A DNA stretch of 64,000 nucleotides from a virus. Taxonomy: Duplodnaviria; Caudoviricetes. Where the stretch lies: the IMG/VR virus record IMGVR_UViG_3300046167_000801; one strand, written 5' to 3'. The notes below the pieces were generated by a model. It searched no databases, was not told the DNA's origin, and saw only the letters and a list, made by a program, of their open reading frames with translations. Shown here one piece after another: positions 1 through 64,000 of the stretch. Position 1 is the stretch's first letter. Every line of letters starts with the position of its first letter. The translations under genes and the position numbers were made by a program.

Positions 1-1
1 C

Positions 2-79
2 TAAAACTGGCGTCTTACTACCTTTCTTACCTCTTTTACTTTGGGACTGTGTTCCCTCTTCGAAAAAATCTACTGACAT
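2..79 (-). CDS. 5' end of a probable ClpB/ClpC-type AAA+ chaperone (runs off the window edge)
   Basis: Manual translation from ATG at 79 gives MSVDFFEEGTQSQSKRGKKGSKTPVL(D). The TPVLD stretch resembles the start of the Clp ATPase NBD1 (TPxLDxFxRDLT). Divergent from hsp20. Only 26 codons visible. Confidence 0.5.
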   Translation of the reverse strand, partial: MSVDFFEEGTQSQSKRGKKGSKTPVL

Positions 80-153
80 ATATTAAAAGTGTTTTAAATA
101 AAGATACATAAAATTGTTCCAAAAGTCAAACAATACCCCATATGATTTACTAC

Positions 154-199
154 TTGACAATATGTCACGTATAATGATTATATTTGTGACAGAATGTCT
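154..199 (+). promoter_or_regulatory. Bacteroidota-type promoter for hsp20 flanked by two palindromic operator-like sites
   Basis: TTG at 154-156 and TATATTTG (TAnnTTTG) at 179-186. TGACA-ata-TGTCA at 155-167 and TGACA-gaa-TGTCT at 187-199. Confidence 0.55.
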
Positions 200-264
200 C
201 ATTTATGGTATTGGTATTCATTTTGTTCTTATGTGTTTAATAAAAAAAATTAAAAAATTAAATT

Positions 265-636
265 ATGATTTTATTTAGAAACGATCCATGGATCAAATTT
301 GTTGATGAGTTTTTCGACTCTAAAACTGAGACCACTCAAAGTGGTCGTGTCAATGTACATAGACATGAGGATGAGAATAAGTATGAATTACAATTTCTTG
401 TTCCGGGTCTTAATAAAAACGATATCAATATCGTGGTTGAAGAGGACTTACTTAAGGTCAATTATAGTAGAACTGAGGATTCCACTGATTATATGGGTTC
501 ATTTGAAAGAACTTATACTTTACCTGACGATATTGATGAAAAGAAGATTGACGCTAAAGTTAAAGATGGGATACTCTACATAAATTTCCCTAAGAGTAAG
601 AAAAAAACTAAACAAAGAACTATTTCAGTTTCATAA
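265..636 (+). CDS. hsp20: Small heat shock protein (Hsp20/alpha-crystallin domain)
   Basis: VPGLNKNDINI, GSFERTYTLPDDID and AKVKDGILYINFPK are typical alpha-crystallin domain motifs. Confidence 0.93.
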   Translation: MILFRNDPWIKFVDEFFDSKTETTQSGRVNVHRHEDENKYELQFLVPGLNKNDINIVVEEDLLKVNYSRTEDSTDYMGSFERTYTLPDDIDEKKIDAKVKDGILYINFPKSKKKTKQRTISVS

Positions 637-639
637 ATT

Positions 640-670
640 AGACCCCCGATTAGGGGGTTTAATTTTTATT
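640..670 (+). terminator. Rho-independent terminator after hsp20
   Basis: AGACCCCC-gatta-GGGGGTTT hairpin followed by a T-rich tract. Confidence 0.75.
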
Positions 671-746
671 AGATATTTATAGGATACATCGGACTAACTT
701 GACTTTGTCTGTTTAAATTGTTATATTAAAATTAAAATAATAAGTT

Positions 747-989
747 ATGGCAATTACATCAGAGAAAATCAACGGAAAAGAGATTCTTGTAGAGATAGAG
801 TCATCTAATCTAAAGTCCGCATCTTACAATACGGAAGATGAAACATTAAAAATCACTTTTAAAAGTGGTGTTGTTTATGAGTATTATAAAGTTCCGTGGG
901 AAAAGTTTACGAAACTTAGGATGGCGGAATCGCAAGGTAGATTTTTTAATTTAAATATTGGGAGATCTTATGAGTACAAGAAACTGTAA
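747..989 (+). CDS. KTSC domain protein
   Basis: SSNLKSASYN...LKITFKSGVVYEYYKVP...AESQGRFFNLNI matches the KTSC pattern. Confidence 0.88.
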   Translation: MAITSEKINGKEILVEIESSNLKSASYNTEDETLKITFKSGVVYEYYKVPWEKFTKLRMAESQGRFFNLNIGRSYEYKKL

Positions 990-1756
990 TGGAAAACAAA
1001 CAGATTGTTGATGAACTAATTGAGGAAATCGGTAACAATCAAGAGATAGTCAAATCTTTTGAAGTAAGGGATTCATTGTCTAATGACATTTTTGATGTCA
1101 AGGATGGTGAATTTTTTATGCATGACGAAATAAGAAAGAAACTTATGGATGTTACAGAAAAATTCATGGATTACTTAGATATAGAATTTTTTATACACGA
1201 TGTAATTTTAACGGGGTCACTCGCAAACTATAATTGGTCAAAATACTCAGATGTGGATTTACACATATTAGTGGATTACGATGAGACGGATTATAATTTA
1301 GACCTTCTAAAAGGTTTTTTTAATAGTAAAAGAAGTCTTTGGAATAAACAACATGAAATTTTAGTTAAAGGGTTTGATTGTGAAATTTACGTTCAAGATG
1401 TAAATGAACCACATCATGCCTCAGGTATCTATTCTGTATTAAATGATGAGTGGGTAGTAACCCCCGTTAAAACAGTGCAGTCAATTGATAAAAATATGAT
1501 ATTAAAAAAATCAGAAGATTTTGAAGATAGAATCGATGATATATCGGAAAGGTTCGATAAAGGAGAGGATGTTTTAGAAGACATAAAACTCCTAAAAGTT
1601 AAACTAAAAAAGTTTAGACAAAGTGGTTTGGATGACGGTGGAGAGTTTTCTTATGAGAATTTGGCATTCAAATTATTAAGAAGAAATGGGTATATAGGGA
1701 AGTTGTTAGATATCCAAACTAAAACCACAGATAAGAAATTATCTATAGAACAATAG
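989..1756 (+). CDS. DNA polymerase beta-superfamily nucleotidyltransferase
   Basis: LTGSLANYNWSKYSDVDLHILVD supplies the GS and DxD motifs, with a later acidic strand (CEIYVQD). Start overlaps the KTSC stop (TAATG). Confidence 0.8.
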   Translation: MENKQIVDELIEEIGNNQEIVKSFEVRDSLSNDIFDVKDGEFFMHDEIRKKLMDVTEKFMDYLDIEFFIHDVILTGSLANYNWSKYSDVDLHILVDYDETDYNLDLLKGFFNSKRSLWNKQHEILVKGFDCEIYVQDVNEPHHASGIYSVLNDEWVVTPVKTVQSIDKNMILKKSEDFEDRIDDISERFDKGEDVLEDIKLLKVKLKKFRQSGLDDGGEFSYENLAFKLLRRNGYIGKLLDIQTKTTDKKLSIEQ

Positions 1757-1826
1757 AGATCAATATATTTTTCTCGATATTGTTGTATTTATAGTATAAG
1801 AATAAGTTATAAATAATTATTTAAAT

Positions 1827-2861
1827 ATGTCAGATCTAAGACCATTGGGTAGTGAAAAATTACCTGTAGACGAAAAATTAAAAAGAATTATGGAGATTGC
1901 CAATTATGGTATATCTCAAAAATCCAACATTACTGAAGGAAATTCTACTAAGTCAGTTCAATTCATTAAAGAATCATCTAACGGTGTGTACGGTATAGTA
2001 AAAGAAAAAGAAGGTTATTTCGTAAAGAAAGGTCTTACAGAAGGTTCTTTAGATTATATCGGAGGTATTTTTATGAAAAATAAAAATAAATTCAAATCAT
2101 ACTCTGAGGCATTAAAAAGATTAGAACTCATTAGTGGACAGGAATCATTAAACGAAGCAAAAAAATACGTATTAAAGACTAAGGACTCAGAACCTGTGGC
2201 CGATGCTCCTGTAGAGGACGTACCCGCAGAACCTGTAGCTGACGCTCCTGTAGATGATGCACCTATCGATGATTTACCACCGGCAGATTCAGGTATAGAA
2301 GACGAAATACCGTCTGATGAACCTGCGATGGAACCTGAAGGTGAGGAAGAAGGTAAGAGATCGGATTATATGGCCGACATTCAAAAATTCTCTGGTAAAT
2401 TAGGACAAGCATTGAGAGATGTAAAAGAAAAAATGGAAAGTGATGATATTAAGTATGTTATCAACATGGTTCTTTCAGCTGTCAATATTGATTCGTTAGA
2501 TGAGGAAGATAGAGAAGAAATTGCAGAAAGATTTGAACCTAAAGATGATTTCTCAGACGAAGAAGGAATGGATGATATTCCATCTGAAGACTCAGACATG
2601 GAAGGTGAATTACCATCTGACGAAGAATTAGATGAGATAATGGATAAATTAGAAAGTTTTGTTGATGCACCTATTGAGGAAACAAGTGATTTACCCGAAC
2701 CAGAAGAAATAGAAGAAAAAAGAATCGAAGACATTGCAGATTTAAGCGTGAGACACGAAGAAGTATCTGAAATGGAAGAAGACGTAGAACTTGATTTAGA
2801 TGAACTCAAAAAGGAAATTAACAAAAATGTTGATGATACTTTGAGTAAATATTTTAAGTAA
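1827..2861 (+). CDS. Acidic hypothetical protein, probably head-associated
   Basis: 344-aa ORF with D/E/P-rich linkers and ITE/LNE sites, preceded by TATTTATA at 1786-1793. Confidence 0.7.
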   Translation: MSDLRPLGSEKLPVDEKLKRIMEIANYGISQKSNITEGNSTKSVQFIKESSNGVYGIVKEKEGYFVKKGLTEGSLDYIGGIFMKNKNKFKSYSEALKRLELISGQESLNEAKKYVLKTKDSEPVADAPVEDVPAEPVADAPVDDAPIDDLPPADSGIEDEIPSDEPAMEPEGEEEGKRSDYMADIQKFSGKLGQALRDVKEKMESDDIKYVINMVLSAVNIDSLDEEDREEIAERFEPKDDFSDEEGMDDIPSEDSDMEGELPSDEELDEIMDKLESFVDAPIEETSDLPEPEEIEEKRIEDIADLSVRHEEVSEMEEDVELDLDELKKEINKNVDDTLSKYFK

Positions 2862-2862
2862 T

Positions 2863-3267
2863 ATGAGACTTATCTATATCAATGAAATTGGAGCTGACTA
2901 TAAAGGTCAGAAACAATATGAATTTATTTTTAGTGATCAACTCGAATTTGATATAGAGGAGTGGTACCATATACCCGCATCTACGTGTACAGAAACACTA
3001 TCTCCCCATTTAGAATATATTAGTTTAGTTGGTGTACTTAAAAATAGTGACATTGATTTAGATCTAATACAAAAATCAGATTACTTTGGTGTAATTGATG
3101 CCGTAGACGGTGTGATTTCATTGGGGTGGGAAAAGTTTGATTTCGAAAGTGAGTTTGAAAGACTTACTTTTTCATTTGGTGAAAAAATAGATAAGGTTAG
3201 TGAAAAAATAGAATCAAGAGGTTTTAAACTAATAAAAGAAGAATTAAATTATAATACGGGAATATGA
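2863..3267 (+). CDS. Hypothetical protein
   Basis: 134-aa ORF tightly packed between its neighbours. Confidence 0.7.
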   Translation: MRLIYINEIGADYKGQKQYEFIFSDQLEFDIEEWYHIPASTCTETLSPHLEYISLVGVLKNSDIDLDLIQKSDYFGVIDAVDGVISLGWEKFDFESEFERLTFSFGEKIDKVSEKIESRGFKLIKEELNYNTGI

Positions 3268-3833
3268 AAAGAAACGTAATAGTATCAAAACTTTTAAATG
3301 AGGGGTTCACTGAGAAGTTCCTTTCTAAATTGACGGATAAACAAATTACTGAATTATCTAATAGAATTTTATCTGAAGAAACTTTGAATATACCTAAGGA
3401 CGATACACAAGGTGTGGAAGACGCAAAAAGAAAAGGTGAAAAATTTGTTACCTATGAAGAAGAAACTGAAGAAGACGAAGAATTAGGGGAAGAAGAAACA
3501 AGTATCGAAGAATGGGTAGAAGGTGTGGTTAAAGAAAACTATCATACAGAGGTTACAACTAAAAAGGAGATATATGAGATGATTGGTGCACTTTCAGACT
3601 CACCTGATGCATTAGCTGCGGCTCAAAATTATTTTAGTGTGGACGAACAGTCACCTGAACCATCTAAACCAGATACTGATGCACCTGTAAGAGAAAAACC
3701 AAGTACGAGACCAGGTAAACCAAAAAGAGAAAATCCTTTTGAACCAAAACATAAACCAAAACCTAAAGCTAAGTTACCAAAACAACTAAGTTTTGATTCT
3801 ATAGGTCTTAATTTAAAAATGGCGGCAGAATGA
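3264..3833 (+). CDS. Hypothetical protein with Pro/Lys-rich C-terminus
   Basis: 189-aa ORF with 4-nt overlaps to both neighbours. Confidence 0.7.
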   Translation: MKRNVIVSKLLNEGFTEKFLSKLTDKQITELSNRILSEETLNIPKDDTQGVEDAKRKGEKFVTYEEETEEDEELGEEETSIEEWVEGVVKENYHTEVTTKKEIYEMIGALSDSPDALAAAQNYFSVDEQSPEPSKPDTDAPVREKPSTRPGKPKRENPFEPKHKPKPKAKLPKQLSFDSIGLNLKMAAE

Positions 3834-5146
3834 TTAGTAAAAAAGAATTATTAGAAACCATAAAAGGTTTAAAGGAAATGCCCGTAGATTACGGAGATAA
3901 CCCTGAAAGAATAACACCCGATGTTGAAGACAAATTGGCATCGAGAGAAACACCCTTTAAAGATAATCCTTCATTTCCTGAAGAATCACCAGAAGGTGTT
4001 GAGTCTAATTTTGAAGAATTATTGGCATCTAAGAGATTTAAAGATGTTGTTGCAAAAGTAAAAAGATATACGGGTGAGGAAGGTAATATAACAGACCAAA
4101 ACGTACTATCTCAGTTAATGAGTACTATGCAACGAACATTGATGAGTGTTTTACGATTTGAACAAGACAATAAAGAATATTTAGAGAACTTAGCGGTAGA
4201 ACTTGTTAAGAAAGAAATGTCACTACCTGAAGACACACTACAATTCGATGCGAAATTAGTTGGTATAGGTGGTATAGATTCAGAAGGTTTTTCTAAGGAA
4301 TCAGAAGATCCAAGTGAAGAAGAGGTAGAACAACAATTTGGTGTAAACCCTGAAGAGGCTGAAGATGGTTTAGAAGACTTTATGGATGCGATGGAAAAGT
4401 TCGATCAGGAAACCGCGAAAAGAAGATTTATTAACGCATTAATACAGGGAGCATCTAAAAAAGGACATTATATGTTTGAGTTGGTTGCAAATGAATTAAC
4501 TGAAAGAGATCCAAACATCGTAAATCAATACGGTGTATTAATGTCAGTTAACGATTTACTTTATTGGGTATTACCTGACGGAATGATGGAAATGGGAATG
4601 GGTGATGGAAACCAAGCCGGTAAGGAGGAAATTGATACGGAAACTGATCCACCTACAATTATTGCAAGAGCGGTATTTTTTCCCGCATTGATACACGAAG
4701 TAATTAAAGGAGTAATGGAAATTATGGGTACACAAGGTTTACCCGACGATCCAAGATCTGCAGAAATGGTGATGAATAAAACTGACACTTTACCTTCAGA
4801 AATTTGGGATTTAAGATTAGGACCGATTATTTGGGAAAAATTTAGATCTTCATATCCTGATAGGTTAAATCAAGAAGATATGACACACATCCAAAATTAT
4901 CTTTTCTCAAGATTTTCTCAATTAGACGCTGAAGAATTTTTCAGAGTGGCTAAAGAAATAATGAGAGGATCTGCAATGGGTAAAAGTATTTTAAGTAATA
5001 TGGTGGACCAAATCATACAAGATTTACAAAATGAAGATTACGAAGAGGACCAATATAATAGAGAAAAAGAAGATGACGATGACGATGGTCTCGGAGGATT
5101 CTTAGGGTCATTAGGAATTACATTTTCTCCTGAAGACGACAATTAA
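3830..5146 (+). CDS. Hypothetical protein upstream of the terminase
   Basis: 438-aa ORF followed by a terminator; no family recognised. Confidence 0.75.
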   Translation: MISKKELLETIKGLKEMPVDYGDNPERITPDVEDKLASRETPFKDNPSFPEESPEGVESNFEELLASKRFKDVVAKVKRYTGEEGNITDQNVLSQLMSTMQRTLMSVLRFEQDNKEYLENLAVELVKKEMSLPEDTLQFDAKLVGIGGIDSEGFSKESEDPSEEEVEQQFGVNPEEAEDGLEDFMDAMEKFDQETAKRRFINALIQGASKKGHYMFELVANELTERDPNIVNQYGVLMSVNDLLYWVLPDGMMEMGMGDGNQAGKEEIDTETDPPTIIARAVFFPALIHEVIKGVMEIMGTQGLPDDPRSAEMVMNKTDTLPSEIWDLRLGPIIWEKFRSSYPDRLNQEDMTHIQNYLFSRFSQLDAEEFFRVAKEIMRGSAMGKSILSNMVDQIIQDLQNEDYEEDQYNREKEDDDDDGLGGFLGSLGITFSPEDDN

Positions 5147-5163
5147 ATAACACGGATTATAAG

Positions 5164-5189
5164 AAAGTGGTCAATAGACCACTTTTTTT
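5164..5189 (+). terminator. Rho-independent terminator
   Basis: AAAGTGGTC-aata-GACCACTTT followed by a T run. Confidence 0.8.
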
Positions 5190-5190
5190 G

Positions 5191-5198
5191 TATTTATA
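5191..5198 (+). promoter_or_regulatory. Putative late promoter TATTTATA, 4 nt before the terminase ATG
   Basis: Motif recurs upstream of about 20 structural genes and here sits directly after a terminator. Confidence 0.65.
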
Positions 5199-5202
5199 GG
5201 AT

Positions 5203-6978
5203 ATGGATAAACATAAACTCATACAGTTAAAGGAATACGCGAAGATCATGAAAGATACTCCGTATGCACTTAAAACATATTTAACCACGTATGATAATAC
5301 ACAAAAGAAATATGTACCATTAGAGTTATTTCCAGACCAAGTTGAATTAATTAAAGACTACGACAACTATAATGAAAATATAACTCGTAAGTATAGACAG
5401 GCGGGTGTATCTACTGTAACCGCAGCTTGGTTATCTAAACGTATACAAACCGCAAAACCCGAAAACCCAGAAAGAATACTTATTATCGCTAACAAGAGAG
5501 ATACTGCGATAGAAATGGCTAATAAAGTTAGAGGTTTTTTAGATCAATGGCCAGAATGGATTAACGTTGGGTTTTCACCTGATAAAAATTCTGAAAGTAG
5601 GTATCGTATGAATAACGGATGTGAGGTTAAGGCGGTTGCGACATCTGCCGATGCACTTCGTGGTTATACACCAACAGTATTGGTTTTTGATGAGGCTGCA
5701 TATATTGAAGCGGGAGAAGATTTTTGGGCGGCTTGTATGGCCTCCTTATCTACGGGTGGTAAAGTAATACTTATATCCACACCTAACGGACATGACCCAA
5801 TTTATTATGGGGTATATGATCAGGCGTTACGAGGTATGAATGATTTTAAAATAACCGATTTAAGATGGTTTAAAGATCCAAGATATGCCAGTGACTTAAA
5901 ATGGATTAAAGTAGACGATATCATACATTATATGTTGAATAGAGAACAATATAATGATGATGAAATAATTTTAGAACAGGGTTGGGAAGGATATGAAGAA
6001 TTACTCGAGAAAGGATACAAACCGTACTCTCATTGGTTTGAGAATATGGCAAAAAAATTCAAGTATGACAAAAGAAAAATCGCACAAGAATTGGAGTGCG
6101 ACTTCCTCGGTTCTGGTGATGGTGTTATCCCAAATACAATACAAGACAGGATAAGAAAAACCATGATAAAGGATCCAATGGAAAAATACATGCAGGGTAC
6201 TTTTTGGTTATGGAAGGAACCTGTTGAGGGTCATAGATATATAATGGGTGTTGACGTATCTCGTGGAGATAGTGCTGACTCGTCATCAATATGTGTGATT
6301 GATTTTGATGAAAACGAACAGGTTGCGGAATATGTGGGTAAGATTCCACCAGATGATTTGGCATCGATAGTTTATAAATGGGGTACACTTTATAAGGCGT
6401 TTGTCGCTACAGACATAACGGGGGGTATGGGTATTGCAACATCACGTAAACTACAGGAAATGGGTTATAAGGACCAATATATTGACGGGGTGAACTCAAA
6501 TAATATTTGGCAATACAATAAGAAGGCACAGGAAAAAATACCTGGTATTAATTTTAATAACAAACGAACACAAATAGTTGCGTCTTTTGAAGAAAAACTT
6601 AGACATGGATTTATAGTTAAGTCATCTCGATTATTAAATGAATTAAACACGTTTGTTTATATAAACGGTAGACCTAACCACATGAAGGGGGCACATGATG
6701 ATGCAATCATGGCGATGGCCATTGCAATGTACGTGGGTGATATATGTTTCACTCAACTAAAGAGAAACGATAGCGCAAACAAAGCAATGTTAGACTCATG
6801 GTTACTCTCAGAAAGGACTTATGAAACAAAAAAATCTTTCTATTCTCATGGAACCGCGTTCGATGCTGTCGGATCTATGACTACTGACGGACAACCATAT
6901 AACCCATCTAATCAAAATATCAGTAAGGACCAATACATGGAACATAGTTGGTTATTTAGTAAAAGAGGTTATAGATAA
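5203..6978 (+). CDS. terL: Terminase large subunit (T4 gp17-like)
   Basis: KYRQAGVST (Walker A region), LVFDEAA (Walker B), ISTPNG, and nuclease motifs IMGVDVSRG and HDDAIMA. Confidence 0.93.
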   Translation: MDKHKLIQLKEYAKIMKDTPYALKTYLTTYDNTQKKYVPLELFPDQVELIKDYDNYNENITRKYRQAGVSTVTAAWLSKRIQTAKPENPERILIIANKRDTAIEMANKVRGFLDQWPEWINVGFSPDKNSESRYRMNNGCEVKAVATSADALRGYTPTVLVFDEAAYIEAGEDFWAACMASLSTGGKVILISTPNGHDPIYYGVYDQALRGMNDFKITDLRWFKDPRYASDLKWIKVDDIIHYMLNREQYNDDEIILEQGWEGYEELLEKGYKPYSHWFENMAKKFKYDKRKIAQELECDFLGSGDGVIPNTIQDRIRKTMIKDPMEKYMQGTFWLWKEPVEGHRYIMGVDVSRGDSADSSSICVIDFDENEQVAEYVGKIPPDDLASIVYKWGTLYKAFVATDITGGMGIATSRKLQEMGYKDQYIDGVNSNNIWQYNKKAQEKIPGINFNNKRTQIVASFEEKLRHGFIVKSSRLLNELNTFVYINGRPNHMKGAHDDAIMAMAIAMYVGDICFTQLKRNDSANKAMLDSWLLSERTYETKKSFYSHGTAFDAVGSMTTDGQPYNPSNQNISKDQYMEHSWLFSKRGYR

Positions 6979-7027
6979 TTAAACAGGTTTAAAAAGTGAA
7001 AAAAATTTCGTATATTATAAAGACTAA

Positions 7028-7035
7028 TATTTATT
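7028..7035 (+). promoter_or_regulatory. Putative late promoter TATTTATT, 3 nt before the portal ATG
   Basis: Same recurring motif. Confidence 0.6.
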
Positions 7036-7038
7036 AAT

Positions 7039-8850
7039 ATGGCAAAACAAAATATGACAGTGTATCAAAGGTTAACAAAGGTTTTCGGTTTTACCGCAGA
7101 CCAACCTTCGAAACCCCCACAATATAAATTTGATAGAGACCAACTGTTAAAAACAGATAGTAGAGAAGATTATGAAAAGGAACTTCTCCAACAACAACAA
7201 TCTCAATATATTGCAGATAAGTGGTCTAAATTAGATCAATCATTATATAATCAATCGGTTTATTATGAACCAAATAGATTAGCAGCGTATTATGATTATG
7301 AGTCTATGGAATTTACACCGGAAATTTCTGCGGCTTTAGATATATATTCTGAAGAATCAACAACCCTTTCAGAAAAGGGGGATATACTTACAATTTATTC
7401 AGAGTCAAAAAGGGTAAAAAACATACTCACAGATCTTTTTGAGAATATATTAGACGTAAACACTAACCTACAAATGTGGTGTAGAGGTTTAGGTAAGTAC
7501 GGTGATAACTTCGTTTATTTAAAAATAGATCCTGAAAGAGGTGTAGTTGGGTGTCAACAATTACCTAACATAGAAATAGAACGACATGAAGGTGCAGCGT
7601 CCAACGTACATAAAGCGGAACCATCGTCAAATGTTACAATGCCAAGTAGAGAACTGAGATTCGCGTGGAAAAATAAAGACATGGAGTTCCAAGCATGGGA
7701 AGTCGCACACTTTAGATTATTAGGGGACGATAGAAAATTACCTTATGGTACGTCAATGTTAGATAAGGTAAGACGTATATGGAAACAATTACTACTTGCA
7801 GAAGATGCAATGTTAATATACAGAACATCAAGAGCACCCGAAAGAAGAGTATTTAAAGTATTCGTGGGTAACATGGATGATAAAGACATTGAATCTTATG
7901 TACAACGTGTGGCAAACAAATTCAAAAGAGATCAGGTTGTTGACCCACAAAATGGACAAGTAGACATGAGGTACAACCAAATGGCTGTAGACCAAGATTA
8001 CTTTATTCCTGTTAGAGATCCGGGTCAAACTTCACCAATTGAAACATTACCAGGAGCACAGAACTTAGGTGAGATTGCAGATATTGAGTACATTCAAAAG
8101 AAGATGTTAGCCGCTCTTAGAATACCCAAAGCATTCTTAGGATTTGAGGAAATCGTTGGTGACGGTAAGACATTGGCACTAATGGACATACGTTTTGCAA
8201 GAACTATTAATAGAATTCAAAAATCCTTAATCCAAGAACTAAACAAAATTGCATTAGTTCATCTTTACTTATTAGGTTTAGAGGACGAGTTGGATAATTT
8301 TACATTATCCCTTACTAATCCATCCGCACAATCTGATTTATTAAAAGTAGAACAATGGAAAGAAAAGATAACACTTTATAAAGATGCAACATCAGATCAA
8401 TCACAGATAGGTATACAACCTGTTTCACATACATGGGCTAAGAAAAACATCTTAGGTATGAGTGATAACGATGTGGTTCTTGATTTACAACAACAAAGAC
8501 TCGAACGTGCACTTGGTGGTGAATTAGGGGCTACACCTAACATTATAAAAAGAACGGGCGTGTTTGATGAAGTTGATAAGAAGTATGGTATACCTGAGGA
8601 GGAGAGACAATCTATGGACACTTCCTCACCTGTTGAAGGAGATGAAATGGGAGGTGCACCACCCCCACCAGCAGGAGACATAGGAGGTGAAGAACCTCTT
8701 AGTGAAGGGACAGGAAAATCAAATAAATCTAAAATATTAAGTATGTTAGGTGATGAATCACAAGATTTTGATGATCTTTTTGATGTTAATAAGGCACAAC
8801 AGAATATTTATGAAGTAGAGAATAAACTCAAAGACATATTAAACGACTAA
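7039..8850 (+). CDS. gp20: Portal protein (T4 gp20-like)
   Basis: EDAMLIYRTSRAPERRVFKVFVGNM and the QDYFIPVR...IETLPG stretch match T4-type portals; follows terL. Confidence 0.93.
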   Translation: MAKQNMTVYQRLTKVFGFTADQPSKPPQYKFDRDQLLKTDSREDYEKELLQQQQSQYIADKWSKLDQSLYNQSVYYEPNRLAAYYDYESMEFTPEISAALDIYSEESTTLSEKGDILTIYSESKRVKNILTDLFENILDVNTNLQMWCRGLGKYGDNFVYLKIDPERGVVGCQQLPNIEIERHEGAASNVHKAEPSSNVTMPSRELRFAWKNKDMEFQAWEVAHFRLLGDDRKLPYGTSMLDKVRRIWKQLLLAEDAMLIYRTSRAPERRVFKVFVGNMDDKDIESYVQRVANKFKRDQVVDPQNGQVDMRYNQMAVDQDYFIPVRDPGQTSPIETLPGAQNLGEIADIEYIQKKMLAALRIPKAFLGFEEIVGDGKTLALMDIRFARTINRIQKSLIQELNKIALVHLYLLGLEDELDNFTLSLTNPSAQSDLLKVEQWKEKITLYKDATSDQSQIGIQPVSHTWAKKNILGMSDNDVVLDLQQQRLERALGGELGATPNIIKRTGVFDEVDKKYGIPEEERQSMDTSSPVEGDEMGGAPPPPAGDIGGEEPLSEGTGKSNKSKILSMLGDESQDFDDLFDVNKAQQNIYEVENKLKDILND

Positions 8851-8852
8851 TT

Positions 8853-9587
8853 ATGGCAACATTCGGGAACATTAAAAATAAGATTTTAGTTAAATTGACT
8901 GAATCATATGGTAAAAAGGATTTTAAAAATAACCTTAACACATATTTTAAACCTATAACTAAAAATGATACACTCAAAGAGATGTATTCATTATATGAGG
9001 AATTGGAAGGTAAAACTTTTGAAGATAAAGAAACCGCAACACTATATGTTGAGGAACTATCAAGAATTTTAAAGGAAAAGACTTCTGAGATACAAACAGA
9101 TTTAAATCAATTAAATGAATCCTTATCTAATGTAGAATCTAAAAGTAATGATTTATACGAAAGTATTGATTCTTTATCTACACCAGATAATTTAAGTAAT
9201 ATCTCCGATAAGGTTATTGCTAAAAAATATTTAGTTGAACATTTAACAAAAAATAAAACTAACGAATCACTTACTGTAGATGAGGGGGTTAACGAATCAT
9301 TACTAAATTCTGTCTTAGTAAATAACTTTAATGTTAGTTTTGATAAGACATTAAATGAAGAAGAAAAAGGTAGATTAAAAAACATACTATCCCTTAACCA
9401 AGAAGATTTAGAAACTAAATTTGAAGAGATAACAGAAAGTATTAAAGGAAAATTAGATTCAATAGTAGAATCGGACGCAGAGTTTAAAACGAAATCTATT
9501 GAGGTTAAGACCGAGATTAATGAAATGACTCAAAGTAAGTATAACTTATACAGATTAGAAGAGTTATTAAATAACTTGTCAGAATAA
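8853..9587 (+). CDS. Hypothetical helical protein, possibly prohead core
   Basis: 244-aa ORF with repeated LTE/LNE/VNE sites directly after the portal. Confidence 0.65.
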   Translation: MATFGNIKNKILVKLTESYGKKDFKNNLNTYFKPITKNDTLKEMYSLYEELEGKTFEDKETATLYVEELSRILKEKTSEIQTDLNQLNESLSNVESKSNDLYESIDSLSTPDNLSNISDKVIAKKYLVEHLTKNKTNESLTVDEGVNESLLNSVLVNNFNVSFDKTLNEEEKGRLKNILSLNQEDLETKFEEITESIKGKLDSIVESDAEFKTKSIEVKTEINEMTQSKYNLYRLEELLNNLSE

Positions 9588-9618
9588 TATTCCTTTACGG
9601 CAGCTACCTTAGAGGTGT

Positions 9619-9664
9619 AAATCCCTGTTTTTGATACATCAAAGTCTCAAATGGGGATTTTTTT
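9619..9664. terminator. Hairpin between convergent genes, possibly a bidirectional terminator
   Basis: AAATCCC...GGGATTT outer stem with inner TTTGA-taca-TCAAA, followed by a T run. Confidence 0.45.
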
Positions 9665-9854
9665 ATTGCTCGTTTTCGTCTTTCAGTTTCTGTATATACA
9701 CCGCCTTTTGTTTTTGTAGTCTTTTTTTGACGGATGGTTTAGTGAATTGTTTATTCTCTCTGAGTTTATTGATTTGTTTTACGTTTCTTACTTTTCTACG
9801 CAATTTCTTTATCGCTTTCTCAATACCACCTTTGTCTACTTTTATTATTAGCAT
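9663..9854 (-). CDS. rpsU: 30S ribosomal protein bS21 (phage-encoded)
   Basis: MLIIKVDKGGIEKAIKKLRRK...LRENKQFTKPSVKKRLQKQKAVYIQ fits the bS21 pattern (F.KPS..R) and resembles Flavobacteriia bS21. Confidence 0.88.
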   Translation of the reverse strand: MLIIKVDKGGIEKAIKKLRRKVRNVKQINKLRENKQFTKPSVKKRLQKQKAVYIQKLKDENEQ

Positions 9855-9871
9855 ATATAATTTTGTATATT

Positions 9872-9879
9872 AATAAATA
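9872..9879 (-). promoter_or_regulatory. Putative late promoter TATTTATT of rpsU
   Basis: AATAAATA on the + strand, 17 nt upstream of the rpsU ATG. Confidence 0.55.
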
Positions 9880-9958
9880 TACTAGAAAAATTTGTTTTTC
9901 CAAAGAAAATTACTTATATTTTATTAAACACCATTAAAAGATTATAATAATGAATTAA

Positions 9959-10384
9959 ATGAAACTAGGACGTTACATCCCATTAGGGGATCACAAAAAC
10001 GTTAAGATTGGATATGGGACGATAAACCATAAAAACTTAAAGACAATTTACCTCTCTTTAAACTCTTGGTTAGAACCCAAAGAAATATGTGAGGATTACG
10101 ATGCAATATTAAGATCGTCGAAAAACAAAATAAAAAGATTAGTACACAATTTAGGTCACGGACTTTTTAGATCAGAATCGATTGTTGATTTAGATGTAAG
10201 AACTAAAGGTATAAAAAAAGAAAAGAGATCTTTTATGAATTTAGAAGTTACTCTATACACGTTAAAACAAGTAAACGTAAAGGATAAAGACTTGAAAACA
10301 GACATGTATGGTTTACTATGTGAGATCATAGATACTTGTTTAGATAACGAATTATTATACAATTTCCACAAAAAGAAAAAATAA
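9959..10384 (+). CDS. Hypothetical protein
   Basis: 141-aa ORF divergent from rpsU. Confidence 0.7.
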   Translation: MKLGRYIPLGDHKNVKIGYGTINHKNLKTIYLSLNSWLEPKEICEDYDAILRSSKNKIKRLVHNLGHGLFRSESIVDLDVRTKGIKKEKRSFMNLEVTLYTLKQVNVKDKDLKTDMYGLLCEIIDTCLDNELLYNFHKKKK

Positions 10385-10425
10385 GTCCGTTTTCCATGTA
10401 TTTATAGTAATAAAACTACAGATAC

Positions 10426-11109
10426 ATGAAAGTATTAGGACCAAAAGAAACAGGTAAAGGAATATTAATAGAATATGACGCGGGATTTATTTCTCCCAAA
10501 GAGAATAAAAGTGTTATATCAGAAATGAAGGGAATTGATTTCTCTGAAGATATTATCCTTTACGCTGTTCTACAGAAATATGATACTCCGAATAAGAACG
10601 GAAGAATCTATCCAGAGAGATTACTCAAAAGAGAGATGGAAAAGTATCAAGAAATAATTGATAAGGGTTCAGCGTTAAATGAACTAAATCATCCATCATC
10701 TTCACTTATAGATTTAGATAGAGTTTCACATACGATCACCGAGACTTGGTGGGACGGTAAAATTCTTATGGGAAAAATTAAATTACTTCTTTCACCTGGT
10801 TGGAAAAAATCGGGTATTGTAAGTACTAAAGGTGATCAAGCCGCAATGTTATTAATGAACGGTGTTACCTTAGGTATATCATCAAGGGGAGTTGGGTCTC
10901 TTAAATCGGTTAAAGGTCAGAATATAGTACAGGAGGACTTCGAATTGGTTTGTTTTGATTTAGTATCATCCCCATCAACACCTGGCGCTTATGTATTCCA
11001 AGATCCAGGAGATAGAGAAAAGTACGAAGAATCCATTGAAGAACAACCTATTGTAGACGAGAGAATGAGTAAACTTATGGGTAATCTGAATAGTTTCTTA
11101 TCTAAATAA
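10426..11109 (+). CDS. gp21: Prohead protease (T4 gp21-like)
   Basis: NKNGRIYP, ELNHP, GISSRGVGSL and FDLVSSPSTPGA motifs. Confidence 0.93.
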   Translation: MKVLGPKETGKGILIEYDAGFISPKENKSVISEMKGIDFSEDIILYAVLQKYDTPNKNGRIYPERLLKREMEKYQEIIDKGSALNELNHPSSSLIDLDRVSHTITETWWDGKILMGKIKLLLSPGWKKSGIVSTKGDQAAMLLMNGVTLGISSRGVGSLKSVKGQNIVQEDFELVCFDLVSSPSTPGAYVFQDPGDREKYEESIEEQPIVDERMSKLMGNLNSFLSK

Positions 11110-11190
11110 TAAACTTTTCTTTGATTACTATATCACAAAAGTAATTTTTTCTTAATTAACAAGTATTTATTATTAAACTATAATATACAA

Positions 11191-12507
11191 ATGAGTAAAA
11201 AATCCATTTTAGAACAAGCATTGCTTCAAGTACAAGATCTTGAAGAGGCAGTAAAGGCAAACGCAAAAGGTATACTTGCTTCAACTATGAAGGAAGAACT
11301 AAACGATGTCCTAAACGAATCTATGGAACAAGAGGAAGTTGAAGGTAACGAAACTCCTATAACAGAAGACGAACAAGATATGCCAATCTCGGAACAAGGA
11401 ATTGAAGACGAGGAAGGAAATGATGACGAAACTTCGATAAACGACGAGCCAGCAGACGACGTTGATCCAGACATGGAAGATGAAGAGGGTGAAGACGAAT
11501 CAGACGACGAATTATCAATAGATGATGAGGACGAAGATTTTTCATTACCAATGGATTCTGAAGAAGAAGGAGAAGACGAAGTACTTGACATGACCGACGC
11601 ATCTGACGATGAAGTCCTAAAGGTATTCAAATCAATGAAACCTGAAGACGGAATTGTTGTGAAACGTGACGGTGATAATGTTGAACTCGAAGACGGAGAC
11701 GACGAATACATCATCAAATTAGATGACGAAGAAAGTGAAGTCGAAGAAGAATACAACGAAGAGGTATCTGAAGAAGAAGTTGAGGAATCAGAAGTATCTG
11801 AGACCGATATGGAAGAAGAGGTATCTGAAGAAGAAGTATCTGAAACTGATGACACTGTCTACGAAATTGAATTAGAAGACGTATCCGAAGAAGAAGTCTC
11901 TGAAGAAGAAGAAGAAGTTTCCGAAGAGGAGGTATCTGAAGAAGAAATTGACGAATCAGAAGTATCTGAGGAGGAAATGGAAGAAGAAGTCTCTGAAGAG
12001 GAAGAATCTCATGAAGAGGAAGTCGACGAAGCTGCAAGAACAAAATCCAATGTACATGGTGACAAGGGAGGTGCTAACAGAGCCGGTATTAAGTCTAAGA
12101 CTAAATATAAGGCAGGTGCAATCAACGAAGAGGTTGAAACTTTAAAGAAACAAAACGGTGAATATAAAAAGGCGTTAGTTTTATTTAAAGAGAAACTAAA
12201 CGAGGTTGCTGTGTTTAACGCTAACTTGGCATACGCTACAAGATTGTTCACAGAACATTCGACAACTCGTCAAGAGAAATTAAATATTTTGAAAAGATTT
12301 GACTCTGTCACTTCTTTAACAGAATCTAAATCCACTTATAAAGTAATAGAAGGTGAATTAGGTTCAAAACAAAATGTTACTGAATCGGTTGCAAAATCAA
12401 TCGTTTCAACTCCGACATCATCCTCATCTCAAGAAGTACTTTCAGAAACAAAAGCATACGAAAGTCCACAGTTTAAGAGAATGAAAGATTTAATGTCAAA
12501 ATTATAA
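11191..12507 (+). CDS. Prohead core/scaffolding protein (gp22-like position)
   Basis: Very acidic protein with a coiled-coil C-terminus, located between protease and major capsid genes. Confidence 0.8.
   Translation: MSKKSILEQALLQVQDLEEAVKANAKGILASTMKEELNDVLNESMEQEEVEGNETPITEDEQDMPISEQGIEDEEGNDDETSINDEPADDVDPDMEDEEGEDESDDELSIDDEDEDFSLPMDSEEEGEDEVLDMTDASDDEVLKVFKSMKPEDGIVVKRDGDNVELEDGDDEYIIKLDDEESEVEEEYNEEVSEEEVEESEVSETDMEEEVSEEEVSETDDTVYEIELEDVSEEEVSEEEEEVSEEEVSEEEIDESEVSEEEMEEEVSEEEESHEEEVDEAARTKSNVHGDKGGANRAGIKSKTKYKAGAINEEVETLKKQNGEYKKALVLFKEKLNEVAVFNANLAYATRLFTEHSTTRQEKLNILKRFDSVTSLTESKSTYKVIEGELGSKQNVTESVAKSIVSTPTSSSSQEVLSETKAYESPQFKRMKDLMSKL
11761..12006 (+). repeat. Coding tandem repeats, ten VSE(E/T) units
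   Basis: Degenerate gaagag/gaagaa-gt(a/c/t)tc(t/c)ga units; ten VSE tripeptides counted in the translation. Confidence 0.85.
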
Positions 12508-12542
12508 TAAAATAAATAAAAAAACTAAAACTCAAATTTAAA

Positions 12543-14255
12543 ATGGGAGCATTATTAGAATCAGGTATGGTTGGTAACATCGGGTTAAAACACCTAAGAG
12601 TTATCAAAGAAGATACCATCAAAAAATGGGATGACCTAGGTTTCTTAGAGGGACTTAATGGACATCAAAAAGATAACATCGCTCAGTTGTATGAAAACCA
12701 AGCGTCTTATCTAATTAACGAAGCTGCTGTGTCTGACTCATCAGGTTCATTCGAAACAGTTGTTTTTCCAATCATTAGAAGAGTATTCTCTAAATTATTG
12801 GCAAACGATATCGTTTCTGTACAAGCTATGAACTTACCAATTGGTAAATTGTTCTACTTTGTACCTAAAATTGCAGAAAGAGCTGGCGGTACTGGTCATA
12901 CAGCACCTTACGCATCTCCAGGTCAAGACGCAAACGGAGACTTCACAGGGACTAACCTTTATGATAGATTTTATGAAGAAGGTGATGACGCTGCAGAAGG
13001 TATCTACGATTACTCAAAAGGTAAATTTTCTGTACAAGATTTAGCAGGATCGGCAGTTGTAGTATTTAACGAAGGTATTGCTACAGATGCTGGTACTATG
13101 GCAGCAGGAGAACAATCAAGTGTAATTGTTAAGTTTGGAGGATTCTCTAAATTAGGATCAGGTAAACTTGCGGGACCTAACGGTAACGAAATGGATACTG
13201 AAGAATTTTTGGCATCATTAGATATCAAAAACTCGGCTATTAAGGCTGGTAACTTACCTTTTAACGTTGTAACTCAGAAATACGGAAGTGGTATTGTTGA
13301 GTACGGTGCTAAAGGAACAGGTGCTGCAGGTGGTCAATATCCAGATATCGTTGATAAAGATGGTGTAATCTACTTACAGATTGATCTTGAAGATTATACA
13401 CCGGCATCAGGTTATACAAAATTTGACGCAGCAGGAACTGAAGCGGCATCAGGTTTTACAGGAACTTACAGACAATACGCTACATTAGAATTCGAAGATG
13501 AAATCGGAGAAGTATCTTTCGATTTAGATTCTGTAACAGTTTCTGTTACTGAAAGAAAACTAAGAGCTAGCTGGTCTCCTGAATTGGCTCAGGATGTATC
13601 TGCTTTCCATAACATCGACGCTGAGGCTGAGTTAACAGCATTGTTATCTGAGCAAATCGCGGCTGAGGTTGATAGAGAGATCTTAAGAGACTTAAGAAAA
13701 GGTGCAGCTTGGAACCTTAAATGGGACTACAATGAGTGGAAATATGGTGGAAACGGAAACGCAACACTACAAGGATACACTCAAAAGGATTGGAACCAAA
13801 CGTTAATTACTAAAATTAACCAATTATCGGCTCAAATCCATAAAACTACACTTAGAGGTGGTGCTAACTGGATCGTTGTTTCTTCTGAAGTTTCAGCTGT
13901 ATTCGATGACTTAGAGTACTTCCACGTATCTAACGCAGGTGCAGAACAAGATCAGTACAATATGGGTATTGAGAAAGTTGGTACTTTAGCAGGAAGATAC
14001 CAAGTGTATAGAGATCCTTACTTCCCAGCGGGTAAAGTATTGGTTGGACATAAAGGAAAGTCGTTGTTAGACGCAGGGTACATTTACGCACCTTACGTAC
14101 CGTTACAACTTACACCTACAATGTACAATCCATTCAACTTTACACCGATCAAGGGTATCATGACGAGATACGCTAAGAAAATGGTTAATAACCGTTACTT
14201 CGGTGTGATCAACGTTGCAGGATTACAAACATTCAACTTAGATACTTTAAGATAA
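12543..14255 (+). CDS. gp23: Major capsid protein (T4 gp23-like)
   Basis: IVSVQAMNLPIGKLFY, TERKLRASWSPELAQD, EIDRE-like EVDREI, YAPYVPL and TRYA motifs. Likely maturation site LINE/A at residue 60. Confidence 0.96.
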   Translation: MGALLESGMVGNIGLKHLRVIKEDTIKKWDDLGFLEGLNGHQKDNIAQLYENQASYLINEAAVSDSSGSFETVVFPIIRRVFSKLLANDIVSVQAMNLPIGKLFYFVPKIAERAGGTGHTAPYASPGQDANGDFTGTNLYDRFYEEGDDAAEGIYDYSKGKFSVQDLAGSAVVVFNEGIATDAGTMAAGEQSSVIVKFGGFSKLGSGKLAGPNGNEMDTEEFLASLDIKNSAIKAGNLPFNVVTQKYGSGIVEYGAKGTGAAGGQYPDIVDKDGVIYLQIDLEDYTPASGYTKFDAAGTEAASGFTGTYRQYATLEFEDEIGEVSFDLDSVTVSVTERKLRASWSPELAQDVSAFHNIDAEAELTALLSEQIAAEVDREILRDLRKGAAWNLKWDYNEWKYGGNGNATLQGYTQKDWNQTLITKINQLSAQIHKTTLRGGANWIVVSSEVSAVFDDLEYFHVSNAGAEQDQYNMGIEKVGTLAGRYQVYRDPYFPAGKVLVGHKGKSLLDAGYIYAPYVPLQLTPTMYNPFNFTPIKGIMTRYAKKMVNNRYFGVINVAGLQTFNLDTLR

Positions 14256-14280
14256 TATATCTTTAAGTTCTATTAATATT

Positions 14281-14309
14281 AAAGGGGATCGATTCGGTCC
14301 CCTTTTTTT
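14281..14309 (+). terminator. Rho-independent terminator after the capsid gene
   Basis: AAAGGGGATC-gattc-GGTCCCCTTT followed by a T run. Confidence 0.8.
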
Positions 14310-14338
14310 ATTGCAATATTTTCTGTATATTATAACTT

Positions 14339-14779
14339 ATGATATGGAAAGATTACTTTGTTAGTATTGCAGAACAAGTTAAAGAAAAGTCTAAAGATAT
14401 TAAGACTAAAATAGGTGCCGTTATTGTTGGTAAAGATAATGAGATATTAAGTACGGGATATAACTCATTCCCAAGAGGACTAAACGATAATGTGGTTCAG
14501 AGACAAGAACGACCTGAAAAATACTTTTGGTTTGAACATGCAGAAAGAAACGCCATATATAATGCAGCGAGAATAGGTGTATCATTAAAACAATCCACAG
14601 TATATCTAACTTCAGGACTACCATGTATGGACTGTGCAAGGGGTTTGGTACAATCGGGAGTAATAAAGATTGTATGTAAAAAACATTGTACTACTAAAAA
14701 TTCAGGTAAGTGGAAAGAAAGTCAAGAACGATCTCTTATTTTGTTGAATGAGTGTGGGGTAGAAGTCGAGTTTTATTAA
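14339..14779 (+). CDS. dCMP deaminase (Zn-dependent, ComEB/T4 cd family)
   Basis: HAERNAI and PCMDCA zinc motifs, plus TGYNSFPRG. Confidence 0.92.
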   Translation: MIWKDYFVSIAEQVKEKSKDIKTKIGAVIVGKDNEILSTGYNSFPRGLNDNVVQRQERPEKYFWFEHAERNAIYNAARIGVSLKQSTVYLTSGLPCMDCARGLVQSGVIKIVCKKHCTTKNSGKWKESQERSLILLNECGVEVEFY

Positions 14780-15047
14780 GTTTTCTTATTTTAACCTTTA
14801 AATCACCCGTCCCCTTAATAACTCTATGGAATTCACCTTCGGGGATATTAATAACTAACCCTTTAGTTATTTTAATTGGTAATTTATTATCCATTTGAAA
14901 TGACCAATCACTCTCGTGTAAAAAAGTAACCTCACGATCTTCGTTATCGAAGTGCCATTTTAATTCAGATTCATTTATATCTTTTGAAAACACTCGTGTA
15001 CTGTGGTTGTCGGATAATATTTCTCTATATGGTAAAGTATCCCCCAT
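14736..15047 (-). CDS. Small cupin-fold protein
   Basis: KWHFDNEDR and IPEGEFHRVIKG resemble cupin motifs 1 and 2. Confidence 0.6.
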   Translation of the reverse strand: MGDTLPYREILSDNHSTRVFSKDINESELKWHFDNEDREVTFLHESDWSFQMDNKLPIKITKGLVINIPEGEFHRVIKGTGDLKVKIRKLNKTRLLPHTHSTK

Positions 15048-15547
15048 TAAAGTTTAAAGTTTGTTCTTTTACTTTGTTTAATAATGTCCATTAATGAGTT
15101 AAAAACGTCTTTCTCATTAATGTAAAGTCCTCTAATTATTATTCTACCATATTCTATTAAAGAAACCCCTGTTTCCCACTCATCATAGTCTTTACCTACA
15201 TCACCTTCTTCCATTGCTATGGTAGCAAACATAGTTAAACTTTCTTCTACCATTTCGGCATTGTCTTTATCTAATCTATTATATGTGTAACGACCATCTT
15301 CATCCTCATCTTCTTCAGGATACATATCGGCCATATGGTAGTCAATATCTACCATATCAGTGTGAGATAAGTACTTAATTTTTGTCTGTTTGTTTCTTAC
15401 GATAAACAAACCAGTTTTCTTGTCCCATAACAATAAATCAAACTGATCTTCAACGTCATCAAGTTCATCATCATAAAACCCCATACCCGAGGAATCAGGA
15501 TACTCTGGTGGGTCGTAATAACCTTCAAATAAATTGTAAAGTTTCAT
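15047..15547 (-). CDS. Acidic hypothetical protein
   Basis: 166-aa ORF within a packed minus-strand operon. Confidence 0.7.
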   Translation of the reverse strand: MKLYNLFEGYYDPPEYPDSSGMGFYDDELDDVEDQFDLLLWDKKTGLFIVRNKQTKIKYLSHTDMVDIDYHMADMYPEEDEDEDGRYTYNRLDKDNAEMVEESLTMFATIAMEEGDVGKDYDEWETGVSLIEYGRIIIRGLYINEKDVFNSLMDIIKQSKRTNFKL

Positions 15548-15548
15548 A

Positions 15549-16532
15549 TTACCAAGGATTAGAGGATTTTATACCTAACGCCTTACGATATCTTGCAATA
15601 TTACAACTCCAATATCCTGCCTTAGTACGATCTTTCTTTTCACTACACTTATGTCTAGCTCTAAATGATTTAGCTGCCGCTTTGTTATTATTTCTAACTT
15701 TTAATTTCGGGTCACCAAAGGTTACTTTTTTAATAGTCCCTTTTGGAGTTTTCACGTATACCGCAAACTTCTTAGGTCCACCTGGTGTTCTAAAAGGTTT
15801 GTTTAATTTAACATTTCTACCTCTGTGTTTAGCCTCAACTAAATGTTCGTCTTGATTTTCCACAAATGGAATGTCTAAATAAACTTCTTTACCCTCATAT
15901 AATCCTGTTTGTCCTAAATCAGTCTTTATTAAATCTAAATCGATTCCTGAGACTTCTAAGACATTATCTTCACTTAATTGACGTACTTCATTATATATAT
16001 TGAAAAACTCATTAGAATAGATCCTATATACATTCTCGACGATTGGTAGGTTATTATCTATATGGTATTGTAGTCCTTCACTTAAAACTTTAGATTCATT
16101 TACTAAATTAAGTTTAGGTTCTTGAATGTCTAATTTTTTTTGTTCTAAATTGTGGAAAACCAAAGAGATTATTCTGTTCTCATCAATACTAGTGTATGTA
16201 GGGGTATTTCCCTTACCCTTCTTATTACTTTTTCTTTCTGCACGTCTTTTTTGACGAGTCATTTTCTTTTTATCTTTCTTAGTATATGAACTTGTGGTTT
16301 TAGGAGTCTTTTTACTGACTTTTTTGGACGGTCTACATTTAGGGTAACCTTTTCTCTTCTTGTCACCATCCGCATCTTTACGACCACATGGTGGGTGTTT
16401 ACCATCTATTTTTCTAGATACATCAACCCATTTTTCTTTAAACCAACGACCCAAATCTTCTTGGAGGACCTCACCATTTGATAGGCAGTCTTCCATATAT
16501 TTTTTATCTTCTTCGTTGATATGTATTTTCAT
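15549..16532 (-). CDS. Modular basic protein with two Cys-containing basic modules, possible internal head/DNA-binding protein
   Basis: LQE-DLGRWFKEKWVD...HPPCGR...YPKCRP module and LVE-AKHRGRNVKLNKPFR...SFRARHKC...AGYWSC module. Confidence 0.7.
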   Translation of the reverse strand: MKIHINEEDKKYMEDCLSNGEVLQEDLGRWFKEKWVDVSRKIDGKHPPCGRKDADGDKKRKGYPKCRPSKKVSKKTPKTTSSYTKKDKKKMTRQKRRAERKSNKKGKGNTPTYTSIDENRIISLVFHNLEQKKLDIQEPKLNLVNESKVLSEGLQYHIDNNLPIVENVYRIYSNEFFNIYNEVRQLSEDNVLEVSGIDLDLIKTDLGQTGLYEGKEVYLDIPFVENQDEHLVEAKHRGRNVKLNKPFRTPGGPKKFAVYVKTPKGTIKKVTFGDPKLKVRNNNKAAAKSFRARHKCSEKKDRTKAGYWSCNIARYRKALGIKSSNPW

Positions 16533-16541
16533 TTTTCTATA

Positions 16542-17282
16542 TTATTTCTTTGGTGTTGATGGTGGGTTTAAAAATTCTTGAAATTTCTTAGTTAGTTGTT
16601 CAAGTTCAGGATCATTCATACCATCAAGTAGATCACTTGAATATTGTTTTATAAACGATGGTGTTACAAACATGTAGGTATCTTTATGTATAGTTAACTC
16701 AGTACTTGTACTATGTTCTTTTATACAAGGTCCTATAGACAATGCTTGTGAATTTTGTTCAGTATCAAAAGTACATACAATAGCACTAATGACGGGCATA
16801 CCTAACAAGTACTCACATACGAATATAATGTTACTTGCCTTCTTTGATGTATGATCCTTATTTCCTGAAATAGTTAATCCCTCTTTTCCAACCGAACTAA
16901 CCATCGCCTTTGCAAATGCCAATCCTCCTACACCTGTGGCTAGTCCAAGAACCCCTTCTAATAGTTCCTTAGAAAACGTAGCTCCCCAAGAATTAGATTT
17001 ATGATTAACATCTTCTTCGTTAACGTGTACGAAACAACCCGAAGAGTCTATTATTTTTTGTAATGCATCATAATCATAAAGAGATTTACCTTCATTATCC
17101 AACGCCTTTGTCATTGCACCAAAAAATACGGATACTTCCGCAAATACATCTCTTACTTCTTTTTCTATTGTTGCATTGGTCATATCAGTAGTTGCCATCA
17201 TGATATTACCTGTTTCATTAAATACAAACCCTTTTTTAACTTCTTGGTTATTTGGGTCTTGTTGTGTTACTTTATCAGCCAT
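16542..17282 (-). CDS. Orphan protein with a Gly/Ala hydrophobic hairpin, toxin-like candidate
   Basis: 246-aa ORF with central GVLGLATGVGGLAFAKAMVSSVG; family call is tentative. Confidence 0.6.
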   Translation of the reverse strand: MADKVTQQDPNNQEVKKGFVFNETGNIMMATTDMTNATIEKEVRDVFAEVSVFFGAMTKALDNEGKSLYDYDALQKIIDSSGCFVHVNEEDVNHKSNSWGATFSKELLEGVLGLATGVGGLAFAKAMVSSVGKEGLTISGNKDHTSKKASNIIFVCEYLLGMPVISAIVCTFDTEQNSQALSIGPCIKEHSTSTELTIHKDTYMFVTPSFIKQYSSDLLDGMNDPELEQLTKKFQEFLNPPSTPKK

Positions 17283-17300
17283 ATTATTTTATTTAAAATT

Positions 17301-17744
17301 TTATTTTTTCTTTTTACAGTATGAACCTGAACATCTTTTTTTACCATCTAAACCTTTAATTTTTCCTTTACAAACTTGGACCGCATAACCATTGGCATAT
17401 GCACTTGGGTAAACGTCGAATTTAGATTTAGCCGCAGATATTCCTCTTGAACATAATTTGTTTTTCTTTTTTTTCTTTGCTTCGTGTAATTCATGACCAT
17501 CTTCAGTTTGATTCATTAGGAAATCTAAAACTTGGTCCATATTTTCCTTCGCAACACTAACGTGGTCGTCTGCCCAATCATGACCATTTTGTAATATATC
17601 TTCGATTACATTTTTATCTAAGTTTAAAAGAATATCACATTGTCTACGTATTTGTTCAAGATTACTAAAGAACATATAATTCTCTGTTCTCTCTTCGTTG
17701 AGTGTGTTTAAATGTTTTTTTATTAATTTTTTAATATTGTCCAT
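17301..17744 (-). CDS. Hypothetical protein with basic C-terminal YPSAYANG module
   Basis: LHE-AKKKKK...AKSKFDVYPSAYANGYAVQVCKG; TACTTATT motif 4 nt upstream. Confidence 0.7.
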   Translation of the reverse strand: MDNIKKLIKKHLNTLNEERTENYMFFSNLEQIRRQCDILLNLDKNVIEDILQNGHDWADDHVSVAKENMDQVLDFLMNQTEDGHELHEAKKKKKNKLCSRGISAAKSKFDVYPSAYANGYAVQVCKGKIKGLDGKKRCSGSYCKKKK

Positions 17745-17758
17745 ATCTAATAAGTATT

Positions 17759-19132
17759 TTATTTTTCGGATACAATTTCGAATTTTATTGCTTCGGGATA
17801 AAAAATCTCCTCGTTATGTTTAATACCCTTCACTTCTATGTAATATTCTCTTGGTATTAGTATTGAAGTATCTAACATAAAACTATTTTCATTGGTCACA
17901 TCCATGTAAGTCCAATCAAAAACATTTACATTACTTACCCCCTCTTTAATATAGATACGATAGAAAACCTCATCAAACAATTCGTTTGTTGATTTACTAA
18001 TTGTTCTAAATATTGTGGTTAGTTTTCTTACTTCACCCGATTTGATTTTTTCATTTTGTTTTATACCTGAATATTGTACAATATATTTATTGGATTCTTT
18101 TTGATTTTCACCAATACTAAATTTAGAAGAATATGGTTTAGGTATAAATTTTTGTGTTATATCGGGAAAAGTGTTTCCCTCGATTTTAATTCCTTTCCAC
18201 ACATCGTAGAAGAAACGTTTACCGTCACAAACCAATCCATCTATACCTAATATAACTCTGTAAACTCCTTTTCTAACTTTTTCAACAGTAAGATCGGTTA
18301 AACCAGATATCGGAGTTTTAGTTGAGTCTAAAATATCAACACTTGGTATTTGATCTAAGTCAAAGAAGTTGGTTTCTTTATTCACATATAAAAATAAATT
18401 CTGATCTGTTTTTTCTATAAAATTTTCACGATCATCAATAATCCTATCATCGAAGTTGGTTTCTAAGTAAGGTTCAAAAAATGTCTGTGTATATTTTGTA
18501 AAGAATGCAACCGATTGGTCTACTTCAGATGACAGATCTTCATAAAGAGGTTCAAATGCAACACCCAAACCATAATTTACTGTAGTACCCGTTAAAATTC
18601 CGTTTACGTAATCTGTTATATCTACATCTAAATTTTCATTACCATTATCAAACTGTTGTTCACCAATAATGGTTGGGTTATTAGAGTATACTCCCTCTGC
18701 AGACCATGAGTCTAAAGTTGTCCTTGAGAACCAATTTGAAGGTCTTATATCAAAAGTATCATTTCCTGTGGTGTAATCATATCCTGAATCTTCATAATCA
18801 AAACCAACACCCTCATCCCAATACTGATCTATTTTAAATAATATAAGTTTAAATGAAGTGGTTCTTTCTCTTCCTGTACCTCTTTTTGCACCTAAGAATG
18901 TCTCATCCCCAAAAATAGTGTTGGTCATGTGAATTCTATGTACTGTATTTGAGTTCAGGACGTAATCACCATTATCCACTTTAGATTTTAAACCATCTAA
19001 ATCTAATTTTAGGATAAACTTAGAAAACCCTGACCCATAAAAAATTTCAGTTGCAGGGTTTTTAGAGGTATTAACCTTTAATCCTTTAATTATTGTATTG
19101 TTTTTCTCAAAATATGAACGATAGTATGACAT
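17759..19132 (-). CDS. Probable virion structural protein with a DNRLRE-like beta-sandwich segment
   Basis: WSAEG...ENLDVDITDYVNGILTGTTVNYGLGVAF resembles the DNRLRE domain C-terminus; TATTTATA promoter at 19151-19158. Confidence 0.55.
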   Translation of the reverse strand: MSYYRSYFEKNNTIIKGLKVNTSKNPATEIFYGSGFSKFILKLDLDGLKSKVDNGDYVLNSNTVHRIHMTNTIFGDETFLGAKRGTGRERTTSFKLILFKIDQYWDEGVGFDYEDSGYDYTTGNDTFDIRPSNWFSRTTLDSWSAEGVYSNNPTIIGEQQFDNGNENLDVDITDYVNGILTGTTVNYGLGVAFEPLYEDLSSEVDQSVAFFTKYTQTFFEPYLETNFDDRIIDDRENFIEKTDQNLFLYVNKETNFFDLDQIPSVDILDSTKTPISGLTDLTVEKVRKGVYRVILGIDGLVCDGKRFFYDVWKGIKIEGNTFPDITQKFIPKPYSSKFSIGENQKESNKYIVQYSGIKQNEKIKSGEVRKLTTIFRTISKSTNELFDEVFYRIYIKEGVSNVNVFDWTYMDVTNENSFMLDTSILIPREYYIEVKGIKHNEEIFYPEAIKFEIVSEK

Positions 19133-19162
19133 CTTGTAATTAGTTTCTTATATAAATATCAC

Positions 19163-20662
19163 TTAGTTTATTCTAATCGACTTATTTAAGATGTCATTTT
19201 CAAGTGTTTTTCTAAGTTCTACTAATTTATCCCAATCCGAGTAACCATTTTTTACCATTGGTTTTGTTGGTTGGTGAGCATGACCCGCAATAACTCTTGT
19301 TAAAATGTCTAAATAATCCAACAAGGTTTCACCTCTCACAGTTGCGTAGGTGTTAGGTTCAATCGAAGATAGAAGTTCTTCTTGAGTGTATTCGTATTTG
19401 TTTAACTTGTTGAATAATATTTTTTTAGTCCCCACAACATTTGTGTCGGTAGATATCATAAAAATTCTATCAGAAGATAATGTACTAAATGACTGTTCAA
19501 GTGTTGAAGAAACTGTTTTAAGTATTTTTTCTTTTTTCTTTTCTGTTTTTGGTTTTGGTGTTGGTTCATTCGGACTATAAACTAGACCTGAACCCATTAC
19601 CGTAGTACCAAGACAAGAAGGTGTCACTTTACTTAAAAAGGTAGGGTTAGTTAATGTTCTCACAGGTCTGTAATAAAACGGGTGTAAATCTATTTTGGGT
19701 AGATTACCGTCGAACTTTCTAATACCCTCGGAATTCATTTCACATATGGTTTTCCGTATGGTTATATATGCTAACTCATAACTATCAACAGTTTGGGAGA
19801 ATGAGGGTGACGACAAGGTACCATCTGTATTAATTAATTTAATTTGTTCAGAATAGTCTGATAGGTCTTGAGCAACATCACTGTTAAAGACGTTGGTGTT
19901 AAATGTTTGTCCGTAAATTTTCTTTACTTCATAAATGTACCAATCAATAACGTATTCCGACTGACCAGTTTGACTATTATTAATATTATACTCAACTATA
20001 TAGGAAAGTTTTTTGAAGGGTACTGAGGTCACTTCAGTCTCTTCTTCTTTAATTTCTTGTTTTGTTCCAAATTTTTTCAAACTTAGAATTGATCTCTTTT
20101 CGGAAAGTATGGGGTAGTTTATTATATCGGTCCTAACTTTATCCGACGAACTATCTTTAGACACTAATTTACCACCTCTAAGAGTTAAACCATTTTCAGT
20201 GAATAAAACATCTGAACCATAGGGTCCATATATTGCGTAGTCTTTAAGATTAGATAATGTCCCTTCTGATTTTTCTTTAACATATGTCCCATTTTCTGAG
20301 AATACGTTGTTCATTTTTTTAACGTTAGATCCGTAACTAGTATTTTCTACTTGTCTAGCATTAGTTTGACTTTGGAAATCATGTACTGTGGTGAATGGTC
20401 CTGCTATGTATTCCCTGTTAACTAAATCATTTTCAGGATTATATACAATTATTTTTACCGCCTGACCTATTTCAGGTATAAAATTAATATTTGTGGGTAG
20501 AAATGGATTGGCAATAAAAGGATCGTTATCGTCCCATGGTTCATATTCCCTTGACTTCTCTATAGGTCCTGTGGGTGTACCTGTAAGTTTAACGCGTATT
20601 CTACCAATCCCCTTAGGGTCGACATTATTATCAACAATCGCCAAACTTATAATACTACTCAT
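19163..20662 (-). CDS. Baseplate hub/spike protein with gp5-like N-terminal OB fold
   Basis: IVDNNVDPKGIGRIRVK...PEIGQAVKII is the gp5/VgrG OB-fold signature; no lysozyme domain recognised. Confidence 0.7.
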   Translation of the reverse strand: MSSIISLAIVDNNVDPKGIGRIRVKLTGTPTGPIEKSREYEPWDDNDPFIANPFLPTNINFIPEIGQAVKIIVYNPENDLVNREYIAGPFTTVHDFQSQTNARQVENTSYGSNVKKMNNVFSENGTYVKEKSEGTLSNLKDYAIYGPYGSDVLFTENGLTLRGGKLVSKDSSSDKVRTDIINYPILSEKRSILSLKKFGTKQEIKEEETEVTSVPFKKLSYIVEYNINNSQTGQSEYVIDWYIYEVKKIYGQTFNTNVFNSDVAQDLSDYSEQIKLINTDGTLSSPSFSQTVDSYELAYITIRKTICEMNSEGIRKFDGNLPKIDLHPFYYRPVRTLTNPTFLSKVTPSCLGTTVMGSGLVYSPNEPTPKPKTEKKKEKILKTVSSTLEQSFSTLSSDRIFMISTDTNVVGTKKILFNKLNKYEYTQEELLSSIEPNTYATVRGETLLDYLDILTRVIAGHAHQPTKPMVKNGYSDWDKLVELRKTLENDILNKSIRIN

Positions 20663-20862
20663 TATTTGTTCACTCTATTTAACATCTCATCGTTTATATT
20701 ATTGTACAATTGCTCAATCTTATCCAAATGTTTAGTTAATTCTACAATACTATATTTTGTCTTTTCAAACTCATCATTTAAAAATTCTAAACCTTCCTCT
20801 AAATCTTTATTAGATTTTACTGAAGGTTCATTTGAAACCTCTAAAACTTTTTTTAAATCCAT
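20662..20862 (-). CDS. Small coiled-coil hypothetical protein
   Basis: Start moved to ATG 20862 (MDLKKVLEV...), directly after the upstream stop at 20864. Confidence 0.65.
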   Translation of the reverse strand: MDLKKVLEVSNEPSVKSNKDLEEGLEFLNDEFEKTKYSIVELTKHLDKIEQLYNNINDEMLNRVNK

Positions 20863-20863
20863 A

Positions 20864-22759
20864 TTAGAACATTTTACCTGAAAAATTAATAAACCCTGGA
20901 GGTATAGGTATTGGTCCCATAGGAGACGCCAATACTGTAAACTTATTACCACCCTTGATGTGTGAGTTAGTGTCTATTTCTTCACTTTGACCATCTATCA
21001 TACTTTTTACCATTCCCATCATTTCATTGGCCTCACCATATATAGGTCCCGTATTAAGACCCAAACCGGCCATTCTCTCAGCCGCGTTCATATACGCTCT
21101 ATCCGCACTATACCCCGGTAACAAATCTGAAAAACTAAGTAATATACCAGGTATATTGATTGTGGGACCTCTCATATTTATCGCCCCTAATATCGTGTCT
21201 ATTATTGCTTGGAATATTGCCAAACAATTATCAAGACCACGAGCCAATATTTTTCTAATAAGTGCGATAATTGCTAAAAGTATTCTTCTGAATCTTTTAA
21301 ATTTATTTGTGATTATCTTTAACGCAATTTCTTTAACAAAATTTAAAAGGTCTCTTTTAATAAATCCCCAAAACTCTTTTATAAATCTCCAAAAAACATC
21401 TTTTATTATTTTGAAGAATAGTTTTGAAAGTTTTTTCATTATGTCTTTTACATCACCCGCAAATCCCTTTATCTGTTTCCATGCAACAATTATAGGGAAC
21501 ATCATTTTAGGTGATATTATTGATGAAACTAATGCCTTTGGTACATTTAAGATAAATAAATTTATAAGTTCTAAATTAATATTATCTATTGGTGCAAAAT
21601 TGTCACTCTGTATTGCTGAATTATTTGCCGCGTTTGCCAAGGTTGAATCCACTAATTGACCTAAATCTCCATTTTGTGAGAGGTAAACAAAATCTTCAAA
21701 ATTATCGGATGAGGACGGTACTTCAAAATTACCACAATCTACGAATCTAAGTACTTTACGATATCTTGCATCTTCATCATCTAAATCTATACCCTCTACA
21801 TCATTGAAATCGAAATACGATTCAATATCTTGATCGTTCTCATTAAATTGTTTACTCGTTGTTTGTATAAGTCCCGAATCTTCACTTGGAGAGTTACATA
21901 TTTTAAATAACTTATTACAGAGTTTGTTTAATTCATTAACCGCCTTATCAAAAACAGGTGGATTCTCACCATCTCCTTGTAGAGTCATTAACATTGCGGT
22001 TTTAACAATATATTCAAAACTAGGTTGTTCAATACTACTGTAGTAATCCCCAACAAACTGACCTACCTTAGGTACGGTACCACCACCACCTTGTAATCCA
22101 CTTACATCGTACTTTTGAGTACCGGCATTCCAATTTAAATCAAATAAACTCGCACCTGAATTGGAACTAAAAGTGTATGGGTTTGAGAAAGTGTCGTAAA
22201 AATCTCTATTCATTTTTACATTACCCGTACTACTATTTGGGTCCTCATACATTATTAGACCTACTTTGGAGTTGGGTTCGGTTTGTAAAACTTCTAAGAA
22301 GTCAAACTCTTTAGGTGAAATAGACATTGTGTTTGCGGGCATATCTGTATCTACACCACATATACTTGTCTCCTCATCTACAAACAATACTTTTTTAACG
22401 GCATCTGCAACAATATTTTTAGAGTCTTCAGAGGTTATCCTTGCCGACTCCATTGCATATTTCTTAATCTTATTACCTGATATTAATTTATCATTAACCT
22501 GAATGTCGTTACTTTTATTACTAAGAAACCCAGACGCAACATCTATGATCGAACTGAATATATCGGTTTTCTCACCTTTTTTCTTAAACTTAGATTTTAG
22601 ACCATCTATTTTGGTCTGTAATAGTTTATCGGTCTTGGTTATACCATCCGCATAAATGTCATATAATTCGTCAGTGTTTAATTTAGGATCATCATTGATC
22701 TTTTTAATCACATCGATTTTAGACTTTAATTTATTTCTAAGTTGTTTAACCTTACTCAT
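20864..22759 (-). CDS. Large hypothetical protein, probably structural
   Basis: 631-aa ORF in the operon with the gp5-like gene. Confidence 0.7.
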   Translation of the reverse strand: MSKVKQLRNKLKSKIDVIKKINDDPKLNTDELYDIYADGITKTDKLLQTKIDGLKSKFKKKGEKTDIFSSIIDVASGFLSNKSNDIQVNDKLISGNKIKKYAMESARITSEDSKNIVADAVKKVLFVDEETSICGVDTDMPANTMSISPKEFDFLEVLQTEPNSKVGLIMYEDPNSSTGNVKMNRDFYDTFSNPYTFSSNSGASLFDLNWNAGTQKYDVSGLQGGGGTVPKVGQFVGDYYSSIEQPSFEYIVKTAMLMTLQGDGENPPVFDKAVNELNKLCNKLFKICNSPSEDSGLIQTTSKQFNENDQDIESYFDFNDVEGIDLDDEDARYRKVLRFVDCGNFEVPSSSDNFEDFVYLSQNGDLGQLVDSTLANAANNSAIQSDNFAPIDNINLELINLFILNVPKALVSSIISPKMMFPIIVAWKQIKGFAGDVKDIMKKLSKLFFKIIKDVFWRFIKEFWGFIKRDLLNFVKEIALKIITNKFKRFRRILLAIIALIRKILARGLDNCLAIFQAIIDTILGAINMRGPTINIPGILLSFSDLLPGYSADRAYMNAAERMAGLGLNTGPIYGEANEMMGMVKSMIDGQSEEIDTNSHIKGGNKFTVLASPMGPIPIPPGFINFSGKMF

Positions 22760-23136
22760 TACATCTTATAATTTTGAGTATTATCTGTGGGTTCATCATC
22801 CTCTCTCATAAGTTTTTCCAGTAAAATTCTATCCTCTTCGGATAGGTCCATTTTACCCCCTGACTGTGGACCACTACCTCCTGTTTGTTTAAGGAGTGTA
22901 CTTTGTAATTTCACAAGGGAAATTTTCTTTTCAGTACAATCGTTCATGATCTTCTGTTGTTCTTTAATAACTGGTCCAATTACACTCATATCTTCCGCTT
23001 CTTTCATAAAACTCAACATCTTTTTAGTAATCATACTAGCCGTCTGTTTTTGTTCAACAATGTCGTTATATATTTCTTGCATAAGTGCAAGTGCAGAATC
23101 AGTATCTAAAGACAATAAATTCTTTTTCCTTCTCAT
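22759..23136 (-). CDS. Hypothetical helical protein
   Basis: 125-aa ORF with TATTTATA 3 nt upstream (23140-23147). Confidence 0.7.
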   Translation of the reverse strand: MRRKKNLLSLDTDSALALMQEIYNDIVEQKQTASMITKKMLSFMKEAEDMSVIGPVIKEQQKIMNDCTEKKISLVKLQSTLLKQTGGSGPQSGGKMDLSEEDRILLEKLMREDDEPTDNTQNYKM

Positions 23137-23154
23137 ACCTATAAATAGATTGTT

Positions 23155-23856
23155 CTAGTAATTTATAAAATCTAACTTCAATACCTCATAGAGTTTTTTA
23201 AACTTTTTCATAGCAACTCTTATTTCTTTGGTAGATAGTGAAGTCATCTCACGTAAGGATAATAGAATTAAGTTTTTATTAAACTTATTACCTTCACCCA
23301 CTTGAAATATCTTTTCAAAGTTGGTAAAGACCTCAACAAGGGCATATCCTAACTTCTGTTCATTCTCATTAAGGGTTTCTTCTTCGATAAATTTTTCTAA
23401 TTCAACCGTAAGTTTATTTACGACATCCTTATAATCTATAATTTCTTCGTCTATAATGTAAGAAAGGTCCGCCCTATCTTCAATCCGTGAGGATATGTCT
23501 TCATAGGAAACAGACCTGTTCATTAGTTTTTGGTCTTTCTGTATTGTACCCATAAGGTAATTTTTACAGATAGTACCGAAATAGGAATATGCTTTATAAT
23601 TTTTAGTCGTATCAAACTTACTGATCTTAGTCATTAAAAATGATAATGTATCAGTATGTATTTGTTCGAAATTATAGTCTTTCCTATAAAGTTTGTAACG
23701 GCGAATTATACTTTCCACCATTATTTTGAGAGGTTCTCTTAAATATTCATTAAATATCTTATTCTTTTCGTCTTCGTTTTCTGATTCTAAAAATCTTACT
23801 ACCGCTTGTTCTTGCTCCTCCCCAAAGTACATTTTTTGGGTTCTTTTTCTGGGCAT
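23155..23856 (-). CDS. Phage RNA polymerase sigma factor (T4 gp55-like late sigma)
   Basis: Region-2-like segment LMTKISKFDTTKNYKAYSYFGTICKNYL. Confidence 0.75.
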   Translation of the reverse strand: MPRKRTQKMYFGEEQEQAVVRFLESENEDEKNKIFNEYLREPLKIMVESIIRRYKLYRKDYNFEQIHTDTLSFLMTKISKFDTTKNYKAYSYFGTICKNYLMGTIQKDQKLMNRSVSYEDISSRIEDRADLSYIIDEEIIDYKDVVNKLTVELEKFIEEETLNENEQKLGYALVEVFTNFEKIFQVGEGNKFNKNLILLSLREMTSLSTKEIRVAMKKFKKLYEVLKLDFINY

Positions 23857-24641
23857 TAATTGTCTACGTATTCTACTTCTCGTTTATTCTTGAAGAAAAA
23901 TTCTTTTTTAGCGGTCTCCAACCAAAACTTAGCTTCACCATCACCTAATTTGTGATCGTCTGAGTTTTTATAGGACCAAAATAATGAGTCTTCTCTAAAG
24001 TTTACATGTCTATACCCAACTTGAGGGATAGTGGCCACTTTAGCGCCGTTATGAGTTAATCTCAATAAAAACTCATAACTAAATGTGAGTTTAATATTAT
24101 CTTTAAATGAACCATTTTCTTTAATAACTTCTGTTTTATAGAAACCACCACTTGTTTGGTAATTTTGATAATCTAAAAGTATTTCATTACTTAGTTCTCC
24201 TTGGTTCTCACTGAAACCATATGCCCAAACAGATTCATTTGTAAAATTCAAAAGTTTACCTTCAGAATTAACATCTTTAACGATTGGTAATAGGATATCC
24301 GCGTCAGGGAAAAGAGTATGGTATGTTCTAAATGACTTAATCCAATTAGGTGTGTATTCATCATCTATCTCCAATATTGAAAACCATTCAGTTTCACAAT
24401 TATCAATTCCCAAATTTACTTGAGAACAGAAACCTGTGTCCCCTTCATTGATTACTATATTAACATCTAATTTATCTGAAATACTATCTTTTTTTAGATC
24501 TCCCAAGACATTTTTAGGTCCCACTAATAATAGGGAGACATCGTCATGAAACTGTTCTACAGAAAGTATTGCTCTTGAAAACATTTCATTATATTCACCT
24601 TTCAAATCGTGAATAGGTAATATTACGGTTATATTTTTCAT
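23856..24641 (-). CDS. Glycosyltransferase, GT-A fold (GT2-like)
   Basis: ITVILPIH, QVNLGI, FSILEIDDEY (DxD-like) and YEFLLRL motifs. Confidence 0.8.
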   Translation of the reverse strand: MKNITVILPIHDLKGEYNEMFSRAILSVEQFHDDVSLLLVGPKNVLGDLKKDSISDKLDVNIVINEGDTGFCSQVNLGIDNCETEWFSILEIDDEYTPNWIKSFRTYHTLFPDADILLPIVKDVNSEGKLLNFTNESVWAYGFSENQGELSNEILLDYQNYQTSGGFYKTEVIKENGSFKDNIKLTFSYEFLLRLTHNGAKVATIPQVGYRHVNFREDSLFWSYKNSDDHKLGDGEAKFWLETAKKEFFFKNKREVEYVDN

Positions 24642-25705
24642 GCTGTTTCTTCTTGTTTTAATTTATCCAACGCTTCTGACAATACGTTTAATCTTCCTTC
24701 TTTAAGTGAATTAAAAATAGATGTCACATTGTTATCGATTATATCACTATCGTATGGTATTAGTGTTTCTCTCATTTTTTCTTTTACTTCGTCAGTAATT
24801 GTTACTCCTTCCAACCACGCTAAAACGTAAGTACCTAGTAGTTCTACAATTTTATTTAAATCATAAGTCCATATACCATTCTCGGACAACCACTCAGGTT
24901 CTGTTGTAGGTATTTTACCAATAACTGGTACTTCACACTTCATTGACTCCAAAGGGAACGTCCCAAAAGTAGAATCATCGTCCATCCAAACAGAACAAAT
25001 ACATTCTTTTAATTGGGTAGAAAATTCTTCATAGGTTAATTGTACCATATCTTTAAATGTAACCCATCTTAGTTGAGGGTACTTTAAATAGAATTCTGAT
25101 ATTACTTTTCTATGTTGACCTCGGTCTCTCGCACTAATGGCAATAAAAGGTTTGGTAGGGTTTTCTGAAGGAGAGAATCCATCACCAATCTTTGGTGGAT
25201 TTACGTGAATCAAATTCTCAGGGAAAATACTTTTTATATATTCCTTAGATTTTTGTGTTGTTGTAATTACTTTATCAAAACCATAATCACTCCATCTACT
25301 ACCAACAGGTAGGGTTTCAAATATATATTCGGTTTGTTGTACTAACATAACCTTAGTACATTTAACTGATGCCAGTTGTTCAAGTACGTTAGAGTAGTAT
25401 TCAGGTACCACTAAAATATCTTCAATACCCATTTGAACTTGATCCTCTTTTATACTCACAATTGGTATATCTTTAAATCTGTCACCTAACCACGAATTAA
25501 CACCTACGTAGTTTTTATCTTCAACTAAAATGTATGCATCTAACCCACTTTCTCTTAAAGTGTGTACGGTGTCATATATGTATTTAACTGACGCCCTTGC
25601 ATTTGTTTTAGTATCATATGTAAGAAAGTATAACTTATGTTTGTTAGATTTTAACCTATCATACGCACTTTCTATTTTTTCCAAGTTTTCTATTTTTTCA
25701 CTCAT
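24638..25705 (-). CDS. Glycosyltransferase, GT-B fold
   Basis: DILVVPEY and DDDSTFGTFPLESMKCEVPVIG (FG..P.EAM..G.PVI donor-binding motif). Confidence 0.7.
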   Translation of the reverse strand: MSEKIENLEKIESAYDRLKSNKHKLYFLTYDTKTNARASVKYIYDTVHTLRESGLDAYILVEDKNYVGVNSWLGDRFKDIPIVSIKEDQVQMGIEDILVVPEYYSNVLEQLASVKCTKVMLVQQTEYIFETLPVGSRWSDYGFDKVITTTQKSKEYIKSIFPENLIHVNPPKIGDGFSPSENPTKPFIAISARDRGQHRKVISEFYLKYPQLRWVTFKDMVQLTYEEFSTQLKECICSVWMDDDSTFGTFPLESMKCEVPVIGKIPTTEPEWLSENGIWTYDLNKIVELLGTYVLAWLEGVTITDEVKEKMRETLIPYDSDIIDNNVTSIFNSLKEGRLNVLSEALDKLKQEETA

Positions 25706-25991
25706 ATTCTTCTTTAACTAAAATACCATATTTTATTAGTGTGTTAAACGCAAATTTAAATGGTAATGATAATTCTGAATTAAGTAATCCTAACCCGTTA
25801 TCGTCCACCACATTCTCAGTTAAAATAGTATCTATACATTGTTTAACCGCATCGTATTTAAACACGTTTATTGTTTGTTCCACTTGTAGTGGTTCCCCCT
25901 TATCATTCTTGATCGGTTCGACTTCTAATTCGCACGTCTCAGTAATTTTGCTAATGTTGAGATAATAATATTCTCCGAAGATTTCAACCAT
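25698..25991 (-). CDS. Hypothetical protein
   Basis: 97-aa ORF overlapping both neighbours. Confidence 0.55.
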   Translation of the reverse strand: MVEIFGEYYYLNISKITETCELEVEPIKNDKGEPLQVEQTINVFKYDAVKQCIDTILTENVVDDNGLGLLNSELSLPFKFAFNTLIKYGILVKEEYE

Positions 25992-26575
25992 GTCTTATCT
26001 ATTTCTGTTAATTTATGTATTTCTAATTGATTTGTAAAGTGTTGGTTATAGTCAGTATTGAACTTTACAACCTTCTTATTTTTAGGACAATGATCAATAA
26101 CTGTTTTATTGTCCGTTATCCATAAATCACAATTTTTCCAAAGTTTGGGTATTTCACTAGACATGGTAAACTTAACGTTATTACCCATAAAACCGTTTTT
26201 AGAAAGAAAGAACAATGTAGATGGTTTAGATTTACCTAATTGATCTAAACCTATCAGAGTAAAGTTATGTTCCTTATTTTCATATATAAGATTATTTAAA
26301 TCATGAAATGCCTTTAAATAACTTTGATTTGCATGTCCAAATATTTCCATAGCATAATCAATGAAAATAAAATTATCGAACTCACTTTTAGATTGGTATA
26401 AATAACTCTCTAATAAGAAGTTATTTTTAACTGGTTCTATAACACCGTACTCAAACGAATTCTCCTCATCGGTCTTTTCATCAGACTCCCTATCTAAATA
26501 ATAATCTTTATAGTGGTAATCAAACTTTGCAATTGTGTTACGTAAAACCCCATCTATGTTTATTAAAATCTCCAT
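25925..26575 (-). CDS. 5'(3')-nucleotidase-like HAD protein with a degenerate active site
   Basis: N-terminal INIDGVLRN in place of DxDGVL; C-terminal LWITDN in place of LIDD. Confidence 0.6.
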   Translation of the reverse strand: MEILINIDGVLRNTIAKFDYHYKDYYLDRESDEKTDEENSFEYGVIEPVKNNFLLESYLYQSKSEFDNFIFIDYAMEIFGHANQSYLKAFHDLNNLIYENKEHNFTLIGLDQLGKSKPSTLFFLSKNGFMGNNVKFTMSSEIPKLWKNCDLWITDNKTVIDHCPKNKKVVKFNTDYNQHFTNQLEIHKLTEIDKTWLKSSENIIISTLAKLLRRAN

Positions 26576-26611
26576 ATTAATAATATAATAAATTTATTGT
26601 TATAAGTAAAG

Positions 26612-27310
26612 TTAATCGTATCTTTTTAATATCTTACCAATTATTGGGTTTCTAACAATGTCCTTAGTTCCAAACTCATATACACCCACATTATTTAAAT
26701 CCATTAATCTACTCTTAGCATCATAAAGACCACTTTTAGTTTTATCTTTAAATTTATCTGATTGTTCTAAATCCCCCGATATAAAGAATTTAGAATTAAA
26801 ACCAATTCTTGTTAAAAGTAGTTTCATTTGTGCCGGTGTGGCATTTTGGGCCTCTTCGAATATTAGAATAGTATTATCTACATTCCATCCCCTCATATAT
26901 GCCAATGCGGCAACCTCAATAAACCCCTCATCTTTTAATTTAGTTTTGTTTTCTTTACCGATTATTTTATTTAAAAGGTAATATGATGGGAAAATATATG
27001 GGTCTAACTTTTCTTCTAATCCACCAGGTAATGAACCTAATTTCTCTTCGGCCTCAACAGCGGGTCTAACAATTATAATTTTTTCATATTTGTTATTATC
27101 ATTCCACAATAAGTCACACGCCTTTTTCATAGCGATATACGACTTACCCACACCTGCAGGTCCAAAACATAATGTTATTTCATTATCTTCTAACGTATCC
27201 CAATACTCTTTTTGGGACTCTGTTAGAAATTTCTCTCTTGGTTTTTTAAATATCTCTTTTATTCTTTGTTTTGATGATACCTTAGTACCTGTACTTTTTC
27301 TTTGAGCCAT
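26612..27310 (-). CDS. phoH: PhoH family ATPase
   Basis: GPAGVGKS, RPAVEA, EEAQN and GDLEQSD motifs. Confidence 0.93.
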   Translation of the reverse strand: MAQRKSTGTKVSSKQRIKEIFKKPREKFLTESQKEYWDTLEDNEITLCFGPAGVGKSYIAMKKACDLLWNDNNKYEKIIIVRPAVEAEEKLGSLPGGLEEKLDPYIFPSYYLLNKIIGKENKTKLKDEGFIEVAALAYMRGWNVDNTILIFEEAQNATPAQMKLLLTRIGFNSKFFISGDLEQSDKFKDKTKSGLYDAKSRLMDLNNVGVYEFGTKDIVRNPIIGKILKRYD

Positions 27311-27331
27311 TAATTATGTATATGTGTAACC

Positions 27332-27973
27332 TTATTTACCTGTCGATCCAAAACCTCCTTCTCCTCTATCGGTTTCGGATAATTCAGTAACTTCAGTAAA
27401 TTTTATTTTGGGGTAGGGTAAAATCATTAGTTGACATATTCTTTCCCCGTTCTCGTAAATAGTGGATTGGTTAGATCCTTTATTAATGTTAAATGTTGCC
27501 ATTATTTCTCCTCTATATCCACTATCTATAACACCGACAGAGTTACTTAACTCCAAAACGGTCCTACGAATTGAGGATCTTGGGAATACTAAACCAACAT
27601 AACCTGAAGGTATTTCTAATGAAATTCCTGTACTGTACGTTACTTGGTTTGTTTGTTCATTCAATGTATAACTTACACAATGTAAATCCACACACCCATC
27701 ACCTTTTTTAGAATATGTTGGTGTAACTGCGTCTTTGTGTAGTTTTTTAAATTTACAACCAATACTATATTCATAAGGAGTATTAATAGTATCACCTACA
27801 CCAACACCTTGAGAGTTTTGTACATGATCCATAGAGTCCGACGTTAATTTATTTAACGTCTCGGACACCTCATTCATAAAAGACTCATCTATGTTATCCT
27901 CGTCCTCTTCTGAAAGGATTTCCTCAAAACCTTCTAACTTTTTTAGATATTCCTCTAATGTCTTTTTATCCAT
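27332..27973 (-). CDS. dut: Trimeric dUTPase with acidic N-terminal extension
   Basis: FPRSS, GVIDSGYRGEI and RGEGGFGSTG motifs; start moved to ATG 27973. Confidence 0.92.
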   Translation of the reverse strand: MDKKTLEEYLKKLEGFEEILSEEDEDNIDESFMNEVSETLNKLTSDSMDHVQNSQGVGVGDTINTPYEYSIGCKFKKLHKDAVTPTYSKKGDGCVDLHCVSYTLNEQTNQVTYSTGISLEIPSGYVGLVFPRSSIRRTVLELSNSVGVIDSGYRGEIMATFNINKGSNQSTIYENGERICQLMILPYPKIKFTEVTELSETDRGEGGFGSTGK

Positions 27974-28526
27974 GTTTTTGTTCAAATATTGCCAACTCAA
28001 ACCCTTGTTTAACGATTTGTGCTAATGGTGTTGAATGGTATTTAGATTGTAAATCATTATCACCTTTATCAGAATTAACTATCGTCTGATATTCTTCTTC
28101 ACTTAATTTAACTCCATATATTGAACAATAATACGCTGATCTTTCACCTACTCTCATAGATACCAATTCATCGTTGAATTCATACATTTTACCCAACTTA
28201 TTTCGGTGCCATTCACTCTCATTTGGTACAAATAAAAATACCTTACCTATTTGTGATAGGATTGTACATTTTAATATACTATCAATGGATTGTTGTAAAT
28301 TTTCAGGTAAAATACTATTAACCTTAACCGCGTATTTAGATGCAATAAAAACATGTTCTATTAAACCACCGGGATAGGCACCGTACATATCTAATGTAGT
28401 TGATGCGGGGGAAGTAAAAAGATCATCACCTAAGAATTTAAGTAAATCAGATGTTAACACATCATATTTCTCCGAAGTCTCAAGTAACTTCTTTTTATTA
28501 TTTTCTATTTGTTCTTTGTTTAACAT
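27966..28526 (-). CDS. HD-domain-like protein with lost metal ligands
   Basis: SPAS...YGAYPGGLIEH...ILSQIGK follows the YH.AY.GGL.EH...LLHDxGK layout but lacks the HD pair. Confidence 0.65.
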   Translation of the reverse strand: MLNKEQIENNKKKLLETSEKYDVLTSDLLKFLGDDLFTSPASTTLDMYGAYPGGLIEHVFIASKYAVKVNSILPENLQQSIDSILKCTILSQIGKVFLFVPNESEWHRNKLGKMYEFNDELVSMRVGERSAYYCSIYGVKLSEEEYQTIVNSDKGDNDLQSKYHSTPLAQIVKQGFELAIFEQKHG

Positions 28527-28530
28527 AATG

Positions 28531-28764
28531 TTATCCTTTATAAAGTTCAGGTGTAATTGCTGGATCTAAAACACATTCAACCGCCATTTTAACGATTGAG
28601 ATACTTTCACTTGATCTCATATCTTCCGATTTATATTTGTTTAAGACGATTGTTGCCTCTTCTACAGACTCTGCCTGTACGACATATTTTACTTTGTCTA
28701 ATCTTGGATTTCCGTTTCTATCCAATTGTTCTTTTTCGTAACCTACTGTTGCTAAATAATACAT
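28531..28764 (-). CDS. DUF4494-like small protein
   Basis: YLATVGYEK...KYVVQAESVEEA resembles the Bacteroidota DUF4494 pattern (W..kv.Yek...e.YlVdA.sftEAE), recalled from memory. Confidence 0.5.
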   Translation of the reverse strand: MYYLATVGYEKEQLDRNGNPRLDKVKYVVQAESVEEATIVLNKYKSEDMRSSESISIVKMAVECVLDPAITPELYKG

Positions 28765-28768
28765 AATT

Positions 28769-30001
28769 TTACTTTTTTATAATTGATTTTAAAAATTCCA
28801 CTCTATCCTTAGAAACAGTGGCGAGTGAATATTTTACCTTTACTGTTTCATATAGTTTATTACCTAAGTCTTCTATCATATTAGGGTTGTCTATTAGTTT
28901 CTTCATATGTTTACCCCACTGTTTGTGGTTTTTATTTGTCGATACTAATAAGGAATTACCTTTAGGATTAATTCCACCACCTCGTTCAACCGAAGAAACT
29001 AAATCAATAAGATAAGGGTCTTCTTCTGTTGCAATAATGGCCTTCTTATGAAATCCCGCTTCAATCACCTTTAGTTGTGATTTATTAGAATTAAATTCGG
29101 ATTTAACTAATGGGGCTAAAGACACATCAAAATAGTTGTAATTAGATGCGTACTTATTTATATCCATTGTCCATCTACGAACATAAGGTTGATTTAATTC
29201 TTCAGGGAATTGCGTTTGTGTAAATGTCTGTAAATGGTTCTTATAATTTTCGGAAACAGATTTATAATCATTAGTGAATATTTTTTCATACTTATACCAT
29301 ACAGTTTCCGTAGGTTTAATTGGTCTTTCTGACATCTCCCCTGTTTGACGGTTTATGGTTTTCATATTACCTCGTAAATCAAACCCACACAACACAAATT
29401 GACTTTTATCTTTGTATTGTTGAGTAATCGTGGAGATACCACTTTTAATTAATTCAAGATCATATAAGTGGGAAGACCCACCTAACCAACCAAATCTAAC
29501 TAAGTCAGATTTCAATGGTTTTGGTTGAAATTGAGATTCCTTTTCGTTTACTGCATTTGGAAAAACCGAAACATTCTTTATCCCTAAAAGACTTTTAATT
29601 GTTTTTTGGTAAATAGGTGTTGTGGTTGTAACGTAATCCGATTTCTTAAGTAAATCTGCACGGGCCTTACTATAACCATTTCTTTTAAATGTTTCGTAGT
29701 TTGGATGTCTATGATCCACCCTCCAAAAATCGTCAATATCCATAACAACTTTAATACCTTCTTTCCTTAACCAATCGATACGATCTAAATTTAATTGGGT
29801 ATTACCTCTGTGTATGAATGAGTGAAAATATACAATATCGTAATTTTCGAAGAACTTATTTTCATTAGGTACGTCGAATACAAGATCAACATGTACTTCA
29901 TCGGAATGGTTATCACCAATATAAGTAAATGGATCTATGATTCTATATTTCCCAACACCGTGACTATCTGACGGAATTGCGAGTACTCTAACTTTTGACA
30001 T
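28769..30001 (-). CDS. Glycosyltransferase, GT-B fold (GT4-like)
   Basis: GVGKYRI, VMDIDD, FGWLGGSSHLYDL, DVSLAPL and KSQLKVIEAG motifs. Confidence 0.85.
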   Translation of the reverse strand: MSKVRVLAIPSDSHGVGKYRIIDPFTYIGDNHSDEVHVDLVFDVPNENKFFENYDIVYFHSFIHRGNTQLNLDRIDWLRKEGIKVVMDIDDFWRVDHRHPNYETFKRNGYSKARADLLKKSDYVTTTTPIYQKTIKSLLGIKNVSVFPNAVNEKESQFQPKPLKSDLVRFGWLGGSSHLYDLELIKSGISTITQQYKDKSQFVLCGFDLRGNMKTINRQTGEMSERPIKPTETVWYKYEKIFTNDYKSVSENYKNHLQTFTQTQFPEELNQPYVRRWTMDINKYASNYNYFDVSLAPLVKSEFNSNKSQLKVIEAGFHKKAIIATEEDPYLIDLVSSVERGGGINPKGNSLLVSTNKNHKQWGKHMKKLIDNPNMIEDLGNKLYETVKVKYSLATVSKDRVEFLKSIIKK

Positions 30002-30053
30002 ATATTATTGTTATATATCAAAATATAAGAAAAAAATATGATGAAATCAATCC

Positions 30054-30659
30054 TTACTTAGACTTATTTACTCCAGTAATTTTACCTTTGAATATTGAGT
30101 CCCCTACTTTAAGTACTAAGGTTTCGTTAATTGACGCGGTTTTAGATGCCGTTAAAATTAATTCTAATTTTCGGTCGACAATTTCTTCTAAAGTGTCTTT
30201 GATGGTTTCTTTTATAAGTGATTGAAGATCCGAGTTATTAGGACTTTCCGAAATTACTTGTTTAGTATTAGGTGTTGATTTTTTAGGTGACGACATTCCC
30301 TCTTTTTCCATTAATTTTTTTGCACCTTCTAATAAACCCATATCTAAACCGTCGCCTAACGAAATTTGATCCATAGTAGGTATTGGGTTGTTAATCATAG
30401 CTTGTTTTATTGAATCGGGTAATTTAGAATTATTAATCTTGTCCTCATTTACCACATTAGTGGCAACGTTTCTTGTGTTTGGTTTCTTTTCTATTTGGGA
30501 TACCGCATCACTGGCATTTTGTTGTAAAACAGATTCATCTATATTACCTTTAGTGTAGTCCCCACCATCAACCTTAGTCATAACTTTTTTAGCGTTAACT
30601 AATTTAGTCATAAGATCCTCCGCACTTATAGGTTTTGTATTTAATTGAGTATTTGACAT
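30054..30659 (-). CDS. Hypothetical protein
   Basis: 201-aa ORF. Confidence 0.7.
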   Translation of the reverse strand: MSNTQLNTKPISAEDLMTKLVNAKKVMTKVDGGDYTKGNIDESVLQQNASDAVSQIEKKPNTRNVATNVVNEDKINNSKLPDSIKQAMINNPIPTMDQISLGDGLDMGLLEGAKKLMEKEGMSSPKKSTPNTKQVISESPNNSDLQSLIKETIKDTLEEIVDRKLELILTASKTASINETLVLKVGDSIFKGKITGVNKSK

Positions 30660-30695
30660 TGTGTTATAATTTATTAAAATATAGACTTTTATTTT

Positions 30696-31403
30696 TTATT
30701 TATAAAGTAATCTTTTAATTCTCTTTATGTTCTCATTCAAACCATCGTAATCATTTGTTTCATCCTCTTCCTCCTCATCTGAATCATCAATTACGGGTGG
30801 TTCTATACTTGGTTTATTTTCAGGTTCGGGACTTGGTAATTCATCACTTTGTGGTTCTATAGAAGTTGGTTCTACTTGTTGAGGTTCTACGGATGGTTCT
30901 ACTTGTTGAGGTTGTGGTTCAGTTTGTTGAGGTTGTGGTTGTGGTTCAGTTTGTTGGGGTTCTGCGGATGGTTCAGTATCCTTAGTTACTTGAGGTATTT
31001 CTGACCAATCGGATGTCACGTATGTTGTTGACATTGATTTATCATCACCTTCCTTATATCCCGGTCTTTTTGTGTCAAAAGTTTCTTGATCAAATATCTC
31101 TACTTGACTTAACCTAGAAACCATAAATGTCCTCCAATTATTTTTACTAAATCCCGTCTTTGATCTTGACGGGGGTTGCACCCAACCTCTAATGATCATG
31201 TTTCCTTTTTTAGATAGTCCTAATGCGACTACCTCCACTTTTACTCTACGTCCGGCCTGAACTTGATCTCTTGGTCCATTATAAAAAAAACTTATTGGGT
31301 TTCTTTTTTTAATTGCATTAGCCAACGCTTTAGGTTTTGACGCTAATTTTGGTTCAGATTGTTCACCTATTAAAAACTTATATATATCTTTAAATAATTT
31401 CAT
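30696..31403 (-). CDS. WYL-domain protein without HTH, with Q/P/E-rich tail
   Basis: AIKKRNPISFFY...R.KVEVVALG...IRGW...WRTFMVSRLSQVEI...TF matches the WYL domain layout. Confidence 0.7.
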   Translation of the reverse strand: MKLFKDIYKFLIGEQSEPKLASKPKALANAIKKRNPISFFYNGPRDQVQAGRRVKVEVVALGLSKKGNMIIRGWVQPPSRSKTGFSKNNWRTFMVSRLSQVEIFDQETFDTKRPGYKEGDDKSMSTTYVTSDWSEIPQVTKDTEPSAEPQQTEPQPQPQQTEPQPQQVEPSVEPQQVEPTSIEPQSDELPSPEPENKPSIEPPVIDDSDEEEEDETNDYDGLNENIKRIKRLLYK

Positions 31404-32347
31404 TAAAAATCGGGATAACCACTATTACCACTATATTGGTTCCTTGCAATACTTTGGTTTCTTTCGTTTATATCTTTTGATGTACCTACACTATTATTGT
31501 TTTCTGCTCTACCTTTTTCATCGCCATCAGAAATTGCATTAGGGTGTACTAAACTATATGAATTGTTTTCATCATATATGTTTCTTGCTTGATTATCTAA
31601 ACGATTATTTATATCGGTTTGTGAACCAACCTGATTATTATTTTCACCTTTACCTAAGTCATCTCCGTCCGACAATGCATTAGGATGATTCACACCATAC
31701 CCATTTAAATCATTACTGTATTTGTTTTGTGCAATTATTGCCGCTCTTGTATTGATGTCAGTTATAGATCCAACCATTTGGTTATTCTCACCTTTACCTA
31801 ATTCATCTCCATCAGATATTGCGTTAGGGTGGTTTACACCATAACCATTACTTGAGTTGTATGAGTTTCTAGATACATTATCCACTCTTGTTTGATTATC
31901 TGTTAATCCACCAACTTTTCCGTCATTCTCTCCTTTACCTAACTCATCCCCATCAGAAATTGCGTTGGGGTGATTAATACCGTAACCGTTATCAGAGTTG
32001 TATGAGTTTCTTTTTATGTGTTCTTGTCTTTGATTTTGGTCGGTTATTGTACCTACTTCACCATTTCTCTCACCTCTACCAAACTCATCTCCATCAGATA
32101 ATGCGTTTGTGTTTTCAATACCATAACCAAAGTTAGGACCATATTTATTTCTACCTAAGGAATCAATTCTTGTGTTAATATCTGTACTTGAACCGACTTT
32201 ACCATTATTTTCTCCTTTACCTTTATCGTCCCCATCAGAAATTGCGTTGGAATGGTTAGAATCATAACTCTTTGTTTTTTGGTAATCATTTCTTGACATT
32301 GATTCGTCTAAAAATTGTTTTGATATTTTTTCTATTTGACTTGCCAT
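31403..32347 (-). CDS. Protein made of six 47-aa tandem repeats
   Basis: Six NA[IL]SDGD[DE]xG[KR][GA]E repeats with a period of 47-48 aa (about 141 bp). Confidence 0.85.
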   Translation of the reverse strand: MASQIEKISKQFLDESMSRNDYQKTKSYDSNHSNAISDGDDKGKGENNGKVGSSTDINTRIDSLGRNKYGPNFGYGIENTNALSDGDEFGRGERNGEVGTITDQNQRQEHIKRNSYNSDNGYGINHPNAISDGDELGKGENDGKVGGLTDNQTRVDNVSRNSYNSSNGYGVNHPNAISDGDELGKGENNQMVGSITDINTRAAIIAQNKYSNDLNGYGVNHPNALSDGDDLGKGENNNQVGSQTDINNRLDNQARNIYDENNSYSLVHPNAISDGDEKGRAENNNSVGTSKDINERNQSIARNQYSGNSGYPDF

Positions 32348-32838
32348 TATAATAATTTTTTAATTCTCTCAACATCCTCAAAAATACCTAACGATGAAAT
32401 GGGACTAACTGAAGTTTTATCTGAGTTAGATTTCATCATATTTCTTGGGATTGAGTAATTTGTTTTCTTATCGTGTTTCGATAGGTAAGGGTTTTTTCTT
32501 ATGTCATCCAATTGTGCAATATTGTCTGCCCTTTTTTTAGATTCTTTATTGTTTTTAATAAGGTTTCTTTCTCCGTTTAAAAACTTTTTACACCATTCTA
32601 ACATTTTATCTCCCCCCGCCAGATGAAATTGGTTGTGGTCACTCTCTTTATCCATGTTCTCTAAATCATGAATAATTCTTTTTGCTTGACCATAAGTAAT
32701 ATTCTTAGTTCTAAGTAAATTCTTAGCCCGTTGTGTACCGTCTATCGTCTTATCACTTAATGAGTTAAAAAACTTAAGTATATAATCACAAATATCTTCA
32801 GGTACTTTAAAAACCCTATCTTTAAGATCTCTATTCAT
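32347..32838 (-). CDS. Hypothetical protein
   Basis: 163-aa ORF ending FEDVERIKKLL. Confidence 0.7.
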   Translation of the reverse strand: MNRDLKDRVFKVPEDICDYILKFFNSLSDKTIDGTQRAKNLLRTKNITYGQAKRIIHDLENMDKESDHNQFHLAGGDKMLEWCKKFLNGERNLIKNNKESKKRADNIAQLDDIRKNPYLSKHDKKTNYSIPRNMMKSNSDKTSVSPISSLGIFEDVERIKKLL

Positions 32839-33571
32839 TATCGTCTAGTAATTTAGTTATATCTGATACGTTTAAATTATTTTTCTTTAATGATCTTTTT
32901 AAGGAATCTAATTGTCTTTTTAAGATTGGGTTAATTTCTTTTTCACTATCATTAACAATCTCTTTGTGATCACTTTTCTTAGAAAGAACTGTCTCAACGT
33001 AATCTTTCATGAATTTTTTTGGGTTCTCCACAAGTCTGACTTTATCCTCGGGTAATTTTTCGTCATATCCCATTGATTCTAATCTTTTCATTGCATCATC
33101 ATGAGTTAATCCTAATTCACCCGTAAAATGTTTATATGCCTTTTTAAAGTTTTCGTCGTCACCTAACGTATCATCATAACCTAACGATTTAGTTAAATCA
33201 CTTTCAGCCCAATATCTAAGTGAGGTATGTGTTCCGTGAACACCATGTGTTCCCTGTGAACCACCAACCGCCTTAGCCGTTTTATCTGTTGTTTTCTTTG
33301 ATGTTATTCCTTTAGCGTGAAAGTCGGATGCTTTACCACCTCTTTTGATATTTCCTTTTGCATCTACTATCTCATCAACATCACCCTCTTTTTCAGCAAC
33401 TTCAGGAATTTTTTCAAAGTCAGTGTCCTTAGACATTTCGTCCGCCATTTTCTTCCACTTAGCTCTTTCTTTTTTAGTTAGACTCTCATCATTGGCCTTT
33501 GCATAGAAAAAACCTTGTTGTTTTTTAGAGGTAAATTTCTCTTCTATTACCTGTTTTATAAAATTATTCAT
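32831..33571 (-). CDS. Hypothetical protein
   Basis: Likely start at ATG 33571 (MNNFIKQVIEE), below the TATTTATA motif at 33587-33594. Confidence 0.65.
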   Translation of the reverse strand: MNNFIKQVIEEKFTSKKQQGFFYAKANDESLTKKERAKWKKMADEMSKDTDFEKIPEVAEKEGDVDEIVDAKGNIKRGGKASDFHAKGITSKKTTDKTAKAVGGSQGTHGVHGTHTSLRYWAESDLTKSLGYDDTLGDDENFKKAYKHFTGELGLTHDDAMKRLESMGYDEKLPEDKVRLVENPKKFMKDYVETVLSKKSDHKEIVNDSEKEINPILKRQLDSLKRSLKKNNLNVSDITKLLDDNE

Positions 33572-33586
33572 AGAAAGTTGTTTTAT

Positions 33587-33619
33587 TATAAATATCAAAT
33601 GTTATGAAAGATATTTATA
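33587..33619. promoter_or_regulatory. Divergent pair of late-promoter motifs
   Basis: TATAAATA at 33587-33594 (TATTTATA on -) and TATTTATA at 33612-33619 (+). Confidence 0.6.
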
Positions 33620-33624
33620 AGAGT

Positions 33625-36393
33625 ATGAATAGTCAAGATATTTTAAGGAATTTAGGTATTAGTGTCGATGTTGTCCTCGATAATTCGGAGACTTACGATT
33701 ATGAAATTGCGGGGTTTAACAACGATTATGACCCTAAATTGTTGGATTTTGGTAATTCTATCACCTTTGACACACCTATAAAAAAAGATTTAAGTGATGA
33801 CGATTCTACTATAGAAAATATCAAACTTTGTGAGTTCGATAATACAGTAAATGACCCAAACTACATTTATTCAGGTTTAACTGTTACATTTAATTATGAT
33901 GATTTTACTGATCATTTTAATATTTTGGATAGTGAAGGAAATATTATACATGACTATGAAAATTTTATTTTAAACAATGATCTTTTTACATACACGGGAA
34001 TAACTGATGAAACACATTACTTTTTTATATGTGAGTATCCCGATAGTGCAACACCGACACCAACGGCCACAATAGAACCAACAAGTACCCCAACTCCAAC
34101 ACCTACAAGTACGGAAACTCCTACACCGACGGAAAGTAGTACGCCAACACCTACACCAACAGACACTCCATTACCTACAAGTACAGAAACCCCCACACCA
34201 ACATCTACGGAGACACCAGTACCTACAAGTACAGTAGAACCAACACCTACGAGTACAGTAGAACCAACACCTACGAGTACGGAGACACCAACACCTACAG
34301 ATACACCTATTCCAACTAGTACGGAAACTCCAACACCTACAGATACACCTATTCCAACTGCAACCAATACACCTACACCTACGAGTACTGAAACACCAAC
34401 TCCAACGGAAAGTAGTACACCTACACCTACGAGTACTGAAACACCAACTCCAACACCAACACCTACGGGGTATACCACAACTTTAAATGTGAGTACTGTT
34501 CAAAAATTCACACCATCACTTTCAGGGTTAACTTTATGGTATGCTGAGGTTACACAATCATACGTTAACAATCAAAATCAATACGACGCTACATTGAATT
34601 GGATTGAGGTAGGAACCTTTAACCCAATTGGTGACTGTTCACAGGGAAGTGGTCCTTCAAATACTCTCAGTATCATTTTATCGGGAGATCATTTGAGTTT
34701 CATTTATACATTAATCCATTTTAGAGACTCTAACGGAACCGTTATATATGGTTCTCGAATGTCGTCCTTATGTAATTACAGTTGGCAAAACGAATACCAC
34801 AAGAAGTCAGCTTCACAGATATTGAACACGAACCCAAGTTACAATTTACAATTTTCAATATATTCAAACACTCTATCACTTGTACCACCAACACCAACAG
34901 ACACACCAGTACCTACAAGTACTGAGACCCCTACCCCTACACCTACGGACACACCAGTACCTACAAGTACTGAGACTCCTACACCTACGGAAAGTAGTAC
35001 TCCAACACCTACACCAACAGATACTCCAGTACCTACAAGTACAGAAACACCTACACCAACGGCAACTGTAGAACCCACACCTACGGATACTCCTATTCCA
35101 ACTAGTACTGAAACTCCTACACCAACACCTACGGACACACCAGTACCAACTAGTACTGAAACTCCAACTCCAACACCTACGGATACACCAGTACCAACTA
35201 GTACTGAAACTCCAACTCCAACACCTACGGATACACCAGTACCAACTAGTACTGAAACTCCAACTCCAACACCTACGGATACACCTATTCCAACAAGCAC
35301 TGAGACTCCTACCCCTACACCTACGGATACACCAGTACCTACAAGCACTGAGACTCCTACCCCTACACCTACGGATACACCTATTCCAACTGCAACCAAT
35401 ACACCTACTCCTACACCTACGGATACTCCTATTCCAACTAGTACTGAAACACCAACACCAACAGCAACAGTAGAACCTACACCAACAGATACTCCTACTC
35501 CTACGAGTACGGAAACCCCAACACCTACACCGACAGACACACCAGTACCAACAGCAACAGTAGAACCTACACCTACAAGTACCCCCATTCCGACTAGTAC
35601 ACCTGTACCTAGCCCAACACCAACTCCAACAGTAAATTTATGGATTCCAACACCTGACGCTTGGTTTGATGCGTCAGACACATCAAGTTACACGCTGTCC
35701 GGATCAAACCTTACTTCAGTAACTGATAAGGCGGGTAATTTTAACATGAATGTGGATGGAACCCCGACAAGGGTTTCTAATGGATTAAATAATAAAAATG
35801 TGTGGGATTTTAACGGAAGTGAAAGTTTGATCAGTACAAACAGTGGTCCATACTCAAGTGGTGGTAATCATTGGGCAATAGGTGTATACCAATTTCATAC
35901 CACAACGTCAACAAAAGATTCTTTTTGGAGTGCGGACGGTAATAGAACTTACGCGATAAGTAGTAGTAATAGTAGTAATAATTGGTACGGTGAAATTGAT
36001 TATGATGGTAGTAACAGTATTGTTAGTGGTAAGGCCAGAAATACTTTCACACAAGGTATTAACCAATCTACATGGGCAATAGTTGCGGTAATTGCAAACA
36101 AAACCGATAATGAGTTTTATGGTAGACTAAATGGAAGTATCAAAACTCATGTAGACGTTTATAATAATTCAATGAATACCAATTGTACTGATCTACGTAT
36201 GATGAGAAATAGGTCGGGAGTAAAATTAGACGGAAGAATGGCAGAGTACTTCCATTTTGCATCCTACGTAGGTGGAGACACTAATAACTACAGTGAAGTG
36301 TGGAAGGCAGAGGGGTACTTAGCACATAAGTGGGGACTAACAAGTCTTTTACCGTCTAACCACCCGTATAAGAATAGTCCACCCACAACATAA
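33625..36393 (+). CDS. Pro/Thr-rich fibre protein with C-terminal LamG/ConA-like domain
   Basis: Two long (TP)n mucin-like tracts; C-terminal WFDASD...DKAGN...[17 protein letters not shown]. Start moved to 33625 because the promoter motif lies at 33612-33619. Confidence 0.75.
35140..35283 (+). repeat. Three exact 48-bp tandem repeats ([16 protein letters not shown]) within a degenerate array
   Basis: ccagtaccaactagtactgaaactccaactccaacacctacggataca at 35140, 35188 and 35236. Confidence 0.9.
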
Positions 36394-36451
36394 TTTTAAT
36401 TCTTTATCTGAATATAACTAATGTTTTTACTATTTATATAGAAAAGTAAAA

Positions 36452-37474
36452 ATGTCATTAGAGATCACAGGTTTTTCAACTAACTTAATTGAATGCAGTA
36501 GTAAACTCGCAGGTGATTGTTGCCCAATAGACAGTACCTTGGATGTAAGACCTTGGGCCTACGAAATTAACAAACATGGTGGAACCGATTCGTGTGATTA
36601 TATAATTAAAAGACGACCTGAAAAGGGGTGGACACTCGACTTTGTTTTTAACAGAGAAGAGTTACCGTGGTCTGTTGGTAGTGTTTTTTACTTTTTTGGT
36701 GTGAGGGATGAAAATAATCCATCACTATACGCGGATAACAATCTCTCTTTTGGTTTTACCTCTGATGGAAGAATACAATGGAATGCTTACAGATATTCGG
36801 GTAGTTGTGTTAATGATTCATATAAAGAAACTTTTTATATAGATTCTGGTGTAACCCCAATACTTTGTGAAAATGGAACATCAAAAGATTTTAACATAAC
36901 AATTGTTTTTGATAGACACTTAAGACTCACAGAGTGTGATATTCCTAATACGGGTGGTTGGAATGATTTAATAACAGGAGATACGATTACAAACGCAATG
37001 GATATCGTACTCTCAGGTGCAACCGAACAAAACCAATATATAGAAGAACTAAATAAAGATTGGAACGACGAAAGATATGCAAGATTAGGTACATTAAAAA
37101 TATACCTCAATGGTTGGCCAATATATAAAATAGATAATTGGGAGGAAATTATACCATCTAATAGAGGTTTTCAACCGTTCATTCAATCATGGGGTGGTGG
37201 AACAACAGGATCTGGAGGTGTACATACGGGTGTTACAGGTTTTAATTTAAAACGAATTAAATATATAGAGGAACCCCTTAATGCATTACAAGTAAAACAT
37301 CATTACATAACATCAACTAAACCTCTATTTGATATTATTGAATGTCAAGATAGGTGTGAGGAGAAAGAAATATTACCTTTTAGTGAAAGGACAGTACATT
37401 ACGAAGACGACTCGGATGGGGACGGTGAGAGAGACATAATTTATACAGAAGGTGAAGACATATTAATAATATAA
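36452..37474 (+). CDS. Probable virion protein, beta-sandwich/LamG-like
   Basis: 340-aa beta-rich ORF inside the fibre cassette; late motif at 36431-36438. Confidence 0.6.
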
Positions 37475-37487
37475 AATATTTATAATA

Positions 37488-40400
37488 ATGGCATTTAGAA
37501 GAATATCAGATTTAAGTTCAAGTTTACAACCATCAGGTGATGGTATAATACCGATTTCGGAGGGTGGAAAAACCTACGGAATCACTTTAGACACTATTAA
37601 AGGTCAGATTGAAGGGGTATTAACCTCAAGTTTCACTGACAGTTCATCTCATGGAGAGTTAAGTTCTTCGGTAGATAATAATAGTACATCAATAGACTCC
37701 CTAAATCAATTTACATCGTCTGCCGATGGTAGATTAAATTCAATAGAAACCTTTACGGGTAGTTTGGATGATACTTTCGCCACAGATTTAGAAGTAACAC
37801 AACTCAGAAATTACTTTAATTCTTATACTTCTTCTGCCAATAATATTCTTCAAGACCATGAAGTACAGAGGTGGTTACATGGTGAAAGGTTAACAAGTAT
37901 AGAAACCTTTACAGGAAGTTTATCGAACACAGTCAATGATATAATCAATATTGAAGGTAGGTTAGACTCAATAGAGGTAGAGAGTGGATCTATTAGATCA
38001 GATTTTAATTCATTTACCTCATCTTTTTTATTAATATCCGAATCTTTCGATCAAAGGATTTCGGCATTAGAAAATCCTGGTTCCACACCATCACCGACAG
38101 CGACACCCGTACCACCAACATCAACCCCTGTTCCAACAGCAACAGTAGAACCAACACCAACACCTGAACCTTTACAACCAACTCCAACATCAACAGTAGA
38201 ACCAACAGCAACAGTAGAACCAACACCAACAGCAACGGTAGAACCTACACCAACGCCTGAACCTTTACAACCTACACCGACACCAACATCCACTCAAGGA
38301 CCATCACCTACAGCAACAGTAGAACCAACCGCAACTCCTGTACCGACACCAACACCTACGGTAGAACCAACACCAACACCAACGGTAGAACCAACACCGA
38401 CACCCACATCAACACCTGAACCTCCCGTATTAGAAAGTATTTCAAGAATAAGTAATTTACAGGTTGAATCTGGCGGTATATGGGATAATGGTAACAACGC
38501 GACGTATTATTTCAATACTGATAACAATGCATCAACAAATCTTGGAGATGTAACTTGTTATTTTACTCAGTTGATATTAAATAACCCAAATCAGTATTAT
38601 GCCTCTGGTAATAACTCATACAAGATCTCAGGCTCAACTATGCAGGTGGGGTCACAAATGTATAAATCTAACGGTGATCCAGAAGATTATGTTTTTAAAT
38701 CAATAATTCATGATGGTAACGCGTTTAACGATAACTTTACTCATGGGAATACAATAACATATTACGAGACAGACGGTAATGGGGTTATAACGTACATAAC
38801 AAATCACACAATTTGTTCTCAAAGTACCCCAACTCCAACGGCAACAGAAGTTATAGAACCAACACCAACACCAACGGTAGAACCAACAAGTACCCCTGTG
38901 CCTAGTCCAACACCTAATGAAGGACCTCAACCTACACCAACACCAACGGAACAACCTGAGGCCACACCAACAGCAACTCCTGTTGGTCCAACAAGTACTC
39001 CCGTACCTAATCCGACACCAACGAGTACTACGAACATACAAGATATAAGTTTAACCCTCTATATCAATAATGATGGTGGTGTGAATCCATGGTCTGGTGG
39101 TGCAACGTACAGTGAAGTTCGAGATCATTTATGTACTTATGGAGCGACAAATGCTAACGGGACCACAAGACAAACTGATGGTGATCCTAACAACCCACAA
39201 ACAGGTGATAGATTTTATGCTGGTGGGTTTCCTTTAGAACCTTTTGGTAGAAAATTTTTAAAATATTATCCAGACATGACCGATGTTGCAAATTGGAAAT
39301 GGATAGATGTGGATAATAGTGGTTACATAACGGTTTCAGGGTTTACATGTAATGACCCTACACCAACACCGACAGTAGAACCAACAGCAACTCCTGAACC
39401 TTTACAACCTACACCAACACCAACTGTAGAACCAACAAGTACTCCTTCACCTAACCCAACGGCAACAGTTGCACCAACTGCGACACCAAACCAAACACCA
39501 GAACCTGATCCACCGACTTACTCTTTGAGTAGTACTAATTACGGTGCTGAGGGGAGTAATTTAACATTTACATTAACAACCACTGGATTACAGGATGGTG
39601 TCATAGTTCCATTTACATTAAGTGGTACTGCGACAATAGGTGACGATTATTCTGATGTTAACCCAAAAGAATTTGAAATTACCAACAATTCGTCGACGTA
39701 CACGGTAACAACATTCCAAGATAATATAACAGACGGGGGTGACGAAACAATTATATTGACATTAGATACAGTTGACAATCAAGGAAATTATACGGGTAGT
39801 ATAGGTAGAACCGCCTTTATTGGAGATACGTCTCTTACACCAACCCAAACACCTCAACCAACATCTACTCAAGGACCAACACCGACATCAACGGTAGAAC
39901 CCTACACCAACACCGGCACCATCTACTCCAACACCAACACCAACAGTTTCTTTAACGTGTTTAGATGGTGATAACGATAATACCGTAAACTATAGTGAAG
40001 TTCAATTTGGAGCGGGTAATTATTATATTTTTAATGGGAACTACGACACGTACCACACAAATACGGGGACTTATCTATTGAAGAATGTATCTATTAATCA
40101 CCCAATAACAGTATTAAATAGTGGTAAGGAAAGTCTAATTTATGTTGATGGTACACATGCAGGAAATAAGGTAGGTTCTGATGGAAATACGTATAGTTAT
40201 TACTACGGAGACGTAACCATAACTGTCCAAGGAAACTATGGAACGGTAAGTTATGAATGTTACTACCATGGGTATATGGGTGGTCAGGATAATCTTGTAT
40301 TCAGTAATACATGTTCGGTATCCCCAACACCCACACCAACTAGTACGGTTGAGCCTACGGCAACACCAGTACCACCAACATCAACTCCCGCACCAACACC

Positions 40401-41157
40401 TACAGCGACATCTGACCCAACTATTCAGGTTCTCAGAGCAATAAGCGCTATTCATCAAGTAACAGGAAATAACACATATTTAACAGGTTCCGATTTTTAT
40501 GGATTATCAGCACAAGAGTTCTATTGTGAAATGCAATCTTATGAACAACCCGGAACGTGGGCAAGTTTCTATTCAGGAGATGGTACGTGGGAACTTAATA
40601 CCCAACTTTATAATTACCAAAATGGTGGAATGGGTTCCGCATCGACATTTACAGGTACCTACATGTTTAGAACAAACTATAATAATGGAGCATTAGAATA
40701 TTGGGTTGTAACAGTAACTAATGGAGTAGTAAGTTTTATACAACAAGTTTACTACGACGGTAGTGGAGATTTAATTTCAACAGGTATTGGTCAACTTACG
40801 GCTTGTCCAACTCCGACACCTACACCTACACCATCAGCAACTGAGACTATTGACCCAACCCCAACTCCGACAATACCTCCAAGTCAAACACCTCAACCTA
40901 CGCCTACGAGTACACCATCACCAACAACAACTGTGAATCCGACAAGTACACCCGTACCTAGTCCAACACCAACGGTAGAACCAACAAGTACACCCGTACC
41001 TAGTCCAACACCAACGGAACAACCTGAGGCCACACCAACCCCAACCCCTAATCAAGAACCCACACCAACACCACAGACACCAACAGCAACTCCTGTTGGT
41101 CCAACGCCGACACCTACGGTTGATGCCGCTAATACGATATTTGTTCATTACCCATAA
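37488..41157 (+). CDS. Multi-domain Pro/Thr-rich fibre protein, broken by a +1 shift at 39900 (about 1222 aa when joined)
   Basis: Coiled-coil N-terminus ([12 protein letters not shown] twice), PT linkers and a Calx-beta/Ig-like domain. Frame 0 goes out of pattern after GAA CCC. The +1 frame from 39901 resumes PTPTPAPS and is open into the 40078-41157 ORF. Confidence 0.75.
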
Positions 41158-41170
41158 AACTTAATAGATC

Positions 41171-42967
41171 ATGACAAACGATAAAATAATAGAAATAACA
41201 TCACAATTAAATCGAACAACTACTGAAGATATTGTTTCGGTTTCATATGGTACAAAAACCGTAAATGGTAAATTAACAAGTGAAAAATCTATAGTCTTTA
41301 CTGTTAAAGAAAAAAAACCTTTAGAGAATATTGATGAATCAGATAGATTACCGTCAACAGTAGAGATCGATGGCGAGACGATTAAAACCGACGTTATTGA
41401 AGGTGTAGTAATGACTCAACAGGGATTTGCTCAAACATGTGATCCACAATTCTATTCGTGGCAAGGAATACCACCTGCCAACAGAAATATACATAGACCA
41501 TTAATGGGTGGAATCTCAATGACTAATTGGGATTCGTTAGGTGGTTTTGTAGGAACGATGGGTTTTATTGCGGTGGATAACGAAGATAACACTTTAGTTG
41601 CGGTTTCGAATAACCACGTTTTAGTTAATGACGCGTTTTTAACGAGTGAAAGAAACCCTAATGGTGTAAGAACTAACGTATTCCAAAATATATGTACACA
41701 ACCTAATGATGGGGCAAACACGGGTCCAAATTTTAAGGTGGGTATGGTAAAAAAATATGAACCTATTAGTTCTAATAATAAATCTGATTGTGCTTTGATG
41801 GCCATAGATGATATTAGTTTAATTGACCCTTCGGTTTCATGGAACCAATTCGGTATTACGGGTATGACCCAAGCACCAAGATTTGCAACTACTCAGGAAA
41901 TAAATGTTATGTTGGAAGATCCAACTCAAGAATATTATATATCTAGTAGAACAACAGGTGCTAAGGGACAACAAGACACTAAACTTTTAAACTATGCTTT
42001 GGGTAGTTCTGTATTAATAGGATATAAAAAACAAGGTGTATTAACTAACGTGTATATGGATGATACATTTGAATTAGTTGCAAGTGGTTCTACCACCCCT
42101 GCGGGTGATTTATGTATTTGGCCATCGGCGGGTGGGGATTCGGGATCCGCAGTTTTAGCAACAATAAATGAAGAATTTGTTATTGTTGGTCTTTTATATG
42201 GGGGAAGATATATGCAACAAGATGAAACTCAAGTGGGTATACATACCCTATGTAACAGAATCGATAATATTGCAAATGATCTTAATATACGTGCATGGGA
42301 TGGTACTTTTAATGGAGTTACCGTAAATAATGTAGGAGGTCCATTAACATATGTTGTTAGTGGTACTAGTAATAAGAAAAGAATTAAAGTTGGTGCTCTT
42401 ACGTTTTGGCAACACGGGTTAATTAGTGATTCTGTAATGCAACCTGATCCAACACCACAGCCAACACCAACAGTAGTCCCTACACAGGTACCAACCTCCA
42501 CACCACAACCAACACCAACAGCGACAGTGGCACCTACACCAACACCAACACAGGTTCCTAACCCAACAGCAACGGTAGCACCAACACCGACACCACAAAC
42601 TTTACCATTCTCTCTTTCTCTTAATAGGGAAAATGTATGTACCGTAGCTCAAGTAATATTAGAAATAAATAATGTACAGCAAGGTGCGGTTATTAATATT
42701 ATTGAGGGTGGTATTCTTACGGCCACACCAAGAAGTGCAACAGTTACTGTAGGTGACGTAATAAGAGTTAGATATAAGTCAGCTAACAACACTAATTCGT
42801 GTAGTGAGTATGATACAACAAGTGTTTCTCTAACTGATACATCCACAGGAAATGTATTGTCCGCGGCATCACAGAATACATCATTATATACCGATTATGT
42901 TCATACAGTTCAAGTTTCCGATACAAATATTGGTTGGACATTTGAACTTTCCAACAATCTCGTGTAA
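41171..42967 (+). CDS. Trypsin-like (S1) serine protease with prodomain, PT stalk and C-terminal beta-sandwich
   Basis: Triad SNNH149VL, KSD206CAL and GGDS324GSAV; no signal peptide evident. Confidence 0.8.
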   Translation: MTNDKIIEITSQLNRTTTEDIVSVSYGTKTVNGKLTSEKSIVFTVKEKKPLENIDESDRLPSTVEIDGETIKTDVIEGVVMTQQGFAQTCDPQFYSWQGIPPANRNIHRPLMGGISMTNWDSLGGFVGTMGFIAVDNEDNTLVAVSNNHVLVNDAFLTSERNPNGVRTNVFQNICTQPNDGANTGPNFKVGMVKKYEPISSNNKSDCALMAIDDISLIDPSVSWNQFGITGMTQAPRFATTQEINVMLEDPTQEYYISSRTTGAKGQQDTKLLNYALGSSVLIGYKKQGVLTNVYMDDTFELVASGSTTPAGDLCIWPSAGGDSGSAVLATINEEFVIVGLLYGGRYMQQDETQVGIHTLCNRIDNIANDLNIRAWDGTFNGVTVNNVGGPLTYVVSGTSNKKRIKVGALTFWQHGLISDSVMQPDPTPQPTPTVVPTQVPTSTPQPTPTATVAPTPTPTQVPNPTATVAPTPTPQTLPFSLSLNRENVCTVAQVILEINNVQQGAVINIIEGGILTATPRSATVTVGDVIRVRYKSANNTNSCSEYDTTSVSLTDTSTGNVLSAASQNTSLYTDYVHTVQVSDTNIGWTFELSNNLV

Positions 42968-42996
42968 ATAAAAAAATAGATTGAATATTTATTAGT

Positions 42997-43365
42997 ATGG
43001 AATTTTTTATACGAAAAGGGGCTACAGACCCATTATTAAAATTAAGGTTGGTTGACGACGGTAAAAACGATAAGTCTTCTTTAAACGACTTATTAGAAAA
43101 TGCCGACATTAGGTTTGATATGATTGATATCGAAACAGAGGTTCCTGAAATTTTAGGTGGTGAATGTTTATTGACAACAAGAACCAAAAAGTATGACCAA
43201 ACTACAGAAGAATATTACATTACATATAGGTTCACATCAGAACAAACAAAAGAATCGGGTAAATTCGAGGGAATAGTTAACATACAATTTAGAGACACAG
43301 ATTTACTACCCACAAATAAACTCATCGTTCCAATTAAGGAAAAACTCTACATTAACATCATTTAG
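42997..43365 (+). CDS. BppU-N-like beta-sandwich adaptor protein
   Basis: FFIRKGATDPLLKLRL...ITYRFTSEQTKESGKFEG...F...LIVP pattern; late motif 3 nt upstream. Confidence 0.55.
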   Translation: MEFFIRKGATDPLLKLRLVDDGKNDKSSLNDLLENADIRFDMIDIETEVPEILGGECLLTTRTKKYDQTTEEYYITYRFTSEQTKESGKFEGIVNIQFRDTDLLPTNKLIVPIKEKLYINII

Positions 43366-43405
43366 AAAGTGCGCAAACATTAATGGAGAATATATGATAT
43401 CCGTA

Positions 43406-43436
43406 TTGATATTATAACTTATTTTTCATATCTTTG
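43406..43436 (+). promoter_or_regulatory. Bacteroidota housekeeping-type promoter of the DNA polymerase gene
   Basis: TTG (43406-43408), 20-nt spacer, then TATCTTTG (43429-43436) matching TAnnTTTG. Confidence 0.65.
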
Positions 43437-43497
43437 TATTAATTAAGGCAAACTATCCAACTAAGGGTAAGCTAATGTGTCATCCAATTTTAATACA

Positions 43498-46390
43498 ATG
43501 AACGAAATTATTTCCCAAGAGGTAATAGAAGAATTCCTCAACGGTTCGGACCCTGAAGAGTACATAACAGGATTAGAATATGAGTACCGAACAAACACAA
43601 TCTACAAAATTATTCAACACCCCGAAAAGGGTAAAATTATTAGAAAGGATAAGTTAACCGCATTCTTGTGGGTTGATGATCTTACTGGTTTAAATTTCTA
43701 TGGTGATAGTAAGGCCAAACAACGTCAGAAAATGTCGGAGTATGGAATCACTATTGAAAAGTTAGATACAGCCGATAATGAACGTTTAGAGAATGGTTAT
43801 AATTTCTTAGTTAAAAGTAGTCAAGGTTATCGTTCACTTCTTAGTTTTTTTAGACAAGGGGGTTTAAATCCGTGGGACGAAGAAATAAGAAAACATTTTA
43901 TACTACTTAACCCTAAAGAACAATATCTCATACAAAAAGAAAAAAGATTATTTAAGGGTATTGAAGAATATGAAGATGTACATAGATTAGTTTTTGATAT
44001 TGAAACAACAGGTCTTGAACCCGAAACAGATAAAATAATTCTAATTGGTTTAAAAGACAATAAAGGTTTTGTAAAGATTATTAATGCATTCGGTGAAGAT
44101 GGTGAAAAGAATTGTATAATCGAATTTTTCAAATGTGTTGAAGAACTTAAACCTACAATCTTCTCTGGTTATAACTCCGCATTTTTCGATTTTCCGTTTA
44201 TTATTAAAAGGGCCGAAATATTAGGAATAGATGTAGAAGAACATACTAAGGTTTTTATAGACCAAGGTATGAAAGAGAGGGAAGGTATGTTGAAACTTGC
44301 AAATGAAGTTGAGACCTACACCCAACATATGATTTGGGGAATGAATATTCTTGATATCGCCCATTCAGTTAGGAGAGCCCAAGCAATTAATTCTGACATT
44401 AAGTCTTGGGGGTTGAAATATATTACAAAGTATTTGGGAGCCGAGAAAGACAATCGTGTTTATGTTGATGGTGCGTGGATTTCTAAAATATACTTGGATA
44501 ATGAAAGTTATTATGTAAACCCAAAAACAGGTAACTATAAGAAAATAGGGTGATCCCGGTACTGAGGGATTATTAGAAAAGTATCCGAATCAATTTGAGG
44601 TATGGACAGGTAGAAAAATTGTTGAACAATATCTTGATGACGATTTATATGAAACTATGGTTGTTGATGATTCATTTAGTCAGTCAACATTCTTACTTTC
44701 TAAAGTTGTACCTACAACCTATGAACGTATATCTACTATGGGTACCGCAACATTATGGAAACTAATAATGTTAGCTTGGTCATATAAACACAATTTGGCC
44801 GTACCTGAAAAACAAGATAGGAGAGCGTTTACGGGTGGACTATCAAGATTACTCGCGGTGGGATACGCAGAAAAGGTGGTTAAGTTTGATTACTCCTCAC
44901 TATACCCTTCTATTCAATTAGTATATGATGTGTTTCCTAAATGTGATGTTATGGGAGTACAAAAATCCATGTTAAAATATTTTAGAGACGTACGTATTAA
45001 ATACAAAAAATTAGCGTCCGAACATTACAAAACAGATCCCGAACTATCGGAAAAATATAACAGGAAACAATTACCAATTAAGATATTCATTAATGCATAC
45101 TTTGGGTCTCTATCCGCACCTCACGTATTTCATTGGGGTGATATGGATACAGGAGAAACAATCACGTGTGTTGGTAGACAATGTTTACGTATGATGATAA
45201 TGTTCTTTGAAAAGAAAGGATATAAGTCACTTGTAATGGATACGGATGGTGTCAACTTCTCGTGTCCTGATGATGTTGATGACAGAGTTTATGTATCTAA
45301 GGGTCTTAATGAGTTAGTAGAGGGTGGTAAAACTTACAGAGGTGCTGAGGCAGACACTGCGGAATTTAATGATATTTTTATGAGGAATGAAATGGGATTA
45401 GACATTGATTATGTCGCACCTTCCACAGTTAATGTTGCTCGTAAAAACTATGTACTAAAAAAACCGAGTGGGGGTCTTAAATTAACGGGTAACACAATTA
45501 AGTCTAAGAACCTTCATGGTTACATTGTGGACTTCTTAGATGAAAGTTTGAAGTTAATGTTGGATGGTAAGGGACAAGAGTTTTTGGACGTATACTATAA
45601 ATATATTAGTAAGATCTATAATAAAGAAATTCCATTATCTAAGATCGCAAATAAATCGAGAGTAAAATTATCCGTAGATAACTACTTAAAGTCCATGAAA
45701 ACCAAAACTAAAAGTGGGGCATCTAAGGCAAGACAAGCACACATGGAATTGGTTATGAAGAACAATTATCCTGCAGGTCTTGGGGAAACAATATATTACG
45801 TTAATAATGGTGAACGTAAGGGTGATGGTGATGTTCAAAAAATTACTAAACCCACTAAGAAATTTCAAAAGGAATTCCTTGAAGAACATGGGTACCCTGT
45901 TCCCGAAAATTATATAAAAATTAACTCTTTCATGATTACTGAAAAGGAGTTAAAAGAAAATCCCGACATGAAGGGTGATTATAATGTTGCTCGTTATATT
46001 AATACATTTAACAAAAGAATAGAACCATTGTTAGTTGTATTTCATCCTGACATTCGTAATGATATTATTATTGATAACCCCGATGATAGACCTTTCTTTA
46101 CAATAAACCAATGTAAGTTGGTCAATGGGTTTCCGATGAAAGAAGGTAGTCAAGATAGTTTTGAAGAGGTTATGACATTATCCGATAGTGAAGTAATGTT
46201 TTGGAAGAAGGTTGGTAGGGATCCTTATTTTATGTATTTAGAAGATAGTCTTGAACACGTAGACCAATATTGGGTACAAAAGAATAGAGATGCTGTTAAT
46301 TTTAAAGTTCCAAGTAGTCCCTCCCAAGAAGGTGATTTAATTGAAAGAAATGGTCACGATTATGCGACACACACTGATGTAGATGTTTAA
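43498..46390 (+). CDS. polB: Family B DNA polymerase, broken by a +1 shift at 44548-44551 (about 963 aa when joined)
   Basis: ExoI FDIETTG, ExoII YNSAFFD, ExoIII YLDDD (in the unannotated gap, +1 frame), motif A DYSSLYPS, motif B KIFINAYFG and motif C DTDG. Confidence 0.9.
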
Positions 46391-47505
46391 ATCATATTAA
46401 AAGGAGATGGCATCGCTCTGTATTTTAACGATTTGTTGAGACTTTCGGCCTCATTTCCTTTTCTTTCCAACATTTTGTCAGGTCTTAACCTTTCCAATCT
46501 TTGTGATAACTCTTCGATAAGTTTTAGTTTCTCATCTTTACCTTCGGTTAATAGGGATTGGTAATCTAATTTAACTTGACTGTCAGGTACTTGTAGGTCA
46601 CCTGAAAATTTAGAATATACTCTTCCTAACCCTTCTTTAGAGTATGCAATAAGACATTTCCTAACCCATGTTTGTGCAGGTCTATTAAGTTCTTCCCACA
46701 CTAATTCTTCGGTCTCTATATCGGAAGGTAATTTTACAACATCTTTATTTTTATCTAAACAATCATCCCTGTCTGTAGTATCATAATACCAATACCAAAC
46801 ATAGTAGTTATGTTGTTGTATGGAACCAAAATCAAACCTACCACCAGGTACGTTAGCCAAGTGAATATATTTTTTACCTTCGGGTCCTGCAGTTATACGA
46901 TAAGTCATTTCACCACCAATTAGTCGGTTTTTAATGTTCCTATCTTGCATACGTGATAATAAATCATAAGCGGGTAACATAAAGTAAGAACCTGAAGTTC
47001 CCATTTGTGCAAAACCACCTACACCACCTGAACCTACACCACCAAGACCACCGAATCCACCTAAAAATGGATCCACAATAGAGTCAGTCAATTCTGCACG
47101 TGTAAACCATAACAGTTCGTTTATTTCACGACCCGCAGGAATTTCGTACACTTGTTGATTTCGAACAAGTTCTATTTTGTCTTTTAGTAATTCAGAATCA
47201 CCACCCGCCTGTAAACCGACAATTTTTGAATATGCGTGTGAGTATTGTGTTTCATAGTCTAATGATCTCGTAGTAAACGCTCTCGTCAAAGATTGCGTAT
47301 CCACATTTAACCCAGCTAAAGATGACCACTGAGATTCAATTAACCAATCACTTACATACTGTTCATATTCATCTAAGGATAATTCTAAGAAAGTATCCAT
47401 TTGTTCTTCGGTCAATTCTATAGACCTAATAGGTGCCCCTAAAAGGTTAAAAACTTGAGTATAAAGTTTGTCTCGATTTGCCGGTGTGATAATAGTGCTT
47501 GCCAT
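46387..47505 (-). CDS. Neck protein (T4 gp13-like)
   Basis: LLGAPIRSIELTEEQMD N-terminus and GRVYSKF...VKLDYQSLLTEGKDEKLKLIEEL C-terminus. Confidence 0.75.
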   Translation of the reverse strand: MASTIITPANRDKLYTQVFNLLGAPIRSIELTEEQMDTFLELSLDEYEQYVSDWLIESQWSSLAGLNVDTQSLTRAFTTRSLDYETQYSHAYSKIVGLQAGGDSELLKDKIELVRNQQVYEIPAGREINELLWFTRAELTDSIVDPFLGGFGGLGGVGSGGVGGFAQMGTSGSYFMLPAYDLLSRMQDRNIKNRLIGGEMTYRITAGPEGKKYIHLANVPGGRFDFGSIQQHNYYVWYWYYDTTDRDDCLDKNKDVVKLPSDIETEELVWEELNRPAQTWVRKCLIAYSKEGLGRVYSKFSGDLQVPDSQVKLDYQSLLTEGKDEKLKLIEELSQRLERLRPDKMLERKGNEAESLNKSLKYRAMPSPFNMI

Positions 47506-47558
47506 ACTTGATTTATTAATATAAATAGTTTATATTTAGGAAAAACAGAACAACAATT

Positions 47559-48395
47559 TTGGATTTAAATAAAATAAGACTCAAACATCGTAAAACACTT
47601 AACATATGGAGGTATATTTCTCAAACTTCCAAATTCAATAGAAAGTTTAGTAAAGAAATAACAAGAATTGTTAGAGAAACCCATTCAGGGGATGAGTTAA
47701 GATGGAGATCACCTATGGGTTCTGTTGGTGATGGTTACTACAATTACGATGAAGATACTAAATCATATAGTTTTAGAAGTGGGATTAATTTTATTAATAC
47801 GGGTTATTCTTATCAGGAGTATATTGAAAGGGTTTTAAATGAAAAATATGGTATTAAATTACCCTATGAAACTGATAATGAGGGTAAATATATTGATGAG
47901 ACTGTAGAAGAAACTTTGAAGGAGTTTTGTTATTACTTAGAACTTTATAAAGAGGATTTTCTTTTTGATGGTGATATAAAGAATCACATAGACCTTATAA
48001 GATATAGATTAAAAGTAATATCTGATCGTTCGGAAAAATTAATAGAAAATAATTTTAAGAACATATGGACCAATTCAATTAGTTACCTTTCGTCTACAGG
48101 AAATGGTGGTAATATAAAAGATTTTAAAGGTATTGATGCTGAGGTAATATTTGATCACGGGGTTGAAACTGTACAGTGTAAGGAAGTAAGTTTTATTGAG
48201 GAAAATGATAATACAATCAATATAACACTAACAATGGACAGTAAAAAATATTCAAATATCAATTACTACGCATTTACACAAGACAAGAATTATATTGTTT
48301 TTAAAAACGACTCAGAGGGTATAGAAATTTTAAGTTCTATGGAGGGTAATGTTTATTCTTTTAATAAGAACTTAATTATATGTTCTACGTTTTAA
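47559..48395 (+). CDS. Hypothetical protein with a possible PD-(D/E)xK-type (QxK) nuclease motif
   Basis: DFKGIDAEV...TVQCK near the C-terminal third; TTG start uncertain. Confidence 0.45.
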   Translation: MDLNKIRLKHRKTLNIWRYISQTSKFNRKFSKEITRIVRETHSGDELRWRSPMGSVGDGYYNYDEDTKSYSFRSGINFINTGYSYQEYIERVLNEKYGIKLPYETDNEGKYIDETVEETLKEFCYYLELYKEDFLFDGDIKNHIDLIRYRLKVISDRSEKLIENNFKNIWTNSISYLSSTGNGGNIKDFKGIDAEVIFDHGVETVQCKEVSFIEENDNTINITLTMDSKKYSNINYYAFTQDKNYIVFKNDSEGIEILSSMEGNVYSFNKNLIICSTF

Positions 48396-50139
48396 TATTT
48401 TTAACTAACTCACTACCAAAACTTTCAGAGTATTCACCATCACCCATTACCTGATCTATTATATCTTTCTTTTTCTGTAATATATTATAGATGGTCATTT
48501 CAATAGTATTTTCGAAAACGGGATAGTAGACAAGTACACTGTTCTTCTGTCCATACCTATACGCTCTGTCTTCTGCTTGTGAGTGGTCAGCAGGAACAAA
48601 CGATAAATCATTAAAGATAACCGTATCTGCGGCTGTTAAAGTTATACCAACTCCTGCCGCTTTTATATTACCAATGAATATCTTTACTTTATCTTCATTT
48701 TGAAATCTATCGACGGATTGTTGTCTCCTATCCTTTGACATCCTACCGTCTAACACCACCGCTTTCTTTCCATATTTCTCATAAATCATATCTAAAGACA
48801 TGGTAAAATTGGTAAAAACTATTACTTTTCTGCCCTGTTCTAAAACCTTGTCGATTAATTCACAAGTATGGTCTACTTTCTCTATTGCGATAAGTTGTCT
48901 TAATTTCATTAATCTATTAAGAGTAACCGTGAGACTCTCTTTCTTCCTATTTTCCTTACTTATCCTTAAGAACTCACTTAATTCATCATCATAAAATGAG
49001 TTTTTTAGTTCTAACCATATTGGGGAAATTATTTTTTCGGGTAGATCTAAAATATCAGTCTTCATTCTCCTTAAAACAACCGCCTTAGTTTGTTCTCTTA
49101 ATTCATCTAAATTACTTGCACCACTTGTATTCCATATTTTCCTACCACCAACTCTAAATTGGTAACCCTTACAATATCTTAAAACATAACTCTTCCAATT
49201 AAGTGTTAGAGGTGAGTTTACAATTTTTAATAAGTTGAAATAGTTGATTGGTCTTGAGGTCATGGGTGTGCCCGTGAGTAACCAAACCTTAGGTATTTTT
49301 GCAAGTATGTCATTTAACAGTTTTGTTCTCTGTGCCTGACTATTTGAGATGTAGTGTGCTTCGTCAACTATTGCTAAATCAAACCCTTCATTTAAAATTA
49401 TTTTATATGCGTCACTATCCTCGGTATTCTCTGTTGTGTGAAAGTTTTTAAGTATATCATAGTTTATGATGTAATATTTAAAAGTGGACCCCCACTTCTT
49501 ACCTTCAACAATTAATACATTTTCATCCGAATAGAGTTCTATTTCTCTCTTCCAATTGATTTTAAGGGATGCTGGACAAACTATTAATACCTTTTTAACA
49601 TCACTCTCCAAAGATGCAATAACTGTACTTGTAGTCTTCCCTAACCCCATATCGTCGGCAAGAATAAATTTATTGTTGGCCAATAATTTTTCTATTGCTA
49701 TTTTTTGGTGTTCCATTGGAGGTCTGTGAGAATATGGACTATAATCTACTTCACGGTCTAAGGTCTTCTCTTCTTGAATAACAGACGCTTTCGGTATCCA
49801 CATAGATATGGGTTTCATATCATTAGTTAAGTTCCCCCATATATTATATGCCTTATCACTCTCACATAGTAATTTCTCCACCCAAACTTGTTCGACGGGT
49901 TTCATAAGTAGTCTGTCTTCTTGTAGTTTAGTACCAAAGGACTTTGCAATTGATAGATACTTTCGAGCAACTTTAGGTACTACCTCATGATATTTTATGA
50001 CGTAGTCTGACTGTGGACGAGTTAAACTATAATTTTTCGATCTTTCGAATTTATGTTTTAGGTCCAATATATGGTTATTATAACCTGTATATCCTGTTAC
50101 AATCTCCCTTGCTTGTATTTCGGGTAATAACTTTCCCAT
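48385..50139 (-). CDS. SNF2/SWI2-family (HARP-like) helicase
   Basis: ADDMGLGKT, IVDEAH, LTGTP, GVGITLT and QAEDRAYRYGQ motifs. Confidence 0.93.
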   Translation of the reverse strand: MGKLLPEIQAREIVTGYTGYNNHILDLKHKFERSKNYSLTRPQSDYVIKYHEVVPKVARKYLSIAKSFGTKLQEDRLLMKPVEQVWVEKLLCESDKAYNIWGNLTNDMKPISMWIPKASVIQEEKTLDREVDYSPYSHRPPMEHQKIAIEKLLANNKFILADDMGLGKTTSTVIASLESDVKKVLIVCPASLKINWKREIELYSDENVLIVEGKKWGSTFKYYIINYDILKNFHTTENTEDSDAYKIILNEGFDLAIVDEAHYISNSQAQRTKLLNDILAKIPKVWLLTGTPMTSRPINYFNLLKIVNSPLTLNWKSYVLRYCKGYQFRVGGRKIWNTSGASNLDELREQTKAVVLRRMKTDILDLPEKIISPIWLELKNSFYDDELSEFLRISKENRKKESLTVTLNRLMKLRQLIAIEKVDHTCELIDKVLEQGRKVIVFTNFTMSLDMIYEKYGKKAVVLDGRMSKDRRQQSVDRFQNEDKVKIFIGNIKAAGVGITLTAADTVIFNDLSFVPADHSQAEDRAYRYGQKNSVLVYYPVFENTIEMTIYNILQKKKDIIDQVMGDGEYSESFGSELVKNIKT

Positions 50140-50190
50140 GTATAAACTAAATATAAGGAATTCAAATCAGTTTTTAAACTATTTATCTAT

Positions 50191-50703
50191 ATGAGTAAAA
50201 AATTACCAATTAAAAGAATGAGTAAATTCTTCTCTGAGGAAGACTTTGACTTTAATGTTCAAATAGGTCAGGAATATCTTCATGGGGATTTAAATATGAA
50301 ATTGGTACTCTACCGTGTTGATACTGAGAGTACAGATACTGATGCTGTATATGCTGAAGTCGGGAAAGATCAAATAAAGTTTTTCCCACCTATCGAGTTC
50401 AACGCATTAGTTAAAATAGAACCACCTAAAAATGAATCTTACAAACCCGGTTTAGTCCGTTATATAGAGCCTGGTAATATGACCGTATCTGTTTACATAA
50501 GTCATTTACAAGATTTAGGGGTTGACATAAAATACGGAGATTTTATTGCATATCCTGAAACAGAAGATAAAGTTAGATATTATACAGTTTCAAATGACGG
50601 TAAAGTAACATCTGACAATAGACATAATATGTTTGGGTTTAAACCACATTACAGAACAATAACATGTGTACCAGCACAAGAATCGGAATTTAGAGGAATT
50701 TAA
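50191..50703 (+). CDS. Head-tail connector/neck protein (gp14-like)
   Basis: Position and beta-rich content; late motif 3 nt upstream. Confidence 0.55.
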   Translation: MSKKLPIKRMSKFFSEEDFDFNVQIGQEYLHGDLNMKLVLYRVDTESTDTDAVYAEVGKDQIKFFPPIEFNALVKIEPPKNESYKPGLVRYIEPGNMTVSVYISHLQDLGVDIKYGDFIAYPETEDKVRYYTVSNDGKVTSDNRHNMFGFKPHYRTITCVPAQESEFRGI

Positions 50704-50705
50704 TA

Positions 50706-51938
50706 ATGGCAATACCAAAAAGAAAAAATAACATAAAGGTTTATCAAGGTAATGAGTTAATGGGTAGGCGACAGGAATTACTCGATAAGATCACTCAAGG
50801 TGATTCCTATCTTCCTGATTCGGTATTACATGATGATTTGGACTTGGGTATGTTAGATTTTGTTAAAAAGAATTTTGTAGTCGTTTCGGACGGTGTACAA
50901 ATTCCCATCATACCTAAAATTTTGACACTTCAAAGATGGGGTGAGTTTACAAACACGTGGAATTTTTCAGATTTAGATGGTAATCCGTCTCTACCTTTTA
51001 TAAGTGTCATAAGGAAACCAGATGTACAACTTGGTACTAATCCGAGTTTACAGAGAACTATACCTGATCGACAACAATTTCACTACGCCACAGTACCGAC
51101 ATGGAATGGTACTCAGGTAGGTGCTGACATATATAAGATACCTCAACCTGTCCCTATTGATATAAGTTACGATATTACTATTGTTTGTACAAAATTCAGA
51201 GATTTAAATAAGTTTAATCAAATAATATTACAGAAGTTTACTTCAAGACAGGCATATACCACGGTAAAAGGACATTATGTCCCAATAGTGTTAGATAATA
51301 TAGAAGACAACACACCCGTGAATTTAGAAACAAGAAGATTCTACGTCCAAAACTATAAGTTCACTTTATTAGGTTTTATTATAGACGATGAAGAATTTGA
51401 AGTGAAACCCGCAGTTAGTAGATTATTTTTAATGAATGAGTTTATTAAAAGTAATAATTTTGAGAAAAAATATTTAACTAAGAATTTAGAGATTACTGTC
51501 GCTAATTTCACTGCTGATGGAGTACAAACAATCTTTAGTGTGGGTGAAACGATAGGTATACTTTTTAATACCACCATTAATGGATTACTACAAGAAAGGG
51601 GTGTTGAATTTAATCATGTTTCTTTAACTTCTAAAATAAGTTTTGTTGAACCTCCGAGAGAAGGGTCCAAAGTAACAATTACTTATTACAAAGGTAGGTC
51701 AAGTGTTTTTGTCGATTCCGACGGGAATGTTAGACAGGTATCTACAGAATATTTTGACTACTCAGGAGGTGGTCTTTCATTTACTACAGTAAACAATATA
51801 GATAGTGTTATTAGTTTAGATTTAAACGGTCTATTATTAGAAGAAGGTAGTGATTTCGATATTACGGGTGGTACTGAAGTAACACTAAATGGAACTCCTC
51901 GAATTGGTTCAAGAATAGGTATTACTTATTTATTTTAA
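50706..51938 (+). CDS. Tail terminator/completion protein (gp15-like) with two C-terminal small beta domains
   Basis: PVPIDISYDITIVCTKFRDLNKFNQII pattern; repeated NGLL.E.G.(E/D)F modules. Confidence 0.65.
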   Translation: MAIPKRKNNIKVYQGNELMGRRQELLDKITQGDSYLPDSVLHDDLDLGMLDFVKKNFVVVSDGVQIPIIPKILTLQRWGEFTNTWNFSDLDGNPSLPFISVIRKPDVQLGTNPSLQRTIPDRQQFHYATVPTWNGTQVGADIYKIPQPVPIDISYDITIVCTKFRDLNKFNQIILQKFTSRQAYTTVKGHYVPIVLDNIEDNTPVNLETRRFYVQNYKFTLLGFIIDDEEFEVKPAVSRLFLMNEFIKSNNFEKKYLTKNLEITVANFTADGVQTIFSVGETIGILFNTTINGLLQERGVEFNHVSLTSKISFVEPPREGSKVTITYYKGRSSVFVDSDGNVRQVSTEYFDYSGGGLSFTTVNNIDSVISLDLNGLLLEEGSDFDITGGTEVTLNGTPRIGSRIGITYLF

Positions 51939-52041
51939 CCCACTGGGTTTTTTGGGTTTTTATTTTAACCCACTGGGTTTATATTTTAATTGGCACAAAC
52001 CCGCCACACATACATGATATGTATTTTAATTGGCAGAAACC
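51931..52041. repeat. Two pairs of short direct repeats, one pair palindromic
   Basis: TATTTTAACCCACTGGGTTT at 51931 and 51961; TATTTTAATTGGCAnAAACC at 51982 and 52022. Confidence 0.85.
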
Positions 52042-52199
52042 TATTCACCGTATAAACCTCTTTTTCGATCCACACAATTGGTTTCTATCCACTTTTCCAC
52101 AACTTTATAAATTTTAAAACCATTATCATCACAATACTTTTTTAAGATATCATGGTGTTTTTGACTTATTTTGATGTTTTTGGGGGTTTTGTCGCTCAT
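52041..52199 (-). CDS. 52-aa ribbon-helix-helix-like DNA-binding protein (not in the ORF track)
   Basis: MSDKTPKNIKISQKHHDILKKYCDDNGFKIYKVVEKWIETNCVDRKRGLYGE; TATTTATC motif 3 nt upstream (52203-52210). Confidence 0.7.
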   Translation of the reverse strand: MSDKTPKNIKISQKHHDILKKYCDDNGFKIYKVVEKWIETNCVDRKRGLYGE

Positions 52200-52319
52200 A
52201 AAGATAAATATAGATAAAAAAATATCTTTAAATATCCCAAAATAGAAAACTTGGGAACTCTTTACTAAAAACTAAGATATTTATAGTAAACAATAAAAAT
52301 TTATAATTAAAGTTAATCG

Positions 52320-55133
52320 ATGGCAAATTCAAACAGAGTATTCGTTTCTCCAGGTGTATATACCTCAGAAAAGGATTTAACGTTCGTAGCACAAAGTGTG
52401 GGTGTGACCACATTAGGGTTATCAGGTGAGGCACTAAAAGGACCTGCATTTGAACCAATTCTAATAAGAAATTTTGACGAATTCAAAACATATTTTGGAC
52501 CTACTTCACCAACTAAATTTTCGGACGGTAACCCAAAATACGAATTGGGTTATGTCGCAAAATCATACCTTCAAGAATCTAACCAATTATTTGTAACAAG
52601 AGTTTTAGGTTTGACGGGTTACGTACCAAAAATAACATACGCAATTAAAACATTAGGCGGAATAACAGTAGACCTTACAGGTGGAACTACAAATACGGTA
52701 GAGGATCTTATAGGAACTGGTTTAGATATTTCAACTTATTCATTATTTGAAAACCTAAGTGGGAAGACAGCAAATGATGGAAGTTCTATGTCTGACTGGA
52801 TTACAAATTTAGGTGTCTTAGCTGACGGATCATGGTTTACTATTGGTTTAGTTGATGGGGCAGAAACATTAAGTTTGGGATCGTCTTTACAGATAGCGGG
52901 ACCAATAGGAACAAACAACAATAACAATTGGTATAACACTTATTTTACAGAAAACGGTCTTGGAGTAGTATCGGGTGTAAGTTCTTACCTTTTTGTTTGG
53001 GATCAGACAGATAACGGATTCAAAATAACAGAGTTTAGTTATAATGCTTCAGTAAATTCTGACTACGACAATATAGTGGTACTATCACTAAGATCAAGAG
53101 GATCGTACCAAGGACAAACATTAAACCTTGAATTAGGTTCATCAAGTGACATAAGTATTGCGTCATCCACTTTAGGGACCGACCCACTATCAGAATTTAC
53201 ACTTAATGTTACAGGTTCTACAAGTGGTGCTAAATCATTTACATGTACGTTGAATACATCATCTACTAAATATGTTTCTAAAGTATTGGGTAATACTAAT
53301 TTTGATAAGAAGAAAAATGAAGTACCTCTTTATGTTTTTGAAGAGTATCCAAAATTATTATCAGCACTTTACGGACAAGGACTTGTTAGAGGTTTAGACA
53401 TTACACATGTTTCACATAACGTAGGAAACGATTATTTAAATCAATGGGAAACACCAGCATCACCAACAGTTGTATCTGAAGTGAGAGGTGGTATTGTTTC
53501 CGACCTATTCAGTGTAATTAGTATATCAGATGGAAATGCTGCAAACACACAATTAAAAATTCAAGTTCAGAATATTGACCTTGATTCAGGTGAGTTTGAT
53601 TTGATAATTAGAGATTTTAATGATACTGATAATAATATTTCAGTACTTGAAAAATTCTCAAGATGTACAATGAACCCTGACCTACCTGGTTACATCGCTA
53701 AAAAGATAGGTACTTCAGATGGTGAGTATGAGTTACGTTCGAAATATATAATGTTGAACATGGCTGAAGATGCACCTGTAGATGCATTTCCTGCAGGATT
53801 TAAAGGATTTACATCAGATTTCTTAGGTACATCTAAAGTTGGTAACGTACTATTCAAAACAAAATATAATGTGGCGGGTGACGTTGTTTCTTATAACTCA
53901 CAAGGTACAGAACAAAAAACTAACGGAGATAAAATCAGAAAAGTTACTTTAGGTTTATCATCTCAAATTGGTTTCGATAGAGATTTATTTGAATATAAAG
54001 GAAACGCTGCGAGTTCAACATCACATAGTTTCCACCTTTCAAGTCAGGCGTCTGGTATATCAGGTTTTAAAACAACACCGTATGATTTAGAAGGAAATGA
54101 TAAAGGTTTATTAGAAAGTAAATCATATAGAAAATTTACATTCGCAGTTTGTGGTGGTTTTGATGGTTGGGATATCTACAGAGGAACAAGAACAAATGGA
54201 GATGGTTACATCTTTGGTAAAAACACTTATGTAAGTGGACACACATCTAACGGTGGTGTATTTAGTGATACTGTTGGAAACTCAGATTATTACGCATATT
54301 TAGCGGGAATTGAAACATTCTCTAATCCTGAAGCGGTTGATATCAACATATTTGCAACACCAGGTATTGATTTCTATAACCATAGTTCATTAACTAATCA
54401 AGCAATTGATATGATAGAAGGTGATAGAGCGGATTCATTATACATCACTAACTCACCTAACACTTCAGATGTTGACGAAATAGTTGACCAATTGGATGAA
54501 GTTGATTTAGATACTAACTACACGGCAACATATTGGCCTTGGATACAAGTAAGAGATGGGGACAATGCAACTCAGTTATACATTCCACCAACAGGTGAGG
54601 TTGTTAAGAATATCGCACTAACAGATAACGTTTCTTATCCTTGGTTCGCAGTAGCGGGATACCAAAGAGGTTTAGTAAATGCAATCAAAGCGAAGAAGAA
54701 GTTGACGTTAGATAACAGAGATGATCTATATAATGCAAGAATTAACCCAATTGCAACGTTCTCAGATACGGGTACTATAATTTGGGGTAACAAAACATTA
54801 CAAGTTAGAGAGTCTGCACTTGATAGAATCAACGTAAGAAGATTATTATTAAGAGCGAGAAAATTAATTTCAGCGGTGGCAGTTAGATTGTTATTTGAAC
54901 AAAATGACGAACAAGTAAGAAATGAATTTTTAAGATTGGTTAACCCAATATTAGAATCTATTAAGAAAGAAAGAGGTTTATACGAATTTAGAGTAGTTGT
55001 GTCTAACGATCCAGAAGATATAGACGCGAACACACTAAGAGGTAAGATTTATGTTAAACCAACTAGATCTCTTGAATTCATTGATGTAGAATTCTTAATT
55101 ACTCCAACAGGAGCATCATTTGAGAATATCTAA
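52320..55133 (+). CDS. gp18: Tail sheath protein (gp18-like)
   Basis: FVSPGVY..EKD N-terminus; PWFAVAGYQRG, INPI, WGNKTL and DRINVRRL motifs. Confidence 0.95.
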   Translation: MANSNRVFVSPGVYTSEKDLTFVAQSVGVTTLGLSGEALKGPAFEPILIRNFDEFKTYFGPTSPTKFSDGNPKYELGYVAKSYLQESNQLFVTRVLGLTGYVPKITYAIKTLGGITVDLTGGTTNTVEDLIGTGLDISTYSLFENLSGKTANDGSSMSDWITNLGVLADGSWFTIGLVDGAETLSLGSSLQIAGPIGTNNNNNWYNTYFTENGLGVVSGVSSYLFVWDQTDNGFKITEFSYNASVNSDYDNIVVLSLRSRGSYQGQTLNLELGSSSDISIASSTLGTDPLSEFTLNVTGSTSGAKSFTCTLNTSSTKYVSKVLGNTNFDKKKNEVPLYVFEEYPKLLSALYGQGLVRGLDITHVSHNVGNDYLNQWETPASPTVVSEVRGGIVSDLFSVISISDGNAANTQLKIQVQNIDLDSGEFDLIIRDFNDTDNNISVLEKFSRCTMNPDLPGYIAKKIGTSDGEYELRSKYIMLNMAEDAPVDAFPAGFKGFTSDFLGTSKVGNVLFKTKYNVAGDVVSYNSQGTEQKTNGDKIRKVTLGLSSQIGFDRDLFEYKGNAASSTSHSFHLSSQASGISGFKTTPYDLEGNDKGLLESKSYRKFTFAVCGGFDGWDIYRGTRTNGDGYIFGKNTYVSGHTSNGGVFSDTVGNSDYYAYLAGIETFSNPEAVDINIFATPGIDFYNHSSLTNQAIDMIEGDRADSLYITNSPNTSDVDEIVDQLDEVDLDTNYTATYWPWIQVRDGDNATQLYIPPTGEVVKNIALTDNVSYPWFAVAGYQRGLVNAIKAKKKLTLDNRDDLYNARINPIATFSDTGTIIWGNKTLQVRESALDRINVRRLLLRARKLISAVAVRLLFEQNDEQVRNEFLRLVNPILESIKKERGLYEFRVVVSNDPEDIDANTLRGKIYVKPTRSLEFIDVEFLITPTGASFENI

Positions 55134-55150
55134 TAGAATAAAAAAGGAAA

Positions 55151-55175
55151 AGGGAGGGTCTAACGACTCTCCCCT
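55151..55175. terminator. GC hairpin after the sheath gene
   Basis: GGGAGGGTC-taac-GACTCTCCC, with no U tract on the + strand. Confidence 0.45.
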
Positions 55176-55403
55176 ATCCAAAAGTAAAAATTGAGATGAC
55201 CCCAGTATATACTGGTTTAATATATACTAGATTTAATATATTATATAATTTATATCCTATATTTCATACTAGTAATTACTGGGTAATAAAAAAATACGGA
55301 AATTAATTGACAATGTCAAGTAGTTCTCAAATAAAAAAGAAAAATATTTCGTGAAGAGATATATTTATAATAATAGAATAACAAATATAACAAAAATACA
55401 GAC

Positions 55404-55892
55404 ATGGCAGATTTATTAATGAAAATGCCGGTTCCTTACGAACCGAAAAGAGTTAACCGATTTATCGTTAGGTTCCCTTCATCATTGGGTATCAACGAGT
55501 GGTATGTAACATCAGCGGCTAGACCGAGTGCAAAAATCAACTCAGTAGAGATTCCTTTCTTAAATACTTCAACTTATGTTGCAGGTAGATTCGTATGGAA
55601 TGAATTAAGAGTTAAGTTTAAAGATCCAATCGGACCATCAGCGTCTCAAGCGTTAATGGAATGGTTTAGATTACACGCAGAATCAGTAACAGGAAGAATG
55701 GGTTATGCTGCAGGGTATAAAAAAGATATTGAATTAGAAATGTTAGACCCAACAGGTGTTGTGGTTGAAAAATGGATTTTACAAGGTTCATTTATGACTG
55801 ACTTAAACTTTAATGAACTTGACTACAACAATGATGCATTAGCAACAATTGATTGTACGTTAAGAATGGATAGATGTATCCAAGTATACTAA
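55404..55892 (+). CDS. gp19: Tail tube protein (gp19-like)
   Basis: YEPKRVNRF, GYAAGYKKDIELEMLDPTGVVVEKWILQG; follows the sheath gene. Confidence 0.88.
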   Translation: MADLLMKMPVPYEPKRVNRFIVRFPSSLGINEWYVTSAARPSAKINSVEIPFLNTSTYVAGRFVWNELRVKFKDPIGPSASQALMEWFRLHAESVTGRMGYAAGYKKDIELEMLDPTGVVVEKWILQGSFMTDLNFNELDYNNDALATIDCTLRMDRCIQVY

Positions 55893-55916
55893 AAAAATAA
55901 TCTGTCGAAATATTTC

Positions 55917-55947
55917 AAGGGGGTCTTTTATAAGGATCCCCTTTTTT
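55917..55947 (+). terminator. Rho-independent terminator after the tail tube gene
   Basis: AAGGGGGTCTT-ttat-AAGGATCCCCTT followed by a T run. Confidence 0.75.
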
Positions 55948-55997
55948 ATTTTATTTAAACTTTACTTTATACTATTTAATAGTTACATTTAAACAGT

Positions 55998-56750
55998 ATG
56001 GAAAACGAATATAGAATAGACCCAACAATTCAATACGATGTTGTTGAATTACCAAGTAGAGGTATATACTATCCAAATGGTACGAAATCATTAAAGGTAG
56101 CATACCTAACTGCTGCAGATGAGAATGTTTTATCCTCACCAAACTTAGCGGCAAATGGAGACATCGTCACAGAACTTTTAAAAAGAAAGGTTTTAACTAA
56201 AGATGTACCTGTTGAAGATTTAACAAGAGAAGATAAGGAGGCAATCCTGATTTTTTTACGTAATACTGCGTTTGGACCTGAATTAAAATTAGAGTTAAAG
56301 GACCCAAAAACAGAAGAATCATTTGAACATACAGTTGATTTAAGTGAACTCACCTATAAAGAATTCGATTTAAAAGAAGACGAAAACGGTGAGTATCCAT
56401 ATTTTATGGAAAAATCTAAAGTGGATATTACATTTAAATTTCTTACACCAAAAGACGAACAAGAATTAGAGGATATAACTAAAAGTTGGAACGGTCTTGG
56501 TGCACCTCCTATTGTTACAAAAAGATTAGAAAAACTGATCAAGAGTGTTAAGGGTAATAAAGATCAAATGAATATTAGAAATTTTATTGAGACCTTACCC
56601 ATATTAGATTCTCAGGATTTTAGGAAATACGTCAATAAAGTCAAACCAGGTGTAGACTTAGTACACCACGCAGTCGCCCCATCAGGAGAAAAAGTCACTT
56701 TTAGAGTAGACTTTGGGGTGGAGTTTTTTCGTCCTTTCTACGGACTATAA
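55998..56750 (+). CDS. Tail assembly chaperone / baseplate hub assembly protein (gp26-like)
   Basis: VELPSRGIYY, YLTAADENVL and PGVD motifs; lies between tube and tape measure. Confidence 0.7.
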   Translation: MENEYRIDPTIQYDVVELPSRGIYYPNGTKSLKVAYLTAADENVLSSPNLAANGDIVTELLKRKVLTKDVPVEDLTREDKEAILIFLRNTAFGPELKLELKDPKTEESFEHTVDLSELTYKEFDLKEDENGEYPYFMEKSKVDITFKFLTPKDEQELEDITKSWNGLGAPPIVTKRLEKLIKSVKGNKDQMNIRNFIETLPILDSQDFRKYVNKVKPGVDLVHHAVAPSGEKVTFRVDFGVEFFRPFYGL

Positions 56751-56883
56751 AAGCGCGCAGTTTACTGAAACAATTTTTTTACTTAGAAAAGGGTTCTCAC
56801 ATAGGGATGTTTTAGAGATGCCCGTGTTTATGAGAAGATACTACGTCGAACGAATTATTGAGTTAGAAAAGTCTACCGACTAG
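56710..56883 (+). CDS. Overlapping +1-frame ORF without an ATG start near its 5' end (gp51/gpT-like), probable frameshift extension
   Basis: Open from 56710 to TAG 56881-56883: FFVLSTDYKSAQFTETIFLLRKGFSHRDVLEMPVFMRRYYVERIIELEKSTD. Not in the ORF track. Confidence 0.65.
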   Translation, partial: TLGWSFFVLSTDYKSAQFTETIFLLRKGFSHRDVLEMPVFMRRYYVERIIELEKSTD

Positions 56884-56894
56884 TATTTATCTAT

Positions 56895-58685
56895 ATGGAC
56901 GATATCAACAAAATAATTAACGACCTACAGAAGCGGGGAGTGCTGAATGATAAGGACGGAAATATGCTTGACGATAAGACAATCGGTCAAATCAAAAACA
57001 AATACAAAAATGTTGGTAATAACAGTTCAAGAGGTAACTCAGTTGGTGGTGATGATTTTAAATCCTCTATTGTTGATGTGATTGCCGGAGCAACACTACA
57101 ACCATATGCACCTGAAGATACTAATATTCTTAAGGAATTGGCTCAGAATTATAAACCACCAACCGATGGTGGTAGTCAGACAGGTGCGGTTATTAGTTCT
57201 TTAATTAAAACTGCGATGAGTGGGATAGGTGATTATGTAAAAGAACAATCCTATTTACTTACGTTTGTTAATAAAGAATTGGGTTTAGCGGGAGAACTAT
57301 CTCAAAAGTTTAGGGAATCAGTCACTGACGCTCAACCTGACCTAAGAAGAATGGGAATTCCTTTCAAGGAGATGACCGATTCTGTAGGTAAATTAATAGA
57401 AGATACGGGTAGGTTTGCATTGGTTGGTACAGATATGTTAGTACGTGCGGGTGAAATCGCGGGTGCATATGGTATGAAGATGTCCGAAGTTATCGGTGCA
57501 TATGACGACTTTGAAAAAGTAGGTATAGGTGCGGCACAAGCACAAGAATCAATTGCCGATGCGGGTAAACGATCTTTAGAGGTTGGAATACAATCAAGAC
57601 AAACCATTCAAGGAATGATAGAGAATGTTGGAAAACTGAATGAATATGGTTTCCAACAAGGGGTTGAAGGTCTCGAGAAAATGGTTAGAAGATCAACCGA
57701 AATTAGAATGAGTTTAAGTGAAACATTTAAAGTGGCGGATAAAGTATTTTCACCTGAAGGGGCGTTAGAACTATCTGCAGAATTAGGTGTTTTAGGTGCG
57801 GCGTTTGGAGATTTTAATGACCCACTAAGACTTATGTATATGGCAACCAATGAAGTAGAAGGGTTACAAGGGGCATTGGAAGGTGTGGCAGGTAATTTGG
57901 CAACCTACAATATGGAGACAGGTGGATTTGAAGTGACAGGTGCTAACCTTAGACAGGCAAGAGAAATTGCGAGTAAGTTAGGTATAGACATGAAAGAACT
58001 TACCCAATCAGCGATCGCACTACAAGAACGTCAACAGGCGGCGTTAGCGTTAGAAGGTTTAAATATTAACCCTGAAAACAAGGAATTCCTAACCAACCTC
58101 GCGAGAATGAAGGACGGAGAAATGTCAATTGATCTACAAGCGGCGGGATTGGAAGAAGAGTTTGGAAAAAGTTCAATTAAATTAAGTGAATTAAATGGTG
58201 ATCTAGCCGACAAACTAATAGGTTTTCAAGACGAATTTAAAGACAAATCAGAAAAAGACCTCATAAGAGAACAAGTAACTTTAGTCGAAAACATAAGTAG
58301 GGATGTTAACTATTTAGCGTTGTTGGCTAGAATGGAAGTGGCTGGTGTAGGTGACAAAGCGGTACAAGCATTATCTTCAATGAGTGCAAAAGAGGCGGGT
58401 GGAGATATAAGTAGTTTATTATATAAAGGTACTGATTCCTTAGTAGAAATGTTTGGTGAACAAAAGGCGGAACTTATAAAAGGTATACAAACCCAAATGG
58501 GTATAGACCCAACCGAATTTAAAAAACCTCAAAACGTTCCTCTTGAAACCACCCAACAAGATAAGACAGTTAAACATGAAGTTGAAATTAAGGCTAAAGA
58601 TGCAATTACTGGGTTCTACCAAAAGGAATGGTCGTTAAATCCTGAGAGATGGGTTCAAGGTAAAGGTTATTTAGACCCTAATTAA
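56895..58685 (+). CDS. Tape-measure-like protein
   Basis: 596 aa, Ala/Gly-rich and helical, at the canonical position after the tail chaperone. Confidence 0.65.
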   Translation: MDDINKIINDLQKRGVLNDKDGNMLDDKTIGQIKNKYKNVGNNSSRGNSVGGDDFKSSIVDVIAGATLQPYAPEDTNILKELAQNYKPPTDGGSQTGAVISSLIKTAMSGIGDYVKEQSYLLTFVNKELGLAGELSQKFRESVTDAQPDLRRMGIPFKEMTDSVGKLIEDTGRFALVGTDMLVRAGEIAGAYGMKMSEVIGAYDDFEKVGIGAAQAQESIADAGKRSLEVGIQSRQTIQGMIENVGKLNEYGFQQGVEGLEKMVRRSTEIRMSLSETFKVADKVFSPEGALELSAELGVLGAAFGDFNDPLRLMYMATNEVEGLQGALEGVAGNLATYNMETGGFEVTGANLRQAREIASKLGIDMKELTQSAIALQERQQAALALEGLNINPENKEFLTNLARMKDGEMSIDLQAAGLEEEFGKSSIKLSELNGDLADKLIGFQDEFKDKSEKDLIREQVTLVENISRDVNYLALLARMEVAGVGDKAVQALSSMSAKEAGGDISSLLYKGTDSLVEMFGEQKAELIKGIQTQMGIDPTEFKKPQNVPLETTQQDKTVKHEVEIKAKDAITGFYQKEWSLNPERWVQGKGYLDPN

Positions 58686-58730
58686 TTTGAGGGTTTTTCA
58701 TCTTAAATCTATTTATATTAAAAAGAAATT

Positions 58731-61700
58731 ATGCCAAGTAACTTAGATTTCGATTCTACAAGTCAATTTAGGGATAGTATATTAAATAGGACGTTACAAC
58801 AACCCAACGGTCCTCAGACATTTACTAGTTCCGCATACTCTGTAGAGTCTCTTAGTGACCATTCAAATATTAGTCAGGGAGATGTAGACGATAATCTAAA
58901 TACTTACTTATCAGTACCTCAAAACTCAAACACATTTACTACAGAAAATTTTAGTACTGTTGATACTTTAAGAAATTTAACAAGGATTGATGATTTGGGG
59001 TTATATCCCGAATATTTTGTACAAGGGAGTTATAGTAATTTAATTAGTATTATGACGACCGACAACTACGATAATGAATCGAGGTTGATGAAGTTTGCTG
59101 CAAGACATATTAGGGAAAACAAACAAGGACCTGTTTTAGCGAGAATAACACAAAATTTAGTTGCCGCCACTTATGGTAGAGTAAGACTAATAGATGCGTT
59201 GGAAGGTAATTTGGCAACAGCGGTTAATATTGTTACAGGTAAAGAAGGTTTAATAGAGAAGAATTTTAAAGTAACGGTTGCCAAAACCATAGCGGGTAAG
59301 GCGATTGATTTCTTACAAACAGTTGCGGGTGTGGAATTTCCATGGAGTGAAATACCTGGTGATTATTTGACAAACCCAAGAAGACCAACGGTTAATAGAC
59401 CTGAGGCACAAACAGGATTGGGTGCAATTATACAAGATGTGACGGGGGCGTTAGGTTCTCTAATAGGAATTCAAAGAAGACCTAAACTGTCAAGAAAACC
59501 ATCTGATTTAATGATTGAATATTTAGGTTCAGGTCAGAAGGATATTTTATTCGACAACCTAAGTTATTCAACATATGCACCAAACTACACAAAAACAGCA
59601 AGATCACAACAATCATCTAAATTATTTACTTTCATTGATAAAGTGGGTGATGCAATTAATGACGTTTTAGGTATGGGAGCACCAAGAGGTGTGGCATACA
59701 TAGGTGATGATAGAGGTGAAGATGTAAAATACGCGATGGGGGATTTTAATGATAACATCGTTAGAAGTAGTTATTACCTAAGTTTAATGTTTGATCCCGT
59801 ACAAACCGCGTTATTTGAGAGACAACGTTCTGTGGTTGAAGGAGGACAAATAGGTGGTAGATTAACATGGTACAGTAGTAAATCAAAAAATAAGTTAGGA
59901 GAAAGTAACCTTGAATACCAAGTTGAGAGATCTCAATTAGAGGAAAGTCTTTCCACTAAATACGGGTTTAGAAGTGACTCCATTTTAGGTAAAACTCAAG
60001 AACTACTTGAAACTATGCCATCAGACGGTGGTGCTGCGAGGTCACATGTGGCGAACGCAATCGACCAAACAAGTAGAATATTTAGAGAAGGTAATGTAAT
60101 GATGTCGAGAGGATCGGCAGTAAAGTACGTGGATAAGTTTGGAGAAGAGTCAGGCGTTGAATACTGTAGGGTATGGACAAAAGACGACCCATACATGAAT
60201 ATGTCCGACACAATGAAACGTACAGGTAACATAAGAAAGTTTGACTCTAGTGTGATGTCAAAACCATGGAATTTAAACATGGCACCAATGTCTAATGGAG
60301 AAGGTTCTTTTGAGGGATCAACGAATATTGTTGAATCTACCTTTGGTGATGGTTACATGGCAAAAAAATATATGTTCTCACTTGAGAACTTAGCGTGGAA
60401 AACATCTACACTACCAGGTTTTACATACACGGACTTACCGTTTTGTGAAAGAGGACCTAATGGAGGTAGAGTGATGTGGTTCCCACCATACGATATTAAA
60501 GTATCGGAACAAAATAATGCGAGATGGGAAAGTAATGTCTTTTTAGGTAGACCTGAACCGATATATACATATCAATCTACTGAAAGGTCGGGACAAATAT
60601 CATTTAAAGTAGTTGTCGATCACCCAAGTATATTGAACCTTTTAGTAACTAAAGTTTTTAAAGGAATGTCAGATGAAGAATCTGACAATTATATAAACGC
60701 GTTTTTTGCGGGATGTGAGGAATTAGATTTTTATGAGTTAATAAGAACTTACACAACTTTAACTAAGGAAGATATAGGTAGTATTCAAAAATATTTAGAA
60801 GCGGATAATCCTGATAAAGAATCAATCACCAAATATAAAGTAGAGGTGGATGATAGTGAATATGAAACACCCGATTTAAGTCCTATTGAACAAGCACCTG
60901 AGAAAACCTTAATTAACTTATATTTTAGGAACGACTTTCCAAAGATAGGTTCAAGTGCGGTAACAAGTCCCAACACATATACCGACGAATATACTACTTA
61001 TGTTGGAAATAGAGGTTCAGCAACAGGAACACCGGCTGACGGGACTTATATGAAAGACTTAGTAAACGGATTGGATATGGTCTTTACTGCACCACTTACC
61101 GTTAACAAAAAGAATGACATAGAAAATATGTTTGGTAAATCCGAGGGGATAACGGGTAGTACTTCTGATTATGCACTTGTTAGGGATAAAATAGATAAGG
61201 GTTTCAATAGACTTGTTGATAATAAGACGACATATGACAGCAAACTAACCTCTATTAAATCAAGGATTGAAGGTGGAGAACTTAAAGATGTTTTAATTAA
61301 AATATTTACTAGTACATCATCTGTTGCCGATAACAATTATAACGTAAAATTATCGGCGAGGAGAGCCCATAGTGTCTTTATAGATGTTATGAAGAAGATA
61401 CAGAAAAACAGTAAAGATTATGGAGAAGACTTTTCAAAGGTTGTTCCATCATCGGGAGTACCCTCAGTATCTCAAACACTTGGTTATACTTTTGAAGAGT
61501 TAGGATATGAAGGTATAGAAGGTGGTTTACGTATAGGTTATAGTGCAAATGGAGAAACAGTTAGTAAAGAAGAAAACTTGTTTGGTGGGGGTAGTGTTCC
61601 TGTAAATTGTCACAAAGATGAAATACGATCTAATAGTGCACTAAAAAGAACCGCACCTGTTACGTTTTACTGTAGACACGCAACCGTGGAAATGGTTGAG

Positions 61701-63464
61701 ACACCAATAGATAAATTACCTGACCTTCCTGACGATCCAAAAGTTAAACTAACACCCGACGGAACAATAGAACCACCTAAGGTAAAGAAACCACCTATTA
61801 ATGAAATGAAAAAAATTATCATGAAGACGTTGTCCGAGTGTTATTATTTCAAGGCATTAGAGGAGGATTCACCTGTTACATTTAAAAGTTTAACAGAAAA
61901 ACTAAAATACTTCCATCCCGCGTTTCACTCAACAACACCTGAAGGTTTGAATGCAAGGTTAACATTCCTTTTGCAATGTGTTAGACCTGGTGATACAATA
62001 CCACTTAAGGGTATTGCGGATAATAATGATATAAATGCGAGAAATACAAGTTTCGGTCCACCACCTATATGTGTGGTTAGAATTGGTGATTTTTATCATT
62101 CTAAGATTGCAATTAGAGATGTCAACATAAATTACGACGAAGGTGTATGGGATTTAAATCCTGAAGGTATTGGTGTACAACCAATGATTGCTAATGTGAC
62201 CCTACAGGTAAACTTTATTGGTGGACAAGGATTAGATAAACCAGTCGAAAGATTACAAAACGCACTATCATCTAATTTCTTTGCAAATACAGAAATGTAT
62301 GATCCAAGATCTATAGGTACAAGTAATATTGATGGAAAAGACCCTGAAGAATTTACAAAAGAGTTTTTAGAACAACTACAATCGGCGGGGTCCAATTCTC
62401 AAACACCTGATGGAGAACCATTAGAAGAAAATGAAATTAAACAAGGTGTTTATATTGGAGGATCGGGAGAGACACTTTCATATGGTGAGATCGTTAGTGG
62501 ATTAAATACAGATATAGAATCATATTTTAACACCTATAAGGAATCGTATAATACAATACTAAAACAATATGGACCACATATACATTCATTAGTGTTTTCA
62601 CCCGATTACAGAAAGATAAATAAGTACGATGTTAATACGTCAACCACTTCAACAAGGGAAATAACTATGTTTGGTGAGTTTGATAAAATAAGAACCTTAG
62701 ATCTTTTCTTAATAGAACTTAAAACAAAATTAGTAACGGCTATCGAATTAGAAGATGTTTCTACAATGTTTAAATTTCATAGATTTTTAAATAATCCTAA
62801 AATGGAGAGATCTAATGAGTTATTAAAACCAGCATTGAGGAAAATAGTTGAGGATAAGTTAGATTCTTTATTAGAAAACGAAGCAATTAAAAGTATAAAG
62901 GCGGCAAGAAATTTAGTTATAATTAATTTAGATAAAGTTAATTACTTAACAAAATATGTGAGTGATGGTATGATTGTAGAAGGTAATGCTACACAGGCAA
63001 ATCTTTCAGGTTTTACTTATGAATCGGTTTATTCTGAAATTGATCACATGATGGATTATTTTGACAAAAACTATGATAAGTTTGAGAAAAAATTAGACAC
63101 AACTTATAATTTTAACAGTCTTTCGGTAGATGTGGATACACTAAGTGAAATATTATCCTTATTATTAGGGGGGACACCTGAATCTATAGAAGATATAAAA
63201 AAGGTATATGAGGTGGATACAACATTATTCCCACCCAATATAAAAAATAAAATTGATAGAAAGGTCGATAAGTTTTTTGACGAAACAAAGGAGGAAAGAA
63301 TAAGACTTTCTAAGTGGAAACCAAAGAAAAACAGTTCTGATCTTAACTTTAATGTGATAGACACGGTACCAATTACTGATTCATCACAACAAGATACATT
63401 AACAAAAGTCCATTCAACTATAGGTGAACTTGGGTCTAAATTAAATCACTTTAAAAATGAGTAG
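58731..63464 (+). CDS. Large baseplate/tube-initiator-like protein with an internal OmpA-C-like domain
   Basis: FPPYD...W....LGRPEPIYTY..T.RSG and PPIC..RIGD segments are tube-initiator-like; SSVADNNYNVKLSARRAHSV is OmpA-like. Confidence 0.6.
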   Translation: MPSNLDFDSTSQFRDSILNRTLQQPNGPQTFTSSAYSVESLSDHSNISQGDVDDNLNTYLSVPQNSNTFTTENFSTVDTLRNLTRIDDLGLYPEYFVQGSYSNLISIMTTDNYDNESRLMKFAARHIRENKQGPVLARITQNLVAATYGRVRLIDALEGNLATAVNIVTGKEGLIEKNFKVTVAKTIAGKAIDFLQTVAGVEFPWSEIPGDYLTNPRRPTVNRPEAQTGLGAIIQDVTGALGSLIGIQRRPKLSRKPSDLMIEYLGSGQKDILFDNLSYSTYAPNYTKTARSQQSSKLFTFIDKVGDAINDVLGMGAPRGVAYIGDDRGEDVKYAMGDFNDNIVRSSYYLSLMFDPVQTALFERQRSVVEGGQIGGRLTWYSSKSKNKLGESNLEYQVERSQLEESLSTKYGFRSDSILGKTQELLETMPSDGGAARSHVANAIDQTSRIFREGNVMMSRGSAVKYVDKFGEESGVEYCRVWTKDDPYMNMSDTMKRTGNIRKFDSSVMSKPWNLNMAPMSNGEGSFEGSTNIVESTFGDGYMAKKYMFSLENLAWKTSTLPGFTYTDLPFCERGPNGGRVMWFPPYDIKVSEQNNARWESNVFLGRPEPIYTYQSTERSGQISFKVVVDHPSILNLLVTKVFKGMSDEESDNYINAFFAGCEELDFYELIRTYTTLTKEDIGSIQKYLEADNPDKESITKYKVEVDDSEYETPDLSPIEQAPEKTLINLYFRNDFPKIGSSAVTSPNTYTDEYTTYVGNRGSATGTPADGTYMKDLVNGLDMVFTAPLTVNKKNDIENMFGKSEGITGSTSDYALVRDKIDKGFNRLVDNKTTYDSKLTSIKSRIEGGELKDVLIKIFTSTSSVADNNYNVKLSARRAHSVFIDVMKKIQKNSKDYGEDFSKVVPSSGVPSVSQTLGYTFEELGYEGIEGGLRIGYSANGETVSKEENLFGGGSVPVNCHKDEIRSNSALKRTAPVTFYCRHATVEMVETPIDKLPDLPDDPKVKLTPDGTIEPPKVKKPPINEMKKIIMKTLSECYYFKALEEDSPVTFKSLTEKLKYFHPAFHSTTPEGLNARLTFLLQCVRPGDTIPLKGIADNNDINARNTSFGPPPICVVRIGDFYHSKIAIRDVNINYDEGVWDLNPEGIGVQPMIANVTLQVNFIGGQGLDKPVERLQNALSSNFFANTEMYDPRSIGTSNIDGKDPEEFTKEFLEQLQSAGSNSQTPDGEPLEENEIKQGVYIGGSGETLSYGEIVSGLNTDIESYFNTYKESYNTILKQYGPHIHSLVFSPDYRKINKYDVNTSTTSTREITMFGEFDKIRTLDLFLIELKTKLVTAIELEDVSTMFKFHRFLNNPKMERSNELLKPALRKIVEDKLDSLLENEAIKSIKAARNLVIINLDKVNYLTKYVSDGMIVEGNATQANLSGFTYESVYSEIDHMMDYFDKNYDKFEKKLDTTYNFNSLSVDVDTLSEILSLLLGGTPESIEDIKKVYEVDTTLFPPNIKNKIDRKVDKFFDETKEERIRLSKWKPKKNSSDLNFNVIDTVPITDSSQQDTLTKVHSTIGELGSKLNHFKNE

Positions 63465-63784
63465 AAAATATTTCAATAGGTATGAGTTTTTTGAGGAAGA
63501 GGGAGATTTTAAAATAGTCCCTGGTATTGAGATACCAATTAGGTCTACAGACAAGTATGTACAATATAAGAAAGGGGAAAGATAGGTTTGATAAAATTTC
63601 TCAAGAATATTATAATACCCCCGTATTTGGTTGGTTAATATTACAGGCAAATCCATTAGCAGGAAGTATTGAATTTGAAGTACCAAATAATTTCACGTTA
63701 AGAATACCTTTCCCACTGGTTAGTGCTTTACAAGAATATAAAAAATCGGTAGAGTTGTACAACTTATATTATGGCGAAGAATGA
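63457..63784 (+). CDS. LysM/gp53-like baseplate protein, broken by a +1 shift at GGGG 63574-63577
   Basis: ATG 63457 frame reads MSRKYFNRY...VQYKKG and then stops. The +1 frame continues KDRFDKISQEYYNTPVFGWLILQANP...LRIP. Confidence 0.65.
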
Positions 63785-64000
63785 TACCACAAATAGTGAA
63801 AACATATTAGTTAAGGTTAATCAAAACAATCTTGTTTATATTGACCCTAATAGTGTTGTGTCTAATGGTATTATAGAACCGAGATCCACAAATCATGAAA
63901 ATTTAGTTTATTATATAAATTTAGAGGCGGACTTAGTTCCGAGAACTACACTTAACTCCAACAATGGGGGTGGTGGTCAACTAACCTCTGTAGCAAAAGG
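63771..64000 (+). CDS. 5' part of a probable baseplate protein (truncated by the window end)
   Basis: Open from ATG 63771 (MAKNDTTNSENILVKVNQNNLVYIDPNS...) to the edge. Confidence 0.6.
   Translation, partial: MAKNDTTNSENILVKVNQNNLVYIDPNSVVSNGIIEPRSTNHENLVYYINLEADLVPRTTLNSNNGGGGQLTSVAK

Follow-up and report, generated by a model that had tools for sequence, protein, structure and literature searches.

Which proteins a large phage head takes up, and by what signal, is to our knowledge known only for the few internal proteins of T4. The stretch of phage DNA analysed here (64,000 nucleotides, hereafter the window) raises this question, in that several of its proteins with unrelated bodies carry a similar short helix at one extreme end. 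An initial annotation had read this helix as a scaffold-binding address that loads non-structural proteins into the head for injection, with cleavage at [LIV]xE sites. We asked how much of that reading agrees with the window and its relatives.

The gp20-type portal (Pfam Portal_T4, E = 1.6e-78), gp21-type protease and gp23-type capsid protein that define a T4-type head were all identified by Pfam. The parts of the head module used below are as follows.

10426..11109, + strand: prohead protease of the T4 gp21 type (Pfam Peptidase_S77, E = 3.1e-24)
11191..12507, + strand: head scaffold gene, 438 aa, with an acidic low-complexity middle, assigned by position and composition, the capsid gene lying immediately downstream
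12543..14255, + strand: Gp23-type capsid gene (Pfam Gp23, E = 7.7e-76)
12543..12722, + strand: predicted capsid propeptide, residues 1-60, ending L-I-N-E before Ala

The scaffold assignment is consistent with its 80 homologues, which adjoin Gp23-type capsid genes. Freshwater Bacteroidetes jumbo phages that encode bS21 carry this gene on the opposite strand within the TerL-portal-protease-MCP block of a genome of ~300 kb and ~32% GC (PMC9723584). The features of that group were found here, with a Ribosomal_S21 match at 9663-9854 on the - strand (E = 7e-10) and a GC content of 0.31-0.38. One relative, G002 (286,785 bp, 86% estimated completeness), also has bS21. The source is a freshwater Bacteroidetes phage of ~300 kb with a T4-type head.

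All five terminal peptides singled out by the initial annotation were confirmed at the termini that it gave. Their positions, and the operon that holds two of them, are listed here.

1866..1901, + strand: N-terminal motif copy, residues 14-25 of an acidic 344-aa protein (gene 1827-2861)
11053..11106, + strand: C-terminal helix of the protease with R-M-S-K-L-M, last 18 residues (210-227 of 227)
12439..12504, + strand: scaffold tail, last 22 residues (417-438 of 438), coordinates checked
30699..30740, - strand: tag of a WYL-like 235-aa protein, residues 222-235 of 235 (gene 30696-31403)
32350..32385, - strand: tag of a 163-aa protein, residues 152-163 of 163 (gene 32347-32838)
30696..33571, - strand: packed operon encoding 246-aa, 163-aa, 314-aa repeat and WYL-like proteins, stops overlapping starts

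The scaffold tail has a conserved L-x-E and after it F-K-R-M-K-D-L-M, taken as the reference copy of the motif, which lies 3 residues from the end. In the 163-aa protein, [LIV]-F-E-x-Phi-x-[RK]-I-K-x-L-L forms the very end of the chain, and in the WYL-like protein L-N-E-x-I-x-R-I-K-x-L-L is followed by 2 residues. The 344-aa protein has a conserved [IV]-K-E site near residue 48, after its N-terminal motif. Four proteins (163-aa, WYL-like, protease and scaffold) carry the tag at the C-terminus; an N-terminal position is seen only for the 344-aa protein and for leaders of G002 described below. An AlphaFold2 model of the 163-aa protein shows a compact folded domain, a disordered linker (112-150) and then the tag as a lone helix (152-162).

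Neither Pfam nor PHROGs assigned a family to these three tagged proteins; they have no family in common in either, and the profile matches among them are confined to the termini. For the 163-aa model, Foldseek found no PDB entry at E below 1. The WYL label is a weak lead that comes from one neighbouring cluster in the ESM Atlas (25% with WYL). The tagged operons have a late-type upstream motif in common with the head genes. TATTTAT is found upstream of the tagged operons and likewise before the terminase, portal, protease, scaffold, sheath and tube genes; in front of the 30696..33571 operon, the late-type TATTTATA motif lies at 33594-33587, 23 nt from the true ATG at 33571.

We then considered whether this likeness exceeds chance. 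The proteins of the window (~20,000 residues) contain the pattern R-[IM]-x-x-L-[LM] 6 times, and 4 of these matches lie no more than 10 residues from a C-terminus (binomial probability ~1e-5, for a pattern picked post hoc). A BLOSUM comparison of C-terminal 14-mers with random interior segments, confined to the window, showed no significant excess, and the case therefore rests on relatives and not on the window alone. When family profiles of the scaffold, 163-aa, WYL-like and 344-aa proteins were compared, the best local match anywhere fell on these termini, at rank 1-2 of 35,000-97,000 window pairs in six family pairs. Control families gave ranks of 26 to 19,000, mostly in the hundreds to thousands. 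The WYL-like profile matched both the 163-aa and the scaffold profile best tail-to-tail (rank 1), and the N-terminal motif of the 344-aa protein was the rank-1 match for the 163-aa and WYL-like tails. Protease and scaffold also matched tail-to-tail (rank 2 of 93,522); the protease tail resembles the scaffold tail only, and none of the other tags. A scanning matrix trained only on relatives' protease and scaffold tails placed the WYL-like tail 9th and the 163-aa tail 14th among 20,061 window positions; in G002, terminal peptides took 5 of its top 7 non-self ranks. The DNA repeat among the tags is no greater than common residues and codon bias explain, and a recombination scar was therefore rejected.

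Together with these profile matches, conservation in relatives is decisive. The tag is kept in 96/96 homologues of the 163-aa protein (42-98% identity) and in 119/120 of the WYL-like protein, the exception being a truncated record; linkers are variable in both families, and the WYL-like tag is present in relatives G002 to G006. The scaffold tail is near-invariant across 80 relatives while the remaining scaffold varies. The protease helix is conserved in 62 relatives and altered in a more distant clade, and the 344-aa motif is kept in 5 relatives (6 loci, two of which are the same G002 gene). In G002 the same 12-residue motif stands at the N-termini of five other proteins, with [LIM]-x-E after each. 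The strict pattern is rare there (3 matches in 87,910 residues, 2 of them in the protease and scaffold tails), and a relaxed pattern is terminal in 13 of 16 matches (~15% expected). The N-terminus encoded at 15549-16532 was tried as a second leader of the G002 kind and rejected, as it belongs to its own DUF5872 domain. In Microcystis phage Mel-JY01 a scan with the strict pattern matched the scaffold tail only. The cultured Flavobacterium phage Immuto (MW353176) has Q and A in its scaffold tail and in two N-terminal tags, at positions where the lineage of the source phage has K and M/L in scaffold tail and tags alike. The two tagged genes of Immuto lie at 25470-25865 and 111631-112095. This co-variation argues for a co-evolving protein partner.

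The proposal that [LI]-x-E sites before new domains mark protease substrates fared less well. The motif occurs 274 times against 228 expected, an excess equal to that of [LI]xK and [LI]xR, and 45% of the sites are conserved relative to G002 orthologues compared with 37-49% for control motifs. The genome-wide [LIV]xE pattern is thus at the level of controls; [LI]xE is too common to be diagnostic, and we rejected it as a substrate marker. Only single sites stood: the capsid L-I-N-E/A site, the L-x-E that adjoins the tags or lies inside them, and a small number of conserved junction sites. The capsid site and propeptide are invariant in 78 sequences, whereas the 4-6 residues after the site vary. 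At the sequence level an [LI]-x-E lies between tag and body, as [LIV]-F-E in the 163-aa protein (96/96 homologues) and as L-[NQ]-E in the WYL-like protein (119/120).

From these sequence patterns, we consider it probable that the helix is a clip-off prohead-docking tag that mimics the tail of the scaffold. It would be a variant of T4 capsid targeting able to act from either terminus; the binding partner, packaging, cleavage and injection are predicted parts of this reading. The scaffold tail would dock during head assembly on a phage-encoded site, either on the Gp23-type capsid protein (its inner face or its propeptide) or on further scaffold tails. The protease and the 163-aa, WYL-like 235-aa and acidic 344-aa proteins, each with the helix on a flexible tether at one extreme end, would thereby become part of the prohead core as it assembles. 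Once assembly is complete, the protease would cut after the Glu of the conserved [LI]-x-E between helix and body, which would free the bodies inside the head, where they may be retained and later ejected with the DNA. A capsid-targeting tag fits a conserved helix on the protease and the scaffold, both of which have to enter the prohead, and on three unrelated proteins. The scaffold is, however, just one candidate partner, because it ends in the motif itself, and the inner face or propeptide of the capsid protein is at least as likely a receptor.

The initial annotation had described T4 correctly. In T4, short terminal propeptides send proteins to the core and gp21 cuts them off after L/I-x-E, and gp21 and Alt are processed at the C-terminus as well (PMC9026906). 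As with the capsid targeting sequence of IPI-III and Alt, a short terminal peptide is here common to unrelated proteins of a phage with a T4-type head module, and an [LI]-x-E stands, at the level of sequence, between peptide and body. The present tag, predicted from sequence, differs in that it copies the scaffold C-terminal tail, has 12 residues with a fixed R-I-K core, shows no sequence likeness to the N-termini of T4 internal proteins (IPII/IPIII propeptide) and is C-terminal (two proteins) or N-terminal rather than N-terminal only. Furthermore, all five long relatives keep the tagged proteins as collinear core genes, unlike the variable internal proteins of T4. The giant phages phiKZ and SPN3US have gp21-like proteases that cut the propeptides of their head and ejection proteins after Glu, at a three-residue motif (PMC9026906). 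They too are large phages with many head proteins; their cleavage motif is S/A-x-E, and cleavage in our phage is predicted. We know of no common scaffold-tail tag described for them.

In herpesviruses (UL26/UL26.5), lambda (C/Nu3) and P2, protease and scaffold end in the same capsid-binding tail, which brings both into the procapsid and arises from nested in-frame genes. Protease and scaffold of our phage also have a short C-terminal peptide in common. They are, however, separate ORFs with an 81-nt gap and no in-frame nesting of the scaffold in the protease gene; only a 6-8-residue motif is common to them, and it recurs on additional proteins. Encapsulin cargo-loading peptides are short, terminal and flexibly linked, and bring unrelated cargo into an HK97-fold shell. 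The tag resembles them in being short, terminal, joined by a flexible linker and carried by unrelated proteins, with loading proposed here. Their consensus is another one, encapsulins have neither scaffold nor protease, and their peptide is not removed.

Targeting to the prohead might be real and delivery to the host not, if the 163-aa, WYL-like and 344-aa proteins were accessory parts of the core or scaffold, comparable to T4 gp67 and gp68, that are degraded and expelled at maturation. Their status as conserved, collinear core genes agrees with this, as does the 344-aa protein, which is acidic and of low complexity like the scaffold and opens a late operon beside the terminase. The 244-aa protein of the head module is also dense in [LI]xE (13 sites, 6.5 expected). 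However, the 163-aa protein has one such site and the WYL-like protein two, one at the tag in each, so these bodies would survive a gp21-type protease, and the 163-aa protein has its compact folded domain. We regard the accessory role as unlikely.

A purpose unconnected with capsid loading is less probable still. Short, basic, amphipathic peptides at extreme termini could be membrane-targeting helices, as in MinD and FtsA, and the inner membrane is where T4-type proheads assemble (PMC9546572); alternatively, a coiled coil could pair neighbouring operon products, and one operon does hold both the 163-aa and WYL-like genes. Such roles leave aside that the scaffold ends in the same motif and the protease in a related one, and that G002 has the motif at the N-termini of unlinked genes. 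Nor would a lipid target require the tag to co-vary with the scaffold tail across lineages. Chance likeness, with a separate reason for the conservation of each terminal helix and a proteome in which Lys, Ile, Leu and Glu abound, is already disfavoured and appears very improbable: the window-only comparison and the post hoc choice of pattern leave room for it, but the profile ranks of the six family pairs relative to controls, and the rarity and terminal placement of the motif in G002, speak against it.

If the docking tag that we favour is real, the virion cargo of uncultured T4-type phages could be predicted from sequence, there would be a testable answer to the old question of which partner the T4 targeting peptide binds, and foreign proteins could be packed into phage capsids by a second handle, at the C-terminus. 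Our literature searches found neither a virion proteome for this phage group nor a published description of such a scaffold-tail tag. More tentatively, a T4-type head may select proteins that imitate a scaffold end: any protein gaining the terminal helix (at either end) together with an [LI]-x-E joint would be loaded and later set free, and tag and scaffold would co-evolve within each lineage. The rule may hold for T4 as well, since the IPII/IPIII propeptide resembles the N-terminus of gp22. The present jumbo phage group would use it for a conserved set that includes the WYL-like, possibly nucleic-acid-binding protein, and relatives for an enzyme island.

Two further tails in the head module were compared with the motif.

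8806..8847, + strand: C-terminal helix of the portal, I-Y-E-x-E-N-K-L-K-D-I-L, kept in 54 relatives
9540..9584, + strand: C-terminal helix of the 244-aa protein between portal and protease, Y-R-L-x-E-L, kept in 58 relatives

Both helices are conserved, but their likeness to the motif is weak (profile ranks of 28-233 for the portal tail, and rank 9 against the protease tail for the 244-aa protein), and they were kept as possible weaker relatives and not as members.

The window covers a collinear structural block from a large myophage whose head is of the T4 type; the following genes were identified in it.

5203-6978, terminase
7039-8850, portal (Portal_T4)
9663-9854, minus strand, ribosomal protein bS21 gene, on the opposite strand in the portal/protease interval (Pfam E 7e-10)
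10426-11109, protease (Peptidase_S77)
11191-12507, acidic scaffold
12543-14255, capsid protein (Gp23)
52320-55133, sheath

The long relative genome G002 (286,785 bp, estimated completeness 86%) shows collinearity with the window along ~70 kb and has a bS21 gene as well. This gene is the signature feature of the bS21 jumbo phages of freshwater Bacteroidetes, the genomes of which measure 293-331 kb (PMC9723584). The bS21 gene and the collinear, bS21-bearing G002 therefore place the window phage in this group. Upstream of the late head operon, the phage encodes a small heat-shock protein (Hsp20/alpha-crystallin, 265-636, plus strand, Pfam E 2e-20).

The initial annotation reported similar short peptides at the ends of five proteins: the protease, the scaffold, a WYL-like 235-aa protein (30696-31403, minus strand), a 163-aa protein (32347-32838, minus strand) and, N-terminally, a 344-aa protein (1827-2861, plus strand). 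All five were confirmed. The window's 63 ORFs contain six copies of the pattern R-[IM]-x-x-L-[LM], and four of these, in the protease, scaffold, WYL-like and 163-aa proteins, lie within 10 residues of the C-terminus. Because this pattern was picked after the fact, three less biased tests were run. When the window's C-terminal 14-mers were all compared generically with random interior segments, no excess emerged; the window alone does not prove a shared tail motif. A leave-out matrix derived solely from the relatives' protease and scaffold tails ranked the WYL-like tail 9th and the 163-aa tail 14th of 20,061 positions in the window, and in G002 terminal peptides made up five of the top seven non-self matches. 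Finally, profiles of eleven families were compared by scoring all 10-column window pairs. The top match was tail-to-tail for scaffold versus WYL-like (rank 1 of 96,954) and for 163-aa versus WYL-like (rank 1 of 34,804), and the tail-to-tail match ranked second for protease versus scaffold and scaffold versus 163-aa. Residues 16-26 of the 344-aa protein were the top match for both the 163-aa and WYL-like tails, while the protease tail resembled the scaffold tail only. Tail-to-tail pairs that included a control family (capsid, 141-aa, 255-aa or 201-aa) had ranks from 57 to 19,000, most of them in the hundreds or thousands. No repeat was seen when the tags were compared as DNA.

The tags are also conserved. 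The scaffold tail is near-invariant in 80 relatives with capsids 65-85% identical, all of which have L-x-E ~17 residues upstream of the C-terminus, while the acidic middle varies. The L-M-x-x-L core of the protease tail is retained in 62 relatives, the upstream Arg being lost in the more distant clade. All 96 homologues of the 163-aa protein (42-98% identity) finish with [LIV]-F-E-x-Phi-x-[RK]-[IF]-K-x-[LI]-[LMI], and the ending L-[NQ]-E-x-[IL]-x-R-I-K-x-L-L-Y is found in 119 of 120 WYL-like homologues, the remaining record being truncated. In the 344-aa protein, N-terminal K-L-K-R-I-L-E-L is retained in five relatives, with a conserved [IV]-K-E after it near residue 48. In an AlphaFold2 model (mean pLDDT 79) the 163-aa protein is predicted to comprise a folded domain (1-111), a disordered linker (112-150) and a lone helix (152-162), which as modelled is how a docking peptide on a tether would be built.

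Similar peptides open proteins in other phages. Within a 20-kb island of G002, five proteins start with the tags' own 12-residue motif, L-x-E-x-Phi-x-R-I-[KR]-x-M-M, each followed a few residues later by [LIM]-x-E, and others carry a second leader type ending I-T-E-S; the leaders precede HD, poly(A) polymerase/CCA-type, pterin dehydratase and unknown domains. The island (~4600-20600 of L099, which is G002 120001-140000) comprises ~20 genes, whose products begin with one of three interchangeable leaders: the R-I-K-x-M-M-G-L motif, the opening M-K-I-I-I-T-E-S-Q, and F-T-I-T-E-S-E. The scaffold of the cultured Flavobacterium phage Immuto ends R-W-Q-K-L-A-G-I-I, and a copy, R-M-Q-x-L-A-G-I-I followed by T-E-S, opens two hypothetical proteins. 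Tag and scaffold tail thus share Q and A in Immuto versus K and M/L in the window lineage, a pattern of co-variation that suggests a protein receptor evolving along with them. In Microcystis phage Mel-JY01 the scaffold tail is similar, and beyond it no strict-pattern copies were found. In T4 (L127, L087) the IPII/IPIII propeptide and the gp22 scaffold N-terminus both finish [FL]-I-A-E-A after Gln or Glu; the targeting peptide of T4, too, may be copied from a scaffold end.

T4 gp21 cleaves L/I-x-E on the C-terminal side of the Glu, and its targeting propeptides come off by this cleavage (PMC9026906). The proposal that L-x-E marks domain borders generally was not supported, because control motifs behaved equally: [LI]xE was observed 274 times in the window against 228 expected, a 20% excess matched by [LI]xK, [LI]xQ and [LI]xR, and 45% of sites were conserved in G002 orthologues compared with 37-49% for control motifs. 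The capsid L-I-N-E/A stands as an individual site, since neither the 60-residue propeptide nor this end varies across 78 sequences, unlike the residues directly after. The L-x-E within or adjoining each tag is conserved, and the junction sites of 15549-16532 and 17301-17744 are retained in G002.

The simplest account of these sequences is that the tag would be a clip-off docking helix that imitates the end of the scaffold and varies on the capsid targeting sequence of T4. Since the scaffold itself bears the motif, the receptor might be the capsid protein, as for scaffolds elsewhere that bind the coat through their tails; alternatively, the tails might bundle with each other. The tagged bodies may be cargo for delivery or may belong to the core and be degraded; the scarcity of [LI]xE in the 163-aa (one) and WYL-like (two) proteins, with one site at the tag in each, favours survival of these bodies in the presence of the protease. 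A literature search of limited extent found no published description of a scaffold-tail tag; both the late motif and the Immuto case were checked directly here.

Ahead of the 344-aa, terminase, portal, protease, scaffold, sheath and tube genes, TATTTAT(A) is found at a distance of 11-42 nt from the start codon; for the operon with the 163-aa and WYL-like genes (30696-33571, minus strand), it stands 23 nt upstream of the true start (33571). The G002 leader island likewise has it frequently. This distribution suggests that it is likely a late promoter, in which case the tagged genes would be expressed together with the head. TATTTAT(A) is the reverse complement of the T4 late box, and in sense orientation (with copies at e.g. 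5191, 7028, 10399, 11164, 33594 on the minus strand, 52278 and 55362) it precedes ~18 structural-gene starts by 11-42 nt. The listed TTG start at 33598 of 32831-33598 (minus strand) is probably wrong, as homologues start at ATG 33571, the end coordinate of the region under study. Between the two tagged genes, a 314-aa protein (31403-32347, minus strand) has about six tandem repeats of ~45 aa each (H-P-N-A-I-S-D-G-D-x-x-G-K-G-E...) and a conserved Y-P-D-F end.

Elsewhere, neighbouring ORFs of 358 and 577 aa (43477-44553 and 44657-46390, plus strand) both match a single 965-aa G002 protein; the gene is either split in the window or broken by ~100 nt. The linkers of tail-fibre-like proteins (33604-36393, 37488-39971 and 40078-41157, plus strand) are very long and rich in Thr/Pro ([14 protein letters not shown] units).
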